Source: an uncultured Acidobacteriota bacterium
Lineage (GTDB): Bacteria; Acidobacteriota; Thermoanaerobaculia; UBA5066; Gp7-AA6
Direction: 5' to 3'
Length of the DNA: 64,000 bases
Assembly (NCBI GenBank): GCA_963764715.1
Contig: CAVXTP010000021.1
Coordinates: forward strand, 288,001 to 352,000
The translations under genes and the position numbers were made by a program. Positions 1 to 64,000 of this stretch are shown piece by piece. Positions within the stretch are counted from its first letter, which is position 1. The number at the start of each line of letters is the position of its first letter. The notes under the pieces were generated by a model. It ran no database searches and was not told the DNA's origin. It saw only the letters and a list, made by a program, of their open reading frames with translations.

Positions 1-101
1 GTCCCCCGTCCTGGCCCCTCGGTCTCGCCGCGTCGGCCGCGGGACTCCTCGTCTGCGGATGGATGGCGGCGGCGGGGCGCCGGGCGCCCGGCCATCCGTG
101 A
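1..101 (+). CDS. 3' end of an upstream YfhO-like membrane protein (partial)
   Basis: The frame from nt 3 reads PPSWPLGLAASAAGLLVCGWMAAAGRRAPGHP*, resembling the final TM helix of the two downstream YfhO-like proteins. Its TGA overlaps the GTG of the next gene (GTGA). Confidence 0.55.
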   Translation, partial: PPSWPLGLAASAAGLLVCGWMAAAGRRAPGHP

Positions 102-2461
102 TCCTCGTCGCCCGTTCCCTCGCGGTGTACGCCGCCTCCGCGGCGCTTCTCCTGTGGCTCGCGCACCGGTTCGTCCTTCCCTTGCCGCGGCGGATCGCGT
201 TCCTGCTCGCGGCCGCTCCTCTCCTCTTCACGGGCCGCGCGATCTTCACCGGCGGCGTCTACGGACCGATCGACATCCTCTACAACGGCTATCCGTTCGG
301 CTCGCTTCGGCAGGAGCTCTCCGTCGCGGCGGACCGGACCCCGCTTCTGTCCGACATCGTCTACCAGCAGATCCCGTGGCGCGCGGCCGTGCGCGAGGCG
401 CTCGCCGACGGACGGCCTCCGCTCTGGAACCCGCACGTCCTGGCGGGGGAGCCGCTCTCGGCGGTCGCGCAGTCGGCCGTCCTGCATCCCGGGACGCTCC
501 TCGGAATGCTCCTGCCCCTGCCCCAGGCCTGGACGTTCGACGTGACCCTGCGGCTCCTGATCGCACTTTTGGCGGCGTATCTCTTCCTGCGCGAGCTCGG
601 GTGCGGCGCCGGCGGAGCGCTCTTCGGCGCGCTCGGCTGGGCATTCTCGAACTGGATGATCTTCTTTCTCGGCGTTCCGCCGATGCCGGCGGCGGCGCCG
701 GTCCCGCTCCTCCTGCTCGGCGTCCGGCGCGTCGTCCGGCAGCCCGGCGCCCCCGGTGCCGCGATCGCCGCCGTGGCCGTATTCCTGATCGCCGCGGCGG
801 GACACCCCGAGACGCTGCTGCACGCCGGCTTCGGCGCCGGTCTGTACGGGCTCTTCGAGCTCGCCGGCGCACGGATCGCGAGCCGGGCCCGGTCCCTGGC
901 GTGGGCGGCCTTCGCGGCGGTCTTCGGGCTCGGGCTCTCGGCCGTGGTCCTCGGGCCGGTGGCCGAGGCCCTCCCGCACACGCAGGAGCACTTCCTGCGC
1001 ATGAATTGGTACGCGAAGCAGTCGCGGTCGGTGCCGGGCCCGCAGAGCCTCGCCCGCCTGACGCCGCAGGTCGTTCCGTACGCCGTCGGTGTCTCGGGGC
1101 GCGGCCGGGTGCTCGAGGGCTTTCACGAGCCGTCGGCCTACGCCGGCGCGCTGCTCTTCCCGCTCGCGTTCGCGGGCCTCTTCGCGCGCAACCGCGACCG
1201 CTGGTTCTTTCTGGGCGTCGGAGCGCTCGGCCTCGCCGTCTGGACGAAGACGCCGGCGGCCGACGCGCTCGCGAAGCTCCCGCTCTTCGACATCGCCCTG
1301 AACGAGCGCATGCTGCTCTGGACTCTCCTCGCGCTCTGCGTCCTGGCCGCCCTCGGCGCCGACCGCCTCGGCGAGGGTGAGGGCGCTCCGGGCGTGGTCG
1401 CGGGCGGGCTCGCGACGCTCGGCCTCGTCCTCGGGCTCTTCGTCCGGGCCGAGCCGCGCCTCGCGGCCCTCGGAATGCCCGCCGCGTTCGCCCGCGAGCG
1501 GCTGCTCCTGCAGGTCGTCCCGCTCGTCGCCGGGATCGCTCTCGCTGCGGCGCTCGGGCGCCGGCGCAACAAGCTCGTCCTTCCGGCGCTCCTCGTCCTT
1601 CTCGCCGGCTCGCGCGTTCTCGAGGAGGGCGCCACGCACCCCACGATGGCCGCGAAGGCCTTCTACCCGCGCTTTCCGGTCCTCGACGCCGTCCCGAGAG
1701 GCTCCGGCGAGCGCATCGCGGGCGTGGGCAACGCGCTCATCCCGAACACGGCGTCCGTCTACGGCCTCGACGACGTCCGCGGATACGAGGCCATGACGCT
1801 GCGGCGCTTCCACGAGACCTTCCCGCTCTGGTGCGTGGAGCAGCCGGTCTGGTTCAACCGGATCGACGACCCGACGCGGCCCTTCCTCGCGTTTCTCGCG
1901 GCGCGGTGGGTCCTCGCGGAGGCCGGCTTCCCGCCGCCGCCGGGCTGGACGACGCGGGCGGAGGGCGCGGGCCTGCGCCTGCTCGAAAACCCCGGGGCGC
2001 TTCCGCTCGCCTTCGCGCCCCGCCGCTATCGCAGCGAGCCCGAGCCCGCGCGGCGGCTGCAAGCCCTCGGCTCGATCGAGAACTTCGGCGAGCGCGGGAT
2101 CGTCGAGGACGGACCGGCGGGAGACTGGATCGAGAACGGCGAGGCGAGCGTCGTGATCGCCTCCGCGAGCGCCGGCCTTCTCGACCTGCGCATCGACGCC
2201 CGGTCGCCGGCCCTCGTCGCGGCGTCGCTGCCGGCGTGGCCGGGCTGGCGGGCCGAGGTCGACGGGTCGCGGACCGGCGTGCTGACCTACAACCACGCGT
2301 TCCTCGCGGTCCGCGTTCCAGCCGGCCGGCACCATCTCGCGCTGCGCTACTCGCCCGACGGGTTTCGATACGGGGCGGCCGTGAGCCTCGCGACGCTCGC
2401 GGCGGGAGCGGTGATTCTGCGGCGCTCTCGCCGGAGAAAACCGGGGGAGAATCCGGCGTAG
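98..2461 (+). CDS. YfhO-family polytopic membrane protein (GT-C-like glycosyltransferase)
   Basis: Many TM segments with the motifs PLWNPH..GEPL, GHPE, DVRGYE, PGW.A.VDG, NHAF.AV.VPAG.H and a C-terminal TM helix. GTG start at 98 is coupled to the upstream stop; the ORF track starts at 59. Confidence 0.8.
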   Translation: MILVARSLAVYAASAALLLWLAHRFVLPLPRRIAFLLAAAPLLFTGRAIFTGGVYGPIDILYNGYPFGSLRQELSVAADRTPLLSDIVYQQIPWRAAVREALADGRPPLWNPHVLAGEPLSAVAQSAVLHPGTLLGMLLPLPQAWTFDVTLRLLIALLAAYLFLRELGCGAGGALFGALGWAFSNWMIFFLGVPPMPAAAPVPLLLLGVRRVVRQPGAPGAAIAAVAVFLIAAAGHPETLLHAGFGAGLYGLFELAGARIASRARSLAWAAFAAVFGLGLSAVVLGPVAEALPHTQEHFLRMNWYAKQSRSVPGPQSLARLTPQVVPYAVGVSGRGRVLEGFHEPSAYAGALLFPLAFAGLFARNRDRWFFLGVGALGLAVWTKTPAADALAKLPLFDIALNERMLLWTLLALCVLAALGADRLGEGEGAPGVVAGGLATLGLVLGLFVRAEPRLAALGMPAAFARERLLLQVVPLVAGIALAAALGRRRNKLVLPALLVLLAGSRVLEEGATHPTMAAKAFYPRFPVLDAVPRGSGERIAGVGNALIPNTASVYGLDDVRGYEAMTLRRFHETFPLWCVEQPVWFNRIDDPTRPFLAFLAARWVLAEAGFPPPPGWTTRAEGAGLRLLENPGALPLAFAPRRYRSEPEPARRLQALGSIENFGERGIVEDGPAGDWIENGEASVVIASASAGLLDLRIDARSPALVAASLPAWPGWRAEVDGSRTGVLTYNHAFLAVRVPAGRHHLALRYSPDGFRYGAAVSLATLAAGAVILRRSRRRKPGENPA

Positions 2462-4860
2462 TGGCTTTCGTCGTCCTCCGGTCCCTCGCCGTCTACGGGG
2501 CGACGGCCTCGATCGCGCTCTGGCTCGCGAACCGCTTCGCCGCGCCCGTCCGGAGGCGGACGGCGCTCCTGCTGGCGGCGGCGCCGCTCCTGCTGACGGG
2601 ACGGGCGCTCCTCTCGGGCGGCGTCATGGCCCCGCTCGACATCGTGTACCAGGCGGAGCCGTTCCACGACCTGCGCTCGCGCTACGGGATCGAGCGGGTG
2701 GTCAATCCGCTCCTCGTCGACGTGGCGTCGCAGATGCTTCCCTGGAGGCAGGCCGTCCGCGAGGCGGTCTTCGAGGGCCGGCTCCCGCTCTGGAACCCGC
2801 ACATGCTGGCGGGGGAGCCGCTCGCCGCGGTCCAGCAGCCGGCGGTCCTGTATCCGGGCACGTGGATCGGATTCCTCCTTCCGCCGCCCCAGGCCTGGAC
2901 CTTCGACCTGACGCTCCGGATCTTTCTCGCTCTGCTCTTCGGTTACGTCTTCTTCCGCGGCTGCGGCGCGGGGGAGGCGTCGGCCCTGCTCGGCGCGGCG
3001 GCGTGGGGTTTCTCGGACTTTCTCGTCTTCTTCGTCGGGTATCCCGTCGGGGCGAGCGTCGCGGCGTTCCCGCTCCTGCTGCTCGGGCTCCGGCGGCTCG
3101 CCGAGCGGGCGGACCGGCGCGCGGCCGGCCTGACGGTCGCCTCGCTCGTCCTCATCGCGGTGGCGGGCCACCCCGAGACGCTTCTCTTTGCCGTCGCCGG
3201 CGGGGGGGTCGCGTTTCTCTTCGAGCTCTCGCAGGCGCCGGCGTCCCGCCGCCGCCGCGCCCTCGGCCTCGCGCTGCTCTCGGGCGCGCTGGCGTTGGGG
3301 CTTACGGCCGTCGTCCTCCTGCCGTTCGCCGAGATCGTTCCCCAGACGTGGCAGCACGTGATCCGGCGCGACCTCTATGCCCGCGGCAGCCGGTCGGAGC
3401 CGCCTCTCGAAAGCCTGAGGCGGGTGGTCCTGAGCCTGGTTCCGTACGCCTACGGCCGGCTCGGCCGGAGCGAGGTCATTCCGCGCCTCATGGTCCCGGC
3501 CGGCTATGCGGGGGCGCTCCTGCTGCCGCTCGCGCTGGCGGGAATCTCCGCGCGCGACCGGCGCCGCTGGCTCTGGGCGGGCCTCGCGCTTTTCGGCCTC
3601 GCCCTCCACGCCCGCCTGTACGGCCTGACCGAGGCCATCGTGGCGCTGCCGCTCTTCGACATCGCGATCGGCGATTACTTCGTATTCCTCTGGGTCTTCG
3701 GCCTGGCCGCGCTCGCGGTCCTCGGCGCCGAGGAGCTGCGCGCGGGCCGGGGAACGCGGGCCTTCGTCCTCGGCGCGATCGTCGCGGTGGCCCTGACGCT
3801 CTTCGTTTCCCGGTATCGCGCCGCGGGACTCGAGGCCCTCCGGATGAGCGCCGGCGACCTCCGTGACCGGGTGCTGCTGCAGGTCGTCCCCGTGCTCGCC
3901 GGCCTCGTCCTCGTTCTCGTGGGCGCTCGGCGGCGACGGTTCGGCACGGCCCTCGTGGCTTCGCTCGCCTCCGTGTTGCTCGCGGCGCGGACCGCGGAGC
4001 AGTGGGACGTCTATCCGACCTACCCGGCGGCGGCGTTCTACCCGAAGCTCGAGCTGCTCGACCCGATCCCCCGCGGCGAGCCCGTGCGCATGACCGCGCT
4101 CTGGCACGCCTTCACGCCGAACGCGGCCGCGATGTACGGGATCGAGGACGTGCGCGGCTACGAAGCCATGCTGTTCGGACCTTACGTCGAGACCTACTCG
4201 CTCTGGTGCGATCCTCCCGGCCTCTACTTCAGCCGGGTGACCGATCCGACCCGCCCCTTTCTCTCGTTCCTGAACGTGCGCTACGTCCTGTCTCCCTCCG
4301 GCGTCGCCGTCCCCGACGGCTGGAAGGTCCTTTCGGAAAGCCACGGCCTGCGCCTGCTCGAGAACCCGAAGGTGCTCGAACGGGCGTTCGTGCCGCGCCA
4401 CGTCCTCTGGACCGACGATCCCAAACTGCATCTCTGGGCGCTCGCTCGGATCCCGGACTTCCGGAACGACGGGATCGCCGGCGGGAAGACATCCGGCCGC
4501 GTCGGATGGCAGCACAACGGGCGGGCGCGCCTGGAGACGAAAGCGTACGCGGGCTCGCGCCTCGAGCTCGAGGTGGAGGCGCCGGAGGAGACCTTCGTCG
4601 GGACGTCGATCCCGGCATGGCATGGATGGAAGCTCCGGATCGACGGCGCTCCCGCCCGCCTCCATCCCTTCAACCACGCCTTCCTCGGATTCGAGGCGCC
4701 GCCCGGCCGCCACCGGGCGGTGCTCGTTTATCGGCCCGACGGCTTCGTGTGGGGCGCCGCGATCAGCCTGGCGTCGCTCCTGGCGTGTGCGCTTCTCGCC
4801 CGGCGACGTCCGTCTCCGGGCACGCCGCCGCGACCGCCAGAAGCATCGCGATCGGCGTGA
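2461..4860 (+). CDS. YfhO-family polytopic membrane protein (paralog)
   Basis: Same motifs as the previous gene (PLWNPHMLAGEPL, GHPE, DVRGYE, NHAFLG). GTG at 2461 abuts the previous stop. Confidence 0.8.
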   Translation: MAFVVLRSLAVYGATASIALWLANRFAAPVRRRTALLLAAAPLLLTGRALLSGGVMAPLDIVYQAEPFHDLRSRYGIERVVNPLLVDVASQMLPWRQAVREAVFEGRLPLWNPHMLAGEPLAAVQQPAVLYPGTWIGFLLPPPQAWTFDLTLRIFLALLFGYVFFRGCGAGEASALLGAAAWGFSDFLVFFVGYPVGASVAAFPLLLLGLRRLAERADRRAAGLTVASLVLIAVAGHPETLLFAVAGGGVAFLFELSQAPASRRRRALGLALLSGALALGLTAVVLLPFAEIVPQTWQHVIRRDLYARGSRSEPPLESLRRVVLSLVPYAYGRLGRSEVIPRLMVPAGYAGALLLPLALAGISARDRRRWLWAGLALFGLALHARLYGLTEAIVALPLFDIAIGDYFVFLWVFGLAALAVLGAEELRAGRGTRAFVLGAIVAVALTLFVSRYRAAGLEALRMSAGDLRDRVLLQVVPVLAGLVLVLVGARRRRFGTALVASLASVLLAARTAEQWDVYPTYPAAAFYPKLELLDPIPRGEPVRMTALWHAFTPNAAAMYGIEDVRGYEAMLFGPYVETYSLWCDPPGLYFSRVTDPTRPFLSFLNVRYVLSPSGVAVPDGWKVLSESHGLRLLENPKVLERAFVPRHVLWTDDPKLHLWALARIPDFRNDGIAGGKTSGRVGWQHNGRARLETKAYAGSRLELEVEAPEETFVGTSIPAWHGWKLRIDGAPARLHPFNHAFLGFEAPPGRHRAVLVYRPDGFVWGAAISLASLLACALLARRRPSPGTPPRPPEASRSA

Positions 4861-6121
4861 AGATCCGCGCCGCGGACCACGAGATCCAGAGCGACGGGTC
4901 TTCCGGGCGGTGCAGGTACGTGAACACGAAGAACGCTCCCAGGACGGCCGCCGTCGAGAGCGGAACGACCGCGCGGCGCGCCAGCGGAAGGGACGCGAGG
5001 ACGACGAGCAACGGGACGATCCAGGGCAGCCCGTGGCCCGCCGCCAGCAGATTCACGAGAATCGTCTTGACGACGGCAGCGAGTCGGGCGGGGTAGAGGT
5101 CGAGGAACCGGCCGCTCTCGGAATAACCGGTGAAGAGGCCCCTCGAGGCGCCGAACGCGAACCACACGCCGAGGGCGGCGGCCGACGGACCGAGCAGCGT
5201 GACGAGCGATGGCAGTGCTCCGCGCCCGGGCCGGCGCCGCGCGAGCACGGCGAGCCCCGCGGCCGCCACGGCGAAGGGAAGGCCCTCGACTTTCGTGACG
5301 GCGGCGCCTGCGAGGAGTATCCCGGCGAGAAGCTGCGTCGGCCGCTCCGACGCGAAGGGCGAGAGAAGCAGCGCCATGGCCAGCGTTTCGAACAGCAGCA
5401 GGGGCATCTCGCCGTTTCCGCCGATGTCGGCCTCCATCCCGGCGCAGGCGATCGCGGAGACGGCGAGCGCCGAGACCGCGGCCCCCCGCGCGCGCCCGAC
5501 GCTCCGGTCGAGCATTCCCGGCAGCCCGAGAGCGAGCGCTGCCAGCAGCGCCGGGAACGTCAGGATCGCCGCCGTCCAGGGGAGACGGCCGGCCGCCATC
5601 GAGGCGAACGCGTAGAGGTTCGTGACGAGCGGCGGGTAGTAGGGATGCATGAACCGGTGGAAGACGTTTCCGAGGAACCCGGGATCGATCGTCCGGGCCA
5701 TCGCGTAGGCCTGCGCCTTGGGGCCCCAGAAGAAGAGGAGGTCGGGCGAGCTCGCGGCGCCCGAAACGGCGGCGACGAAAGCCGCGGCGACCGCCGCGAC
5801 GGAGACGACGTGGGCGAGCCGGCGCCCGACGGGACCCGCGTCGTCCGCGTCCGGCGCCGCGGCGGCCGGGGACGCCGGACCCGCGAGCCGCCTCAGGACC
5901 CAGGCGAGAACGGCCGAGGCGAGCACCAGGACGCCCGTTCGCCACTTCACGCCGACGAGCACGGCGACCGTCATCGTGAAGGACAGAATCGCCGCGCCCG
6001 CCGCGCCGGACAAAGCCAGGCGCGCCGCCGCGGAGAAGCGCCGGAAGGCGGGGTGGGAAACGAGCGGCCACCCGCAGATCGGAAGCAGGAGATAGGCCGC
6101 GAGCCACAGGAGTCCCGTCAC
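4763..6121 (-). CDS. Polytopic membrane protein, probable GT-C/PMT-like glycosyltransferase
   Basis: About 11 TM segments with the motifs D.LFFWGPKA, HPYYPPL and TKVEG. GTG start overlaps the upstream TGA. Overlaps the convergent YfhO gene by 98 nt. Confidence 0.6.
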   Translation of the reverse strand: MTGLLWLAAYLLLPICGWPLVSHPAFRRFSAAARLALSGAAGAAILSFTMTVAVLVGVKWRTGVLVLASAVLAWVLRRLAGPASPAAAAPDADDAGPVGRRLAHVVSVAAVAAAFVAAVSGAASSPDLLFFWGPKAQAYAMARTIDPGFLGNVFHRFMHPYYPPLVTNLYAFASMAAGRLPWTAAILTFPALLAALALGLPGMLDRSVGRARGAAVSALAVSAIACAGMEADIGGNGEMPLLLFETLAMALLLSPFASERPTQLLAGILLAGAAVTKVEGLPFAVAAAGLAVLARRRPGRGALPSLVTLLGPSAAALGVWFAFGASRGLFTGYSESGRFLDLYPARLAAVVKTILVNLLAAGHGLPWIVPLLVVLASLPLARRAVVPLSTAAVLGAFFVFTYLHRPEDPSLWISWSAARIFTPIAMLLAVAAACPETDVAGREAHTPGATPG

Positions 6122-6561
6122 GGGACGTCCCGGCGCCAGACGGAGCCCTCGGCGGTCTCCAGGACGAGCCGGCCGGGTGGCGGCGCAGGCCGCGGTCCGA
6201 CGACGACCATGTACTGCGCCTCCTTCCAGGCCCCCGGGTCGAGGAAGCCGCCGTAGGAGGCTGAGGGCAGGACGTGGCGGCCGGGAAGAAGCGAGATCGC
6301 GAAACGGTGGAAGTACGTCTCCTGGATCGCGTTCGGCGGCTCGGTGCGCGCGACGACCGAGGCGCCGTCGGGAATCGCCGCCCGCGCGGCCGTCAGCATG
6401 GCGTAGAGCGGCGCGACCGAGCTCGCCGCGCTCCGGTCGAACGGCGTCCGCGGCCGGCGCAAGAGGCCGTCCTTCCACGGAAGGCTGGTGATCGCGAAGC
6501 CGGCGAGGACGGCGGCGCCGAGGAGGGGCGCGAGGAGGCGGAACGTCTGGCGGCCGGGCAA
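6118..6561 (-). CDS. Hypothetical membrane-anchored protein
   Basis: N-terminal hydrophobic helix; stop overlaps the start of the downstream gene. Confidence 0.6.
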   Translation of the reverse strand: MPGRQTFRLLAPLLGAAVLAGFAITSLPWKDGLLRRPRTPFDRSAASSVAPLYAMLTAARAAIPDGASVVARTEPPNAIQETYFHRFAISLLPGRHVLPSASYGGFLDPGAWKEAQYMVVVGPRPAPPPGRLVLETAEGSVWRRDVP

Positions 6562-6578
6562 CGAAGCGATTGTAGCCG

Positions 6579-6710
6579 CTAGTGTTGTGTCACCGAAGTT
6601 TCGATAGCGCCATTCGGCGTCGAGACAACCACCGTGGCCCTCGCTCTCGGGCCTTCCTGCGTCTTTCGAGCAAAGAGATCGATAGCATGACTTCGGTTGC
6701 AGGCCGCTAG
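6579..6710. mobile_element. MITE-like element with CTAG ends and imperfect terminal inverted repeats
   Basis: Left end CTAGTGTTGTGTCACCGAAGT versus reverse complement of the right end CTAGCGGCCTGCAACCGAAGT (15/21 identical). Non-coding and lower in GC than its surroundings. Confidence 0.45.
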
Positions 6711-7696
6711 CTCGGCTTCTCCTCCGCCTCCCAGTGCTCCAGGAGCTCCTGCCCGACGGTCTTCGTGACGAAGATCTGCTTGAGGTAGTTGAGCGTCGTG
6801 ACCGCCAGGGGCACGCCGGCCGCGGAGAACGGCGCGCCGAAGGCCGCGAGCGCGAGGTGCCGGGCCTTCTCGGCGCCGGTGAACTCGGGATTGCGCAGGT
6901 CGAGCACGCTGCCGTAGTACCGGAAGACCATCCGGTAAACGTCCGAGAGGAGCGTCCGGAAGCCCATCTCGCTGCCCCAGACGAAGCAGGCCCCGCCCCG
7001 GATCTTCGCGAGGAAGTCGCGCACGCTCGAGGCCTCGGCGACGGTGTAGACGCGCGCGAGGGGACCCAGCGTGTGGGCGTCCGAGCCCGCGACGAGCGAG
7101 ACGGCGCCCCGTTTCTCGCGCACGACCGCCATGAGGTCTTCGACCAGGCGGTTGTGATGGGAGGTCATCGCGCCGTTCTTGACCTCGAAGACGTCGAACA
7201 TCCGGAGCATCTCCTCGAAGTAGCGCCGCGGGGAGTTGCGCATCCGGTAGTTCTGGAACATGTGGTTGGCCGACGCGATGATGTTCTCGGAACGGATGTA
7301 CTCGTGCAGGTCGTAGATGTTGCGGCGCCGCCGCGAGATCTCGGCGTGCTGGGCCTCGTCGATGTCGAAGACGTTGACGTGGATCCGCTGCCGGGTGTCG
7401 GGGAACCAGGTCTCGACCTCCTCGGAGATGAAGAAGTCCTCGAGGTCCGGCCGGCGGTCGAGCAGGGCCAGGCAGCCGTCGATCGAGTCGTGGTCGGTGA
7501 TGGTGACGTAGTCCATGCCCCGTTCCTTGGCGAGGCGATAGACCTCCTCGGGGCGGTTGTACGAGTCGCGGGTGTTCGCGATCCGGAAGTACTTGAAGGT
7601 CGAGTACACGGAGTGGCAGTGCAGGTCCGCCTTCTTGAACCGGGAATCGGCGAACCAGGCCGGCATTTCGAGCTCGACTTCGTTTCCGGACGACAC
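6707..7696 (-). CDS. PHP-domain metal-dependent phosphoesterase
   Basis: DLHCHS, TDHD, NH and GSDAH motifs. GGAGG RBS before GTG 7696 (alternative ATG at 7666). Confidence 0.85.
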   Translation of the reverse strand: MSSGNEVELEMPAWFADSRFKKADLHCHSVYSTFKYFRIANTRDSYNRPEEVYRLAKERGMDYVTITDHDSIDGCLALLDRRPDLEDFFISEEVETWFPDTRQRIHVNVFDIDEAQHAEISRRRRNIYDLHEYIRSENIIASANHMFQNYRMRNSPRRYFEEMLRMFDVFEVKNGAMTSHHNRLVEDLMAVVREKRGAVSLVAGSDAHTLGPLARVYTVAEASSVRDFLAKIRGGACFVWGSEMGFRTLLSDVYRMVFRYYGSVLDLRNPEFTGAEKARHLALAAFGAPFSAAGVPLAVTTLNYLKQIFVTKTVGQELLEHWEAEEKPS

Positions 7697-7790
7697 GTCC
7701 GTGGACCTCCCGCGAAGGCCGGCTCCCCGGGGCCTGTCGCGGCCCGGCCGGCGTCGTCCCGAGGGTACCATCCCGTGTTAACTTCCCGCT

Positions 7791-8534
7791 GTGGCGAGGC
7801 TTTTCTTCCGCGTCCTGTACGGCGCCCTCCTGGCGGCCGTCTTCGTCGGCGCGGTCTGGTTCGGTTTCCGGCGGGCCATCGTGGGCCGTTCCGTCACGGT
7901 CCCCGACCTCTCGGGCAAGACCCCGGAGGAAGCCATCGGGATCGCGCGGCGGGTCGGGCTCCAGTTCGAGGAGCAGGGCGCCCGCGCTCGATACGACGAC
8001 CGCATCGCGGCCGGCCGCGTTCTCCTCCAGCAGCCCGAGGCGGGCTCGCTCGCCAAGCCCGCGCAGGTCGTGCGTGTCGTCCTGTCGCTCGGCCCCCGGG
8101 CCCTCCGCGTCCCGGACCTGACGGGCCTGGCCCCGCGGGCCGCGGCGTTGAAGCTCGCGCGCGAGTCCCTCGAGCTCGGGCCGGCTTCGTGGCTCCGGGA
8201 GCCGGCGGTCCCGGCGGGCATCCTCGCGCAGGACCCGGAGCCCGACACCGCCGCCTCCAAGGGCGAGGCCGTGCGCGTCCTGACCAACCGCGGCGCCCCG
8301 GAGAGCCGCATCGTGATGCCGGACCTCGTGGGCAAGGACGCGGAGGCGGTCCGGGCCCGGCTCGAGAAGTTCGGGTTCAAGGTTGGCAGCGCCCGGTTCG
8401 AGACCTACGAGGGCGTTCGCCCCAACACGATCCTGAAGCAGTTTCCCCCGGCGGGTTACCCGCTCTCGAGCCGCGAGGTCGTCTCCCTGACGGTCTCCCG
8501 TCCGCCCGACACGCCGGCGGCGCCCCGCTCATGA
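7791..8534 (+). CDS. PASTA domain-containing protein
   Basis: N-terminal TM helix plus three repeats starting VPDLSG, VPDLTG and MPDLVG with Q.P.AG-type motifs. Confidence 0.85.
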   Translation: MARLFFRVLYGALLAAVFVGAVWFGFRRAIVGRSVTVPDLSGKTPEEAIGIARRVGLQFEEQGARARYDDRIAAGRVLLQQPEAGSLAKPAQVVRVVLSLGPRALRVPDLTGLAPRAAALKLARESLELGPASWLREPAVPAGILAQDPEPDTAASKGEAVRVLTNRGAPESRIVMPDLVGKDAEAVRARLEKFGFKVGSARFETYEGVRPNTILKQFPPAGYPLSSREVVSLTVSRPPDTPAAPRS

Positions 8535-9202
8535 GGGTCTCGATCGCGCCGTCGCTTCTCTCGGCGGACTTCGCCCGCCTGGCGGACGCCCTGGCGGTCG
8601 CGGAGGAAGGCGGCGCGGACCTCGTGCACGTGGACGTCATGGACGGACATTTCGTGCCGAACCTGACGATCGGGCCGCCGGTCGTCCGGGCCCTCCGCAA
8701 GGCGACCCGGCTGCCCCTCGACGTCCACCTGATGATCGAGCGGCCGGAGGCGACGCTGCCGGCCTACCTCGACGCCGGCGCCAACTGGGTCTCGGTCCAC
8801 GTCGAGGCGACCGACCATCTCCAGCGCTGCCTCGACCTCGTCCGCCGCAGCGGGGCCAGGGCGGGCGCGGCGATCAACCCCGGAACGCCGACGCTCGCCC
8901 TCTCGGCCGCCTGGGCCGATCTCGACTATGCCGTCGTCATGTCGGTCAACCCCGGCTGGGGCGGACAGCCCTTCCTCGTTCCGTCCATCGAGAAGGTGCG
9001 CGCGGTCCATGCCGAGGCGCGCTCCGCGGGCTTCCGGCCACCGATCGAAGTCGACGGGGGAGTCGAGCCGGGCAACGCCGCTGCGCTCGTTTCCGCCGGC
9101 GCGGAAATACTGGTCGCCGGAAGCGCGATTTACGGAGCCGATGACCCCGCGCTCGCCATCGGCCGCCTCCGGGACGCCGCCCGTGCGACGGTCCGGGCCT
9201 GA
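8531..9202 (+). CDS. rpe: Ribulose-phosphate 3-epimerase
   Basis: IAPSLLSADF, HVDVMDGHFVPNLTIG, DVHLMI, MSVNPGWGGQ and EVDGG motifs. ATGA overlap with the PASTA gene. Confidence 0.97.
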   Translation: MRVSIAPSLLSADFARLADALAVAEEGGADLVHVDVMDGHFVPNLTIGPPVVRALRKATRLPLDVHLMIERPEATLPAYLDAGANWVSVHVEATDHLQRCLDLVRRSGARAGAAINPGTPTLALSAAWADLDYAVVMSVNPGWGGQPFLVPSIEKVRAVHAEARSAGFRPPIEVDGGVEPGNAAALVSAGAEILVAGSAIYGADDPALAIGRLRDAARATVRA

Positions 9203-9209
9203 GCGCGCC

Positions 9210-10070
9210 ATGCGATCGTTGAAGGACCGCGCCCTCCGGGCCTCGACCCTCGCCGTCCTGGGGCTCGTCCTCGCCTTCGTCCCGGGCTGCGCCTCCAAGA
9301 CCGGCACCGCCAAGACCGACAAGGTCACGCAGGAGCTCCTGACCCAGCCCAAGGAGGTTCTCTTCGAGAAGGGCAAGGACCTCCTGGCCAGGAAGAAGTA
9401 CGACCAGGCCCGCAAGTACCTCAACCACGTCTTCGAGACCTACCCGAACGAGCAGATGGGCCGGGAGGCCCTGTTGCTGGTGGCCGACTCGTACTTCGCC
9501 CAGAAGTCGACGACCGGCTACACCGAGGCGAGGTATCGGTATCGCGACTACCTCAACCGGTACCCCGGTGCGCCGCGGCGCGACTACGCCCGCTACCAGT
9601 TCGCCCTCTGCTACGACAAGGAGCACGAGAAGCCCGACCGGGACCAGACCGCGACCCGGGAAGCCATCGACCAGTACCGCTCGCTCATCCGAGAATTCCC
9701 CGACTCGGGCTACGCGGGGGCCGCCCGGGAGCGTGTGCGCCAGCTCACCGACCTCCTCGCCGAGCACGACTTCTCGATCGGCTACTTCTACCTGCGGAAA
9801 GGCTCGACCGCCGCCGCCCTGTCCCGCTTCACCACCCTCGAGGAGCGCTTCCCGGAGTACGGCGCCAAGGACAAGCTCTACTACTACGAGGGGATCGCCC
9901 TGACCCGGCTCGGCCGGAAGGACGAAGCGGGCCGGTACTTCCAGAAGGTGGTCCAGGACTACCCCAAGAGCGACTACGCGAAGAAGGCCCGCTCGAAAGC
10001 CGGCCCCCTGCCGGCTCCCACCCCCGCCCCCGAGGCCGCCGCGGTTGACACAAAGGCCGGAAACCAGTAA
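9210..10070 (+). CDS. bamD: Outer membrane protein assembly factor BamD
   Basis: Lipobox VPGC, TPR repeats, and the motifs PDRDQ, FPDSGY and LAEHDF.IGYFY. Confidence 0.9.
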   Translation: MRSLKDRALRASTLAVLGLVLAFVPGCASKTGTAKTDKVTQELLTQPKEVLFEKGKDLLARKKYDQARKYLNHVFETYPNEQMGREALLLVADSYFAQKSTTGYTEARYRYRDYLNRYPGAPRRDYARYQFALCYDKEHEKPDRDQTATREAIDQYRSLIREFPDSGYAGAARERVRQLTDLLAEHDFSIGYFYLRKGSTAAALSRFTTLEERFPEYGAKDKLYYYEGIALTRLGRKDEAGRYFQKVVQDYPKSDYAKKARSKAGPLPAPTPAPEAAAVDTKAGNQ

Positions 10071-10073
10071 CTT
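10045..10073 (+). promoter_or_regulatory. Sigma70-type promoter embedded in the bamD 3' end
   Basis: TTGACA-17 nt-TAACTT upstream of the AAGGAG RBS and ATG at 10118. Confidence 0.6.
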
Positions 10074-10117
10074 TTAGGCCATAAACCGCAGGTAGCCATA
10101 TTTTTTAAGGAGTCGCC

Positions 10118-11035
10118 ATGCGCCTCCCCGTTCGATTTGCCGGTCCCCTGGCATTTGGCATTCTGATCGTCAGCGTCGGGGTCGGGCAGGCGCAGCAGCC
10201 CGAGCTCCAGGGCGGCGGACTCCAGCAGGCACCTCCCCAGATCACCCGGGTCGAGGCCGCCACGGCGCCCCAGACGACCGAGGCGGCGCCGCAGCCCTTC
10301 GGCTTCGAGAGCGAAGTCTCCTGCTTCGGCTACATCGGGCCGGACAACGAGCATTTCATCGCCCAGATCGTCGGGGGCGAGAACAGCGCCGAGCAGACCG
10401 ACTTCACCGAGCACAACCTCCTCTACCTGGACGCGGGGTACGACCGGGGGTTGAAGGTCGGCGACGAGTTCTGGATCGTCACGCCGGGCGACGAGGTCCT
10501 GCACCCGATGACAGGCAAGAGCATGGGCCGCTTCAACCAGTACCGCGGAAGGGCCGTTCTCACCTGTCTCGAGGGGAGAACCGCCGTCGTCGAGGTCACG
10601 CTCGCGTGCACGGACATCCCGGACGGCTCCTTCCTCAAGCCGTATGAGCCCGTCCCGATCCCCCTCGGCCGCCGCCAGCCCACGTGCAAGATGTGCGATC
10701 CGTCCACCGGAAAGGCGACGGGCCGCATCGTGTATGCGCGCGACGGCGTCGTCGCGCTCGGCGGCGACAGCAACGTCTTCATCGACCTGGGGATCGCCGA
10801 CGGCATCCAGCCGGGCGACCAGTTCTCGATCTACCGCTATGCGACCGGGACCGACTACGGCATCCGGCCGCAGGGCTCCTACTGGGTTTATGCGCCGCCT
10901 CCCCCGGGGGTCGAGATCCCGCGCACGTACCTCGGCGACCTGGCCGTCCTTTACGTCGGCGACCGCTGGGCGATGGCCCGGATCATCGATGCGCGCCGTT
11001 TGATCGAGGTCGGGGACCAGGTCGAGCTGAAGTAG
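10118..11035 (+). CDS. Exported hypothetical protein resembling the C-terminal beta domains of LysM-associated/FlgT-like proteins, without a LysM domain
   Basis: Signal peptide; two repeats of [YF][LI]D.G...G...GD.F.I; good RBS. Confidence 0.6.
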   Translation: MRLPVRFAGPLAFGILIVSVGVGQAQQPELQGGGLQQAPPQITRVEAATAPQTTEAAPQPFGFESEVSCFGYIGPDNEHFIAQIVGGENSAEQTDFTEHNLLYLDAGYDRGLKVGDEFWIVTPGDEVLHPMTGKSMGRFNQYRGRAVLTCLEGRTAVVEVTLACTDIPDGSFLKPYEPVPIPLGRRQPTCKMCDPSTGKATGRIVYARDGVVALGGDSNVFIDLGIADGIQPGDQFSIYRYATGTDYGIRPQGSYWVYAPPPPGVEIPRTYLGDLAVLYVGDRWAMARIIDARRLIEVGDQVELK

Positions 11036-11059
11036 ACCCGAAACCTCCGGAACGAATTC

Positions 11060-11090
11060 AGAAGAGGCGCCCGGCGCCTCTTCTTTTTTT
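11060..11090 (+). terminator. Rho-independent terminator
   Basis: AGAAGAGGCGC-ccg-GCGCCTCTTCT followed by a T run. Confidence 0.85.
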
Positions 11091-11227
11091 AGGTTCGCGG
11101 AGCCCCCGACCGAATGCGCGAGGGGCTCGAAGACGACAAAATGTGGCTGGCACAGAAACGCTTCGACCTCGCGAGGCGCGACGGCCCCGCGACGCGGACC
11201 CGCGCACTACCCCTTCGGATTTTCCTT

Positions 11228-11236
11228 TGCTAAGAT
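11228..11236 (+). promoter_or_regulatory. Extended -10 promoter element
   Basis: TGcTAAGAT about 50 nt upstream of the Fis-like gene. Confidence 0.4.
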
Positions 11237-11284
11237 GCGCCCCTCTTCAATGTTTCGCAGTTGAATTCGTCGGGGAGGGGCAGC

Positions 11285-11539
11285 GTGAATCTGGACGGGC
11301 AGCTCCAGGAAATCATCGATGAGCTTCTGACCCACGGCATTTCCCTCGAGCTCGCCAAGAAGGAGTTCGAGAAGAAATACATCGTGGGCGCCGTGAAGCG
11401 GAACTCCGGAAATCTGGGGCGTGCGGCGAGCTCCCTCGGCATTCATCGCAACACGCTGCGCAACAAAGTGGGCATTCTGAACATCCGCCTGCCGCGCGAG
11501 AAGTTCCGCGTGGCTCCCGAGATCACCAAGAAGAAGTGA
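11285..11539 (+). CDS. Fis-family HTH DNA-binding protein
   Basis: EFEKKYI..A...SGN..RAA..LGIHRNTLRNK. GGGGAGG RBS before GTG. Confidence 0.85.
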   Translation: MNLDGQLQEIIDELLTHGISLELAKKEFEKKYIVGAVKRNSGNLGRAASSLGIHRNTLRNKVGILNIRLPREKFRVAPEITKKK

Positions 11540-13319
11540 CGCGCGCTCCGCGCGTCGACGGCGCCGGCGTGGGCGTCGGCGCGGCGGACGGGGTCCCGAT
11601 CGGCGTGGTCGCGACCGTCTCCGGCGGGGCCGCCGCGGCGTCCGGGCCCGAAAGCTGGAGCACGACGAACCCGTTCTTGTAAATGTTGGGGCTCGTGGCG
11701 CTCGGCCGGGAGTACGGCATCTCGGGATAGCTGTTGGGCGCCCCTCCCGTGACGTGCCCGACCGAATCGGCCCGCGGATTCGCCGCCTGCGACATCGGGA
11801 AGGCGACGGTCGGCGACGCCGCGTCGTACGTTCCGGTCGCCACGGGCGGTCCCAGGTAGTTGTAGATCGACCGGATCTCGTACTTCGCGCCCGGGGCGAT
11901 CCCGCAGGCCGCGATGTTGACGTTCACGGAAGCGGCATCGAGGAAATTGGCGACGTAAACGTTGCAGCGGCCCGGGCGAACGGGCGAGGGGAGCACGGAC
12001 GAGTAGTTCTGTTTCGGCGTCGAGTCGTTGGGAAGGTACGTGAAGCCGGGGAACCATCTGGACTTGAAGCCGTTCCCGTTGTCCGCGTCCTTGCCGCCGT
12101 CCTCGACGAGGTCCGGGTTGCCCCAGTAGACGTTTCCTCCGCCATCCCGGATGCCGGCGCGGCACGGGTTGACGTGAGTGTTTCGTTTCTGCCCGACGTA
12201 CAGCGCCTGCCGGTTCGCGTAGTAGCGATCGCCCTCCGAGTACATCGACCGGAACATGAAGTTCCCGGTCAGCGTGACGTCGTCGCATCCGGCCGCGAAG
12301 TAACCGGGAACGTAACTCGACCACCAGTTGTTGACGAGCGTCTGATTGCGTGTGCCCTGCGTGAAGTCGTTGGTTCTCGAACACCCGCCGGAGACCGTCG
12401 ACCCCAGGAACAGGTTCCCCTCGAAACGCTCGTTGCGGTGCATGACGTCGCAGTCGCAGCTGCCGTAGTCCTGGTAGGCCATCGACGCGTTCGACTCGCC
12501 GGGCACGACGATCGTGGTGCCGATGATGTTGTTGATCATCGAGAAGAGGCCGGGATTCTCGTCCGGGTCGGGACAGGCCTTCGTCGCGCCGTTGCGAAGG
12601 TAGTAGGCGTGCCCGCCCATCCGGTGGATCGCCGGAGGACCCGTCACGTTGTATCGCATGTTCCAGTTGTAATGGATCATGTCGATCGCGGCGAGAGGGT
12701 TCGCCTTCGAATGTTTGAAGAAGTTGTCCGCGGTGTCGTGGATGACCCAGCCGATCATTCGATTTCCCTGGCCGTACGACTTGCCCTTGCCCGCGTTGAC
12801 GCGCACGCCCGTCCCGAATCCCTGCGAGTCCCACTGCGACGCGACGGCGTCGCGGTTGACGTCGCCGAAGTACGCGAGCTCGATGTCCCAGTAGTCGACG
12901 TAGTTGCTGTTGACGGAGAAGCAGTCGACGGGCGGGTTCTGGACTCCCTGATCGCAGGCGATCCGGATCAGGCTCGTCGGCGTGGTCTGGTCGGGCGGAT
13001 ACGGACGGATCGTGATCGGCGCGGACGCCGTGCCCATGAGGGTCGACTTCAGCGAGACGTACTTTCCGTTGTCGATCGGAAGCGTGTAGTTCGTCCCGAG
13101 CCGCAGGTAGATCGTGTCGCCCGGTTTCACCTGGGTGCCGCCGGACCCGCCGTCCAGCAGGAAGTCGAGCGAGCACGGAGCCGCCAGCGTGCACTTCCGG
13201 CCCGAGCCCGTCGCGGAGCCGTACCAGGTCGCGGCCGACAGCCGGGCGCCGAGGCCGAAGAAAACTACCGCGGCGGCGATCCGGAGGGTGTGTCTCACGG
13301 CATCGAGGGGAAGGCTCAC
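11523..13319 (-). CDS. Secreted pectin-lyase-like (right-handed beta-helix) hypothetical protein
   Basis: Signal peptide; WY.S.TGSG..CT.AAPC, PGDTIYL.LG and G TA.APITI motifs; Asn-rich core; Pro/Thr/Ala-rich tail. Confidence 0.6.
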   Translation of the reverse strand: MSLPLDAVRHTLRIAAAVVFFGLGARLSAATWYGSATGSGRKCTLAAPCSLDFLLDGGSGGTQVKPGDTIYLRLGTNYTLPIDNGKYVSLKSTLMGTASAPITIRPYPPDQTTPTSLIRIACDQGVQNPPVDCFSVNSNYVDYWDIELAYFGDVNRDAVASQWDSQGFGTGVRVNAGKGKSYGQGNRMIGWVIHDTADNFFKHSKANPLAAIDMIHYNWNMRYNVTGPPAIHRMGGHAYYLRNGATKACPDPDENPGLFSMINNIIGTTIVVPGESNASMAYQDYGSCDCDVMHRNERFEGNLFLGSTVSGGCSRTNDFTQGTRNQTLVNNWWSSYVPGYFAAGCDDVTLTGNFMFRSMYSEGDRYYANRQALYVGQKRNTHVNPCRAGIRDGGGNVYWGNPDLVEDGGKDADNGNGFKSRWFPGFTYLPNDSTPKQNYSSVLPSPVRPGRCNVYVANFLDAASVNVNIAACGIAPGAKYEIRSIYNYLGPPVATGTYDAASPTVAFPMSQAANPRADSVGHVTGGAPNSYPEMPYSRPSATSPNIYKNGFVVLQLSGPDAAAAPPETVATTPIGTPSAAPTPTPAPSTRGARVTSSW

Positions 13320-13359
13320 GGCCGGGCGGTCGAGGGACAGGATCGGCCGGTCCGGCGAT

Positions 13360-13533
13360 CTAGGCCTTCGGCTTCTTGTCCGCCGGGGAATCCGGGTTCT
13401 TGACCGAGTCCTTGAAGTTGCGGATGCCTTCGCCGAGGCCCTTGCCGAGCTGGGGAAGCTTCGAAGCCCCGAAGATGACGATGACGATGAGCAGGATGAT
13501 CAGCAGCTCCGGGACTCCGAGGGATCCGAACAT
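13360..13533 (-). CDS. tatA: Twin-arginine translocase TatA
   Basis: Translates MFGSLGVPELLIILLIVIVIFGASKLPQLGKGLGEGIRNFKDS...; AAGGAG RBS. Absent from the ORF track. Confidence 0.95.
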   Translation of the reverse strand: MFGSLGVPELLIILLIVIVIFGASKLPQLGKGLGEGIRNFKDSVKNPDSPADKKPKA

Positions 13534-13581
13534 CGTGTTCTCCTTCGAGCGCCGCGCCGGGACCGGGGGCTCTCGAACAGC

Positions 13582-14550
13582 TTAACAGACCGCGCCGCAG
13601 CGGTCTTCCAGCACCCGGCGGAAACGGCGGTCGGCCTCGGAGCCCGAGAGCAGCCGCCGGACGAGCTCAAGCTCCCGGGGAAGGTACGGCCGGTAGAGCT
13701 CGGCCCCGCGCTCCGCGATGGCTCGCGCGAAGGTGCCGCAGACCTTCCAGGCCCGCTGGAGCAGGACGCGGTCGAGGCGCGCGGCGAAGGGGGACGGGTC
13801 GAGGCCCCGCCGCTCGGTGAAGCGGCCGATCGCCGGCGCGGCCGCGGTGTCCGACATCCAGGACAGGGTGGTCCGCTCCCAGAGGAGGGAGGCGAGATCG
13901 TACGAGTCGGGGCCCCGTCGCAGGTCCTGGAAGTCGATGACCGCGACCTCGCCCCCGGCGGGGAAGAGGTTGTTGGCGTGGAAGTCCCGGTGGCAGAGGG
14001 CGAAGGGGTGCTCGAGGATCTCGTCGACGAGCGCCGCGGCCCAGGCGTCGTGCGCGGCGCGGTCGTCCGCGGAGAGCGGTTCGCGCAGATAGAGCTCGAA
14101 GACGGCCTGCCGGGCGAGGTCGAGCTCGCGGCGGAAGAGGACGGCGTCGAAGGGCGGATTGAGGCCGGGATCCTGGAGCGCCGCGATCGACGCCGCGGTC
14201 TCGGCCGCGCGCACGAGCCAGGCCTCGCGCGATTCGGGCGACGCGGCGAAACGCTCGGCGAGGTCCTCCGTGCCGAAATCCTCGACGAGCTGATGGCCCT
14301 GGCCGTCGTCGGCGAGCAGCGCCGGCACGCGGACCGCGCCCTCGAGGTGCCGGCGCGCCGCGACCCAGCGTCGTCGGGAGTCTTCCTCCTCCCGCGGGTA
14401 GAGGACGCCGACGACGGAGCGGCCGCCGGGCGTGCGGATGCGGAAGTAACGCCGCCTCCCGACGTCGCCGACGAGCGGCTCGACTTCGAACGGCGCCGGA
14501 AGCGTCCGGCGCGCGAGCGTCTCGAGTCCGGCGGCGTCGGGAGGAAACAG
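13582..14550 (-). CDS. APH-family phosphotransferase, AmgK-like (MurNAc/GlcNAc anomeric kinase)
   Basis: LVGDVGRRRYFR (compare GDAS.RRYFR), VEDFG, CHRDFHANN, IDFQD...GP..YDLASLL. The frame is open upstream of the ORF-track start (14328); the true start is uncertain (CTG at 14550 assumed). Confidence 0.75.
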   Translation of the reverse strand: MFPPDAAGLETLARRTLPAPFEVEPLVGDVGRRRYFRIRTPGGRSVVGVLYPREEEDSRRRWVAARRHLEGAVRVPALLADDGQGHQLVEDFGTEDLAERFAASPESREAWLVRAAETAASIAALQDPGLNPPFDAVLFRRELDLARQAVFELYLREPLSADDRAAHDAWAAALVDEILEHPFALCHRDFHANNLFPAGGEVAVIDFQDLRRGPDSYDLASLLWERTTLSWMSDTAAAPAIGRFTERRGLDPSPFAARLDRVLLQRAWKVCGTFARAIAERGAELYRPYLPRELELVRRLLSGSEADRRFRRVLEDRCGAVC

Positions 14551-14555
14551 AGAAG

Positions 14556-15161
14556 CTAGCTCGAGCTCTTCGCCTGCGAGAGCAGCACCTTCTTGATGTG
14601 GATCGGCTGGTTGGGCCGGTCGTTGGCTCCGCGCGGGGCCGCCGCGATCTTGTCGGCCGTCTCCATGCCCGAGATCACCTCGCCGAAGGCCGAGTACTGC
14701 CCGTCGAGGAAGGTCGAATCCTTGACGACGATGAAGAACTGGGAGGAGGCCGAGTTGGGGTCCGAGGACCGGGCCATCGACACGATGCCGCGCTTGTGCG
14801 AAGTGTCGTTGAACTCCGCCTTGACGCGGTTATTTCCGTTGCCGCCCGTGCCCCACGGGTGGGCGGGGTCCTCGGCCTTCTTCGTGTTCGGGTCGCCGCC
14901 CTGGATCATGAATCCGGGGATGACGCGGTGAAAGAGGGTCCCGTCGTAGAACCCCGACGCGGCCAGGTCGACGAAGTTCTCGACGTGCTTGGGGGCCTTG
15001 TCGTAGAAGAACTTGATCTGGATGTCCCCCATGTCCGTCTGCAGCGTGGCGATCGTGTTGGCGTAGTCGCGGGCCACTTTCTTCCCCTTTCCCTTCGCCT
15101 GGGCGGCCGCCAGAGGAAGGGCGCAGGCGAGCAACAGAGCGATGGCGGTGCGTGTTTTCAC
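14556..15161 (-). CDS. Exported cyclophilin-type peptidyl-prolyl isomerase
   Basis: FYDGTLFHRVIPGFMIQGGDP, SMAR and SQFFI motifs; signal peptide; AAAGGAG RBS before GTG. Confidence 0.95.
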   Translation of the reverse strand: MKTRTAIALLLACALPLAAAQAKGKGKKVARDYANTIATLQTDMGDIQIKFFYDKAPKHVENFVDLAASGFYDGTLFHRVIPGFMIQGGDPNTKKAEDPAHPWGTGGNGNNRVKAEFNDTSHKRGIVSMARSSDPNSASSQFFIVVKDSTFLDGQYSAFGEVISGMETADKIAAAPRGANDRPNQPIHIKKVLLSQAKSSS

Positions 15162-15270
15162 TTCGACTCCTTTCCGAACCGGCGAAACATAGCAGAACCG
15201 GACGGCAGACGGCAGGAGGCAGGAGGAGGGGGCAGGCGGCGTCAGGGGTGAAAGCGGTAGGATCCTACGC

Positions 15271-15801
15271 ATGTACGCGGCCCTCGCGCGCGCGGTGCTC
15301 GACGAGGCCGGCGCCCGGCGCGCGGCCTCCGAAGTCGAGCGCCTCCGCACCCGCCATCCGCGGGCCTCGAAGGACGAGCTGGCCGAGCGGTTGATCCGCC
15401 GGGCCGCCCTCCAGTGCGCCGCCGCCGGGGCGTTGCTGACGGGGCCGGCGGCGTTCTTCGGGTCGATGCCGTTCGGCGCCGACCTGGCCTGGCAGGTGGT
15501 GGCGCTCAACCGGCTCGTGCTGGGATTGTCCGCCGTCTACGGCCGGACGCCCTCCGCTTCGGACCGGGCCGCCGGCGTGGCGGCGGCGGCGGGGGCCGGG
15601 CTCGGGTCCGAGCTGTTGCGCCAGGGGCTGGTGCGCGTCCTGCGCCGGGCGGCGCCGCGGCGTTCGGCGGCGCGGACGGGGCTCGGCGCCCTCGCCGGGG
15701 GCGTCCTCGGCTACGGCGCGGCCTTCGCGATCGGGCGCTATGCGAAGCAGGCCCTCCGAAGCGGCCGTCTCCTGGCGCCCGTCCGCCGGGCCCTCCGATG
15801 A
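15271..15801 (+). CDS. EcsC-like hypothetical protein
   Basis: Ala/Gly-rich helices with an AVYG motif; ATGA overlap with thiO. Confidence 0.5.
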   Translation: MYAALARAVLDEAGARRAASEVERLRTRHPRASKDELAERLIRRAALQCAAAGALLTGPAAFFGSMPFGADLAWQVVALNRLVLGLSAVYGRTPSASDRAAGVAAAAGAGLGSELLRQGLVRVLRRAAPRRSAARTGLGALAGGVLGYGAAFAIGRYAKQALRSGRLLAPVRRALR

Positions 15802-16928
15802 ACCGGGGCGCCGACGCCCTGGTCGTCGGCGGCGGAGTGATCGGTTGCGCCGTCGCGGCGGAGCTCGCCGCGAGAGGCTTCGAGGTCGTCGTCGTCGAGC
15901 GCGGCGAGCCGGGGTGCGAAGCGTCGGGCGCGGCGGCCGGCATGCTCACGCCCCAGGCCGACGCGCTCGAGCCGTCGCCGTTCTTCGATCTCGCGCTCGA
16001 AGGACGCGAGCTCTATCCCGAGTGGTCGCGGGTGCTTCGCGAAGAGACCGGAATCGACGTCGGCTATCGGCGGACCGGCTACCTGCGATGTCGAACCAAC
16101 GGCGAGCCGGCCGGCCCGGAGGCCTCCGCCGCGGCGGCCTGGCAGCGGGCGAGGGGCCTGCGCGTCGAGCCGGCGGTGGGCGCGGCTCTCCCCGGCGCCG
16201 TCGCCGACCGACTCGCTCCCGGCATCTCGCCGGCGCTCTTCTTCCCGGACGAGGCCGTCGTCGACCCCCGGAAGCTGACCCGCGCCGCGTGGCTCTCCGC
16301 CGAGCGCCGGGGCGTGCGCGTGCTGTGCGGCGTCGAGGTACGGCGTCTTCGGCTCGAGCGCGGCGCTTGCCGGGGAGTCGAGACGGACGCGGGCCCGGTG
16401 GAAGCGCGAAGGGTCGTCGTCGCGGCGGGCGCCTGGTCGGGGGCGCTCGGCGAGGGCCTTCCGGTGCCGGTCCCCGTCGAGCCGGTGCGCGGCCAGATCG
16501 TCGAGGTCCGGATGGCGGGCCGGCCGCTCGAGACCGTCGTGTCATCCGAGGAGGTCTATCTGGTGCCCCGGCCGGACGGAAACGTACTGCTCGGCTCGAC
16601 GATGGAGCGCGTCGGCTTTCACAAGGAAGTCACGGCCGGCGCGGTGGCGCGTCTCCTCGAGGGGGCAGAGCGTCTCCTTCCCGAGATCGGCTCAGCCCGG
16701 TTCGTGAACGCCTGGGCAGGGCTGCGTCCCGGGACGCCGGACGGGTCTCCGCTCCTGGGGAGCTCTTCGATCGAAGGGCTCGTCTTCGCCACCGGTCACT
16801 ACCGCAACGGGATCCTGCTCGCGCCGTCGACCGCCCGGCGCATCGCCGACCTCCTGACGGGCGGCTCCCCGGAGCCGCTGTCCCCGTTTTCCATCGAGCG
16901 TTTCGCGGGTCTTCCGTCCCGGGCATGA
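15798..16928 (+). CDS. thiO: Glycine oxidase ThiO
   Basis: GGGVIG, ASGAAAGML, AAGAWS, PVRGQ, WAGLRP and TGHYRNGILLAP motifs. Confidence 0.88.
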   Translation: MNRGADALVVGGGVIGCAVAAELAARGFEVVVVERGEPGCEASGAAAGMLTPQADALEPSPFFDLALEGRELYPEWSRVLREETGIDVGYRRTGYLRCRTNGEPAGPEASAAAAWQRARGLRVEPAVGAALPGAVADRLAPGISPALFFPDEAVVDPRKLTRAAWLSAERRGVRVLCGVEVRRLRLERGACRGVETDAGPVEARRVVVAAGAWSGALGEGLPVPVPVEPVRGQIVEVRMAGRPLETVVSSEEVYLVPRPDGNVLLGSTMERVGFHKEVTAGAVARLLEGAERLLPEIGSARFVNAWAGLRPGTPDGSPLLGSSSIEGLVFATGHYRNGILLAPSTARRIADLLTGGSPEPLSPFSIERFAGLPSRA

Positions 16929-17026
16929 CGTTTGCGGGAGGCCCGACATCCGGCGGAGGCGGCCGGGTTTTCGGCTAGAATCACTCCACAGACGCTCGCG
17001 GGAAATCGGAAGGACACCTTAAAACA

Positions 17027-18901
17027 ATGAGAAGAGCGGTTTACTCTGGAATCCAGAAGACGGCGGACGTGCTGTGGGGCCTGGCCCGCGCGGTCGACCG
17101 GCGCTTTCCGGAACGCTCCTTCAAGCCGAAGTGGGCGCCGGCGCCGCTCCTGAAGCAACGCGAGAAAACTTTCCCGCCGCTCGGGTTTCCGCGGCAGACC
17201 GATTCGCTCTGCCCCCGGTGCGTCACGGAGGTCCGCAGCCAGATCCTGTCGGGCGACGTGGACTGGAAGGTCCTGATCGAGGGCAACCCGGGCGAGATCA
17301 AGGCCTCGATCGTCGAAGAAGACGGCCGGATCCTGATGCGCAAGGACTGCCCGAAGCACGGCCGCTTCGAGGACGTGATGTCGACGGACCCCGCGTTCTT
17401 CAAACGCCTCGAGTCCCTCTATCCCGGCCGGGACTTCGTCATCCCCAAGGACGGCCTCCACGAGCACGGCACCTCCTCGATCAAGTACGGCCGCGGCGCC
17501 GTCCTCACGATCGACCTGACGAACCGCTGCAACATGATGTGCAACCCGTGCTTCATGGACGCCAACCAGGTCGGGTACGTTCACGAGCTCGAGTGGGAGG
17601 AGATCCAGAAGCTCCTCGACGACGCGGCCTCGATCAAGCCGCGCCGCCAGCTCTCCGTCCAGTTCTCCGGAGGCGAGCCCACGCTCTCGCCGCACTTCCT
17701 GGAGGCCGTCCGGTACGCGCGCAAGATCGGCTACTTCTCGGTCCAGTGCGCCACCAACGGCATCCGCTTCGCGCAGGACGAGAGCTTCGCGAAGCAGGCG
17801 GCCGAGGCCGGGCTGCGCTTCGCGTACCTCCAGTTCGACGGCGTCGGCAACGACCACAACCAGCACCGCAAGGTCGGCAACCTCTACGACGTGAAGCTGC
17901 GCGCGATCGAGAACCTCCACAAGCACGGCGTGGACGTGACCCTCGTCGTGACGATCGTCAACGGGATCAACAACGACCAGGTCGGCGACATCGTCCGATT
18001 CGGCCTCGAGAACATCGACAAGGTCACGTGCGTGGCGTTCCAGCCGGTGTCGTTCACCGGCCGCGACGAGGACATCGACGACGAGACGCGGAAGAAGCAG
18101 CGCTACACGCTTTCCCACCTTGCCCACGACGTGAAGGCGCAGGCCGGCATCGGCGAGCCGATGCGCGACTGGTACCCGCTGTCGGCCGCGGGACCGTTCT
18201 CGGACCTGAAGGACCTCCTCGGTGGCCTCGAGTCCGAGTGGGGCTCGTTCAAGTGCGGGTGCCACCCCAACTGCGGCATCGGAACGCTCATGCTCGTCGA
18301 GGAGAAGACGAAGAAGGCCGTGACCGTTCCGTCCGTCCTCGACGTCGACCGTCTGCTTTCGGACATCAAGGTCGTGACCGACTCGGGACGCAGGAAGATC
18401 TGGACCGCCCTGCAGATGGGATTGTCCGTTCTGCGCAACCTGCGCCCCGAGGGCGTGCCCGCGGGCCTGACGCCCTGGAAGGTCGCCCAGGTCATGGACG
18501 GCCACACCGGCGGCAAGCTCGGCTTCTCCGAGAAGAAGCGCGACTCCTGGCGCGTCTTCTTCATCGGGGGCATGTGGTTCCAGGACCTCTTCAACTACGA
18601 CTTCCGCCGCACCGAGATGTGCATCATCCCGTACGCCACGCAGATGGGCGAGATCTCGTTCTGCGCGTACAACACGGGCGTGGGCTGGCGCAACATCATC
18701 GAGGAGATGTTCCAGACGGCCTCGCTCGCCGAGTGGTACAAGACCAACGGCCGCCACGAGATCTACGCGCGCGGCCGCAACGTCCCGCTGCCGGTCCTCC
18801 CGGGCCAGAAGGTGCCGATGCCGATGCCGGGCGCGCCGCCCGTGCCGGAGGCGGTGCCGGCGGCGGCCCGCAGCACGCTTCCGGTCTACGCCGCCAAGTA
18901 G
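17027..18901 (+). CDS. Radical SAM enzyme, Tes/MJ0619 (tetraether lipid synthase-like) family
   Basis: N-terminal CPRC...CPKHG metal site; CNMMCNPC radical SAM motif; QFSGGEPT; YLQFDG; C-terminal CGCHPNCG, MCIIPY and SFCAYN. Confidence 0.8.
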   Translation: MRRAVYSGIQKTADVLWGLARAVDRRFPERSFKPKWAPAPLLKQREKTFPPLGFPRQTDSLCPRCVTEVRSQILSGDVDWKVLIEGNPGEIKASIVEEDGRILMRKDCPKHGRFEDVMSTDPAFFKRLESLYPGRDFVIPKDGLHEHGTSSIKYGRGAVLTIDLTNRCNMMCNPCFMDANQVGYVHELEWEEIQKLLDDAASIKPRRQLSVQFSGGEPTLSPHFLEAVRYARKIGYFSVQCATNGIRFAQDESFAKQAAEAGLRFAYLQFDGVGNDHNQHRKVGNLYDVKLRAIENLHKHGVDVTLVVTIVNGINNDQVGDIVRFGLENIDKVTCVAFQPVSFTGRDEDIDDETRKKQRYTLSHLAHDVKAQAGIGEPMRDWYPLSAAGPFSDLKDLLGGLESEWGSFKCGCHPNCGIGTLMLVEEKTKKAVTVPSVLDVDRLLSDIKVVTDSGRRKIWTALQMGLSVLRNLRPEGVPAGLTPWKVAQVMDGHTGGKLGFSEKKRDSWRVFFIGGMWFQDLFNYDFRRTEMCIIPYATQMGEISFCAYNTGVGWRNIIEEMFQTASLAEWYKTNGRHEIYARGRNVPLPVLPGQKVPMPMPGAPPVPEAVPAAARSTLPVYAAK

Positions 18902-18905
18902 AAGC

Positions 18906-18974
18906 GGGGTCAGGTCTTCATTTTTCGGCTCTCTCTTGCAGTTTGCGACAGCAGAAAAATGAAGACCTGACCCC
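18906..18974. repeat. Perfect 21-bp inverted repeat (REP-like element or bidirectional terminator)
   Basis: GGGGTCAGGTCTTCATTTTTC-27 nt-GAAAAATGAAGACCTGACCCC between convergent genes. Confidence 0.8.
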
Positions 18975-18980
18975 GACGCC

Positions 18981-20405
18981 TTAGGCGCGCCGTCCCCAGC
19001 GCGGCGCCGCCGGCGCCGTCGCTCCGCCAGGCCCCGAGGGCCTCTCCCGCCGCGGGTGCGACGGGCCGGAGTGTGCGGCATGGCCGGCGTGGCCGGACGA
19101 CGGTCCCGCGGGCCGCGGCGACGAAGCCGGGCGGTGATGCGAGGCGCGCGAGCCCTGGGCCGCGAGGTTCGCGATCCGGCGCTCGGCCTTCTCCTTCGCG
19201 CGCTTGCGTTCCTCGGCCTTCCGCGCTCGGATCTGCGCGATGCGCTCGGCGATGGGGACCTCGAAGCGCTCGGCCGGCGCCTTGGAGTAATCGAAGCCGG
19301 GCACGGTGATGCGGGGGAGGCGCTTGCCGATCGCCCGCTCGATCGCGGCGAGGTCGGTCTGCTCCTCCGGCGCCACGAACGTGAACGCGTCGCCGGTCAT
19401 CTCGGCGCGCGCCGTGCGGCCGACGCGGTGGATGTAGTCCTCGGGAACGTTCGGCACGTCGAAGTTGATGACGTGGGAGAGCGCCTCGACGTCGATGCCG
19501 CGGGCGGCGATGTCGGTTGCGACGAGGACGCGGAACTTGCCGCTCTTGAATCCGGCGAGGGCCTGGGTCCGCTGGACCTGGGAGCGGTTGCCGTGAATGC
19601 GCTCGCAATCGATGCCCTTCTTCGTAAGCGTTTCGGCGAGGCGGTTGGCGCGGTGCTTGGTGCGCGTGAAGACGAGGACGTTCTTGATGTCGCCGCGCTT
19701 CAGGAGTTCGACGAGGAGCGGCGCCTTGAGGTTCTGGTTGACCGGGTAGACCGCCTGCGTGATCCCGACGGCCGGCGCCGCCTGGCGCTCGATGTTGACG
19801 CTGACGGGGTTCTTCAGGATCTCGCGCGTGAGCTGGGCGATCGGGGCCGGCATCGTGGCCGAGAAGAAGAGTGTCTGGCGTTTCGCCGGGACGTGCTTGA
19901 GGACCCGTCGGATGTCGGGAAGGAAGCCCATGTCGAGCATCCGGTCGGCCTCGTCGAGGACGAGGACCTCGAGGTGGTCGAGCTTCGCGTAGGGGAAGCG
20001 GAAGTGATCGAGCAGGCGCCCCGGGGTCGCGATGAGCAGGTCGGCACCGCTGCGGAACGCGTGTTCCTGGGGCCCCATCGACACGCCGCCGAAGACGGCC
20101 GCGGCCGACAGCGGGGTGTGGACCGTCAGCTGCTTCGCGTGCTCCTCGATCTGCGCCGCGAGCTCGCGCGTCGGCGTCAGGATGAGGGCCCGGGTGACGC
20201 CGCGCTTCTTGCCGATCAGGTGGTGGAAGATCGGCAGGAGAAAGGCGGCGGTCTTCCCGCTGCCCGTCATGGCGCACGCGAGGAGGTCGCGGCCCTCCAT
20301 GGCGGGCGGAATCGCGTCGTCCTGGATCGGCGTGGGGCGGGTGAAGCCCATTTCGCGCACGCCGCGCAGAAGATCCGGGTGAAGTCCGAACTGGTTGAAA
20401 GGCAA
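18981..20405 (-). CDS. DEAD-box RNA helicase (RhlE-like)
   Basis: Q motif, TGSGKT, PTRELA, TPGR, DEAD, SAT and HRVGRTAR motifs. TTG start with AGGAGG RBS. Confidence 0.95.
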   Translation of the reverse strand: MPFNQFGLHPDLLRGVREMGFTRPTPIQDDAIPPAMEGRDLLACAMTGSGKTAAFLLPIFHHLIGKKRGVTRALILTPTRELAAQIEEHAKQLTVHTPLSAAAVFGGVSMGPQEHAFRSGADLLIATPGRLLDHFRFPYAKLDHLEVLVLDEADRMLDMGFLPDIRRVLKHVPAKRQTLFFSATMPAPIAQLTREILKNPVSVNIERQAAPAVGITQAVYPVNQNLKAPLLVELLKRGDIKNVLVFTRTKHRANRLAETLTKKGIDCERIHGNRSQVQRTQALAGFKSGKFRVLVATDIAARGIDVEALSHVINFDVPNVPEDYIHRVGRTARAEMTGDAFTFVAPEEQTDLAAIERAIGKRLPRITVPGFDYSKAPAERFEVPIAERIAQIRARKAEERKRAKEKAERRIANLAAQGSRASHHRPASSPRPAGPSSGHAGHAAHSGPSHPRRERPSGPGGATAPAAPRWGRRA

Positions 20406-20575
20406 GGCAATCCTCCTGGGAGCAAAATCCGGCTGTGTTTTGTGTTGGGGAACGGAGGATTCGCCGGCGAGGCCTACGTTCGCGGGGCGCGGGAGCGCTC
20501 CAAAAGACGGCCTAGACTCTCACAGACCTCCCCGAAACGCAAACTCCGCTCCCCGCGCCGCCCGCGGCCGGCCGG

Positions 20576-21259
20576 TCAGGCGCCCTTGTTCCACCAGCGC
20601 GAAAGCCGGCCCGTCGCGATGGCCGGAGCTCCCGACGGCGACGGCGAGTAGTGCGAGATGTCGTTGAAGAGCGAGAGCCGCGCGTGTCCGACGTCGCGGA
20701 AGTCGAGGATGTTGAGCGACGCCGGGCTCTGGTCGAGGTGGTCGCGGTAACGGCGCAGGTCGAAGCCGAGGAGCGATCCGATCATCAGGCGGATCGTCGC
20801 CTTGTGCGATGCGATGATGACCGGGACGCCCGGATGCGTCGTGACGATCTCGAGCAGCGCCGGCATCGCCCGCGCGGTCACGGCGAGCCCGGTCTCTCCG
20901 CCGGAGGGAGCGAAGGAGTAGGGGTCGGCTTCCCAGCGGGCGTACTCCTCGGGGAACTCCTTCTCGACGTCGGCTCGCGTCTTGCCCTCCCAGCGTCCAT
21001 GCGAGACCTCCCGGAGGCCGTCCCGGGGCTCGACGGTCTTCCCGTGCGGCGCGGCGAGGATTCGCCCGGTCTCCATCGTGCGGCCGAGCGGGCTGGCGTA
21101 GACGGCGGCGATCGGCTCGTGCGCGAGCCGCCCGGCGAGCTTGCGGAGCTGCTCGCGGCCCTCGTCGGAGAGCGCGACGTCGGTCTCTCCGGCGAAGCGG
21201 TCCTCCGCCGAGAGCACGGTGGCGCCGTGGCGCACGAGGTAGATTCGCGTGGCGGTCAT
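20576..21259 (-). CDS. Histidine phosphatase (phosphoglycerate mutase) family protein
   Basis: LVRHG, SPLGR, LREVSHGRWEG and SH motifs; ATGA overlap. Confidence 0.9.
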   Translation of the reverse strand: MTATRIYLVRHGATVLSAEDRFAGETDVALSDEGREQLRKLAGRLAHEPIAAVYASPLGRTMETGRILAAPHGKTVEPRDGLREVSHGRWEGKTRADVEKEFPEEYARWEADPYSFAPSGGETGLAVTARAMPALLEIVTTHPGVPVIIASHKATIRLMIGSLLGFDLRRYRDHLDQSPASLNILDFRDVGHARLSLFNDISHYSPSPSGAPAIATGRLSRWWNKGA

Positions 21260-21609
21260 CCCTTCACCTTCATGCCTTTCTTCGCGAGGATCTCGCGCAG
21301 GCGTTCGCGCTGGTCTCCCTGGAGCTCGATCCACCCGTCGCCCGCCGCGCCCCCGGTTCCGCAGGCCTTCTTGAGCTCGCGGCCGAGCCCCTCGAGGTAG
21401 GCCCGGTTCCGCGGCAGCCCGTCGACGACCGTGACGTGCTTTCCGGAGGCGCGGTTCTCCAGGCGCAGCTTCGCCGTGGGCGTTTCCGGCACGGCCTCCT
21501 CGGCCGCCGATGCGTTCTTCGAGCAGCGGCAGTCGTCGGCGGGCCACCCGCACACCGGGCAGACGCGCCCGGTTCCGCTGGAGTACACGACCCGGTCTTT
21601 CGGGGCCAT
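21256..21609 (-). CDS. yciH: Translation initiation factor SUI1/YciH
   Basis: VYSS, CPVC..P...C.C, GKHVTVVDGL, LKKACGTGG and IELQGDQR motifs. Confidence 0.85.
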   Translation of the reverse strand: MAPKDRVVYSSGTGRVCPVCGWPADDCRCSKNASAAEEAVPETPTAKLRLENRASGKHVTVVDGLPRNRAYLEGLGRELKKACGTGGAAGDGWIELQGDQRERLREILAKKGMKVKG

Positions 21610-23450
21610 CAGGCCCCCTCGGCCGCCATCAGGGCGAGGAGGTCCTTGCCGTAGGCCTCGAGCTTGGCGGGGCCGATGCCGGGAATCTCGGAGAGGGCGT
21701 CGAGCGTCGCGGGCCGCGCCGCGGCCAGGGCGGCGAGGGTCTTGTCGTGGAGGACGACGTAGGCCGGCACCGCGCGCCGCGCAGCCTCGAGCCGGCGCCA
21801 CTCCCGCAGGGCCTCGATCCGCGAAGGATCCGCGGGCCCGGCGGCCGCGAGCGTCTTCGAGATCTTGCGGCGCTTCGCCTTCGGGCGCGGCGGTTCCGGA
21901 AGCGTCAGCGCGACGAGCCCGGTCCGGCCCGCCATGACGTCACGCCCGGCCGGCGTCAGGGAGAGCGTGCGGTAGGCGTCGTCGGTCGCGGCGAGGAGCC
22001 CTCCGCCCTGCGCCGCGTCGATCCAGTCGCCGACGGTCCGGGCGCTCTCGCCCGAGAGAATCCCGGTCGTCGAGAGCCGGGTGAGCGAGTCGGGGAGCCC
22101 GTCGAGCTCGCCCGTGAGCATGGCGACGAGCTTGCGCTTTCCCCAGCGTTCGCCGCCGCGCGCCACGCCCGAGAGGATCTTGCGCAGGCGCAGGAGGTCC
22201 TCCGGCGAGAGCTCGCGCCGCCGCGCGCAGTTGCCGCAGAACCCGCAGTCCGCCGCGGCCTCGCGCTCGCCGAAGTAGCGGAGAAGCGTGGCGCGGTAGC
22301 AGCCGGAGGAGTCGGCGTAGGCGATCATGCGCGCGAGCTTCTTCGAGTCGAGCTCCCGCCGGTCGTTTCCCTGAACGGACTCCTCGACCTGTTCGATCAG
22401 GAATTCCCGCGTGCGCACGTCGACGTAGTTCCAGAGCAGCGTCGCGTCGGCCCGCCGTCCGTCGCGCCCGCCGCGGCCGATTTCCTGGTAGTACGCCTCG
22501 AGCGAGCCGGGGATCTCGAAGTGCACGACGGCCTCGACGTCGGGCCGGTCGATCCCCATGCCGAACGCGTTGGTGGCGCACACGACCGAGAGGGAGCCGT
22601 CGGCGAAGCTGTCCTGCACGCGCGTCCGGTCGGGCTCGTCCATCCCCGCGTGGTAAGCGCCGGCGGCGATGCCGGCGGCCTGCAGCGCTTCCGCCGCGCG
22701 GGTCGCGCTCTTGCGGGTCGAGGCGTAGACCAGCGCGCGGCGCCGTCCGACGAGCTCCGGCAGGAGGCCGCGCTTCTCGATCTCTCCCGAGACCCGGCGC
22801 ACGTCGAGGAAGAGGTTGGGGCGGTCGAACCCGGCGACGAAGACCTCGGGGTCCTCGAGGCCAAGGAGGCTCACGATGTCCTGGCGGACCTCCGGGGTCG
22901 CCGTCGCCGTGAACGCGAGGATCGGCGGCCTTCCGGCGGCGCCGTCGGCCCGCCGGCAGCTCCGCGCCGCGGCGGCGAGCGACCGGTAGTCCGGCCGGAA
23001 GTCGTGGCCCCACTCGGAGACGCAGTGGGCCTCGTCGACTGCGAAACGGGCCAGGGGCGACGCGGCGAGGAGGCGCCGGAAGGCTTCCGACGCGAATCGC
23101 TCGGGCGCGACGTAGAGGAGCCGCAGCCGCCCCTCGCGCATCGCGGCCTCGGCGGCGCGCCGTTCCGCGGGCGTCGCCAGGGAGTGGAGCGCGGCGGCCG
23201 GGATCCCCTTGCGGACGAGCTCGTCGACTTGGTCCTTCATGAGGGCGATGAGCGGCGAGACGACGAGCGTCGTGCCGGGCAGGAGCAGCGCGGGAAGCTG
23301 GTAGCCGATCGACTTGCCCGATCCCGTCGGCATCACGGCGAGAAGGTCCCGGCCCTCGAGCGCGGCGCGCACGATCTCTTCCTGGCCGGCGCGGAAGGAA
23401 TCATGGCCGAAGTGGCGGCGGAGCGCGGCGCGGGCATCCATCGGCGGCAT
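21609..23450 (-). CDS. recQ: RecQ-family ATP-dependent DNA helicase with RQC and HRDC domains
   Basis: MPTGSGKS, DEAHCVSEWGHDFRPDY, TNAFGMGID, YYQEIGRGGRDG, CGFCGNC and a C-terminal HRDC domain. Confidence 0.9.
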   Translation of the reverse strand: MPPMDARAALRRHFGHDSFRAGQEEIVRAALEGRDLLAVMPTGSGKSIGYQLPALLLPGTTLVVSPLIALMKDQVDELVRKGIPAAALHSLATPAERRAAEAAMREGRLRLLYVAPERFASEAFRRLLAASPLARFAVDEAHCVSEWGHDFRPDYRSLAAAARSCRRADGAAGRPPILAFTATATPEVRQDIVSLLGLEDPEVFVAGFDRPNLFLDVRRVSGEIEKRGLLPELVGRRRALVYASTRKSATRAAEALQAAGIAAGAYHAGMDEPDRTRVQDSFADGSLSVVCATNAFGMGIDRPDVEAVVHFEIPGSLEAYYQEIGRGGRDGRRADATLLWNYVDVRTREFLIEQVEESVQGNDRRELDSKKLARMIAYADSSGCYRATLLRYFGEREAAADCGFCGNCARRRELSPEDLLRLRKILSGVARGGERWGKRKLVAMLTGELDGLPDSLTRLSTTGILSGESARTVGDWIDAAQGGGLLAATDDAYRTLSLTPAGRDVMAGRTGLVALTLPEPPRPKAKRRKISKTLAAAGPADPSRIEALREWRRLEAARRAVPAYVVLHDKTLAALAAARPATLDALSEIPGIGPAKLEAYGKDLLALMAAEGA

Positions 23451-23488
23451 TATGACGGCTGGGCCGCGACGCGCCCTCTCGTCCCGCC

Positions 23489-24955
23489 GTGAGATACTTC
23501 CGTGCGGAGCGATTGCCGATCATCGGTTCCCTGCTTCTCGCGGCGGCCCTCTCCTGGGGCGCCTCCCCGGGCGCAGGCGCCGCCGCCCGGACGCCGGCTC
23601 GGGGCGCGGAGTTGACTCCCGAAGCGGAACGGACCCTCCGCCGGGTCATCCTCGGCCTCGAGCCGAACCAGACCAGGCTCTTCATGCTGCCGGAGACGGC
23701 GGCGTGGGACCCGAAGACGAAGGACCCGCGCGTCCGCTGGCTGCGCCGGCAGCTCTATCGCCTGAACTTCGAGCTCTCCCACGGCCAGATCCTCCGCCAC
23801 TCGCCGCCCCACACCCGCTTCTTCATCGCCGTGCCCGACCCGGCCACGACACCCGAGGCCCTCGGCAACGAGGAGGCGGTCTTCCGGGAGCACCTGCGGG
23901 AGCGGGTCGGCTGGTCGGACGCGGTCATCGAGCAGCGCGTGCGGTTCTTCTCCGTCCCGCTGCCGGTCCTCTTTCCCCAGGACATGGCCGAGCCGATGGG
24001 CTACGACGCGGAGGGCCGGCTGATCCTCGGAATCGGGGACGACGTCGAGGATGGCTATCGCCAGGCGGTCGATCGCCTCGTCGCGGCGTTCCCGGAGGAG
24101 TTCGCGGTTCGCCGCCTTCGCGGGATCAACACCGAGGGCGGCGATCTCGCCGTCGTCCGCCTGCCCGAAGGCGGCGTCGGACTGCTCGTCGGACACAACC
24201 GCATCGCGCGCTTCGTGCGGCAGCGACATCCCGAGACCGTCGAGGGAGCGCCGATCCCGGACGCGCTCGTCGCGGAGGCCCGCCGGGGCTACCAGGAGGC
24301 GTTCGGCGGCGTCGAGACCATCGTCATCGGGCGGGAGGCCCTGCGCAATCCGCGCCTTTCGAACCCCGAGATCTTCCACCTCGACATGCTCGTCGCGGTC
24401 CTGAAGACGCCGTCGGGCGTGGTCGCCTTCGTTCCGACGTACGAAGGCAGTCCGATCGACGCCCTGACCCACGTCCACCTTGCCGCGGAGGCCGTGCGGA
24501 GGTTCCAGGCCGAGTACGACCGCACCGCGGCCGAGCTCGCCGCGCGGGGCTACCGCGTGGCCCGGGTCCCGTTCGCCGATCATCCCGCGCGCAATCCCGT
24601 AGGGGTCGGCAAGTTCGTCGATCCGGCCTCCGGGCGGCCTTGGATCATGCCGGGCCGGTATCCGGACCACCTCGCGGTCGACGATGGCCGGAACGCCCAG
24701 ACGCAGCTTCAGATCGCCTTCGAGGCCCTGGATGCCGCGGTCGCCGCCTGGCGGCACGACCCGACGGACGCGCGGTGGAGCGCCGTCCAGGCCGCGGTCG
24801 CCGCCGCCTGGCGGCAGATGGACGCCTCGGTGGCGGCGCCGAGCCCCATGTTCGAGAGCCAGCGGAAAGTCTTCGAATCCTACGGGGTCAGCGTGCGGCC
24901 GCTCCCGATCTTCCCGACGGGCGAGGGCGGGGTGCACTGTCTCGTGCTCAAATAG
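23489..24955 (+). CDS. Exported pentein-superfamily (guanidino-group-modifying) enzyme
   Basis: Signal peptide; FPQD, EGGD, FHLD and C-terminal GGVHC motifs in the canonical order. Confidence 0.6.
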   Translation: MRYFRAERLPIIGSLLLAAALSWGASPGAGAAARTPARGAELTPEAERTLRRVILGLEPNQTRLFMLPETAAWDPKTKDPRVRWLRRQLYRLNFELSHGQILRHSPPHTRFFIAVPDPATTPEALGNEEAVFREHLRERVGWSDAVIEQRVRFFSVPLPVLFPQDMAEPMGYDAEGRLILGIGDDVEDGYRQAVDRLVAAFPEEFAVRRLRGINTEGGDLAVVRLPEGGVGLLVGHNRIARFVRQRHPETVEGAPIPDALVAEARRGYQEAFGGVETIVIGREALRNPRLSNPEIFHLDMLVAVLKTPSGVVAFVPTYEGSPIDALTHVHLAAEAVRRFQAEYDRTAAELAARGYRVARVPFADHPARNPVGVGKFVDPASGRPWIMPGRYPDHLAVDDGRNAQTQLQIAFEALDAAVAAWRHDPTDARWSAVQAAVAAAWRQMDASVAAPSPMFESQRKVFESYGVSVRPLPIFPTGEGGVHCLVLK

Positions 24956-24984
24956 CGCTGGCGCGGCGCGCCCGGTCCGTGTAG

Positions 24985-26886
<1,902 letters not shown>

Positions 26887-26960
26887 ACCCGCCGTCCCTG
26901 GCTTTCATCCCGAGGCGCATCGCGCGCCGGCAATCCCTTCCTTTTCCCCGGAAGGCCTCT

Positions 26961-29405
26961 CTACTGCAGGTTGAAGGTCTTGGTGATGAACACCGCCATT
27001 TGTCCGCGCGTGTTGGGGTTGAGCGGGCAATAGTTGCCTCCGCCGCAGCCTCCGGTGATCTGCTCGGCCGCAAGCTGCTCGATCCAGTCGGCGAACTGCG
27101 ACGGGCAGGGTACGTCGGGGAACACTCCCGTACAGCCGGGCGGCACGTACCCCGACCCGTGCTTCGCCTTGAGCAGGAAGACGGCCATCTGGTCCCGACG
27201 CACCGGATTGGTCGGGCAGTAGACGCCGGTGCCGCAGCCTCCGGTGATCCCCTGCGCCGCCAGCTCTTCGATCCAGTCGCCGAAACCGGACCCCGGGGTG
27301 CAGGAAACGTCCGAGAACACGCCGGTGCACGGCGGCGGCACGTAGCAGATTCCGTACTTCCCCTTGAGGAGGAAGACCGCCATCTGCTGGCGCAGCGTCG
27401 GGTTGGCCACGCCGTAGTTCCCGCCGCCCACGCCCGCCGTGATGCCGTTGCGGACCAGAGTCGTGACGAAGGCGTGGAAGGTATTGTTGAGGGGAACGTC
27501 GAGGAAGTCCGCGACGTAGCCGCTCGAGAGCGTTCCGGACGTGCCGTCGAGATTGGTCACGACGACGTTGCCGAGGGTCCCCGGCGGCAACGCCGGCGTC
27601 CTGGCCGAGATCTGGGTCGGGGAGGTCACGAAGACGTCCGTGGCGGGCTGGCCGCCGACCGTGACGGTGACGCCGTCCTTGAAGTCGGTTCCCTTGATCG
27701 TGAAGAGCGATCCGCCCGCGGGAGCCCCGGAGACCGGCGAGATGGAGAACACGATGCGGGGAGACAGCTCCGAGGTGTTCCCGTTCGGATCGGTCGCCGT
27801 CACGGTGACGGGCTGGCCGACCTCGATGGTGAAGGGGAGGTCGGCGCTGAAGGGCGTGTGGCCGGTCCCGTCGGTGACGACGTCCATCGAGCCCAGATAC
27901 AGGAGCCCCTCGGTGAAGTCCTGGGGACGGCCCTCGCAGGGCGGGTTCGCGTAGAAATCGAGCGTGTAGCTCGTCGAGGCGGCGCTGTCCAGCGTGCCCT
28001 CGACGTGCGTGCCCGACGGCGCCGTCGGCACCGCCGAGATCACGATTGGATAGTTCTGCCGGCTGTTGGGGCCTCCGTCGGCGTCCAGAACGTCGTTCGC
28101 CGTGACGTCGTCGCCGCCGAGGTCGATTCCGATCCCGCCGTTGGAGTAGATCGAGTTCCCGCGGATCGGGTTGCCGTTGAGGGGTGCCGTCAAGCCCTGG
28201 ACCTCGATTCCCGAGCCGAGGTTATAGGCGACGACGTTGGCCTCGCCCGGGTTGATTCCGCCGCAGATCGCGCCGTTGGACGCGAGGACGATGCCGTCGG
28301 TTCCGTTGCCGATCGCGAAAGTTCCGGTCGCGTCCGTACCCACGAGGTTTCCCTGCACGACCGCGCCGGTGGCCTGGAAGATCAGGATGCCATTGAGCCC
28401 GTTGCCGGAAGCGAGGTTGCCCGCGCCCTCCGCCGTGCCGCCGACGAGGACGTCCGTCGCTTCCACCTCGATTCCGTAACTCTCGTTGGGGACGGGCGCG
28501 TCGCCGGCCGGGTTGGTCCCCACGTAGTTGCCGCTGGCGACCTTCCCCGGACCGGTGCCGCGGAAGCGGATGCCGTAGTTGACGTTGCCGGAGACGACGT
28601 TTCGGCTCGCGGCGGTCGTTCCGCCGATCAGGATGCTGGATCCCACGCCCAACGTCTCGATTCCGGTCTGCTGTCCCGGGATCGCGTTGCCTCCGCTCGC
28701 GTCGGTGCCGATGAGGTTGCCCTGCACGAGGTGATTCGTGCCGCTCCCGCCCGCCCCGCCGGCCTGCCCGAAGCTGATGCCGTAAAACGCATTTCCCGAG
28801 ATGAGATTCCGGGCGGCGGGCGTGGTGCCGCCGATCGTCACGTTGGCCGGCCCGGAGTTCAGGAGGATTCCGGCGAAGGCGTTACCGAGCGCCGCGGTGC
28901 CCGCCGGATTGGTGCCGATGAAATTGCCCTCGATCCCGAGGCCGTCGGTTCCCTCGACGCGGATACCGGAGCTTGCGGCCCGGTTGAGGACCAGCCCGCG
29001 GACCGTGCTGCCGTCCGCGGCGGACGTGAAGTGCAGGATCGCGTCCACGGTGAGGGCGCCGGTGTTCGTGCCGTCGATCTCGATCATGAGCTGCGCGTTG
29101 GTGCCGAGCTCGGGGCCGTTCGTGTTCGCCGTCGCGCCGGGTTGGGTGTAACCGTCGATCGTGACGGGGCCGGTGATCTGGGGGAGCGCCGTAGCCGGGA
29201 CGATCGTATGAACGCCCGCCCCGACGATGTTGAAGGCGATCGTGTCGGCGCCGGCGGCCGCGTTGGCGTCGAGGATCGCCTGGCGGAGCGTTCCCGGGCC
29301 GGCGTCGGCCGTGCTCGTGACCGTGAAGGTCGCGGCGCCGGAGACTCCCGGGACCGCGGCGAGCAGAACCGAGGCGAGGAGAAGACCGAAACGCGAAAGA
29401 CGCAT
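26961..29405 (-). CDS. Secreted beta-helix + IPT/TIG + Cys-rich SLH-like surface protein (paralog 14, separated from the array by the CBS gene)
   Basis: Signal peptide, ATFTVT..D.G.G.LRQAI, GN.IGT repeats, NTSE.S, IPT domain and three RxQMAVF repeats. RBS before ATG 29405. Confidence 0.85.
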   Translation of the reverse strand: MRLSRFGLLLASVLLAAVPGVSGAATFTVTSTADAGPGTLRQAILDANAAAGADTIAFNIVGAGVHTIVPATALPQITGPVTIDGYTQPGATANTNGPELGTNAQLMIEIDGTNTGALTVDAILHFTSAADGSTVRGLVLNRAASSGIRVEGTDGLGIEGNFIGTNPAGTAALGNAFAGILLNSGPANVTIGGTTPAARNLISGNAFYGISFGQAGGAGGSGTNHLVQGNLIGTDASGGNAIPGQQTGIETLGVGSSILIGGTTAASRNVVSGNVNYGIRFRGTGPGKVASGNYVGTNPAGDAPVPNESYGIEVEATDVLVGGTAEGAGNLASGNGLNGILIFQATGAVVQGNLVGTDATGTFAIGNGTDGIVLASNGAICGGINPGEANVVAYNLGSGIEVQGLTAPLNGNPIRGNSIYSNGGIGIDLGGDDVTANDVLDADGGPNSRQNYPIVISAVPTAPSGTHVEGTLDSAASTSYTLDFYANPPCEGRPQDFTEGLLYLGSMDVVTDGTGHTPFSADLPFTIEVGQPVTVTATDPNGNTSELSPRIVFSISPVSGAPAGGSLFTIKGTDFKDGVTVTVGGQPATDVFVTSPTQISARTPALPPGTLGNVVVTNLDGTSGTLSSGYVADFLDVPLNNTFHAFVTTLVRNGITAGVGGGNYGVANPTLRQQMAVFLLKGKYGICYVPPPCTGVFSDVSCTPGSGFGDWIEELAAQGITGGCGTGVYCPTNPVRRDQMAVFLLKAKHGSGYVPPGCTGVFPDVPCPSQFADWIEQLAAEQITGGCGGGNYCPLNPNTRGQMAVFITKTFNLQ

Positions 29406-29486
29406 GGGCACACCTCTCCGTTGAGACTTTTCGAGGCGCGAGTCTAATGCATCCGGCCTCGAGGCCGAATGCGGGGAGTGGTTCAC

Positions 29487-29521
29487 ATTTCAGACGCGCA
29501 ATCGCGGGCGAAACGGGATCA
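29487..29521 (-). promoter_or_regulatory. Putative ECF-sigma promoter, copy 2
   Basis: TGATCCCGTTTCGCCCGCGATTGCGCGTCTGAAAT matches 60981-61015 at 21/35 ungapped positions. Confidence 0.45.
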
Positions 29522-29631
29522 CCGTGGCGCCGGAGGATGGGATCGCGGCCTTGGCCACGCCGCCGGGGTGAGAGACCGCGTTCCTGCCCCGGCAGGAACG
29601 ATTCCTGCATGACCGCCGGGTGGAGGTGACC

Positions 29632-30093
29632 ATGAAAGCCAGCGAGCTGATGACGAAGGACCCGCGCACGTGCGAGCCCCACCACGACCTGCTCTGCGCG
29701 ATCCGGATCATGAAGGAGGAGGACACGGGCATCGTTCCCGTCACCGAAGGCAACGGCGAGGCGCGGGTGGCGGGGGTCGTGACCGACCGCGACATCGTGC
29801 TCCAGCTCGGCGCCCGGGACGCCCGGCCGTCGGAGGTCAACGTCGCCGCCGCGATGAGCGGCGACGTCGTCTCGGTCGCCCCGGAGGCGGACGTCCATGA
29901 GGTCAGCCGGCAGATGCAGGAGAAGCAGGTGCGCCGCGTCCTCGTCGTGGACGGCAAGCGCCTCGTCGGGATCGTCTCGACGGCGGACCTCGCCCGCGCG
30001 AGCGCCCGCAAGGAAGGGCGCCTCGGCGAGGAAGTCGAGAGCGTGATCGAGAAGGTCTCCGAGGACACCGGCCGCGCCCGCGCGTCCGAGTGA
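29632..30093 (+). CDS. CBS-domain protein
   Basis: G.VPV, GVVTDRDIV, QVRR.LVVD and GIVS.ADL motifs; GGAGG RBS. Confidence 0.9.
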   Translation: MKASELMTKDPRTCEPHHDLLCAIRIMKEEDTGIVPVTEGNGEARVAGVVTDRDIVLQLGARDARPSEVNVAAAMSGDVVSVAPEADVHEVSRQMQEKQVRRVLVVDGKRLVGIVSTADLARASARKEGRLGEEVESVIEKVSEDTGRARASE

Positions 30094-30126
30094 CGCCAGC
30101 GGGCGCGGCGCGGCCCCGCGCTCGAG

Positions 30127-30153
30127 CTACTGGAGCGAGAAGGTCTTGACCAC
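30127..30153 (-). pseudogene. Orphan duplicate of the SLH gene 3' end (VVKTFSLQ*)
   Basis: GTGGTCAAGACCTTCTCGCTCCAGTAG; 23/24 nt identical to the last 8 codons of the gene ending at 30324. Confidence 0.85.
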
Positions 30154-30280
30154 GACCCGACCACCGAAGGCAGACCCCCGGCAGTAGGGAGTCGGCCACC
30201 GAAGGCAAACCCTCGGCAGTAGACAACGCTGGCCGAGAGGCCAGCGGTAACTCACGCCGTGCAAGGCACGGCGGTAACTG
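30154..30280 (-). repeat. Two-hairpin element copy 1, with a diverged 63-nt copy nested at 30191-30253
   Basis: AGTTAC-hairpin A-T^[nested copy]^T-hairpin B-TC; homologous to 42484-42547 and 56402-56465. Confidence 0.9.
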
Positions 30281-30323
30281 ACCGTCGCGACTTGATCGCC
30301 GTAATCGTGTGGCGTCGTCGAAG

Positions 30324-32744
30324 TCACTGGAGCGAGAAAGTCTTGACCACGAACGCGGCCATCTGCCCGCGGGTGGCGAGGGTCAGCGGGCAGTACTTGC
30401 CGCCGCCGCAGCCTCCGGTGATGGTTTCGGCGGCGAGCTGCTCGATCCAGTCGGCGAAGAGGGACGGGCAGGCCACGTCGGTGAAGGTCCCCGCGCAGGC
30501 CGGAGGGACGTAGCTCGAGCCGTGCTCGGCCTTCAACAGGAAGGGTGCCATCTGGTCGCGCCGCACGGGGTTGCCGGGACAGAACTTGCCGCCGCCGCAC
30601 CCTCCCGTGATCCCTTCCGCGGCGAGCGCCTCGATCCACGGAGCGAAGGTCGAGGGACAGGGAACGTCCGAGAACGTCCCGGCGCAGGGGGGCGGCGTGT
30701 AGCAGAGCCCGTGCTTGCCTCTCAGCAGGAAGACCGCCATCTGCTGGCGCAGCGTGTTGTCGTTGACGCCGTAGTTGCCTCCGCCGATGCCCGCCGTGAT
30801 GCCGTTCGAAACCAGCTTCGTGACGAAAGCGTAGAACTGCTGCCCCAGAGGCACGTCGAGGAAGTCCGAGACGAACGCCTTGAGCAGCGTCCCGACGGTT
30901 CCGTCCGTGTTCACGACCTGGATGTCGTTGGCGAGTCCGGCGGACAGCGGCGGAGTCTTCGCCGTGATCGTCGTCGCCGATGAGACGTTGATGTTCGTCG
31001 CGGGCTGGCCGCCGACGGTGACCGTCGCGCCCGCCGCGAAGTCGGTGCCCTTGATCGTGATCGTCGTGTTGCCGGCGGGGGGCCCGGAGGCGGGCGAGGC
31101 GGAGAACGCCAGGCCCTGCGAGAACTCGGAGGTGTTGCCGAGGGGATCGGTGGCCGTCGCGGTCACGCGGGTTCCCGGGACGGTCGCGACGGGCAGCGTC
31201 ACGTCGAACGCGACGTCGCCGTTCCCGTCGCTCGTGACCTGCGCCGTGCCGAGCCACGTCTCGCCCTCGAGGAACTCGCGGGGGAAGTTCGAGCAGGCGT
31301 TGGCGTAGAAGTCGAGGTCGTAGACGGTCGCCGCCTTCGAGTGGAGGACGCCCTGGATCCGGGTCGTCGCTCCGGTCGTCACCGACGTGAATAGGGGGAA
31401 GTTCTGCATGCCGTTCCCACCGGTATCGGTGTCCCCCGGGTCGTTGGGGGTCACGCCCTCGGGGCTCCCGGCCGGCATGACGTCGATGCCGAGCCCGGCG
31501 TTGCCGTGGATGGAGTTGCCTCGGATGACGTTGCCCTGGCTGAACGGCAGGTAGACGCCGTCGCCGGTGCCGCCGTTGAATTTCGTGTTCGCAATGACGT
31601 TGGCCTCGCCGGGTCCGATCCCGCCGATCGTGTGGTTGCCGCCGCCGACGTGAAGTCCCCGGTCGCCGTTGCCCATCGCGACCGTCCCCGTGACGTCGAC
31701 GCCGATGTAGTTTCCCTGAACGACCATTCCCGAAGCGGCCCCCGACTGGCCCAGGACGAGCCCGATGCCGCCGTTGTTGCTGATGACGTTCCGGGCCGCG
31801 GCGGTCGTGCCTCCGATCGTGACGGCCGGCGAGTCGCAGGTGATCCCGCGGTTGCTGTTGCCGAGCGGCGAGGCTCCCGTCACATCGACGCCGATGTAGT
31901 TGCCGGCGATGAGGATGTTGGCGGCCGGGGTGCCTCCGAGCTCGATGCCGTTCGTGTTTCCCGAGATCACGTTGCGGGCGCCGGCGGCCGTCCCGCCGAC
32001 CGTCACATCGGTGACGCGGGTGAGCACCAGCCCCGATCCGTTGGTCGGCAGACCGGCGGTCCCGGCGGCGTTGGTGCCGATGAGATTGCCCTGGATCGTG
32101 AGGCCGTGGATGCCCCCGACGGGGTCGAAGGCGACCTTGTCGTGGCCGCCCGAGATCAGGTTGCGTGCGGCCGGCGCGGTGCCGCCGATCCGGACGTTGG
32201 TCGGCGCTGCGCCGGTGACCTGGGCCGTCGGCGTCGAGTTGGACGGCGCCGAGGTCCCGGTCGCATCGGTTCCGAGGAAGCAGCCTTCGATCGCGGCGTT
32301 GCTGGCGGAATTCTGGAGCCGGATGCCGGCGAACTGGCACCCGTGGACGTTCAGGCCGCGGATCGTCGTGTCCGCCGCGGCGACATCGAGACAGATCGAC
32401 CCGGCGGGAAGGCCGGACCCGTCGATCTCGATCTGCAGGACGGTGTTCAGCCCCTGCGTCACGTCGTGGGTGTTGGCCGAGGAGCCCGACTGCGTGTAGC
32501 CGTCGATCGTGACCGGCGACGTGATCGCCGGCAGGGCGGTCGCGGGCGCGATCGCGTGGACTCCCGAGCCGACGATGTTGAAGGCGATCGTGTCGGCTCC
32601 GGCGGCGCCGTTGGCGTCGAGGATGGCCTGGCGGAGGGACCCGACTCCCGCGTCGGCATTCGTCGTGACGGTAAACGTCCCGGCGGCGAGCCTGGCGGTG
32701 GCGCAGAGCAGAGCGGCGCCAGCGATTCCGAGGCGTCGGATCAT
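30324..32744 (-). CDS. Secreted beta-helix + IPT/TIG + SLH-like surface protein (paralog 13)
   Basis: Same architecture; AGGAGG RBS before ATG 32744. Confidence 0.85.
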   Translation of the reverse strand: MIRRLGIAGAALLCATARLAAGTFTVTTNADAGVGSLRQAILDANGAAGADTIAFNIVGSGVHAIAPATALPAITSPVTIDGYTQSGSSANTHDVTQGLNTVLQIEIDGSGLPAGSICLDVAAADTTIRGLNVHGCQFAGIRLQNSASNAAIEGCFLGTDATGTSAPSNSTPTAQVTGAAPTNVRIGGTAPAARNLISGGHDKVAFDPVGGIHGLTIQGNLIGTNAAGTAGLPTNGSGLVLTRVTDVTVGGTAAGARNVISGNTNGIELGGTPAANILIAGNYIGVDVTGASPLGNSNRGITCDSPAVTIGGTTAAARNVISNNGGIGLVLGQSGAASGMVVQGNYIGVDVTGTVAMGNGDRGLHVGGGNHTIGGIGPGEANVIANTKFNGGTGDGVYLPFSQGNVIRGNSIHGNAGLGIDVMPAGSPEGVTPNDPGDTDTGGNGMQNFPLFTSVTTGATTRIQGVLHSKAATVYDLDFYANACSNFPREFLEGETWLGTAQVTSDGNGDVAFDVTLPVATVPGTRVTATATDPLGNTSEFSQGLAFSASPASGPPAGNTTITIKGTDFAAGATVTVGGQPATNINVSSATTITAKTPPLSAGLANDIQVVNTDGTVGTLLKAFVSDFLDVPLGQQFYAFVTKLVSNGITAGIGGGNYGVNDNTLRQQMAVFLLRGKHGLCYTPPPCAGTFSDVPCPSTFAPWIEALAAEGITGGCGGGKFCPGNPVRRDQMAPFLLKAEHGSSYVPPACAGTFTDVACPSLFADWIEQLAAETITGGCGGGKYCPLTLATRGQMAAFVVKTFSLQ

Positions 32745-32823
32745 GTTGGCCTCCTGATGGGAGCGGAAGATTTCACGTTCCGGAGTGAAAATCGACGGAA
32801 ATCGGCTCGCCGGGGCCGGGGGA

Positions 32824-35223
32824 CTACTGCAGGTTGAACGTCTTGACGATGAACACGGCCATCTGCCCGCGCGTGTTCGGGCTCGACGGGCAGTAGTTGC
32901 CGCCCCCGCACCCGCCGGTGATGCTTTCGGCGGCGAGCTGCTCGATCCAGTCGGCGAACTGCGAGGGGCACGGGACGTCGGGGAAGTCACCCGAGCACGC
33001 CGGCGGCACGTAGGTCGAGCCGTGCTCGGCCTTGAGCAGAAAGACGGCCATCTGGTCGCGGCGGACCGGATTGCCCGGACAGTAGTTGCCGCCGCCGCAG
33101 CCTCCCGTGATCCCCTCGGCCGCGAGCGCCTCGATCCAGTTGGCGAAAGTCGACGGGCAGGCCACGTCGCCGAAGACTCCCGCGCAGGGAGGCGGGACGT
33201 AGCAGAGGCCGTAACGGCCCTTGAGAAGGAAGACGGCCATTTGCTGGCGCAGCGTGGCCGCGTTAACGCCGTAGAGGCCTCCGCCGACTCCCGCCGTGAT
33301 GCCGTTGGCGACGAGGGCCGTGACGTACAGGTGGAACTGCTGCGCGTCGGGCACGTCGAGAAAGTCCGAAACCCATCCGTTGATGAGGATCCCGGCGCTG
33401 CCGTTCGTGTTCACGACGGTGACGTGGTTGACCGTCCCCGGCGCAAGGGCGGGGACCGTGGCCGAAAGCTGTGTGAAGGATGCGACGTTCACGTTGGACG
33501 CCGCGGCCGGCCCGATCGAGACCGTCGCGCCGTCGAGGAAGTCCGTCCCATGGACGGCGACCGACGCGCCGCCCGCCGGGTCCCCGGAGGTTGGCGCGAC
33601 CGAGAAGACCATCCGCTGCGAGAACTCGGAGGTGTTGCCGGCCGGATCGGTCGCCGTCGCGGTCACCGATTCTCCGAAGCCGGGGGTGACGACGTCGAAG
33701 GTCGCGATGCCGGAGACGCTGCTCGTCGTCGTCGGCGCAACGCCGATCAGGTAGGAGCCCTGGAGGAAATCGTGCGGGCGCGCCGCACACGCCGGATTGC
33801 CGAAGAACTCGAGCTGGTAGGCCGTCGAGGGCGCCCCGTGCAGGATGCCCTGGACCTCCGTGCCGCCCGGGACCTGGACCGCGGACGTGATGATCGGAAA
33901 ATTCTGCAGGTTGTTCGGGCCGGAGTCGCCGTCGAGGGGGTCGTTCGCGTCGACGCCGATCGACCCGAGGTCGATGCCGAGGCCCGCGTTCTCCCAGATG
34001 TTGTTCCCGCTGATCGTGTTGCCGTTGCCGTTCTGGATCCGGATCCCGCCGAAGATGCCGGTCCCGTTGTTCTTGATCGTGTTGCCTTCGCCCGGGCTCA
34101 ACCCGCCGATGACGGAGTTGTTTCCGTTGACCACGATTCCCCATTGCGCATTGCCGAGCGGCCCGGCCTGTCCGTCGCTCGCTCCGATCGAGTTGCCGAG
34201 GACGCTCGTGCCATTGGCCGAGATCTCGATGCCGTTGGCGCCGCTCGCGGCGACGACGTTGCCGACACCCGGCTCACCGATCGTATTGGCCGGGCCCTCC
34301 ACGCTGATCCCGTAGGTGCCGTTGCCGAGAGGGAGCGTCCCGGTCACGTCGGTCCCGATGAAATTTCCCTCGACCGTCGAAGACGTCACCGGGTCCCGCA
34401 GTCGCACGCCCCCGGCGAAGTTGCCCGAGATCACGTTGCGCTCGCCCGCGGTCGGACCGCCGATGCGGACGTCCGTGCCCGTGAGCGCCAGCTCGACCCC
34501 GCCCTGGGTGCCGGGGAGCGCGACCGTGCCGGTCGCATCGGTGCCGATCAGGTTGCCCGCGATGACGTGTCCGCTTCCGGCGCTCGCGTAGATGCCGTCG
34601 ATGACGTTGGCCGAGATGACGTTGCGAGCGGCCGGCGCGGAGCCTCCGACCGTCACGTCCGCGCCTCCGGAGATGAAAACTCCGGCCTCGCCGTTGCCGG
34701 CCGCAGCGCCGCCGGCGGGGTCCGTCCCGATGAAGCAACCCTCGACCTTCACGTCCGAGGCGCCGTCGATGCGAATTCCGGAATGCCCCCGATTGATCGC
34801 GAGCCCTCGCACGACGGTCCCGGTCGCCGTGGAGGCGATCTTGAGCACGGCCGCGTCGGTCGCCGCCCCGGTGTTCGTGCCGTCGATCTCGACGAGGATG
34901 ACCGCGCTGGTCCCCTGGTCCGGGGGGTTGGTGTTCGCGCTCGAGCCCGGCTGCGTGTAACCGTCGATCGTCACCGCGTCCGTGATCGTCGGCAGAGCGC
35001 TCGCCGGAGCGATCGTGTGGACGCCGCCTCCCGGAATGCCGAAGGCGATGGTGTCATCGCCGGCATTGCCATTGGCGTCGAGGATCGCCTGGCGCAGCGA
35101 GCCGACGCCGGAGTCGGCCGTGGTCGTGACCGTGAAAACCGCGGCGAGGGCGGGGATCGACGCGAGCGCAACCAGGACGGGGACGAGAATCGCGGACAGC
35201 CGACGGCCTCGTACGGAGAACAT
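32824..35223 (-). CDS. Secreted beta-helix + IPT/TIG + SLH-like surface protein (paralog 12)
   Basis: Same architecture; AAGGAG RBS. Confidence 0.85.
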   Translation of the reverse strand: MFSVRGRRLSAILVPVLVALASIPALAAVFTVTTTADSGVGSLRQAILDANGNAGDDTIAFGIPGGGVHTIAPASALPTITDAVTIDGYTQPGSSANTNPPDQGTSAVILVEIDGTNTGAATDAAVLKIASTATGTVVRGLAINRGHSGIRIDGASDVKVEGCFIGTDPAGGAAAGNGEAGVFISGGADVTVGGSAPAARNVISANVIDGIYASAGSGHVIAGNLIGTDATGTVALPGTQGGVELALTGTDVRIGGPTAGERNVISGNFAGGVRLRDPVTSSTVEGNFIGTDVTGTLPLGNGTYGISVEGPANTIGEPGVGNVVAASGANGIEISANGTSVLGNSIGASDGQAGPLGNAQWGIVVNGNNSVIGGLSPGEGNTIKNNGTGIFGGIRIQNGNGNTISGNNIWENAGLGIDLGSIGVDANDPLDGDSGPNNLQNFPIITSAVQVPGGTEVQGILHGAPSTAYQLEFFGNPACAARPHDFLQGSYLIGVAPTTTSSVSGIATFDVVTPGFGESVTATATDPAGNTSEFSQRMVFSVAPTSGDPAGGASVAVHGTDFLDGATVSIGPAAASNVNVASFTQLSATVPALAPGTVNHVTVVNTNGSAGILINGWVSDFLDVPDAQQFHLYVTALVANGITAGVGGGLYGVNAATLRQQMAVFLLKGRYGLCYVPPPCAGVFGDVACPSTFANWIEALAAEGITGGCGGGNYCPGNPVRRDQMAVFLLKAEHGSTYVPPACSGDFPDVPCPSQFADWIEQLAAESITGGCGGGNYCPSSPNTRGQMAVFIVKTFNLQ

Positions 35224-35299
35224 GCGTCTCTCCTTTTGAGTCGTGTCTGCTCGACTTCGAGAATCCTATCCCGCGACGGGGACCATGGAACGCGAACCC

Positions 35300-37726
35300 T
35301 TATTGAAGGGTGAAGGTCTTCACGATGAACACGGCCATCTGCCCGCGCGTATTCGGGTTCAGCGGGCAGTAGTTGCCCCCGCCACAACCGCCGGTGACGT
35401 TCTCGGCCGCGAGTCGCTCGATCCAGTTGGCGAAGGTGGACGGGCACGGAACGTCGGCGAACGTTCCGGCGCAGGCGGGCGGGACGTAAGTCGAGCCGTG
35501 CTCCGTCTTCAGCAGGAAGACGGCCATCTGGTCGCGGCGCACGGGGCTGAGCGGGCAGTAGTTCGTTCCGCCGCAGCCGCCGGTGATGCCCAGCGTCGCG
35601 AGGGCCTCGATCCAGGGGGCGAAGGTTCCGGGACAGGCGACGTCCGTGAAGAATCCCGGCGTGCAGGCCGGCGGGACGTAGCAGATCCCGAATTTCGCCT
35701 TGAGCAGGAAGACCGCCATCTGCTGGCGCAGGGTGCTGTTCGCGACGCCGTAGTTGCCCCCGCCCACGCCCGCCGTGATCCCGTTGGAAACGAGGGTCGT
35801 GACGAAGCCGTGAAACTGGTTGTTCAGCGGCACGTCGTTGAAGTCCGCCACCCAGCCCTTCGACAGCGTCCCCGTGGTCGCGTCGGGGTTGGTCAGGGTG
35901 ACGTCGCCGAGCGAGCCCGCAGGCAGGGCCGGCGTCCTCACCTCGACCTGGGTCGAGTTCTGCCAGAAGAAGTCGGTTGTCGGTAGTCCTCCGATCGTGA
36001 CCGTCGCTGTGTTGGAGAAGTTGGTGCCCCGGACCACGACGAGGGTGCCTCCCGCGGGGGGGCCGGAGACCGGGCTGATCGAAAAGACGAGCCGGGGCGA
36101 GAGCTCCGACGTGTTCCCGCTCGGGTCGGTCGCCGTGACCGTCACTCGCTGACCCGCCTCGATCGTGTAGGCCAGGCTGACGTCGAAGGCGGCGTGGCCC
36201 GCGCCATCGGTCGAAAGGTCGGATGAGCCGATGTAGACGAGGCCCTCCTCGAAATCATGCGGACGGCCGGCGCACGCGGGATTGGCGAAGAAGTCGAGCG
36301 CGTACGTCGTGGAAGGGGTCGTATCGAGGGTCCCGATGACTTCCGTGCCCGAGGGCGCGAGCGGCGCGGCCGAGGTGATGATGGGATAGTTCTGGCGCCC
36401 GTTGGGGCCCGTGTCGGCGTCCAGCGCGTCGTTGGGGGTGACGCCGTCGGCTGCCAGATCGATGCCGATCGTGCCGTTGGCGTAGATCGAGTTGCCCCGG
36501 ATGGCATCGTTGGCGATGTTGCCGAGCAGGACGATGCCGCCGACGGTGCTGTGCGCGACGATGTTGGCTTCGCCGGGCGCCGTGCCGCCGATGGTCGCGT
36601 TGCTGCCGAAGATCGCGATCCCGCGATTGTGATTGCCCAGCGCGAAGCTGCCGGTCGGGTCGGTCCCGATGAGGTTGCCCTGGACGACGACCCCCGTCAC
36701 GCCCCCCGCGATCGACAGGCCGTCGAGGGCGTTCGACGAGATGACGTTGCCCGCGCCGGGAGCCGGGCCCCCGATCGTGCTGCCGTTGGCCTCGACCAGG
36801 ATTCCATAGTTGAGGTTGGGAAGCGGCCCCGTCCCGGTGACGTCGGTGCCGATGAAGTTCCCCCGGACGACGAGGCCCGAGCCGTTGTTGAGCCGGATGC
36901 CGTAGAGAAGGTTGCCCGAGATGACGTTGCGGCTGGCCGCGGTCGTGCCCCCGATCGTGATGTTGGAGCTCGAGGCATTGTCGATCTCGACGCCGACCTG
37001 CTCACCCCCGAGAGCGTTGCCGCCCGATGCGTCCGTGCCGATCAGGTTGCCCTGGATCAGGTGCCCGCTGCCGCCGAGGCCGGCCGAGCCGAAGTCGATC
37101 CCGGCCGTTCCGTTGGCTGAGATCAGGTTGCGGGCGGCGGGAGTCGTGCCGCCCACGGTGACGTTGGAGGGCCCGTTGTTGCCGAGGATCCCGAAATTGG
37201 TGTTCCCGTGGGCGACCGTTCCGGTCGGATCGGTGCCGATGAAGTTGCCGGCGATGACCATTCCGGCGACCCCGGAGAGACGGATCCCCGCGTAATGGCC
37301 GCGATTGATGACGAGGCCCTGGACGGCGCTCCCGCCGCTGCCAGGCGCGAAGTAGAGGACGGCGGCGTCGCTTCCGAGCCCGGTGTTCGTCCCGTCGATC
37401 TCGATCTGGAGGACGGCATTGGTCGCCTGGTCCGGGGCGTTCGTGTTGGCGCTCGCTCCCGACTGCGTGTAGCCGTCGATCGTGACGGGCCCCGTGATCA
37501 ATGGAAGCGCGCTCGCCGGCGCGATGGTGTGCAGACCCGATCCGACGATGGCGAACCCGATCGTGTCGGCGCCGACGGAGGCGTTGGCGTCGAGGATCGC
37601 CTGGCGCAGCGACCCGGCGCCGCTGTCGGCGGTGCTCGTGACCGTGAAGGTGTTGGCGAACGTCGACGAGGCCCCGAACAGGCCGATGGCCGCGAGGAGG
37701 GGAAGACCCCGGAGCGACGAGCGCAT
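35300..37726 (-). CDS. Secreted beta-helix + IPT/TIG + SLH-like surface protein (paralog 11)
   Basis: Same architecture. Confidence 0.85.
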   Translation of the reverse strand: MRSSLRGLPLLAAIGLFGASSTFANTFTVTSTADSGAGSLRQAILDANASVGADTIGFAIVGSGLHTIAPASALPLITGPVTIDGYTQSGASANTNAPDQATNAVLQIEIDGTNTGLGSDAAVLYFAPGSGGSAVQGLVINRGHYAGIRLSGVAGMVIAGNFIGTDPTGTVAHGNTNFGILGNNGPSNVTVGGTTPAARNLISANGTAGIDFGSAGLGGSGHLIQGNLIGTDASGGNALGGEQVGVEIDNASSSNITIGGTTAASRNVISGNLLYGIRLNNGSGLVVRGNFIGTDVTGTGPLPNLNYGILVEANGSTIGGPAPGAGNVISSNALDGLSIAGGVTGVVVQGNLIGTDPTGSFALGNHNRGIAIFGSNATIGGTAPGEANIVAHSTVGGIVLLGNIANDAIRGNSIYANGTIGIDLAADGVTPNDALDADTGPNGRQNYPIITSAAPLAPSGTEVIGTLDTTPSTTYALDFFANPACAGRPHDFEEGLVYIGSSDLSTDGAGHAAFDVSLAYTIEAGQRVTVTATDPSGNTSELSPRLVFSISPVSGPPAGGTLVVVRGTNFSNTATVTIGGLPTTDFFWQNSTQVEVRTPALPAGSLGDVTLTNPDATTGTLSKGWVADFNDVPLNNQFHGFVTTLVSNGITAGVGGGNYGVANSTLRQQMAVFLLKAKFGICYVPPACTPGFFTDVACPGTFAPWIEALATLGITGGCGGTNYCPLSPVRRDQMAVFLLKTEHGSTYVPPACAGTFADVPCPSTFANWIERLAAENVTGGCGGGNYCPLNPNTRGQMAVFIVKTFTLQ

Positions 37727-37863
37727 TTTGTGCCGACCTTTCTTGGGGGACCGAAGGGGAGCCCGGGGAGTCTATCCCGGTCCGGCCGAGCGGGGGGACC
37801 CGTCGAGTGCGGAACGAACGAGCGTCGGAGCGGCCGACGAGGCCGCCCCGACACTCCGCACGG

Positions 37864-40059
37864 TCACTGAAGATTGAAGGTCTTGACGACGAATACGGCC
37901 ATCTGGCCCCGGGTGGCGAGGTTCAGCGGGCAGTAGTTGCCACCGCCGCAGCCTCCGGTGATGGTCTCCGCGTTGAGCTGCTCGATCCAGTCCGCGAAAA
38001 GCGATGGGCACGCGACGTCGGCGAAGGTGCCGGCGCAGGCGGGGGGGACGTAGCTCGAGCCGTGCTCGGCCTTGAGCAGGAACGGGGCCATCTGGTCGCG
38101 GCGGACGGGGTTGGCCGGGCAGAAGTTGCCATTCCCGCATCCCCCGGTGATGCCCTCGGCCGCGAGGGCCTCGATCCAGTCCGCGAAGGTCGAGGGGCAC
38201 GGAACGTCGCCGAAAATGCCGGTGCACGACGGCGGCACGTAGCACAGTCCGTGGCGTCCTTTCAGAAGAAACACCGCCATCTGTTGACGCAACGTTGACA
38301 GATCGACGCCGTAGTTGCCGCCGCCCACGCCGACGGTGATCGCGTTCGAGACGAGGGTGGTGACGAACGCATAGAACGGGTGACCGCCGTCCACGTCGAG
38401 GAAATCCGCGACCCAGGCCTTCGGGAGCGCCCCCGTCGTGCCGTCGGGGGTGGTGACGACCAGGTCGTTGACCGTGCCGGGCCCGAGAGCAGGCGAGGTG
38501 GACTGGAGGAGATGGTCGCTGTCGAAGGCGACGGGAGTCGAAATGCCGCCGATCGTCATCGTCGTCGGGTCGGCGAAGTCGGTTCCGGAAACCACGATCC
38601 CCGTTCCGCCCGACGCCGGGCCGGAGACGGAGCTCGACATGGAGAAGGCGATGCGTTGGGAGAATTCGGAGGTATTGCCGTTGGGATCCGTCGCCGTGGC
38701 GGATATGCGGGCGCCCGCGACGGTGGCCACGGGGAGGGTCACGTCGATCGCGGCGCTGCCGGAGCCGTCCGTCGTGACCTGCGAGGACGCGAGGTAAGTC
38801 TCGCCCTCGAGGAACTCCCGCGGGAAGTTGGAGCAGGCGGGATTGGCGTAGAAGTCGAGATCGAACGTCGTGCTCGCGGCGCCGTTGAACTTGCCGACGA
38901 TGTGGGTCGTCGCTCCCGTCGTGATCGACTGGAGGATCGGAAAGTTCTGGAGATGGTTGCTGCCCTCGTCGACGTCGCCGGGATCGTTGGGGTTCGGCGC
39001 CGAGCCGCCCGTGTACAGCTTGATCCCGAGAGGCCCGTTGTCGTGGATCGAGTTGCCCCGGACCCTGTTGTTGATGCCCCCGACGTTGACGCCGAAGTTG
39101 CCGTTGTAGGCGATCTCGTTCGGCTGGCCGGGCAGGAGGCCGCCGATCGAGGAATTGTTGCTTTCGTGGATGTTGATCCCGTCGATGGCATTGGCGAGCG
39201 GGCCCGTGCCGTCCGCGGTCGTTCCGATCCGGTTTCCGTAGACCAGGGTCGCGCCCTGGATCCAGAGGCCGTGGAGGCTGTTGCCGGAGATGACGTTGCC
39301 GGCGCCCGGATCGGTCCCGCCGATGGTGCTGCCGTTGGCGAAGACGCCGATCCCGACGCCGTTCGGGACCGCTTTCGTTCCGGTCGCGTCGGTCCCGACG
39401 AGGTTGCCCTGCACGGTGACGCCGGCGAGGACGGTGAGGGCGCCGCCGAAGATGCCGGAGGAGTTGCCCGAGATGAGATTGCGGTCGGCCGGGGCCGTCC
39501 CGCCGACGGTGTTGCCCGGATCCTCGATCTGAAGGCCGGCGCTGTTCGGCCGCGCCAGTGTGCCGGTCGGGTCGGTTCCGGCGAAGTTGCCGCGAAGGAC
39601 GCAGTTGCTCGCGCCGCCCCGAACCACGATTCCGGTCGAGAAGCGGTTGACGACGAGCCCCTGCACCGTGCTCCCGTTGGTCTGGGACCCCGTGAAGTTG
39701 AGCCCGGTGGCGCCCGCGGTGCTGCCGTCGAGCTCGATGAGAAGGACCGCGTTCGTTCCGAAGGGCAGCGTGTTGACGCTCGTGCCCGGCTGCGAGTAGC
39801 CGTCGACCATCACCGCGTCGGAGAACTGGGGCAGGGTCGTGGCCGGCGTGATCGTGTGGACGCCGCCGCCGGGAATGTTGAAGGCGATCGTGTCGAAGCC
39901 GGCCGTCGCGTTGGCGTCGAGGATCGCCTGGCGCAGCGACCCCGCGCCGGAGTCGTTGGAGTTGGTCACGGTGAGCGTCGCGGCGGAAAGAGGCGAGGCC
40001 AGGGTGAACGCGGCCGCCATGGCGAGGCGACGCAGGCCGCCGGGAATCGGGGTGCCCAT
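37864..40059 (-). CDS. Secreted beta-helix + IPT/TIG + SLH-like surface protein (paralog 10)
   Basis: Same architecture; AAGGAG RBS before ATG 40059. Confidence 0.85.
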   Translation of the reverse strand: MGTPIPGGLRRLAMAAAFTLASPLSAATLTVTNSNDSGAGSLRQAILDANATAGFDTIAFNIPGGGVHTITPATTLPQFSDAVMVDGYSQPGTSVNTLPFGTNAVLLIELDGSTAGATGLNFTGSQTNGSTVQGLVVNRFSTGIVVRGGASNCVLRGNFAGTDPTGTLARPNSAGLQIEDPGNTVGGTAPADRNLISGNSSGIFGGALTVLAGVTVQGNLVGTDATGTKAVPNGVGIGVFANGSTIGGTDPGAGNVISGNSLHGLWIQGATLVYGNRIGTTADGTGPLANAIDGINIHESNNSSIGGLLPGQPNEIAYNGNFGVNVGGINNRVRGNSIHDNGPLGIKLYTGGSAPNPNDPGDVDEGSNHLQNFPILQSITTGATTHIVGKFNGAASTTFDLDFYANPACSNFPREFLEGETYLASSQVTTDGSGSAAIDVTLPVATVAGARISATATDPNGNTSEFSQRIAFSMSSSVSGPASGGTGIVVSGTDFADPTTMTIGGISTPVAFDSDHLLQSTSPALGPGTVNDLVVTTPDGTTGALPKAWVADFLDVDGGHPFYAFVTTLVSNAITVGVGGGNYGVDLSTLRQQMAVFLLKGRHGLCYVPPSCTGIFGDVPCPSTFADWIEALAAEGITGGCGNGNFCPANPVRRDQMAPFLLKAEHGSSYVPPACAGTFADVACPSLFADWIEQLNAETITGGCGGGNYCPLNLATRGQMAVFVVKTFNLQ

Positions 40060-40075
40060 CAGCAGCTCCTTGAAG

Positions 40076-40267
40076 TCATTGCAGGCCGGAGGTCTTCGTG
40101 ATGAAGACCGCCATCTGCCCGCGTGTGTTCGGGTTGAGGGGACAGTCGTTGCCGCCGCCGCAGCCGCCCGTGATGTTCTCGCCGGCCGCCGCCTCGATCC
40201 AGTTGGCGAAGGTCGAGGGACATGGGACGTCGGCGAACATGCCGACGCACGGCGCCGGGGTGTGACA
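40076..40267 (-). pseudogene. Orphan degenerate SLH repeat / 3'-end remnant
   Basis: Reads [63 protein letters not shown]. Lies in the same frame as the upstream gene, after its TGA. Confidence 0.85.
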
Positions 40268-40276
40268 TCTGTGAAA

Positions 40277-42463
40277 TCACTGGAGTGAGAAGGTCTTGAC
40301 CACGAAGACGGCCATCTGGCCCCGGGTGGCGTTGTTGAGCGGGCAGTAGTTGCCTCCGCCGCAGCCGCCGGTGATCTGTTCCGCATTGAGCTGCTCGATC
40401 CAGTCGGCAAACAGCGACGGGCAGGCGACGTCGGTGAAGGCGCCCGCGCAGGCCGGCGGGACGTAGGCCGGGCCGTGCTCGGCCTTCAGCAGGAACGGGG
40501 CCATCTGGTCGCGCCGGACGGGATTGGTGGGGCAGAAGTTGCCGTTGCCGCATCCCCCGGTGATCCCCTCGGCGGCGAGCGCCTCGATCCAGTCGGCGAA
40601 GGTCGAGGGGCAGGCCACGTCGCCGAAGGTTCCCGAGCAGGGCGGCGGGACGTAGCAGAGGCCGTGGCGGGCCTTGAGCAGAAAGACCGCCATCTGCTGG
40701 CGCAGGGTCGGTTGGTCGACGCCGTAGAGACCGCCGCCGACGCCGACGGTGATGGCGTTGGAGACGAGCGTCGTGACGAAACCGTAAAACTGGTGACCAC
40801 CGTCCACGTCGAGGAAGTCCGAGACCCAACCCTTCACGAGGGTCCCGGTGGTGCCGTCGGGAGTCGTCGCGACCACGTCGTTGACCGTTCCCGGCGGCAG
40901 CGCGGGAGACGTCGTCGTCAGGGACTGGTCGTTGACGAAGGTTACCCCGGCGGCGGCGCCGCCGAACGTCAGCGTGGTCGGGTCCGCGAAGTCCGTGCCG
41001 GAAACGGCGATGGCCGTGCCGCCCGCGCCGGGGCCCGATGTCGGACTGATCGAGAAGATGATGCGCTGCGAAAACTCCGAGGTGTTCCCCGCGGGATCCG
41101 TCGCCGTGGCCGAGATCCGGGCGCCCGGATCGGTCACGACCGGCAGGATGACGTCGAAGGTCGCGTTGCCGCTCCCGTCCGTCGTGACCTGCGAGGAGCC
41201 GAGATAGGTCTCGCCCTCCAGGAACTCGCGCGGGAAGTTGGAACAGGACCGGTTCTCATAGAAATCGATCTCGAAGAGGGTCGACGGAGCGCTGTGGAGC
41301 TTGCCGATGATTCGAGTGCTCCCCGAGCCCTGCGGACCCAGGTGCCCGATGGAGGTGAGGACGGGAAAGTTCTGCTGCAGGTTGGCGCCGCCGTCGGCAT
41401 CCATCGGGTCGTTGAAGTTCGGGCCCTCCGTTCCGATGTCGATGCCGAGCGCGCCGTTGTCGTGAATGGAGTTGCCGCGAACGGAGTTGTTCCATCCGCC
41501 GTTGCTACTCAGCAGGACTCCTTGCGCCGCGTTGTACGCGATCACGTTCGCCTGCCCGGGACCGACGCCCCCGATGAGGGCGTCGTGACCCCCGAAGTTG
41601 GTCAGTACGCCGATGCCGTTTCCGAGCGGCCCCGTTCCGGCCGCGTTGACGCCGATGAGGTTCCCGTAGACCACGTCGACGGTCTGGACCTGCTCCATGA
41701 AGATCCCCAGGGCGTTGCCCGAGATCACGTTGCCTTCGCCCGCCCCGGCTCCTCCGATCAGCATGCCGGCGCCGAAGCCGTTCACGCACGTGATGCCGGT
41801 GCTTGTGTTGCCGAGTGCCACGGAGCCGGTCTTGTCGGTGCCGATGAGATTGCCCTGGATCACGCCGCCGTTGATCCCCGCGGTGATTCCAACTGTGTTT
41901 CCGGAGATCAGGTTTCTATCCGCGGGCGAGGGGCCGCCGATCACGCTGCCCGGGGTGGACGCATTGATGCCCTCGCTGTTGCCGAGGGCGACCGCTCCCG
42001 AGGCGTCGGTTCCGAGGAACGTGCCCTTGACGGTGCACCCGCTGACTCCTCCGTTGATCTGCACGCCGGCGCCGAAGCCGTGGATTGCAAGGCCCCGGAG
42101 AAGGCTGCCGTCGTGGGATACGAACTGAATGCCCGTTCCCGGCGGCACGGCGCTGCCATCGAGCTCGATCAGGATGACGGCGTTCGTGGCGACCGGGTCG
42201 GTGTTGGAGCTCGCGCCCGGCTGCGTGTAGCCGTCGATGGTCACCGTCTCTGTCAGTGCCGGCAGGACCGAAGCGGGGGCGATGACATGGACGCCGGCAC
42301 CCGGGATGTTGAACTCGATCGTGTCGGGGCCCGGGTTGGCGTTGGCGTCGAGAATGGCCTGTCGCAGGGAGCCGGCCCCGGAGTCATTCGTGTTGGCGAC
42401 AGTGAAGGTAGCGGCAGCCAAAGGCGCGGACACCAGGTACAAGAGAACGGCGAGCTTTCTCAC
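40277..42463 (-). CDS. Secreted beta-helix + IPT/TIG + SLH-like surface protein (paralog 9)
   Basis: Same architecture. GTG start; its AGGAGG RBS overlaps the TAG of the orphan tail. Confidence 0.85.
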
Positions 42464-42471
42464 GAGTCCTC

Positions 42472-42483
42472 CTATTGCAGGTT
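42472..42483 (-). pseudogene. Orphan duplicate of the SLH gene 3' end (NLQ*)
   Basis: AACCTGCAATAG versus the upstream gene end AACCTGCAATGA. Confidence 0.65.
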
Positions 42484-42547
42484 GACCCGACCACCGAAGG
42501 CAGACCCCCGGCAGTAGGGAACGCCGTGCGAAGCACGGCGGTAACTC
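42484..42547 (-). repeat. Two-hairpin element copy 2
   Basis: GAGTTACCGCCGTGCTTCGCACGGCGTTCCCTACTGCCGGGGGTCTGCCTTCGGTGGTCGGGTC. Confidence 0.9.
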
Positions 42548-42572
42548 GAATCTGACTTGACCGCGATTCTGC

Positions 42573-44987
42573 TCATTGCAGGTTGAATGTCTTGACCACG
42601 AAGACGGCCATCTGGCCCCGGGTGGCATTGTTGAGCGGGCAGTAGTTGCCTCCGCCGCAGCCGCCGGTGATCTGTTCCGCGTTGAGCTGCTCGATCCAGT
42701 CGGCAAACAGCGACGGGCAGGCGACGTCGGTGAAGGCGCCCGCGCAGGCCGGCGGGACGTAGCTCGGGCCGTGCTCGGCCTTCAGCAGGAAGGGGGCCAT
42801 CTGGTCGCGCCGGACGGGGTTGGCCGGACAGAAGTTGCCGTTGCCGCAGCCTCCGGTGATGTCCTCGGCCGCGAGGGCTTCGATCCAGTCGGCGAAGGTC
42901 GAGGGGCAGGGCACGTCGCCGAAGACTCCCGAGCAGGGCGGCGGAACGTAGCAGAGGCCGTGGCGGGCCTTGAGCAGGAAGACGGCCATCTGCTGGCGCA
43001 GCGTCGGCTGGTCGACGCCGTAGAGGCCGCCGCCCACACCGACGGTGATGGCGTTGGAGACGAGGGTCGTGACGAAGGAGTAGAACTGGTGGCCGCCGTC
43101 GACGTCGAGGAAGTCCGAGACCCAGCCTTTGACGAGGGTCCCGATGGTGCCGTCGGGAGTCGTCGCGACCACGTCGTTGACCGTTCCCGGAGCCAACGCG
43201 GGAGACGTCGTCGTCAGGGACCGGTCGTTGACGAAGGTTACCCCGGCGGCGGCGCCGCCGAACGTCAGCGTGGACGGGTCCTCGAAGTCCGTTCCGGAAA
43301 CGGCGATCGCCGTTCCGCCCGCACCGGGACCCGAAGTCGGACTGATCGAGAAGATGATCCGCTGCGAAAACTCGGAGGTGTTGCCCCCCGGGTCCGTCGC
43401 CGTCGCCGTGATGCGCGCCCCGGCCTCGACGACCACGGGAAGCGTCACGTCGAATAGAAACGTGCCGGCCCCGTCCGTCGTGACCTGGGAAGAGCCGAGG
43501 TAGGTCTCGCCCTCCAGGAATTCGCGCGGGAAATTGGAGCACGCCGGGTTGGCGTAGAAGTCCAGGTCGAACGTCGTCGAGGCGGCGGAGTGAAGGTGGC
43601 CCTGGATCCGGGTGCTCGCTCCGCCGGGGACCAGAGCGGTGACGGACGAGACGATCGGGAAGTTCTGCCGTCCGTTGGAGCCGGTGTCCGCGTCCCCAAT
43701 GTCGTTCGGATTGACGCCGTCGTTCGCGAGATCGATACCGAGATTGCCGTTGGAATGGATCGAGTTGCCGCGGATGGTCCAGCCCGAGCCGGACGCGCCG
43801 AACACGCCGGTGTCGTTGAACGCGATCGTGTTCCCTTCGCCCGGGTTCACGCCGCCGATGACGCTTCCCGCGGCGGGCGTCGCGAGATAGATTCCGATGC
43901 CCCCGTTGGGGACCGGCAGCAGGCCGGTGGGGTCCGTGCCGATGAAGTTGCCCTGGACGGTGTTCGCCGCTGCGCCGTCAACGAACTGGATTCCGTTGGC
44001 GTTTCCGGAAATGACGTTGCCAGCCCCCGCGGCCGATCCGCCGATCAAGTTGTCGTGCGGCGCGTTGTTCGTGTGGATCCCGACCACGGCCCCGACGCCG
44101 GCCGTCCCGGTGGCGTTTGTCCCGATGAAGTTGCCCTGGATCGTGTTGTGGTGCGATCCCGTGGCGAGCAGCAGCGCCGCGTTGCCGTAGACGACGTTGC
44201 CGGCGCCCGGCGCGGTCCCGCCGATGAGGTTGTCGTGTGCGTTCGCGGACATGGTGATGCCCGAGGTCGTGGCCGGAAGGAGGGTCAGGGCGGCAGTGCC
44301 CGCAGCATTGAGGCCGATGTAGTTGCCCTGGACGGTGTTGCTGCTGGCCAACTCGATGAGGAGATTGGCGCCGCCGGAGGCACCACCGCCCGCCATGACG
44401 TTGCGCCCCGCGGGCGTCGTACCGCCGACGAGGTTGCCCGAGGTACTGCTCAGGTAGGTGAGCCACGTCGAAACGGCCGGGATCGTCGTGCCGGTCGAAT
44501 CGGTACCGATGAAGTTGCCCTCGATGGTGCTTCCGCTGTTCTGGTCGACCCGGATGGCCGAGACGGTCCAGCGGTTGAGCACCAGCCCGCGGACCGTGGA
44601 ACCGCCGCCCCCGAGAAAGAGCCCGATGCCGGAGCCCACGTTCGTCCCGTCGAGCTCGATCCGGAGCACCGCGTCGTCGCCCACGGCGAGCGTGTTGACG
44701 CTCGAGCCGGGCTGCGTGTAGCCGTCGATCAGGACCGGGCCGGTCAGGTGATCGAGGGTCGTCGCCGGCGTGATCGTGTGCACGCCGGAGCCCGGGATGT
44801 TGAAGGCAATCGTGTCGGTGCCGGCGTTGGCGTTGGCGTCGAGGATCGCCTGGCGCAGCGACCCGGCGCCGCTGTCGTTGGTGTTCGTGACGGTGAACGT
44901 CGAGGCCGAAGCCGTCCCGGCCGCCGCGAATGCGAGGGCGACGGCGGGGACGATGCGACGAAGGCTCGATGCGATTCCGTTTCGCAT
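42573..44987 (-). CDS. Secreted beta-helix + IPT/TIG + SLH-like surface protein (paralog 8)
   Basis: Same architecture; TAAGGAG RBS. Confidence 0.85.
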
Positions 44988-45039
44988 GAAGGACTCCTTA
45001 TGGATCGTCACCGGAACGGGTCCGGAGGTTGGATTGCGG

Positions 45040-47244
45040 TCACTGGAGATTGAAGGTCTTGACCACAAACGCGGCCATCTGGCCGCGCGTGGCGAGGTTG
45101 AGCGGGCAGTAATTGCCTCCGCCGCAACCGCCGGTGATGCTTTCCGCATTGAGCTGCTCGATCCAGTCGGCAAAGAGCGAGGGGCAGGCAACGTCGGCAA
45201 ATGTCCCCGCGCAGGCGGGAGGGACGTAGCTCGAGCCGTGCTCGGCTTTCAGGAGGAAGGGAGCCATCTGGTCGCGGCGGACGGGATTGGCGGGGCAGAA
45301 GTTTCCATTGCCGCAGCCCCCGGTGATGCCCTCGGCCGCGAGGGCCTCAATCCAGTCGGCGAAGGTGGAGGGGCAGGGCACGTCGGCGAACGTCCCGGTG
45401 CAGGGCGGCGGAACGTAGCAGAGGCCGTGGCGGGCCTTCAACAGGAAGACCGCCATCTGTTGACGCAGCGTCGGCTGGTCGACGCCGTAGTTACCGCCAC
45501 CGACCCCCGCGGTGATGCCGTTGGAGACGAGGGTCGTGACGAACGAGTAGAACTGCTGGTTGGCCGGGACGTCCAGGAAGTCCGCCACCCAGCCCTTGAT
45601 GAGAGTTCCCGTCGTACCGTCCGGCGTCGCAACGACGATGTCGTTGACCGTGCCGGGAGAGAGCGCGGGGCTCGTCGCCGTGAGGGTGTGATCGTCGACG
45701 AATCCGGGGCCCGCTGTCAGGCCGCCGATCGTCATCGTCGTCGGGTTGGCGAAGTCCGTGCCCGCGACGTTGAGAGCCATTCCGCCGGCGGCCGGCCCGG
45801 AAGCCTGGAACATACGGAAGATGATCCGCTGCGAGAACTCGGACGTGTTGCCGTTCGGGTCGGTCGCGGTGACGGAGACGCGGGCGCCCTGTTCGGTCGC
45901 TGCGGGCAGAATGACGTCGATGGACGCATGGCCGGTGCCGTCGGTCGTGACCTGCGAGGATCCGAGATAGCTCGGGCCTTCGAGGAACTCTCTCGGGAAG
46001 TTGGAGCAGGCGGCGTTGGCGTAGAAGTCGAGGTCGAAGGTCGTCGAGGCCGTGCTGTCGAGCTTGCCGACGATGTGCGTCGTGGCCCCCGTCGCGACCG
46101 TCTGGAGGATCGGAAAGTTCTGGAGACCGTTCGCGCCATTGTCGGCGTCGGCGGGATCGTTGAAGTTCGGCTGTCCGTCGCCGTTGAGGTCGATGCCGAG
46201 GCCGGCGTTGTCATGGATCGTGTTGCCCCGGATGACGTTGCGTTGACCCGAGTTCGAGATAAGGATTCCGGCGCCGCCGTTGTAGGCGATCGTGTTGGCC
46301 GCGCCGGGGGCGAGCCCACCGATCGTGGCGTCGTTGGACTCGTGGATGTTGATCCCGCCGAGCGCGTTGCCGAGCGGTGCCGTGCCATCGGCCGTCGTGC
46401 CGATCTGGTTGCCCTGGAACACGACGGCGGCCTGTAGGAAGACGGCGTAGAGACTGTTGCCCGAGATCACGTTGCCGGCGCCGGGTGCGGTTCCGCCGAC
46501 GGTCGCCGGGGCATTGGAGTAGAGGCCGTCGGCATTGGGGAGGGCGTGCATGCCGGTGGCATCCGTGCCGATGAGATTCCCCTCGACGCGCGATCCCGCC
46601 GCGCCCCCGACGAGCTGGATGGCTCCCGCAAAGATGGCGGCGGTGTTTCCGGAAACGAGATTCCGGTCGGCGGGCGTCGTTCCACCGACGAGGTCGCCGG
46701 GGGCGTTGATCTGGATCGCCTCGTTGTTGGGGCTGGCGGCCATGCCGGTGGGATCCGTTCCGAAGAAGCATCCGCGGATGACGTTGCCGCCGCCGGCGCC
46801 GGGGTTGAACGTCTGCAAGCCCTGGAGCCAGCGATTGACGACCAGGCCCTGGACCGTGCTGTTGCCCCCGGTGATGTTCAGCCCGAGTCCGTTGGCCACG
46901 AGGCTGCCGTCGAGCTCGATTCGAAGGACGGCGTTCGTCCCGACCGGGTCGGTGTTGACGCTCGATCCGGGCTGCGTGTATCCGTCGATCAGGACGGGGC
47001 CGGTCAGGAACGGCAGTGCCGTCGCCGGAGTAATCGTGTGGACGCCCGTGCCCGGGATATCGAAAGCGATCGTGTCGGCGCCCGCAGCCGCGTTGGCGTC
47101 GAGGATGGCCTGGCGCAACGAGCCAGCGCCCGAGTCGTTCGTGTTGGTCACGGTAAACGTCGCGGCGTCGAGCCGATCCGCCGGCGAAAAGAGCCAGGCG
47201 AGCGCGAGGCCGAGACCGACGACCGACGAGGTGCGAATCTTCAA
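45040..47244 (-). CDS. Secreted beta-helix + IPT/TIG + SLH-like surface protein (paralog 7)
   Basis: Same architecture; TTG start with AAAGGAG RBS. Confidence 0.85.
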   Translation of the reverse strand: MKIRTSSVVGLGLALAWLFSPADRLDAATFTVTNTNDSGAGSLRQAILDANAAAGADTIAFDIPGTGVHTITPATALPFLTGPVLIDGYTQPGSSVNTDPVGTNAVLRIELDGSLVANGLGLNITGGNSTVQGLVVNRWLQGLQTFNPGAGGGNVIRGCFFGTDPTGMAASPNNEAIQINAPGDLVGGTTPADRNLVSGNTAAIFAGAIQLVGGAAGSRVEGNLIGTDATGMHALPNADGLYSNAPATVGGTAPGAGNVISGNSLYAVFLQAAVVFQGNQIGTTADGTAPLGNALGGINIHESNDATIGGLAPGAANTIAYNGGAGILISNSGQRNVIRGNTIHDNAGLGIDLNGDGQPNFNDPADADNGANGLQNFPILQTVATGATTHIVGKLDSTASTTFDLDFYANAACSNFPREFLEGPSYLGSSQVTTDGTGHASIDVILPAATEQGARVSVTATDPNGNTSEFSQRIIFRMFQASGPAAGGMALNVAGTDFANPTTMTIGGLTAGPGFVDDHTLTATSPALSPGTVNDIVVATPDGTTGTLIKGWVADFLDVPANQQFYSFVTTLVSNGITAGVGGGNYGVDQPTLRQQMAVFLLKARHGLCYVPPPCTGTFADVPCPSTFADWIEALAAEGITGGCGNGNFCPANPVRRDQMAPFLLKAEHGSSYVPPACAGTFADVACPSLFADWIEQLNAESITGGCGGGNYCPLNLATRGQMAAFVVKTFNLQ

Positions 47245-47302
47245 GGCGAACTCCTTTGTCTCCCCGGAGGGGGACGCCACGTTTGGGACGGCGAACGGGT
47301 GG

Positions 47303-47650
47303 CTAGCGCGGAGGAGGTGCGCGCGAGGAGCGCGATTCGGAGAAAGCCGGGTCGAGGAGCGCGTCGTCGCCGTCGGGATGAACGCCGCCGGCGTCTTGCG
47401 GCGGGGGCGTCGTCGGTCCCTGGCCGATCCGGAGGGTCGCATGGGCCGGCCCGTGGAAAGCGGATGCGGCGCCCGACTCGAGACGGTCGGCGTCGTCGTC
47501 GGGGAGCGGGTCGGCCGTTGCTCCGCGCTCGACGGGAAGCAGAGCGAGGGAGACGAGAAGAAGGAGAACGAGGGCAGGAAGCGCCCGGCGCCAGCGGGCG
47601 CTTGCCGATGTCCCTCGACGGGAACGCCGGTTCCTCGGTCGGCAGGTCAC
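47303..47650 (-). CDS. Small exported/membrane leader peptide ending in a RAPP motif (putative arrest peptide)
   Basis: GTG overlaps the upstream TGA. Basic N-region, hydrophobic ALPALVLLLLVSLALLPV segment, low-complexity linker, C-terminus SRSSRAPPPR*. Confidence 0.55.
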   Translation of the reverse strand: MTCRPRNRRSRRGTSASARWRRALPALVLLLLVSLALLPVERGATADPLPDDDADRLESGAASAFHGPAHATLRIGQGPTTPPPQDAGGVHPDGDDALLDPAFSESRSSRAPPPR

Positions 47651-49938
47651 TGAAGATGGAAGGTCTTGACGACGAACACCGCCATTTGTCCGCGGGTGGC
47701 GTTGGTGAGCGGGCAGTAGGTGCCTGCGCCACAGCCGCCGGTGATGCTTTCCGCGTTGAGCTGTTCGATCCAGTCGGCGAAGAGGGACGGGCAGGGCACG
47801 TCCGAGAAGATGCCCGCGCAGGCCGGCGGGACGTAGCTCGAGCCGTGCTCGGCCTTGAGCAGGAACGGGGCCATCTGGTCGCGCCGGACGGGGTTGGCCG
47901 GGCAGAAGTTGCCTCCGCCGCAACCCCCGGTGATCCCCTCGGCCGCCAGGGCCTCGACCCAGTCGGCGAACGTCGAGGGGCAGGGCACGTCGCCGAAGAC
48001 TCCGGAGCAGGGCGGGGGAACGTAGCAGAGGCCGTGCCGGGCCTTGAGCAGGAAGACGGCCATCTGGCGGCGGAGCGTCGGCTGATCGACGCCGTAGTTG
48101 CCGCCTCCCACGCCGACGGTGATCGTGTTGGAGACGAGGGTCGTGACGAAGCCGTGGAAGGGATGGGCGTCGGGCGCGTCGAGGAAGTCGGCGACCCAGC
48201 CGTTCGAGAGGACGCCGATGTTGGCGGGCGTGTTGACGACGACGTCGTTGAAGGTCCCCGGCGGGAGCGCGGGCGAGGTGGTGTTGAGCGACTGCGAGTC
48301 GACGAAGGTGACCGGGACGGACTGGCCGCCGATCGTCATCGTCGTCGGGTCGACGAAGTCGGTCCCGGAGGCGGTGAGGGGCGTGCCGCCGGTGGCCGGG
48401 CCGGAGGCCGGGCTGATCGAGAAGATGATCCGCTGCGAGAACTCGGACGTGTTGCCGGCGGGGTCGGTCGCCGTGGCCGAGATGCGGACGCCGGCCTCGG
48501 TCGCGATCGGCAGCGTCACGTCGATCGCAGCGTCGCCCGAGCCGTCGGTCGTCACCTGGGTCGAGCCCAGATAGGTCTGGCCCTCCAGGAACTCGCGGGG
48601 GAAGGCGGCGCAGGCGGGGTTGGCGAAAAACTCGAGGTCGAAGGTCGTCGAGGCGACGCCGTGAAAGTCTCCCAGGATCCGGGTGCTGCCCGCCCCCTGA
48701 GGGCCGAGGTGTTCGACGGACTGGATCAACGGGAAGTTCTGCAGCCCGTTGGGCCCGCTGTCCCCGTCGCCGACGTCGTTCGGCGTGACGCCCCCGTTCG
48801 GTGTGAGGTCGATTCCCAGAGTGCCGTTGTCGAAGATCGAGTTTCGGCGAATGGTGGCCGGCATCAAGCCGCCTGTCCCCACGTAGCCGGCCACACCGTA
48901 GAGCCGGTTCCCCGAGATCACATTGCGCTCGACGAGCGCCGGGCGGTTGACGTCGAGTGGAATGCCGACGTCGAATCGGTAGATGGAGTTATCCGTAATG
49001 ACCGAGGAACCCCCGGTCTGGGTCACGTAGATGGCGAACTGCGTCGAGGCGGAGCCGTTTGCGGCGGAGTCGTGGAAGAGGTTTCGGGACACCGTGATCG
49101 TGCCGATCGGGCCGACGCCCGGGCTGCTGAAATCGATGCCGTCGAACGAGCCGTTGAACTCGTTCTGCTCGATCGTGACCGTGTCCACGGCGGGATTGAG
49201 AATGACGATGCTGCGCCAGCGCGTGAAGCCGAGCAGGTTCTTCTGGATCGTGTGGTTGCCGCCTCCCGTGATCCGGATCAGGTTGTTCTGGGTCTGGGTT
49301 GGCGCTCCCGGGTTGGTGTAGCTCGTCGCACCGGCTCCGATCACGTTGCCCTCGACGACGACTCCGCTCCCGCTCTGGATGTCGATGTTTCCGCTCCCGG
49401 TACCGACTCCGGAGAAGTCGCCGCCTCCGTGGAGCGAAAGGCCGCGGATGGTCACGGCATCGGCCTGGACGGTGAGGATGGCGCCGGAGAGATTGCGGCC
49501 GTCGATCTCGACCTCCGGCCCGTTCAACTGCGGCAGGGCGGGCTCGTCCCCGGTTCCGGTCCGGCCGTCCGGCCCGGTGCCGACGGTGCCGCCGGTTCCG
49601 AGCGTCACGTCGTTGGTGTTGCCGCCGTTGGCCGTCTGCGTGGCCCCGTCGATCGTGGTTCCCGGACACGTGATCACCGGGAGCGGGGTCAGCGGCGTGA
49701 TGACGGCGACGCCGTTCGTCAGCAGCCCGCCCGGAACGTCGAAGGCGATCAGGTGCCCTCCTCCGTTCGGGGAGTCCGCAGAGAGGCTCTGGCGAACGGG
49801 CGGGACGCAGCCCTGCGCGTCGGTCAGGGCCTGCCGGAGAGAGCCTGGCCCGGAGTCGTCCGTGTTCGTCACGGTGAACGTGGCTGCGGAGAGGGGCAGC
49901 GAGCTGACGCAGAGGAGGATCGAGGCGACTCGCTTCAT
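47647..49938 (-). CDS. Secreted beta-helix + IPT/TIG + SLH-like surface protein (paralog 6, most divergent passenger region)
   Basis: Same ends as the other paralogs; distinct insertions and a different beta-helix register. Confidence 0.85.
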   Translation of the reverse strand: MKRVASILLCVSSLPLSAATFTVTNTDDSGPGSLRQALTDAQGCVPPVRQSLSADSPNGGGHLIAFDVPGGLLTNGVAVITPLTPLPVITCPGTTIDGATQTANGGNTNDVTLGTGGTVGTGPDGRTGTGDEPALPQLNGPEVEIDGRNLSGAILTVQADAVTIRGLSLHGGGDFSGVGTGSGNIDIQSGSGVVVEGNVIGAGATSYTNPGAPTQTQNNLIRITGGGNHTIQKNLLGFTRWRSIVILNPAVDTVTIEQNEFNGSFDGIDFSSPGVGPIGTITVSRNLFHDSAANGSASTQFAIYVTQTGGSSVITDNSIYRFDVGIPLDVNRPALVERNVISGNRLYGVAGYVGTGGLMPATIRRNSIFDNGTLGIDLTPNGGVTPNDVGDGDSGPNGLQNFPLIQSVEHLGPQGAGSTRILGDFHGVASTTFDLEFFANPACAAFPREFLEGQTYLGSTQVTTDGSGDAAIDVTLPIATEAGVRISATATDPAGNTSEFSQRIIFSISPASGPATGGTPLTASGTDFVDPTTMTIGGQSVPVTFVDSQSLNTTSPALPPGTFNDVVVNTPANIGVLSNGWVADFLDAPDAHPFHGFVTTLVSNTITVGVGGGNYGVDQPTLRRQMAVFLLKARHGLCYVPPPCSGVFGDVPCPSTFADWVEALAAEGITGGCGGGNFCPANPVRRDQMAPFLLKAEHGSSYVPPACAGIFSDVPCPSLFADWIEQLNAESITGGCGAGTYCPLTNATRGQMAVFVVKTFHLQ

Positions 49939-49946
49939 GGTGTCCT

Positions 49947-52013
49947 CTATTGAAGGCCGAAGGTTTTGATGATGAACACGGCCATCTGTCCGCGGGTCGA
50001 GGAATTGTCCGGGCAGTAGAGGGGAGGCGCGACGTTGCATCCGCCGGTGATCTGCTCGGCGGCGAGCTGCTCGATGAAATCGACGGCCGGCGCGCCCGGA
50101 CAGGCGACGTCGTCGAAGACGCCCGTGCAGGCCGGGGGCACGTAGCTCGATCCGTGCTTGGTCTTCAGAAGGAAAACGGCCATCTGCCGCCGGGTGACGA
50201 GGTTGTTCGGGCAGAAGTTGCCTCCGCCGCAACCGGTAGTGATGCCCTGGGCGGCGAGCGCCTCGATCCAGTCGGCGAACGTGGAGGGGCAGGGGACGTC
50301 GGGGAAGGCGCTCGCGCAAGGGGGCGGGACGTAGCAGAGGCCGTGCTCGGCCTTCAGCAGGAAGACCGCCATCTGCTGCCGCTTGGTGCCCTGGTCGACG
50401 CCGAAGTTGCCGCCGCCCACGCCCACCGTGATGGCGTTGGAGACGAGGGTCGTGATGAAGGAGTAGAAAGGATGAACGCCCGGGACGTCCAGGAAGTCAG
50501 AGACGAATCCCTTCGCTAGCGTCGAGGCACTGCCGTCGAGGTTGGTCACGGCGATGTCGTTGACGGTTCCGGCGGCCAGGGGCGGCGCGGTTACCGAAAG
50601 CTGCGTGAAGGACGTGACGTCGATGCCGGTCGCGGGAACGCCGCCCACGGTGACCGTGGCGCCGTCGAGGAAGTCGGTGCCCGTGAGTGAGAGAAGGGTG
50701 CCGCCGGCGGGTGGTCCCGAGGAAACGCTCGTCCGGAACGGCATTCGCTGCGAGAACTCGGATGTCGCCCCCGTCGGGCCGGTTGCCGTGGATGTGATCC
50801 GGGCACCGGCGGCTACGGATACCGGCAGGGTGACGTCGAAGACCCCCGTGCCCGAGCCATCCGTCGTGACCTGACCCGAGCCGATGTAGCTCTGGCCTTC
50901 GAGGAACTCGCGAGGGAACGAGGTGCAGGCGAGGTTCTCGTAGAAGTCGAGGTCGAAGGTCGTGGAGGGCTGGGAGTGGAGCACTCCTTGGATTCGCGTG
51001 GAGGCGCCCGCGACGAGCTGGGAGGTCACCGAGGAGACGATGGGGAAGTTCTGCTGCCCGTTCGCTCCGCCGTCGCCGTCGCCCGCGTCGTTCGGCATCG
51101 GCAGGCTCAGGTCGGACTGACCGCTCAGGCGGATGCCCAACGCGCCGTTGTCGAAGATGGAGTTTCCGCGGATCGTGAGCGTCTGCGAGTCGCCGCTCGC
51201 GCCGATGCCGATGCTGGAATTGCCCGAGATGATGTTGCCTTCTTCGGGCGTGAGGCCGCCGATCGTCGACGTCGTCGGCCCGAGCCCCGAGAACGAAATG
51301 CCGAACTGCACGTTCGGGATCGCTCCGGCGGCGTTCTTGTCGAGACCTATGATGTTCCCCTGGATGACGGAGGTCGAGCCTCCGTTGAAGTTGCTCGTCA
51401 CGCTGATCCCGACGTTGGAGTTGCCGGAGATCAGGTTGCGATCCGCCGCGTTCGTTCCTCCGATCGTGGCGCCGACGGTTCCGCCCTGGGGGAACGCGAT
51501 GTCGACTCCGATCGCATTGGGCGACGCGGAGAGTCCGGTCGGGTCCGTGCCGATGAAGTTGCCGGCGACGACGATGCCCGTGGGGCTCGCCGAGATGGGG
51601 TTGAAGAGCTGGATGGCATCGCTGCACCGGTTGACGACGAGACCCCGCACCGTCGCGTCGCTGGCGCCGATCGTGAGGCATCGGTTCGGCGCCGAGGTGC
51701 CGTCGATCTCGATCTGCAGCACCGTGTTGAGCGCCCCGGTCGCGTTGGTGTTCGGGGCGCTGCCGGGCTGGGTGTAGCCGTCGATCGTCACCGGGTTCGA
51801 GATGATCGGCAACAGCGAGAGGGGCGTGATGGTGTGGACCCCCGCGCCCGGGATGTTGAAGGCGATGGTGTCGGGTCCGGGGCTGGCCTCGGCGTCGAGG
51901 ATCGCCTGGCGCAGCGATCCCGCGCCGGCATCGTTCGTGTTCGTCACCGTGAAGGTCGCGGCGAGGAGAGGCCGGGCGAGACCGCAGAGAAGGATGGTTG
52001 TGAAGCGCTTCAT
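49947..52013 (-). CDS. Secreted beta-helix + IPT/TIG + SLH-like surface protein (paralog 5)
   Basis: Same architecture; AGGAG RBS. Confidence 0.85.
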   Translation of the reverse strand: MKRFTTILLCGLARPLLAATFTVTNTNDAGAGSLRQAILDAEASPGPDTIAFNIPGAGVHTITPLSLLPIISNPVTIDGYTQPGSAPNTNATGALNTVLQIEIDGTSAPNRCLTIGASDATVRGLVVNRCSDAIQLFNPISASPTGIVVAGNFIGTDPTGLSASPNAIGVDIAFPQGGTVGATIGGTNAADRNLISGNSNVGISVTSNFNGGSTSVIQGNIIGLDKNAAGAIPNVQFGISFSGLGPTTSTIGGLTPEEGNIISGNSSIGIGASGDSQTLTIRGNSIFDNGALGIRLSGQSDLSLPMPNDAGDGDGGANGQQNFPIVSSVTSQLVAGASTRIQGVLHSQPSTTFDLDFYENLACTSFPREFLEGQSYIGSGQVTTDGSGTGVFDVTLPVSVAAGARITSTATGPTGATSEFSQRMPFRTSVSSGPPAGGTLLSLTGTDFLDGATVTVGGVPATGIDVTSFTQLSVTAPPLAAGTVNDIAVTNLDGSASTLAKGFVSDFLDVPGVHPFYSFITTLVSNAITVGVGGGNFGVDQGTKRQQMAVFLLKAEHGLCYVPPPCASAFPDVPCPSTFADWIEALAAQGITTGCGGGNFCPNNLVTRRQMAVFLLKTKHGSSYVPPACTGVFDDVACPGAPAVDFIEQLAAEQITGGCNVAPPLYCPDNSSTRGQMAVFIIKTFGLQ

Positions 52014-52035
52014 GTTTGTCTCCTACGACAAGCCG

Positions 52036-53799
52036 TCATGGCGGTCCGGCGCAGCCGGCCGTGATGTGCTCCGCGTAGAGCTGCTCGATCCAGGCGGCGA
52101 AAAGGGAAGGGCAGGTCACGTCGGCGAACTGGGGCTGGCAGGTCGGCGGAACGTAGCTTCCGCCGTGCTCGGTCTTCAGCAGGAAGACGGCCATCTGGGC
52201 GCGCGTGACGGGCGCGCCGGGGCAGAAGAGGCCCCCCCCACAGCCTCCGGTGATCCCCTCGGCCGCGAGCTGCTCGATCCAGTCGGCGAAGAGCGACGGA
52301 CACGGCACGTCGGGAAAGGTCCCGGTGCAGAAGGGGGGCGTGAACGCGGCGCCGTGCTCGGTCTTGAGGAGGAAGACCGCCATCTGCGCGCGCGAGATCG
52401 CGGAGAGCGGGCAGTAGTTGCCGCCGCCGCAACCGGCCGTGACGCCCTCGGCCGCGAGCTGTTCGATCCAGTCGGCGAACAGGCCGGGGCAGGCGACGTC
52501 CGAGAACTGGCCCGCGCAGGCCGGCGGAACGAACGCCGCGCCGTGAGCGATCTTCAGCAGGAAGACGGCCATCTGGTCGCGCCGTACCAGATTCTGGGGA
52601 CAGTAGAGGCGCGCCAGCCCCGGCAGCGTCAGACGGTAGATGGTGCCGTCGCCGTTGGCGCCGCCCGAGGCGGTGACGCCGTAGAACCGACCATCCGGGC
52701 TCTCAGTCAGCCCGGAAGAGGGGAAGCTTCCGGTGGGCTCGTCGAAATCATGCAGTTTCGTGTAGACCCCGTTGAGACTCAGCTGGTAGCTGGTCCCGCC
52801 GCCGTGGTCGCCGCCGAGCACGTTCACCCCGTACAGCAGCCCGTCGCTCCCCTGCATCGGCTGGCCGGGGCCGACGCCGTCATCGCCGGAGACGTCGAGG
52901 GAATGGATCGGCTGGAAGCTGCCACCGGTGGTCAGTCGAAAGACGGCGCCGCTGCCGGGCCCGCTGCACGCCCCCACCAGATCGCCGTCGACCGGAATGA
53001 GGCCGTCGATCGCGTCGTAACAGGAAGCCGGGTCGAAATCGTAGATCGTCGTGAGGTTCCCGTTCTGTGTGATCTGGAAGACCGTGCCGACGCCGTTCTG
53101 GCCGCCGCGCGAGGTGATGCCGTAGATGTTCCCGTTGTCGGCGAGGGCGAGTGAGCCTTTCGGCTGATTGCCCTCGTCGAGCGCGAACGCGTGCATCGTC
53201 GAGAAGCCGCCGTCGAAGCGGAGGCGAAAGACGGTCCCGCAGGAATCGTCCTCGGTGCAGGCGGGATCGCCTCCGACGATCGTCGTCCCCCAGAGGTCTC
53301 CCGGCTGGGGCTCGATCAGCCCCGCGGTCAGGCCGAATCCATCCGCGGTCTGGAAACGGTGGACGATCGCGAAGTTTCCATCCGTGTCGATCCGGTAAAC
53401 CGTTCCGCAAAGGGAGACGCAAAGCGTCGTCGAGCTGCCGTCGCCGGGTGTGATTCCGTAGAAGTTTCCGTCGCTCGCCAGCAGCAGGTCTCCCGCGGGG
53501 TTCTGGCCGTCGTCTCCTCCGGCGAACTCGTGGACCATCGTGACGGTTCCGAACCCGTCCATCCGAAAGACCGTGCCGCAGCCGCCGGTGCAGTTCGCGC
53601 TGCCGCCGAGCACGGTGACGCCGTAAAAGTTTCCGTCCGGCCCCAGGACGAGCCGCCCGTACGGTACCCTCGGATCGGCCGGCGCGGGCCCGAGGTCGTT
53701 GATGACGTCGTACGTCTGGGCGGGGAGGGCGAGCGGGCCCGTCGAGGCGAGAGCGATCGCCAGAAATCGGATCGGGAGAGACGAACGTCTTCTGGTCAT
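52036..53799 (-). CDS. Secreted GloVer-repeat (TIGR03803-like beta-propeller) protein with SLH-like repeats (paralog 4)
   Basis: Repeats of DGNFYG.T..GG....CGTVFR...G......H.F...DG..P...L, followed by Cys-rich SLH-like repeats; no IPT domain. Confidence 0.8.
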   Translation of the reverse strand: MTRRRSSLPIRFLAIALASTGPLALPAQTYDVINDLGPAPADPRVPYGRLVLGPDGNFYGVTVLGGSANCTGGCGTVFRMDGFGTVTMVHEFAGGDDGQNPAGDLLLASDGNFYGITPGDGSSTTLCVSLCGTVYRIDTDGNFAIVHRFQTADGFGLTAGLIEPQPGDLWGTTIVGGDPACTEDDSCGTVFRLRFDGGFSTMHAFALDEGNQPKGSLALADNGNIYGITSRGGQNGVGTVFQITQNGNLTTIYDFDPASCYDAIDGLIPVDGDLVGACSGPGSGAVFRLTTGGSFQPIHSLDVSGDDGVGPGQPMQGSDGLLYGVNVLGGDHGGGTSYQLSLNGVYTKLHDFDEPTGSFPSSGLTESPDGRFYGVTASGGANGDGTIYRLTLPGLARLYCPQNLVRRDQMAVFLLKIAHGAAFVPPACAGQFSDVACPGLFADWIEQLAAEGVTAGCGGGNYCPLSAISRAQMAVFLLKTEHGAAFTPPFCTGTFPDVPCPSLFADWIEQLAAEGITGGCGGGLFCPGAPVTRAQMAVFLLKTEHGGSYVPPTCQPQFADVTCPSLFAAWIEQLYAEHITAGCAGPP

Positions 53800-53807
53800 G
53801 CGGCGTC

Positions 53808-53858
53808 CTACTGAAGGGTGAAGGTCTTGACGATCAACACGGCCATCTGTCCGCGGGT
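53808..53858 (-). pseudogene. Orphan duplicate of the SLH gene 3' end (TRGQMAVLIVKTFTLQ*)
   Basis: Begins 6 nt after the TGA of the gene ending at 53865, in the same frame. Confidence 0.85.
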
Positions 53859-53864
53859 GCCGGG

Positions 53865-56288
53865 TCATGGCAGAAGTCCGAAGGTCTTGACGATGAACGT
53901 CGCCATCTGTCCGCGCGTGATCGGGTTGCCGGGGCAGTAGAGAGGCGGAGAGACGCTGCAGCCGGCGGTGATGCCGCGGGCGACGAGGTCCTCGATCCAG
54001 TCGTCGGCGAAGGCGCCCTGGGGCACGTCGTCGAAGACCGTTCCGGTGGCGGGCGGAGGAACGTAGCCGGGCCCGTAGGCCGTGTTGAGGAGGAAGACGG
54101 CCATCTGGGCGCGCGTGACGGAAGCGGCCGGGCAGTAATTCCCGCTGCCGCACCCGGCGGTCAGGCCCTGCCGCTGGAGCTCCTCGATCCACGGGGCGTA
54201 GATGTTCGAGGCCGGCACGTCGGGAAAGACGGTGCCGGTCGCCGGCGGCGGGGTGAAGCAGAACCCGAGGCGGGCCTTGATGAGAAATACGGCCATCTGG
54301 CCGCGGGTCGTCGGGTTGTCGACGCAGTAGAAGCCGCCGCCGCAGCCGACCGTCACGCCGTTGGAGACGAGCCGCGTGACGAAGTCGTGGAACTGGTGCG
54401 CCGCCGGGACGTCCAGGAAGTCCGCCACCCAGCCCTTCAGGAGCGTGCCCGCCGTCGTGTCCGGGTTGGTGACGACGACGTCGTTGAGCGAGCCCGGCGG
54501 CAGAGCCGGGGCGTCGGCCGTGATCTTCGTGCCGCTCACGCGGACGACGTTGGAGGGCGCAACTCCGGCGATCGCGACGGAGACGGCCGGATCGAAGTTC
54601 GTGCCGGAGATCGAGACCGGCGTGCCGCCGGCGGCCGGGCCCGAGGCCGGCGTGATGGCGAAGACGATCTGCTGCGAGAACTCGGAAGTGTTCCCGTCGC
54701 CGTCGGTCGCCGTCGCCGAGACGGGGGACCCGGCGGGAATCGTGACCGAAAAGGTCGACGCCAGGTCGGCGAATCCGCTTGCATCCGTCACGTAGAGGGC
54801 CGACGCGAAGTAGTGCTCGCCCTGGAGGAAGTCGCGCGGCCGGAAGTTGCAGGCGTTCCAGTAGAAGTCGACGGTGACGGCCGTGTCGGGCGCGCCGCGG
54901 TACGCGCCCTCGATGTGCGTCGTGCCGGCGCCGGGCGTGACGGATCGGATGAGCGGAAAGTTCAGCAGGCCGTTCGAGCCCGTGTCGACGTCGCCGTCGT
55001 CGTTGGGCGTGACGCTGTCGTGATCGAGATCGATCCCCGTGGCCGGATACCCGGTCCCCGTGGTTTCCCGGTTGCGGAAGATGCTGTTGCGTCGAATCGA
55101 CGTCCGGAACGTGTTGGCCATCGCCACGCCGCTCGACCCGTTGTAGGCGATGACGTTCCCCACCCCGAGGCCGGTCCCTCCGATCTGGTTGTCCATGGGG
55201 AACGTGAATGCCCACCCGCTGTTGATGCCGCTCGCATAGTTTCCGAGCGCCGCCGTGCCGTTGACGTCCGTGCCGATCCGATTCCCCTGGATCGTGTTGT
55301 CGCTTCCTCCCCAGAGCTGAATCCCGTGGAGTCCGTTGGCGGAGATGACGTTGCCCTCGCCCGCCCCGCCACCGCCGACGAGGTTGCCGTTGGAGCCGAG
55401 GTAGATGCCGGACCCGCTGTTCGGAAGCGCGTCGGTTCCGGTGACGTCGGTTCCGATGAAGTTCCCCTGGATGGTCCACCCGTCGGCGAGATACAGGTTG
55501 AGTCCGGAGCCGTCGTTGCCGGACACGACGTTCCGAGAGCCGGGCGCCGCGCCGCCGATCACGCCCGATCCGGAAGTGACCACTCTGATTCCGTCCGATC
55601 CGTTGCCGACCGGTGCCGTCGCGCCCCGGTTCGTTCCGACGAAGTTGCCGACGATGACGTTGCCGCTTCCGCCGTCCACGGCGACCCCGTCGTTCGTGTT
55701 TCCCGAGATGAGATTGCGGGCGCCGGGAGTCGTTCCGCCGATGCGGTTGTTCTCGGAGCTGACGCGGATGCCGGTGTCGTTGGCGAGGGCCGACGTGCCG
55801 GCGGCGTTCGTGCCGATGAAGTTGCCCTCGACGACGTGTCCGCCGGTCCCGCCTGCGTAAACCCCGGCGCCGTAGACCCCGGCGCCGACACGGTTGATGA
55901 CGAGGCCGCGAATCGTGCTCCCGGAGCCCTGGAGCTCGAGGCCGTTGAAGCCGGCTGCGAGATTCGTGGCGTCGATCTCGATGAGGAGCACCGCGTCGTT
56001 GCCATCGGCCAGCGTGTTGGGTGAGGCGCCCGGCTGCGAGTAGCCGTCGATCGTGACGAACTCCGTGATCGCCGGCAGCGGCGTCAGCGGCGTGATCGTG
56101 TGGACCCCGGCGCCGGGGATGTTGAACACGATGAGGTCCTGTCCGGACAGGGCGTTCGCGTCGAGGATCGCCTGGCGCAAAGATCCCGCGCCGGAGTCGC
56201 TCGTGTTGACGACGGTGAAGGTGACTCCACCGGCCAGCAGCGGTCCGGCGGCCGCCAGAAGCAACGCGCCGGCGGCAAGACGCATCAT
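53865..56288 (-). CDS. Secreted beta-helix + IPT/TIG + SLH-like surface protein (paralog 3)
   Basis: Same architecture with a distinct SLH subtype ([11 protein letters not shown]). Alternative start at 56378 overlaps the orphan-tail stop. Confidence 0.85.
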
Positions 56289-56374
56289 CCTGTCGCGCCA
56301 CGGAGAAAAAGCGCCGGGGCGGCTGAGTGCCTGGCCACCCCGGCTTAACGCGACGGCCTTCGGAGGACGACTCG

Positions 56375-56401
56375 TCATTGCAGGTTGAAGGTCTTGACGA
56401 T
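56375..56401 (-). pseudogene. Orphan duplicate of the SLH gene 3' end (IVKTFNLQ*)
   Basis: ATCGTCAAGACCTTCAACCTGCAATGA; differs from the adjacent gene end (IVKTFSLQ). Confidence 0.85.
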
Positions 56402-56465
56402 GACCCGACCACCGGAGGCAGACCCCCGGCAGTAGGGAACGCCGTGCGAAGCACGGCGGTAACTG
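56402..56465 (-). repeat. Two-hairpin element copy 3
   Basis: Differs from copy 2 internally by one base (a G-T pair becomes G-C in hairpin B). Confidence 0.9.
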
Positions 56466-56508
56466 TCCGCTGAGCCTTGACCGACGGGACGTCGTGTCAT
56501 CACTGCTG

Positions 56509-58710
56509 TCACTGAAGTGAGAAGGTCTTCACAATAAACACGGCCATCTGTCCGCGGGTGCTCGAGTTGTCGGGGCAGTAGAGGGGCGGCATGGCCTGAC
56601 ATCCGCCGGTGATCTGCTCGGCGGCGAGGCGCTCGATGAAGTCGACGGCGGGCGCGCCCGGGCAGGCGACGTCCTCGAACACGCCGGCGCAGGCGGGCGG
56701 GACGTAGCTCGAGCCGTACTTGGTCTTGAGGAGGAAGACCGCCATCTGTCGTCGGGTAACGAGGTTGTTGGGGCAGAAGTTGCCTCCGCCGCAGCCGGTG
56801 GTGATGCCCTGGGCGGCAAGCTCCTCGATCCAGTCGGCGAAGGTCGAGGGGCAGGCGACGTCGGGGAAGGTGCCGGAGCAGGGGGGCGGGACGAAGCAGA
56901 GACCGTTCTTTCCCTTCAGCAGGAAGACCGCCATCTGCTGGCGCTTGGTGCCCTGGTCGACGCCGTAGAGGCCGCCCCCGACGCCGACCGTGATCCCGTT
57001 GGAAACGAGGGTCGTGACGAAGTTGTAGAAGATGTGCGCGCCGGGAACGTCGAGAAAGTCGGAGACCCAGCCGTTGACGAGAGTGCCGACCGTGCCGTCC
57101 GGCGTCGTCGCGACGACGTTGTGGACCGTGCCCGGAGCCTGCGCCGGGGACGAAACCGAGAGCTGATGATCGTTGAGGAAGGTCACGGTCGCCGCGGCGC
57201 TGCCGAAGGTCAGCGTCGTCGGGTCGGCGAAGTCGGTGCCGTGGACCTCGATCGGCATTCCGCCCGTCGAAGGACCGGAGGCCGGGAAGATCGAAAAGAG
57301 GATCCGCTGCGAATATTCGGAGGTGTTGCCATTCGGGTCGGTTGCGGTGATCGAGATGCGCGCGCCGGCCTCGGTCTCGACCGGCAGAGTGACGTCGATC
57401 GCGAAGTCTCCGTTGGAGTCGGTCGTCGCCTGGGAGGAGCCGAGATAGACCTCGCCTTCGACGAACTCGCGCGGGAAGTCGGCGCAGGCCGGATTGGAGT
57501 GGAAATCGAGCGTGAACGTGGTCGACGGAGTGCTGTTGAACTTGGCCACGATCCTCGTGCTGCCCGCACCCTGGGGGCCGAGGTGCTCGACCTGCCGGAT
57601 GATCGGGAAGTTCTGCGAATGGTTCGCTCCGTCGTCGGCGTCCTGCGGGTCGTTGAAGTGGGGTTCTCCGCCGCCCAGACCGATGCCGAGCCCGCCATTG
57701 TCGTGGATCGAGTTGCCCCGGATCGGGTCGTCGAAGCCTCCGGCCTCGATGCGGACCCCGTCGGCGCTGTTGTAGGCAATCTCGTTGGCCTCGCCCGGGC
57801 CGACTCCGCCGATGATGTTGTCGTTCCCGCCCGTCGTCGTCTGGATGCCGAAGCCGTTCCCGAGCGGGCCCGTCCCCGCGGCGTTCACTCCAATCCGGTT
57901 GCTGCGCACGACGTTCAAACCGCCGGCCTGGGAGAGAACGACGCCGATCCCGTTGCCCGAGATGACGTTGCCTTCGCCGGCGCCGGAGCCGCCGATCGTC
58001 GTGCCCGTTCCGCTGAAGTTCGCGCAGAAGATCCCGCTCTGCGTGTTGCCCATCGGGAGCATGCCCGTCGCGTCGGTGCCGATGAGATTGCCCCGGATCA
58101 GGGTGCCGTGCTCCTGCACGTAGACGCCGTGAGAATTCCCGGAGATCAGGTTCCTTTCGGCCGGGGTCGCCCCGCCGATGATCGTGCCGCTCGCGGCCGG
58201 GCTGATGGCGGTGCCGTTCCCCAGCGCGTTGGCGCCGCTCGGATCGGTCCCGAGGAAATTGCCGGTGATCATCGTCCCGACGGGAGCGCCGGCAGCCTGG
58301 ATCGCGAGCGTGCCCCATCGGTTCATGACGAGTCCGCGGACCGTCGGCGGGCCCACGCTGGTGAAATTGAACCCGATTCCTCCCGCGGCCATCGCGCTGC
58401 CGTCGAGCTCGATGAGCAGCACGGCGTTCGTGCCGACGGGGTCGGTGTTTACGCTCGCGCCCGGCTGGGTGTAGCCGTCGATGACGACCGCTTCCAGGAT
58501 GGTGTCGAAATTCGTCGCGGGCGAGATCGTGTGGACCCCGGCCCCTGGGATGTTGAACGCGATCGTGTCGGGTCCGACAGTCGCATTCGCGTCGAGGATC
58601 GCCTGGCGCAGCGACCCCGCGCCCGAGTCGTTCGTGTTCGTCACCGTGAAGGTGGCGGCCGCCAACGGGCCAGCGAGAACATGGAGAACGATCCCGACGA
58701 GCGTTTTCAT
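56509..58710 (-). CDS. Secreted beta-helix + IPT/TIG + SLH-like surface protein (paralog 2)
   Basis: Same architecture; RBS overlaps the upstream TAG (TAGGAG). Confidence 0.85.
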
Positions 58711-58717
58711 TGGTCTC

Positions 58718-60916
58718 CTACTGCAGGCCGAACGTCTTGGTGATGAAGACGGCCATCTGCCCTCGCGTCGAGGAGTTGTCGGGACAGTACAGAGGCGGCA
58801 TGGCGGAGCAGCCGCCGGTGATCTGCTCGGCGGCGAGGCGTTCGATGAAGTCGACGGCGGGCGCTCCCGGGCACGGGACGTCGTCGAAAACGCCGGTGCA
58901 GGCGGGCGGGACGTAGGACGAGCCGTACTTCGTCTTCAGCAGGAAGACGGCCATCTGCCTCCGTGTCACGAGGTTGTTGGGGCAGAAGTTGCCCCCGCCG
59001 CAGCCGGTGGTGATGCCCTGGGCCGCGAGCTCCTCGATCCAGTCGGCGAAGGTCGAGGGGCAGGCGACGTCGGGGAAGGTTCCGGAGCAGGTGGGCGGGA
59101 CGTAGCAGAGGCCGTTTTTTGCCTTGAGCAGGAAGACGGCCATCTGCTGGCGCTTGGTGCCCTGGTCGACGCCGTAAAGACCTCCGCCGACTCCGGCGGT
59201 GATGCCGTTGGAGACGAGGGTGACGACGAAGGAGTGGAACTGGTGACCGCTGGGGACGTCGAGGAAGTCCGAGACCCAGCCCTTGACCAGGGTGGCCGTG
59301 GTTCCGTCCGGGGTCGAGGCGACGACGTCGTGCGAAGTCCCCGGGGGAAAGGCCGGCATCGTGCCGCCGAGCGAGTGGTCGTTGACGAAGGTCACGCCGT
59401 CGGCCGGGACGCCGCCCACGGTCAGCGTCGTGGGATCGGCGAAGTCGGTGCCGGACGCCGTGAACGGCGTGCCTCCGTCGGCCGGCCCCGAAGCCGGGCT
59501 GATCGCGAAGAGGATGCGCTGCGAGAACTCCGACGTGTTGCCGTTGGAATCGGTCGCCGTTGCGGAGATCCGGGCGCCGGCTTCGGTCTCGACGGGCAGC
59601 GTGACGTCGATCGAGGCGTTGCCGCCGGCGTCGGTCGTGACCTGGGACGATCCGAGGTAGACCTCGCCCTCGGCGAGCTCGCGCGGAAATTTCGCGCACG
59701 CGGGATTGGAGTAGAAGTCGAGATCGAAGGTGGTCGAGGGCGCGCTGTTGAATTTGCCCAGGATCCGCGTGCTTCCGGCGCCCTGCGGGGCCGAATGCTC
59801 GATTGACTGCAGGATCGGATAGTTCTGCAGGCCGTTGACACCGACATCGGCATCCAGCGGGTCGTTGAACCCCGGACCGACGTCGCCGAGGTCGATGCCC
59901 AGGCCCCCATTGTCGTGGATCGAGTTGCCCCGGATCTCGTTCTTCGAGCCCCCGTTGGTCGTCACGATGACGCCGGAGGCGGAATTGAAGGCGATGACGT
60001 TCGACTCGCCCGGCGCGAACCCGCCGATCGTCGTCGTGTCGCCACCGACGTTCATGACGATGCCGTCGCCGTTGCCGAGCGGCCCGTTGCCGTCGGCCGT
60101 CGTCCCGATGCGATTGCCAAAGACGACGTGGTTGGTGTTGCTCTGCGAGAGAAAGATCCCGATCCCGTTGCCGGAGATGACGTTGCCGGCGCCGGACACG
60201 GTTCCCCCGATCGTCACCGGCGCGCTCGAGGCGAGGATGCCGATGCCGTTCGAAATGGCGCGAGTCCCCGTCGCGTCGGTCCCGACCAGGTTGCCTTGAA
60301 TGAGGCCGTTCGGGCCCAGGCCGATCGCCGCGTTGAGGCAGCAGGCGGCGTTGCCGGAGATGAGGTTCCGGTCGCCGGGCGCCGTCCCCCCGACCCGCTC
60401 GCCCGGCGCACCCGCGTTCACGCCCCCGCTGTTGGGCTGCGCGAAGGCGCCCGTGGGGTCCGTCCCCACGAAATTGCCTCGGAAGACGTTGCCGCCGCCG
60501 CCGAAGCTGTGCACGGGCGTGCCCCAGCGATTGATCGCCAGGCCCTGGATCGTCGCGCCGCCGTTGGGTGAGACGGAAAGGCCGACCCCTCCGATCGCGC
60601 TCCCGTCGAGCTCGATGAGGATGACGGCGTTGGTGGCGATGGGGGCCGTGTTCTCGCTCGCGCCGGGCTGTGAGTAGCCGTCGAGCAGGGCGGCTTCGGA
60701 GAGGGCCGGCAATACCGCCGCGGGCGTGATCGTGTGGACGCCGGCGCCCGGAATGGCGAATGCGATGGTGTCGAAGCCCGGGGTGCCGTTGGCGTCGAGG
60801 ATCGCCTGTCGCAGCGACCCCGCGCCCGAGTCCCCGGTATTCGTCACCGTGAATGTGGCCGCCGGGAGCTGGCACGAGGCCATGAGGAGAAGACCCGCGG
60901 TGAGCCGAAACTTCAT
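58718..60916 (-). CDS. Secreted beta-helix + IPT/TIG + SLH-like surface protein (paralog 1, promoter-proximal)
   Basis: Same architecture; AGGAG RBS before ATG 60916. Confidence 0.85.
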   Translation of the reverse strand: MKFRLTAGLLLMASCQLPAATFTVTNTGDSGAGSLRQAILDANGTPGFDTIAFAIPGAGVHTITPAAVLPALSEAALLDGYSQPGASENTAPIATNAVILIELDGSAIGGVGLSVSPNGGATIQGLAINRWGTPVHSFGGGGNVFRGNFVGTDPTGAFAQPNSGGVNAGAPGERVGGTAPGDRNLISGNAACCLNAAIGLGPNGLIQGNLVGTDATGTRAISNGIGILASSAPVTIGGTVSGAGNVISGNGIGIFLSQSNTNHVVFGNRIGTTADGNGPLGNGDGIVMNVGGDTTTIGGFAPGESNVIAFNSASGVIVTTNGGSKNEIRGNSIHDNGGLGIDLGDVGPGFNDPLDADVGVNGLQNYPILQSIEHSAPQGAGSTRILGKFNSAPSTTFDLDFYSNPACAKFPRELAEGEVYLGSSQVTTDAGGNASIDVTLPVETEAGARISATATDSNGNTSEFSQRILFAISPASGPADGGTPFTASGTDFADPTTLTVGGVPADGVTFVNDHSLGGTMPAFPPGTSHDVVASTPDGTTATLVKGWVSDFLDVPSGHQFHSFVVTLVSNGITAGVGGGLYGVDQGTKRQQMAVFLLKAKNGLCYVPPTCSGTFPDVACPSTFADWIEELAAQGITTGCGGGNFCPNNLVTRRQMAVFLLKTKYGSSYVPPACTGVFDDVPCPGAPAVDFIERLAAEQITGGCSAMPPLYCPDNSSTRGQMAVFITKTFGLQ

Positions 60917-60980
60917 CGGAAGGCTCCTGGTCAAAATGCCTGGAACGACGGCTCGGGGCGGGCGGCACGCACCCGTCCTG

Positions 60981-61015
60981 CTTACATCCGCGAGAAAGCG
61001 CGACAAACCGTGTCA
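60981..61015 (-). promoter_or_regulatory. Putative ECF-sigma promoter of the array, copy 1
   Basis: TGACACGGTTTGTCGCGCTTTCTCGCGGATGTAAG, similar to 29487-29521. Confidence 0.45.
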
Positions 61016-61113
61016 ACCCGCTACAGCCGGACGGCGGGATCTGAGTCCAAGCCTCTGCCGGTGCTCGAGTTATGCCCCGATTCGGAGTTCGTATCTAATA
61101 GCGGCACACGACC

Positions 61114-61701
61114 ATGGAAACCAGGGACGGGAATCCCCCCGGCGAGGTGACCCGCCTCCTGCTGGCGTGGAATGCCGGCGATCGGGCGGCGCTCGAGCGG
61201 CTGATGCCGCTCGTGTACGGGGAATTGCGCCGTCTCGCCGAGCGCCACTTCCGGCGGGAACGCCCGGGGCACACCCTCCAGCCGACCGCGGTCGTCCACG
61301 AGGCGTACTTCCGGCTGATCGACCAGACCCGCGTCACCTGGCGCAACCGCGGCCACTTCCTGGCGATCGCCTCGCAGGCGATGCGGCGGATCCTGATCGA
61401 CCATGCGCGAGGCCGGGACGCCGAAAAGCGTGGCGGCCGAGCCGAGCGCGTGACGCTCGACCTCGGCATGGAGCTGGCGTCGCCCGAGCCGGGTCGCGTC
61501 GTCGACCTTCTCGCCCTCGACGAGGCCCTCGAGCGGCTCAAGACGCTCGACGGCGCCCAGGCGCAGATCGTGGAGCTGCGCTTCTTCGGCGGCCTCACCA
61601 TCGAAGAGGCGGCCGACGTGATGGAGACCTCGCCCTCTTCGGCCAAGCGGGATTTCCGTTCGGCGAAAGCCTGGCTCTACCGCGAGCTCGGACTGGGATG
61701 A
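61114..61701 (+). CDS. ECF sigma factor, TIGR02999/ECF43-like (kinase-associated)
   Basis: EVT.LL.AW..GD..A...L.PLVY.ELRR, TLQPTAVVHEAY, MRRILID.AR...KRGG and VELRFFGGL motifs. Confidence 0.92.
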   Translation: METRDGNPPGEVTRLLLAWNAGDRAALERLMPLVYGELRRLAERHFRRERPGHTLQPTAVVHEAYFRLIDQTRVTWRNRGHFLAIASQAMRRILIDHARGRDAEKRGGRAERVTLDLGMELASPEPGRVVDLLALDEALERLKTLDGAQAQIVELRFFGGLTIEEAADVMETSPSSAKRDFRSAKAWLYRELGLG

Positions 61702-64000
61702 CGCCCGAGCGCTGGAAACGCGTGCGGGAGGTCTTCGACCGCGCCGCGGATCTGGCGCCGGGAGATCGGGACGCGCTCCTGGACGCGGAGTGCGGAGCGG
61801 ACGCGGCGCTGGAGTCCGAGGTCCGGTCGCTCCTCGCTTCGGGAGCCGCGGCCGGCGCCTTTCTCGAGGTCCCCGCGGTGGAGCAGGTCACTCGCTGGGC
61901 GCCCCCGCCGGAGGAGCCGCTTCCTTCCCGGATCGGAACCTGGGAAATCCTGCGCGCGGTCGGCCACGGCGGAATGGGCGCCGTCTACCTCGGGGTGCGG
62001 CGCGACGGCGAGTTCGAGCGGACCGCCGCCGTCAAGCTCGTGCGCCGGGGCATGGACACGGACTTCATCCTGCGGCGCTTCCGGACCGAGCGCGAGATCC
62101 TCGCGGGGCTCGACCATCCGAACATCGCGCGCCTGCTCGATGGCGGATCGACGGCGGAGGGGCTGCCGTACTTCGCGATGGAGTACGTCGAGGGCCGGCA
62201 CCTGCTCGAGGCCTGCGAGGCGCGGGAATGGGGGGAGCGGGAACGGATCGGGCTCTTCCTCCAGGTCTGCGACGCCGTGGGCTACGCCCACCGGCACCTC
62301 GTGGTCCACCGGGACCTCAAGCCCTCCAACATCCTCGTCACGGAAGAAGGATCGCCGAAGCTCCTCGACTTCGGCCTCGCGCGGCTCCTGCAGCCGGACG
62401 CGGGGCCCTCACGCGAGCGCACCGAGACGATGTTCCGCCTCCTCACGCCGGACTACGCCAGCCCCGAGCAGGTGCGCGGGGAGCGCATCACGACGGCCGC
62501 CGACATTTACTCGCTCGGCGTGGTGCTCTATCACCTGCTCGCCGGCCGCGGTCCCTATCGGACCACGGGCTCGGCCGAGGCGATCGCCCGGGCCGTCTGC
62601 GACCAGGAGCCCGAGCGGCCGGGGCTGGCCCGGGACCTCGACAACATCATCCTCATGGCGCTGCGCAAGGAGCCCGAGCGCCGTTACGACTCGGTCGGGG
62701 CGTTCGCGGAGGACCTGCGGCGCTACCTCGAGGGGCGGCCGGTGCTGGCGCGCAAGGACACGCTGGCGTACCGGGGCGCCAAGTTCGTCGCGCGGCACAA
62801 GGCCGGGACGGCCGTGGCGGCGCTCGGCGCGGCGGCCCTCGTCGCGGCTCTCGCCGCCGCCGTCCACCAGGCCCGGGTCGCCGGGCTCGAGCGGGCCGCC
62901 GCCGAGCGCCACTTCAACGAGGTCCGGCAGCTCGCGGACTCGTTCCTCTTCGAGTTCCACGACGCGATCAAGGACCTTCCCGGCTCGACGCCCGCCCGCG
63001 AGATCGTCGTGCGTCGAGCGCTCGAGTACCTCGAGAAGCTTTCGAGCGTGAAGAGCGGCGATCCTGATCTTCAGCGCGAGCTCGCCTCGGCGTACGAGCG
63101 CGTGGCCAGGGTCCAGGGGGGGCTCTTCGAGTCCCACCTCGGCGACACGGAGGGCGCGCGCCGCAGCCTCCTGCGGGCGGTGGCGATCCGCGAGAATCTG
63201 GCGGCGGCCGACGGGGCGGCGCCGGGCGACCGGGCGGCCCTCGCCGAGGCCCAGCTCCAGCTCGCGCAGGTGTTGATGGTGGCGGGCGACGCCTCGGGGG
63301 CGGCGTCGCGCGCGCGGGCGGCGGTCGCGGCGCTGTCCGCCCTGTCGTCGGCCGCGCCGGCGGACCGCCTGCTCCAGGCGCGGCGGGCGCGGGCGGAGCG
63401 CTATCTCGGCGCGGCGCTCGCCCGCGGCGGCTCCCGCGACGAGGGCATCGAGCACCTCGCCTCGGCGGCCCGGACTTTCGCGAGCCTCGCGGAGGCCGAC
63501 GCCGCGAGCACCTCGTACCGGCGCGAGCTCGGCATCACGCACCAGATGATCGTCCATGCGCTCGGGGGAAGCGGCGAGCGCGAGCGCGCGCTCGAGAGCT
63601 ACCGCACGGCGGTGGCGCTGCAGGAGGACCTGGTCCGCGCCGAGCCAGGGAACTTTTCGCTTCGGCGCGAGCTCGCCTACACCCACGTGAGCCTGGGGGA
63701 GTTCTTCGAGTGGAGCGGCGATTCGAAGGGCGCCCTGCAGGCCTACCTCACGGCGCTGCCGATTCTCGAGTCGCTCGTGGCCTCGGACCCGCGCAACGCG
63801 GACGCGCGGCTGCTCCTGGCCGAAGCCTGCAACAGCGTGGGCTACGGCCAGGCGATGGCGGGCCAGACCGAGGCGGCGCTCGCCAACCTCCGACGCTCCC
63901 AGGGCCTCTTCGACCGGATCGCCGCCTCCGACCCGGCCAACGCCCGGGCCGCCCTGGGCCTCGCCCGGCTCTACGAGAGCTTCGCGACGGCCCAGGCCGC
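61698..64000 (+). CDS. Hanks-type Ser/Thr protein kinase with TM helix and TPR-like domain (runs off the window)
   Basis: MTPERW start with ATGA overlap; GHGGMGAVY, AVK, HRDLKPSN, DFG and TPDYASPEQ motifs; TM segment followed by helical repeats. Not in the ORF track. Confidence 0.95.
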   Translation, partial: MTPERWKRVREVFDRAADLAPGDRDALLDAECGADAALESEVRSLLASGAAAGAFLEVPAVEQVTRWAPPPEEPLPSRIGTWEILRAVGHGGMGAVYLGVRRDGEFERTAAVKLVRRGMDTDFILRRFRTEREILAGLDHPNIARLLDGGSTAEGLPYFAMEYVEGRHLLEACEAREWGERERIGLFLQVCDAVGYAHRHLVVHRDLKPSNILVTEEGSPKLLDFGLARLLQPDAGPSRERTETMFRLLTPDYASPEQVRGERITTAADIYSLGVVLYHLLAGRGPYRTTGSAEAIARAVCDQEPERPGLARDLDNIILMALRKEPERRYDSVGAFAEDLRRYLEGRPVLARKDTLAYRGAKFVARHKAGTAVAALGAAALVAALAAAVHQARVAGLERAAAERHFNEVRQLADSFLFEFHDAIKDLPGSTPAREIVVRRALEYLEKLSSVKSGDPDLQRELASAYERVARVQGGLFESHLGDTEGARRSLLRAVAIRENLAAADGAAPGDRAALAEAQLQLAQVLMVAGDASGAASRARAAVAALSALSSAAPADRLLQARRARAERYLGAALARGGSRDEGIEHLASAARTFASLAEADAASTSYRRELGITHQMIVHALGGSGERERALESYRTAVALQEDLVRAEPGNFSLRRELAYTHVSLGEFFEWSGDSKGALQAYLTALPILESLVASDPRNADARLLLAEACNSVGYGQAMAGQTEAALANLRRSQGLFDRIAASDPANARAALGLARLYESFATAQA

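Follow-up and report, generated by a model that had tools for sequence, protein, structure and literature searches.

The DNA analyzed here, referred to as the window, is a stretch of 64,000 nt from an uncultured Acidobacteriota bacterium (Thermoanaerobaculia; UBA5066; Gp7-AA6). It covers positions 288,001-352,000 of contig CAVXTP010000021.1 (assembly GCA_963764715.1), forward strand. The window contains an array of SLH-family surface-protein genes. A first-pass annotation had claimed that three spacers of the array carry a near-identical two-hairpin element, and it was found on the minus strand at 30154-30280, 42484-42547, and 56402-56465. Each copy was said to run directly into an orphan duplicate of the terminal codons of the family, joined where the intact genes have a Phe codon; this held at all three loci. 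The features of the three loci are as follows.

30324..32990, minus strand: SLH-family gene whose intact tail precedes locus 1 (ORF list; tail end at 30326-30324; Pfam SLH, TIG, and Beta_helix over cut-off)
30281..30323, minus strand: spacer 1, with TCAAG at 30295-30291, 11 nt before AGTTACC (sequence)
30254..30280, minus strand: 5' half of the outer copy, namely CAGTTAC, hairpin 1 (30273-30255), and the first T of the TT linker (sequence, fold)
30191..30253, minus strand: inner copy, nested at GGCGT^TCCCTAC of the outer linker (its stems covary with those of the outer copy; same nesting in the G013 orthologue)
30154..30190, minus strand: 3' half of the outer copy, namely the second linker T, hairpin 2 (30189-30156), and TC (sequence, fold)
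30127..30153, minus strand: orphan tail 1, VVKTFSLQ*, stop TAG (25/27 nt identical to the intact tail at 30350-30324)
42573..45200, minus strand: SLH-family gene with intact tail, locus 2 (ORF list, tail, Pfam)
42548..42572, minus strand: spacer 2, with TCAAG at 42560-42556, 9 nt before AGTTACC (sequence)
42484..42547, minus strand: element copy 2, covariance-model core 42484-42545 (sequence, nhmmer, covariance model, fold)
42472..42483, minus strand: orphan tail 2, NLQ*, stop TAG (sequence, tail comparison)
53808..53864, minus strand: element-free orphan tail, PGTRGQMAVLIVKTFTLQ*, directly after the stop of gene 53865-56378 (tail comparison)
56509..58710, minus strand: SLH-family gene with intact tail, locus 3 (ORF list, tail, Pfam)
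56466..56508, minus strand: spacer 3, with TCAAG at 56480-56476, 11 nt before AGTTACC (same spacer type before the locus-1 orthologue in G013)
56402..56465, minus strand: element copy 3, core 56402-56463 (sequence, nhmmer, covariance model, fold)
56375..56401, minus strand: orphan tail 3, which mismatches the SLQ tail of its neighbour (sequence, tail comparison)

The elements are directly followed by GTGGTCAAGACCTTCTCGCTCCAGTAG (30153-30127) at locus 1, AACCTGCAATAG (42483-42472) at locus 2, and ATCGTCAAGACCTTCAACCTGCAATGA (56401-56375) at locus 3. The intact genes just upstream of the elements have the same terminal codons as the orphan tails. Within the family ending ...AVF(V/I)VKTF(S/N)LQ*, the junction is at the first Phe codon for copies 1 and 3 and at the second for copy 2. 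GGAGGA follows orphan tail 2 without a gap and precedes the next SLH gene, whose GTG start is at 42463-42461. As had been noticed, the third tail (IVKTFNLQ*) is not that of the neighbouring gene, which reads IVKTFSLQ*. Locus 1 had been read as a tandem pair. Instead, one 63-nt copy is nested in an outer copy, between the two Ts that join hairpin 1 to hairpin 2. The TCAAG reported upstream of each element is present 11, 9, and 11 nt before AGTTACC at loci 1, 2, and 3, respectively. The 5' DNA had been described as otherwise unrelated, but a fuller motif, G(A/G)TCAAG-N9-11-AGTTACC, is present again at further copies, both here and in relatives. Within the window, nine further junctions between genes of this array carry no element. 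One orphan tail of the array (53808-53864) is element-free, indicating that recombination alone can orphan tails.

The core of the element is 62 nt long. A head of 5 nt (consensus GTTAC) opens the unit; hairpin 1 (8 bp) and hairpin 2 (14 pairs) follow, separated by a 2-nt linker, and two nucleotides, most often TC, close it. Covariation of the two hairpins, claimed from the window copies, was confirmed with 43 copies: 92.1% of the cells paired versus 83.8% in shuffles, none of the 500 shuffles reached the observed value, and 9 of the 22 pairs had changes on both sides. Hairpin 2 is invariant in sequence and the 62-nt length is constant. Folding z-scores of the copies ranged from −4.0 to −5.5. 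The sense strand folds better than its complement, both as RNA (−36.0 vs −26.5 kcal/mol) and as DNA (−18.4 vs −16.8), because of conserved G-U pairs. The strong conservation of these pairs hints at a role as RNA, which the mobile-repeat account given below leaves unexplained. A search of the 64-kb window against Rfam gave no matches at the gathering score, and at E values up to 1 the 13 copy-bearing loci returned only tRNAs and sub-threshold chance matches. An intrinsic terminator was considered and rejected: at the window copies, hairpin 2 is followed by TC and coding-like sequence, with no T-run.

A search with nhmmer gave 60 matches in this genome, and 59 with the core model. Of these 59 copies, 31 are located within the loops of GTAG-type REP palindromes; the remainder are at the ends of genes, at tRNA genes, or in other palindromes. 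Only about 8 of the 59 follow SLH-type gene tails. Some copies occupy tRNA loops, some are nested within another copy, and some follow unrelated genes, uvrB being one. Those after genes share the orientation of the gene, and some lie antisense within tRNA fragments. The covariance-model search, extended to relatives as the first-pass annotation had proposed, detected the element in all 36 same-genus genomes searched, with 1 to 90 matches each, whereas the two sister families gave 0/17 and 1/7 (E 2.8e-4). This search gave roughly 1,100 matches in all. Many copies in the relatives follow SLH-type tails. An exact 20-mer occurred in 103 stretches of a species-representative collection, and the 80 listed were all from Thermoanaerobaculia or Acidobacteriota MAGs. 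The element is thus a dispersed repeat confined to one uncultured Thermoanaerobaculia genus. Literature searches on Thermoanaerobaculia repeats, REP/REPIN/RAYT systems, and insertion into tRNAs and hairpin loops turned up no description of it, although acidobacterial REP families may stand in the supplements of PMC3733652.

We tabulated the 3' junctions. For 73 of the 210 copies examined, a duplicate of the 14 nt following the element was found within 450 nt upstream; many of these junctions are orthologous or paralogous to one another, and the independent site classes number about ten, not 73. After tandem units were dropped, 21 distinct sites remained, at which the intact copy was preceded by TTC (11), TTT (4), CTT (2), ATT (1), or another triplet (3). 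TTC or TTT thus occurred at 15/21 sites against a background of 1.8% (TTC 1.46%, TTT 0.31%). GTC and CTC are commoner in the background (2.5% each) and share longer microhomology with the element end, yet they were found at 0/21 sites. These results indicated that the T^TC junction is a general property of the element, and that its 3' boundary is precise and joined to the target at T-TC. Several junctions read GTTC or CTTC, and nested copies are located at GGCGT^TCCC and CCTTC^GGTGG. Among REP-embedded copies, an end in CC, TG, or TT is as frequent as one in TC, and the cut is therefore not placed to single-nucleotide precision.

The other end was either imprecise or continuous with a homologous gene end, as the first-pass annotation had also suggested. 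A 5' extension of 0 to ~45 nt lies upstream of AGTTACC, and on this side the target may lose a few bases or, at the other extreme, have 10 to ~150 nt duplicated. The intact gene always remains. We also considered whether the 5' junction splits the stop codon (T^GA to the left, T^AG to the right). Window loci 1 and 2, uvrB, and the copy at 360 kb of contig 21 show this pattern, but it was inconsistent in relatives and was rejected as a rule. The junctions are not exclusive to SLH tails: the same rule and duplications were found at uvrB, in tRNA-Ser anticodon loops, in tRNA T- and D-loops, and inside other copies.

Empty and filled versions of one site were compared at the 3' end of the single-copy gene uvrB in 29 loci (L084 to L113 except L108). 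In G000, G013, and G012 the site is filled at TTC^GAAA with a 66-nt duplication, and G013 has two tandem units. In G003 it is filled at a different TTC with a 9-nt orphan, and in G005 it is filled without duplication. The remaining 24 loci are empty. Duplication of the tRNA-Ser(GGA) gene starts in its anticodon loop (TTTC^CAAG), and the number of tandem units varies from 1 to 4 among genomes.

The prediction that the array differs between strains was also correct. Between conserved flanks it spans ~31.5 kb here and ~17 kb in the closest relative, G013. The G013 orthologue of locus 1 bears the locus-3 spacer of this genome, and two adjacent G013 genes share one tail-spacer-element unit. Since copies 1 and 3 each have an orthologue in this relative and the same junction position, they may not have arisen independently. 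Four metagenome sequencing runs (sharing at most a fraction of 0.17 of the words), which gave short contig pieces of paralogues or relatives and none spanning the locus, yielded no interpretable excision product, empty-site joint, or polymorphic insertion.

No enzyme had been seen in the window, and we likewise found no recombinase in or near the array. Five Y1_Tnp matches are present in this genome, one of them RAYT-like and flanked by REPs; the RAYT-like protein is encoded at 16536-16853 of contig 17. The 320-336 aa Y1 forms have no REP or element nearby, and they also occur in sister families without the element. An element copy lies within 5 kb of only one of the five matches, at −2.5 kb. 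Y1_Tnp was detected in 24 of the 36 genus genomes and was unrelated to copy number; G005 (94% complete) has 90 copies and no Y1. The seven short Y1 loci of the genus are flanked by plain GTAG REP heads, and an element-bearing REP is adjacent in one of the seven. Y2_Tnp (PF04986) was not found in the genome, in a search whose control was silent in 14/14 genomes. HUH nucleases cut single-stranded DNA and join the 3'-OH of the element to the 5' end of the target. The HUH chemistry proposed at first is a candidate that fits the geometry, but no copy flanks a Y1 gene save one REP-embedded copy at one of the seven RAYT-like loci of the genus. No split element copy with cargo was seen in this genome, and the orientation of the copies showed no bias relative to local GC skew (27 vs 32).

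The observed dispersal, structure, junction rule, duplications, empty sites, and array differences probably reflect a family of small non-autonomous structured DNA repeats, mobile or recombinogenic, with one precise end. If these repeats move, the base of hairpin 2 would be joined into the target at T-T(C), often in the loop of a palindrome (a REP, a tRNA anticodon, T-, or D-loop, or the element's own linker or hairpin). The 5' side would be resolved imprecisely, or kept continuous with a homologous donor gene end. At sites close to a gene's 3' end, survival would be limited to products that retain an intact gene, and the native end would thus remain as an orphan tail after the element. SLH-family genes have two TTC codons within 27 nt of the stop, and because of this their tails may be a favoured survivor site. 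Once in the array, the tail-spacer-element unit would spread and be shuffled by ordinary recombination between paralogues. In terms of chemistry, the most consistent candidate is a putative enzyme for which single-stranded T^TC is the cutting site and which links the 3'-OH of the element to the 5' end of the target, in the manner of HUH nucleases. More tentatively, the repeat might be the substrate of an unrecognised strand-transfer activity, with no known transposase family responsible. Such an activity would prefer hairpin loops, join the hairpin-2 end, and leave the other end to replication or repair, giving one-ended copy-out with duplications up to at least 150 nt. If so, it would rewrite gene 3' ends, including those of SLH arrays, and would surround all tRNA-Ser genes with partial copies.

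A passive origin is possible but rather unlikely. The element would then be an inert REP-like palindrome or 3'-UTR structure after one SLH gene, and tandem gene duplication, unequal crossing-over, gene conversion, and deletion within the array would have turned one or two ancestral junctions into the three loci with their orphan tails. The shared first-Phe junction of loci 1 and 3 and their G013 orthologues agree with this, as do the repeated unit on adjacent G013 genes, the unequal array lengths, and the element-free tail; the locus-3 spacer before the locus-1 orthologue in G013 is the mosaic expected from recombination between copies. Duplication of this kind leaves unexplained why the exact 3' end follows TTC or TTT at unrelated loci, namely uvrB, two tRNA-Ser anticodon loops, another contig 21 gene family, and the element's own hairpin and linker. 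It also does not account for locus 2, where the junction is at the second Phe and the 10-nt repeat is too short for homologous exchange, or for the empty and filled uvrB sites. Selection for a functional structured RNA, be it a small RNA, a terminator, or a stabiliser in the 3'-UTR, would make the duplications by-products and would be compatible with the mobile-repeat explanation. The strand-specific fold, the G-U pairs, the invariant hairpin 2, the constant length, and the co-orientation with upstream genes suggest such a role. We consider it improbable, given the lack of Rfam matches and of a T-run after hairpin 2, the variation from 1 to 90 copies among close relatives, and the copies nested in one another or antisense in tRNA fragments.

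The first-pass annotation had favoured a dedicated cassette-remodelling system for the surface-protein array, with the element as a recombination signal for inserting, replacing, or deleting genes or gene ends. Its precise 3' junction, an L side continuous with the homologous gene end, the same unit with different orphan tails, the variable array content among strains, and the many copies after SLH-type tails in relatives are in line with this proposal. A system devoted to these genes is nevertheless very unlikely, since the repeat is dispersed genus-wide, with 31/59 copies in REP loops, others at tRNA genes and uvrB, and about 8 after SLH tails. The element-free junctions of the array and the lack of a recombinase there also argue against it, and the two TTC codons beside the stop would account for the SLH tail as a survivor site. 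Least probable of all is retro-insertion, in which target-primed reverse transcription, as in SINE/LINE or DGR homing, would copy an RNA that has the element as its 3' end. The footprint fits (precise 3' end, variable 5' extension, 10 to 150-nt duplications), and the conserved G-U pairs favour an RNA fold. However, RVT_1 is absent from this genome (96.8% complete) and present in only 1/44 genus genomes, whereas the element was found in 36/36. The mobile or recombinogenic repeat thus remains our preferred reading.

Bacteria commonly carry small repeats without genes, REPs and MITEs among them, and the movement of most is unsettled. The footprint of this element is unusually readable: an exact end at T-T(C), a loose end, and duplications after which the affected gene is still intact. 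Single-copy genes offer natural empty and filled sites, and copy numbers range from 1 to 90 among close relatives; together these make the mechanism testable, and the activity behind it may lie outside the known transposase families. In annotating these genomes, the element accounts for tails orphaned from genes, for tRNA fragments, and for long ORFs that are spurious. It also illustrates how large surface-protein arrays can acquire portable homology that promotes gene gain and loss.

Several known systems resemble the element in part. Integron attC sites pair RYYYAAC with GTTRRRY at the base of one hairpin and lie beside intI; by eye, the 5' GTTACCG of the element misfits GTTRRRY, and no complementary box is present at the other end, so an attC site was rejected. 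Group II intron domains 5 and 6 and hammerhead-type three-way junctions were likewise rejected, as their conserved motifs were absent by eye. Non-LTR retroposons (SINE/LINE) leave a precise 3' junction, a variable 5' end, and target duplications of variable length, but 43/44 genus genomes have no reverse transcriptase and the element has no 3' A-tract.

REPs and REPINs have a GTAG (or similar) head followed by a single imperfect palindrome of 20-40 nt, and their cognate RAYT gene, encoding a Y1 HUH protein, is flanked by the repeat. Like them, the element is a short, structured, high-copy extragenic repeat. The genome contains 413 REP heads of the GTAG type, such heads flank a short Y1 gene, and half of the element copies are embedded in REPs of this type. 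In contrast, the element has a GTTAC head, two unlike hairpins, and no GTAG of its own; the GTAG belongs to the surrounding REP (31/59). The 62-nt element lies in the REP loop and also occurs without REP arms, and the window copies have no GTAG. A RAYT-mobilised REP or REPIN was therefore rejected: the GTAG head and single palindrome are lacking, and the RAYT-like genes are flanked by plain REPs. According to one study, REP ends can supply stop codons to neighbouring ORFs, and its main text has no mention of 'duplication' or 'target site' (PMC3733652). The element differs from REPs and REPINs by its T-T(C) junction rule and long flanking duplications.

Other similarities are found among insertion sequences. 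IS200/IS605 elements have strand-specific subterminal hairpins and a short target (TTAC for IS608), and their 3'-OH is joined to the cut 5' end of the target on single-stranded DNA. They and PATEs insert cleanly at both ends without duplication. For the element, a short target motif (TTC/TTT) is seen at 15/21 sites, but its 5' junction is imprecise with duplications up to 150 nt, its two hairpins are unlike each other, and no replication-strand bias was seen. No Y1 gene bears the element ends, and a PATE sharing its ends with an autonomous Y1 TnpA element was rejected. IS91/ISCR elements transpose in a one-ended manner at the tetranucleotide GTTC or CTTG. They resemble the element in having one fixed and one variable end, and several element junctions read GTTC or CTTC; the element differs in being 62 nt long and gene-less, and its fixed end is the 3' end of the folded strand. 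IS1397, the IS110/IS1111 family, and ISPpu10 are insertion sequences that target REP loops, and the element is likewise located in the loop of REP palindromes. ISPpu9 is also reported to insert in REPs (PMC8450116). These are full insertion sequences with their own transposase, whereas the element is a gene-less unit of 62 nt.

The three spacers of the SLH surface-protein array that carry the two-hairpin element were re-read on the minus strand, and their description in the first-pass annotation was confirmed. At each of loci 1-3 (30154-30280, 42484-42547 and 56402-56465), a 25-43 nt spacer separated an intact SLH-family gene end and its stop codon from the element, and the element ran directly into an orphan tail, which is a duplicate gene end 3' of it. 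The orphan tails were as follows.

30153-30127, minus strand: orphan tail 1, 27 nt
42483-42472, minus strand: orphan tail 2, 12 nt
56401-56375, minus strand: orphan tail 3, 27 nt

TIG and SLH domains were found above the Pfam cut-offs in the four flanking genes tested, two of which also had Beta_helix. All array members shared the C-terminus ...GQMA(V/A)F(I/V)(V/I/T)KTFxLQ*. The junction was the first Phe codon at loci 1 and 3 and the second Phe codon at locus 2. A tandem pair was ruled out for locus 1, where one copy is nested within another: a 63-nt copy (30191-30253) lay exactly between the two linker Ts joining hairpins 1 and 2 of the outer copy. The orthologous locus of the closest relative, G013, had this nested form as well. 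A single metagenome contig (from run X4; depth 5, 88% likeness) joined window position 42546 to 42585, omitting 38 nt (spacer, stop and tail end); judging from this contig, the element may be closer to, or within, the tail in some relative. Among ORFs of at least 150 aa, spurious long frames in window 26961-61016 (minus strand) crossed elements and orphan tails (e.g. 40277-42706 and 52036-56454), and automatic gene calls across this region likely have wrong starts.

In this genome, which has 26 contigs, a fuzzy search followed by nhmmer detected about 60 copies spread over 20 of them; their aligned core was near-constant in length (60-64 nt, mostly 62). In 43 copies, paired cells reached 92.1% vs 83.8% in shuffles, and none of the 500 shuffles attained the former value. 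Double changes affected five of the eight hairpin-1 pairs and also the closing pair of hairpin 2. Because several G-U pairs are conserved (columns 36-55 in 38 of the 43 copies, columns 41-50 in 37), the sense strand folds better than its complement (RNA, -36.0 vs -26.5 kcal/mol; DNA, -18.4 vs -16.8). The copy at contig 21:252740-252808 had an extra small hairpin (ACGAACGCGGGTC TTC GACCCGCGTTT) in the hairpin-1 loop. No Rfam family matched the element, and literature searches found no published description of it. Searches with its covariance model (R1) detected it in all 36 same-genus genomes (1 to 90 matches each), and in 0/17 and 1/7 genomes of two sister families, the single case being weak. 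In the species-representative collection, 103 stretches contained the exact hairpin-2 20-mer; among the 80 matches listed, all came from MAGs labelled Thermoanaerobaculia or Acidobacteriota.

The footprint had been read as a property of the surface-protein array, but the element was dispersed, and only about 8 of 59 copies lay after gene ends. Thirty-one of the 59 matches were inside the loop of a GTAG-headed palindromic repeat (REP; GTAGGGGCGGC ... GCCGCCC), without exception in a single orientation relative to the GTAG head. This genome has 413 such heads. Further copies adjoined all four tRNA-Ser genes, tRNA-Gln, tRNA-Arg(TCT) and tRNA-Ala(GGC), and some were nested within another copy or inside a different palindrome type. 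In several genomes, the loop of a second palindrome type (CCCCTCACCC(C/T)GACCC ... GGGAGAGGGG) likewise held the element (contig 6:25381-25441 here; extracted loci L053, L064, L069, L073 and L074). Downstream of tRNA-Ser(CGA), two 170-nt units (contig 1:65248-65620) each consisted of a 30-nt tRNA 3' fragment with a nested element pair in its T-loop; the native 3' flank of this tRNA gene itself bears T-arm-like GTCGTGGGGTC. The gene-end copies, each with a second copy of the gene end 3' of it, were as follows.

Three window loci: SLH-type
Contig 21:393 kb and contig 13: two further SLH-type loci
Contig 21:360 kb: two copies, different gene family
Contig 22: uvrB

The proposed association with SLH tails thus holds, but only in part, with five SLH-type loci in this genome set against REP loops, tRNA genes, uvrB and another gene family.

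For non-REP copies, the DNA 3' of the element was very often also found intact a short way upstream. The duplications had the following lengths.

Contig 13: about 150 nt
uvrB: 66 nt
tRNA-Ser(GGA): 52 nt, anticodon loop to beyond the tRNA 5' end
Window loci: 10-27 nt

We examined 210 copies, from this genome and a non-random sample of 138 loci of relatives chosen by model score, uvrB query or exact 20-mer. For 73 of them, the 14 nt 3' of the element recurred no more than 450 nt upstream with 2 or fewer mismatches. Tandem units, in which the upstream copy itself followed an element, were dropped, and the rest were collapsed on their first 10 nt to 21 distinct sites. The trinucleotide before the intact copy was TTC at 11 sites, TTT at 4, CTT at 2, ATT at 1 and another at 3; in the genome background, TTC and TTT together account for 1.8% of trinucleotides. 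Merging the approximately nine SLH-type sites into a single class still left about ten unrelated classes, and TT marked the junction in nearly all of them. GTC and CTC would agree with the final three bases of the element and are more frequent genome-wide, yet none of the 21 sites had them, which speaks against microhomology alone and in favour of a specific T-T(C) requirement. The T-TC junction of the first-pass annotation holds as a T-T(C) preference at distinct sites. The two bases after hairpin 2 were TC in 126 of the 210 copies. The cut had been placed at T^TC, which makes the last pair of hairpin 2 the end of the element; at TTC^, the element would include TC. Nested copies fit T^TC exactly, and T^TY is favoured by one copy that ends in TT at a TTT target. 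In one subfamily, REP-embedded copies have CC as their last two bases, which counts against T^TC; the evidence points each way.

The 5' side was looser. At tRNA T-loops and in nested copies, a few bases were lost or gained at the 5' junction, and the element start varied from TACC to GAGTTACC. On the left of gene-end copies lay the complete duplicated target plus 0-45 nt of additional sequence. Part of this, G(A/G)TCAAG-N9-11, was repeated in many copies and was similar to GGTCGTAG, the head of the REP-embedded form. Duplicate-spacer-element units were found in tandem at tRNA-Ser(GGA) in a relative, G017 (four), at uvrB in G013 (two) and at an SLH tail of another MAG (three).

uvrB is single-copy, and 29 orthologous 3' ends were compared. 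Twenty-four had a single tail and no element. In this genome, G013 and G012, the element was accompanied by the 66-nt duplication starting after TTC (TTT in the functional copy of this genome). In G003, it was followed by a 9-nt orphan beginning after a different TTC, and in G005 it was present with the duplication absent. The left side was alike in the five filled genomes (CGAG(C/G)CT-GA-CC..G-AGTT), and the right junction differed. In G012 and G013, differences between orphan and functional copy were confined to the 3' half. These data fit a tail-spacer-element unit joined by its right end at T-TC, with its left continuous with homologous DNA. They also fit a single old insertion, after which the 3' end of the element underwent further events. 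The earlier proposal of one exact end and a homology-resolved left side is thus compatible with uvrB, and a single old insertion is equally so.

The conserved flanks of the array (window 15.3-29.5 kb and 60.6-64 kb) were 82-89% identical to G013. Between them, the array measured about 31.5 kb here vs about 17 kb in G013, and about six genes around locus 2 were without a close counterpart there. Orthologues of loci 1 and 3 exist in G013. The spacer at its locus-1 orthologue was that found at locus 3 of this genome, and two adjacent G013 genes had an identical tail-spacer-element unit with different orphan tails, indicating that the unit was shuffled between paralogues inside the array. Ordinary recombination can shuffle an existing unit because the orphan tail gives right-hand homology. 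A 57-nt orphan tail (PGTRGQMAVLIVKTFTLQ*) at 53808-53864 (minus strand) directly adjoined the stop codon of gene 53865-56378, and no element intervened; this gene has an atypical end, GLLP*. The tail seems to be what is left of a paralogue that was deleted or fused. Its presence without the element shows that tails are also orphaned by recombination alone. Among the three window junctions, a separate event is clearly needed only for locus 2, with its 10-nt repeat and its junction at the second Phe codon.

A profile search found no reverse transcriptase in this genome; 1 of 44 genus genomes had one. The Y2 transposase search gave no match in this genome, but its control search was silent too. 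Y1 transposase gave five matches. A short Y1_Tnp gene (172-aa frame; contig 17:16536-16853, locus L227) had GTAG-type REP heads on both sides, and from its sequence context this looks like the arrangement of a REP-associated Y1 transposase (RAYT), recurring in six relatives of the genus. Plain REPs flanked the seven short-Y1 loci of the genus; the one REP there that held the element was in G003. Y1 genes occurred in 24 of 36 genus genomes, with the number of elements unrelated, and also in sister families without the element. Three Y1_Tnp domains lay in 320-336 aa frames (contigs 6:495354, 4:29189 and 7:33522) and had neither a REP nor the element close by. Comparable long forms were found across the order, so that they form a separate Y1 family, possibly a domesticated one.

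The footprint is real and non-trivial, and its geometry had been well inferred, but it is not one that belongs to the surface-protein array. It is best accounted for by a non-autonomous element of small size that has a single exact end, targets T-T(C) and duplicates its target to a variable extent. The hairpin-2 end would join the target at T-T(C), duplicating a variable length of it. Insertions at gene ends would survive and be kept, because such products leave the gene whole. SLH tails would be frequent survivor sites, and ordinary paralogue recombination would then move the tail-spacer-element unit about.

HUH nucleases attach to a 5' phosphate. The geometry of the element may be likened to theirs: both would share a folded strand and a short, T-rich target that often lies in a loop, and joining of the element's 3' end to the 5' side of the target would match HUH chemistry.
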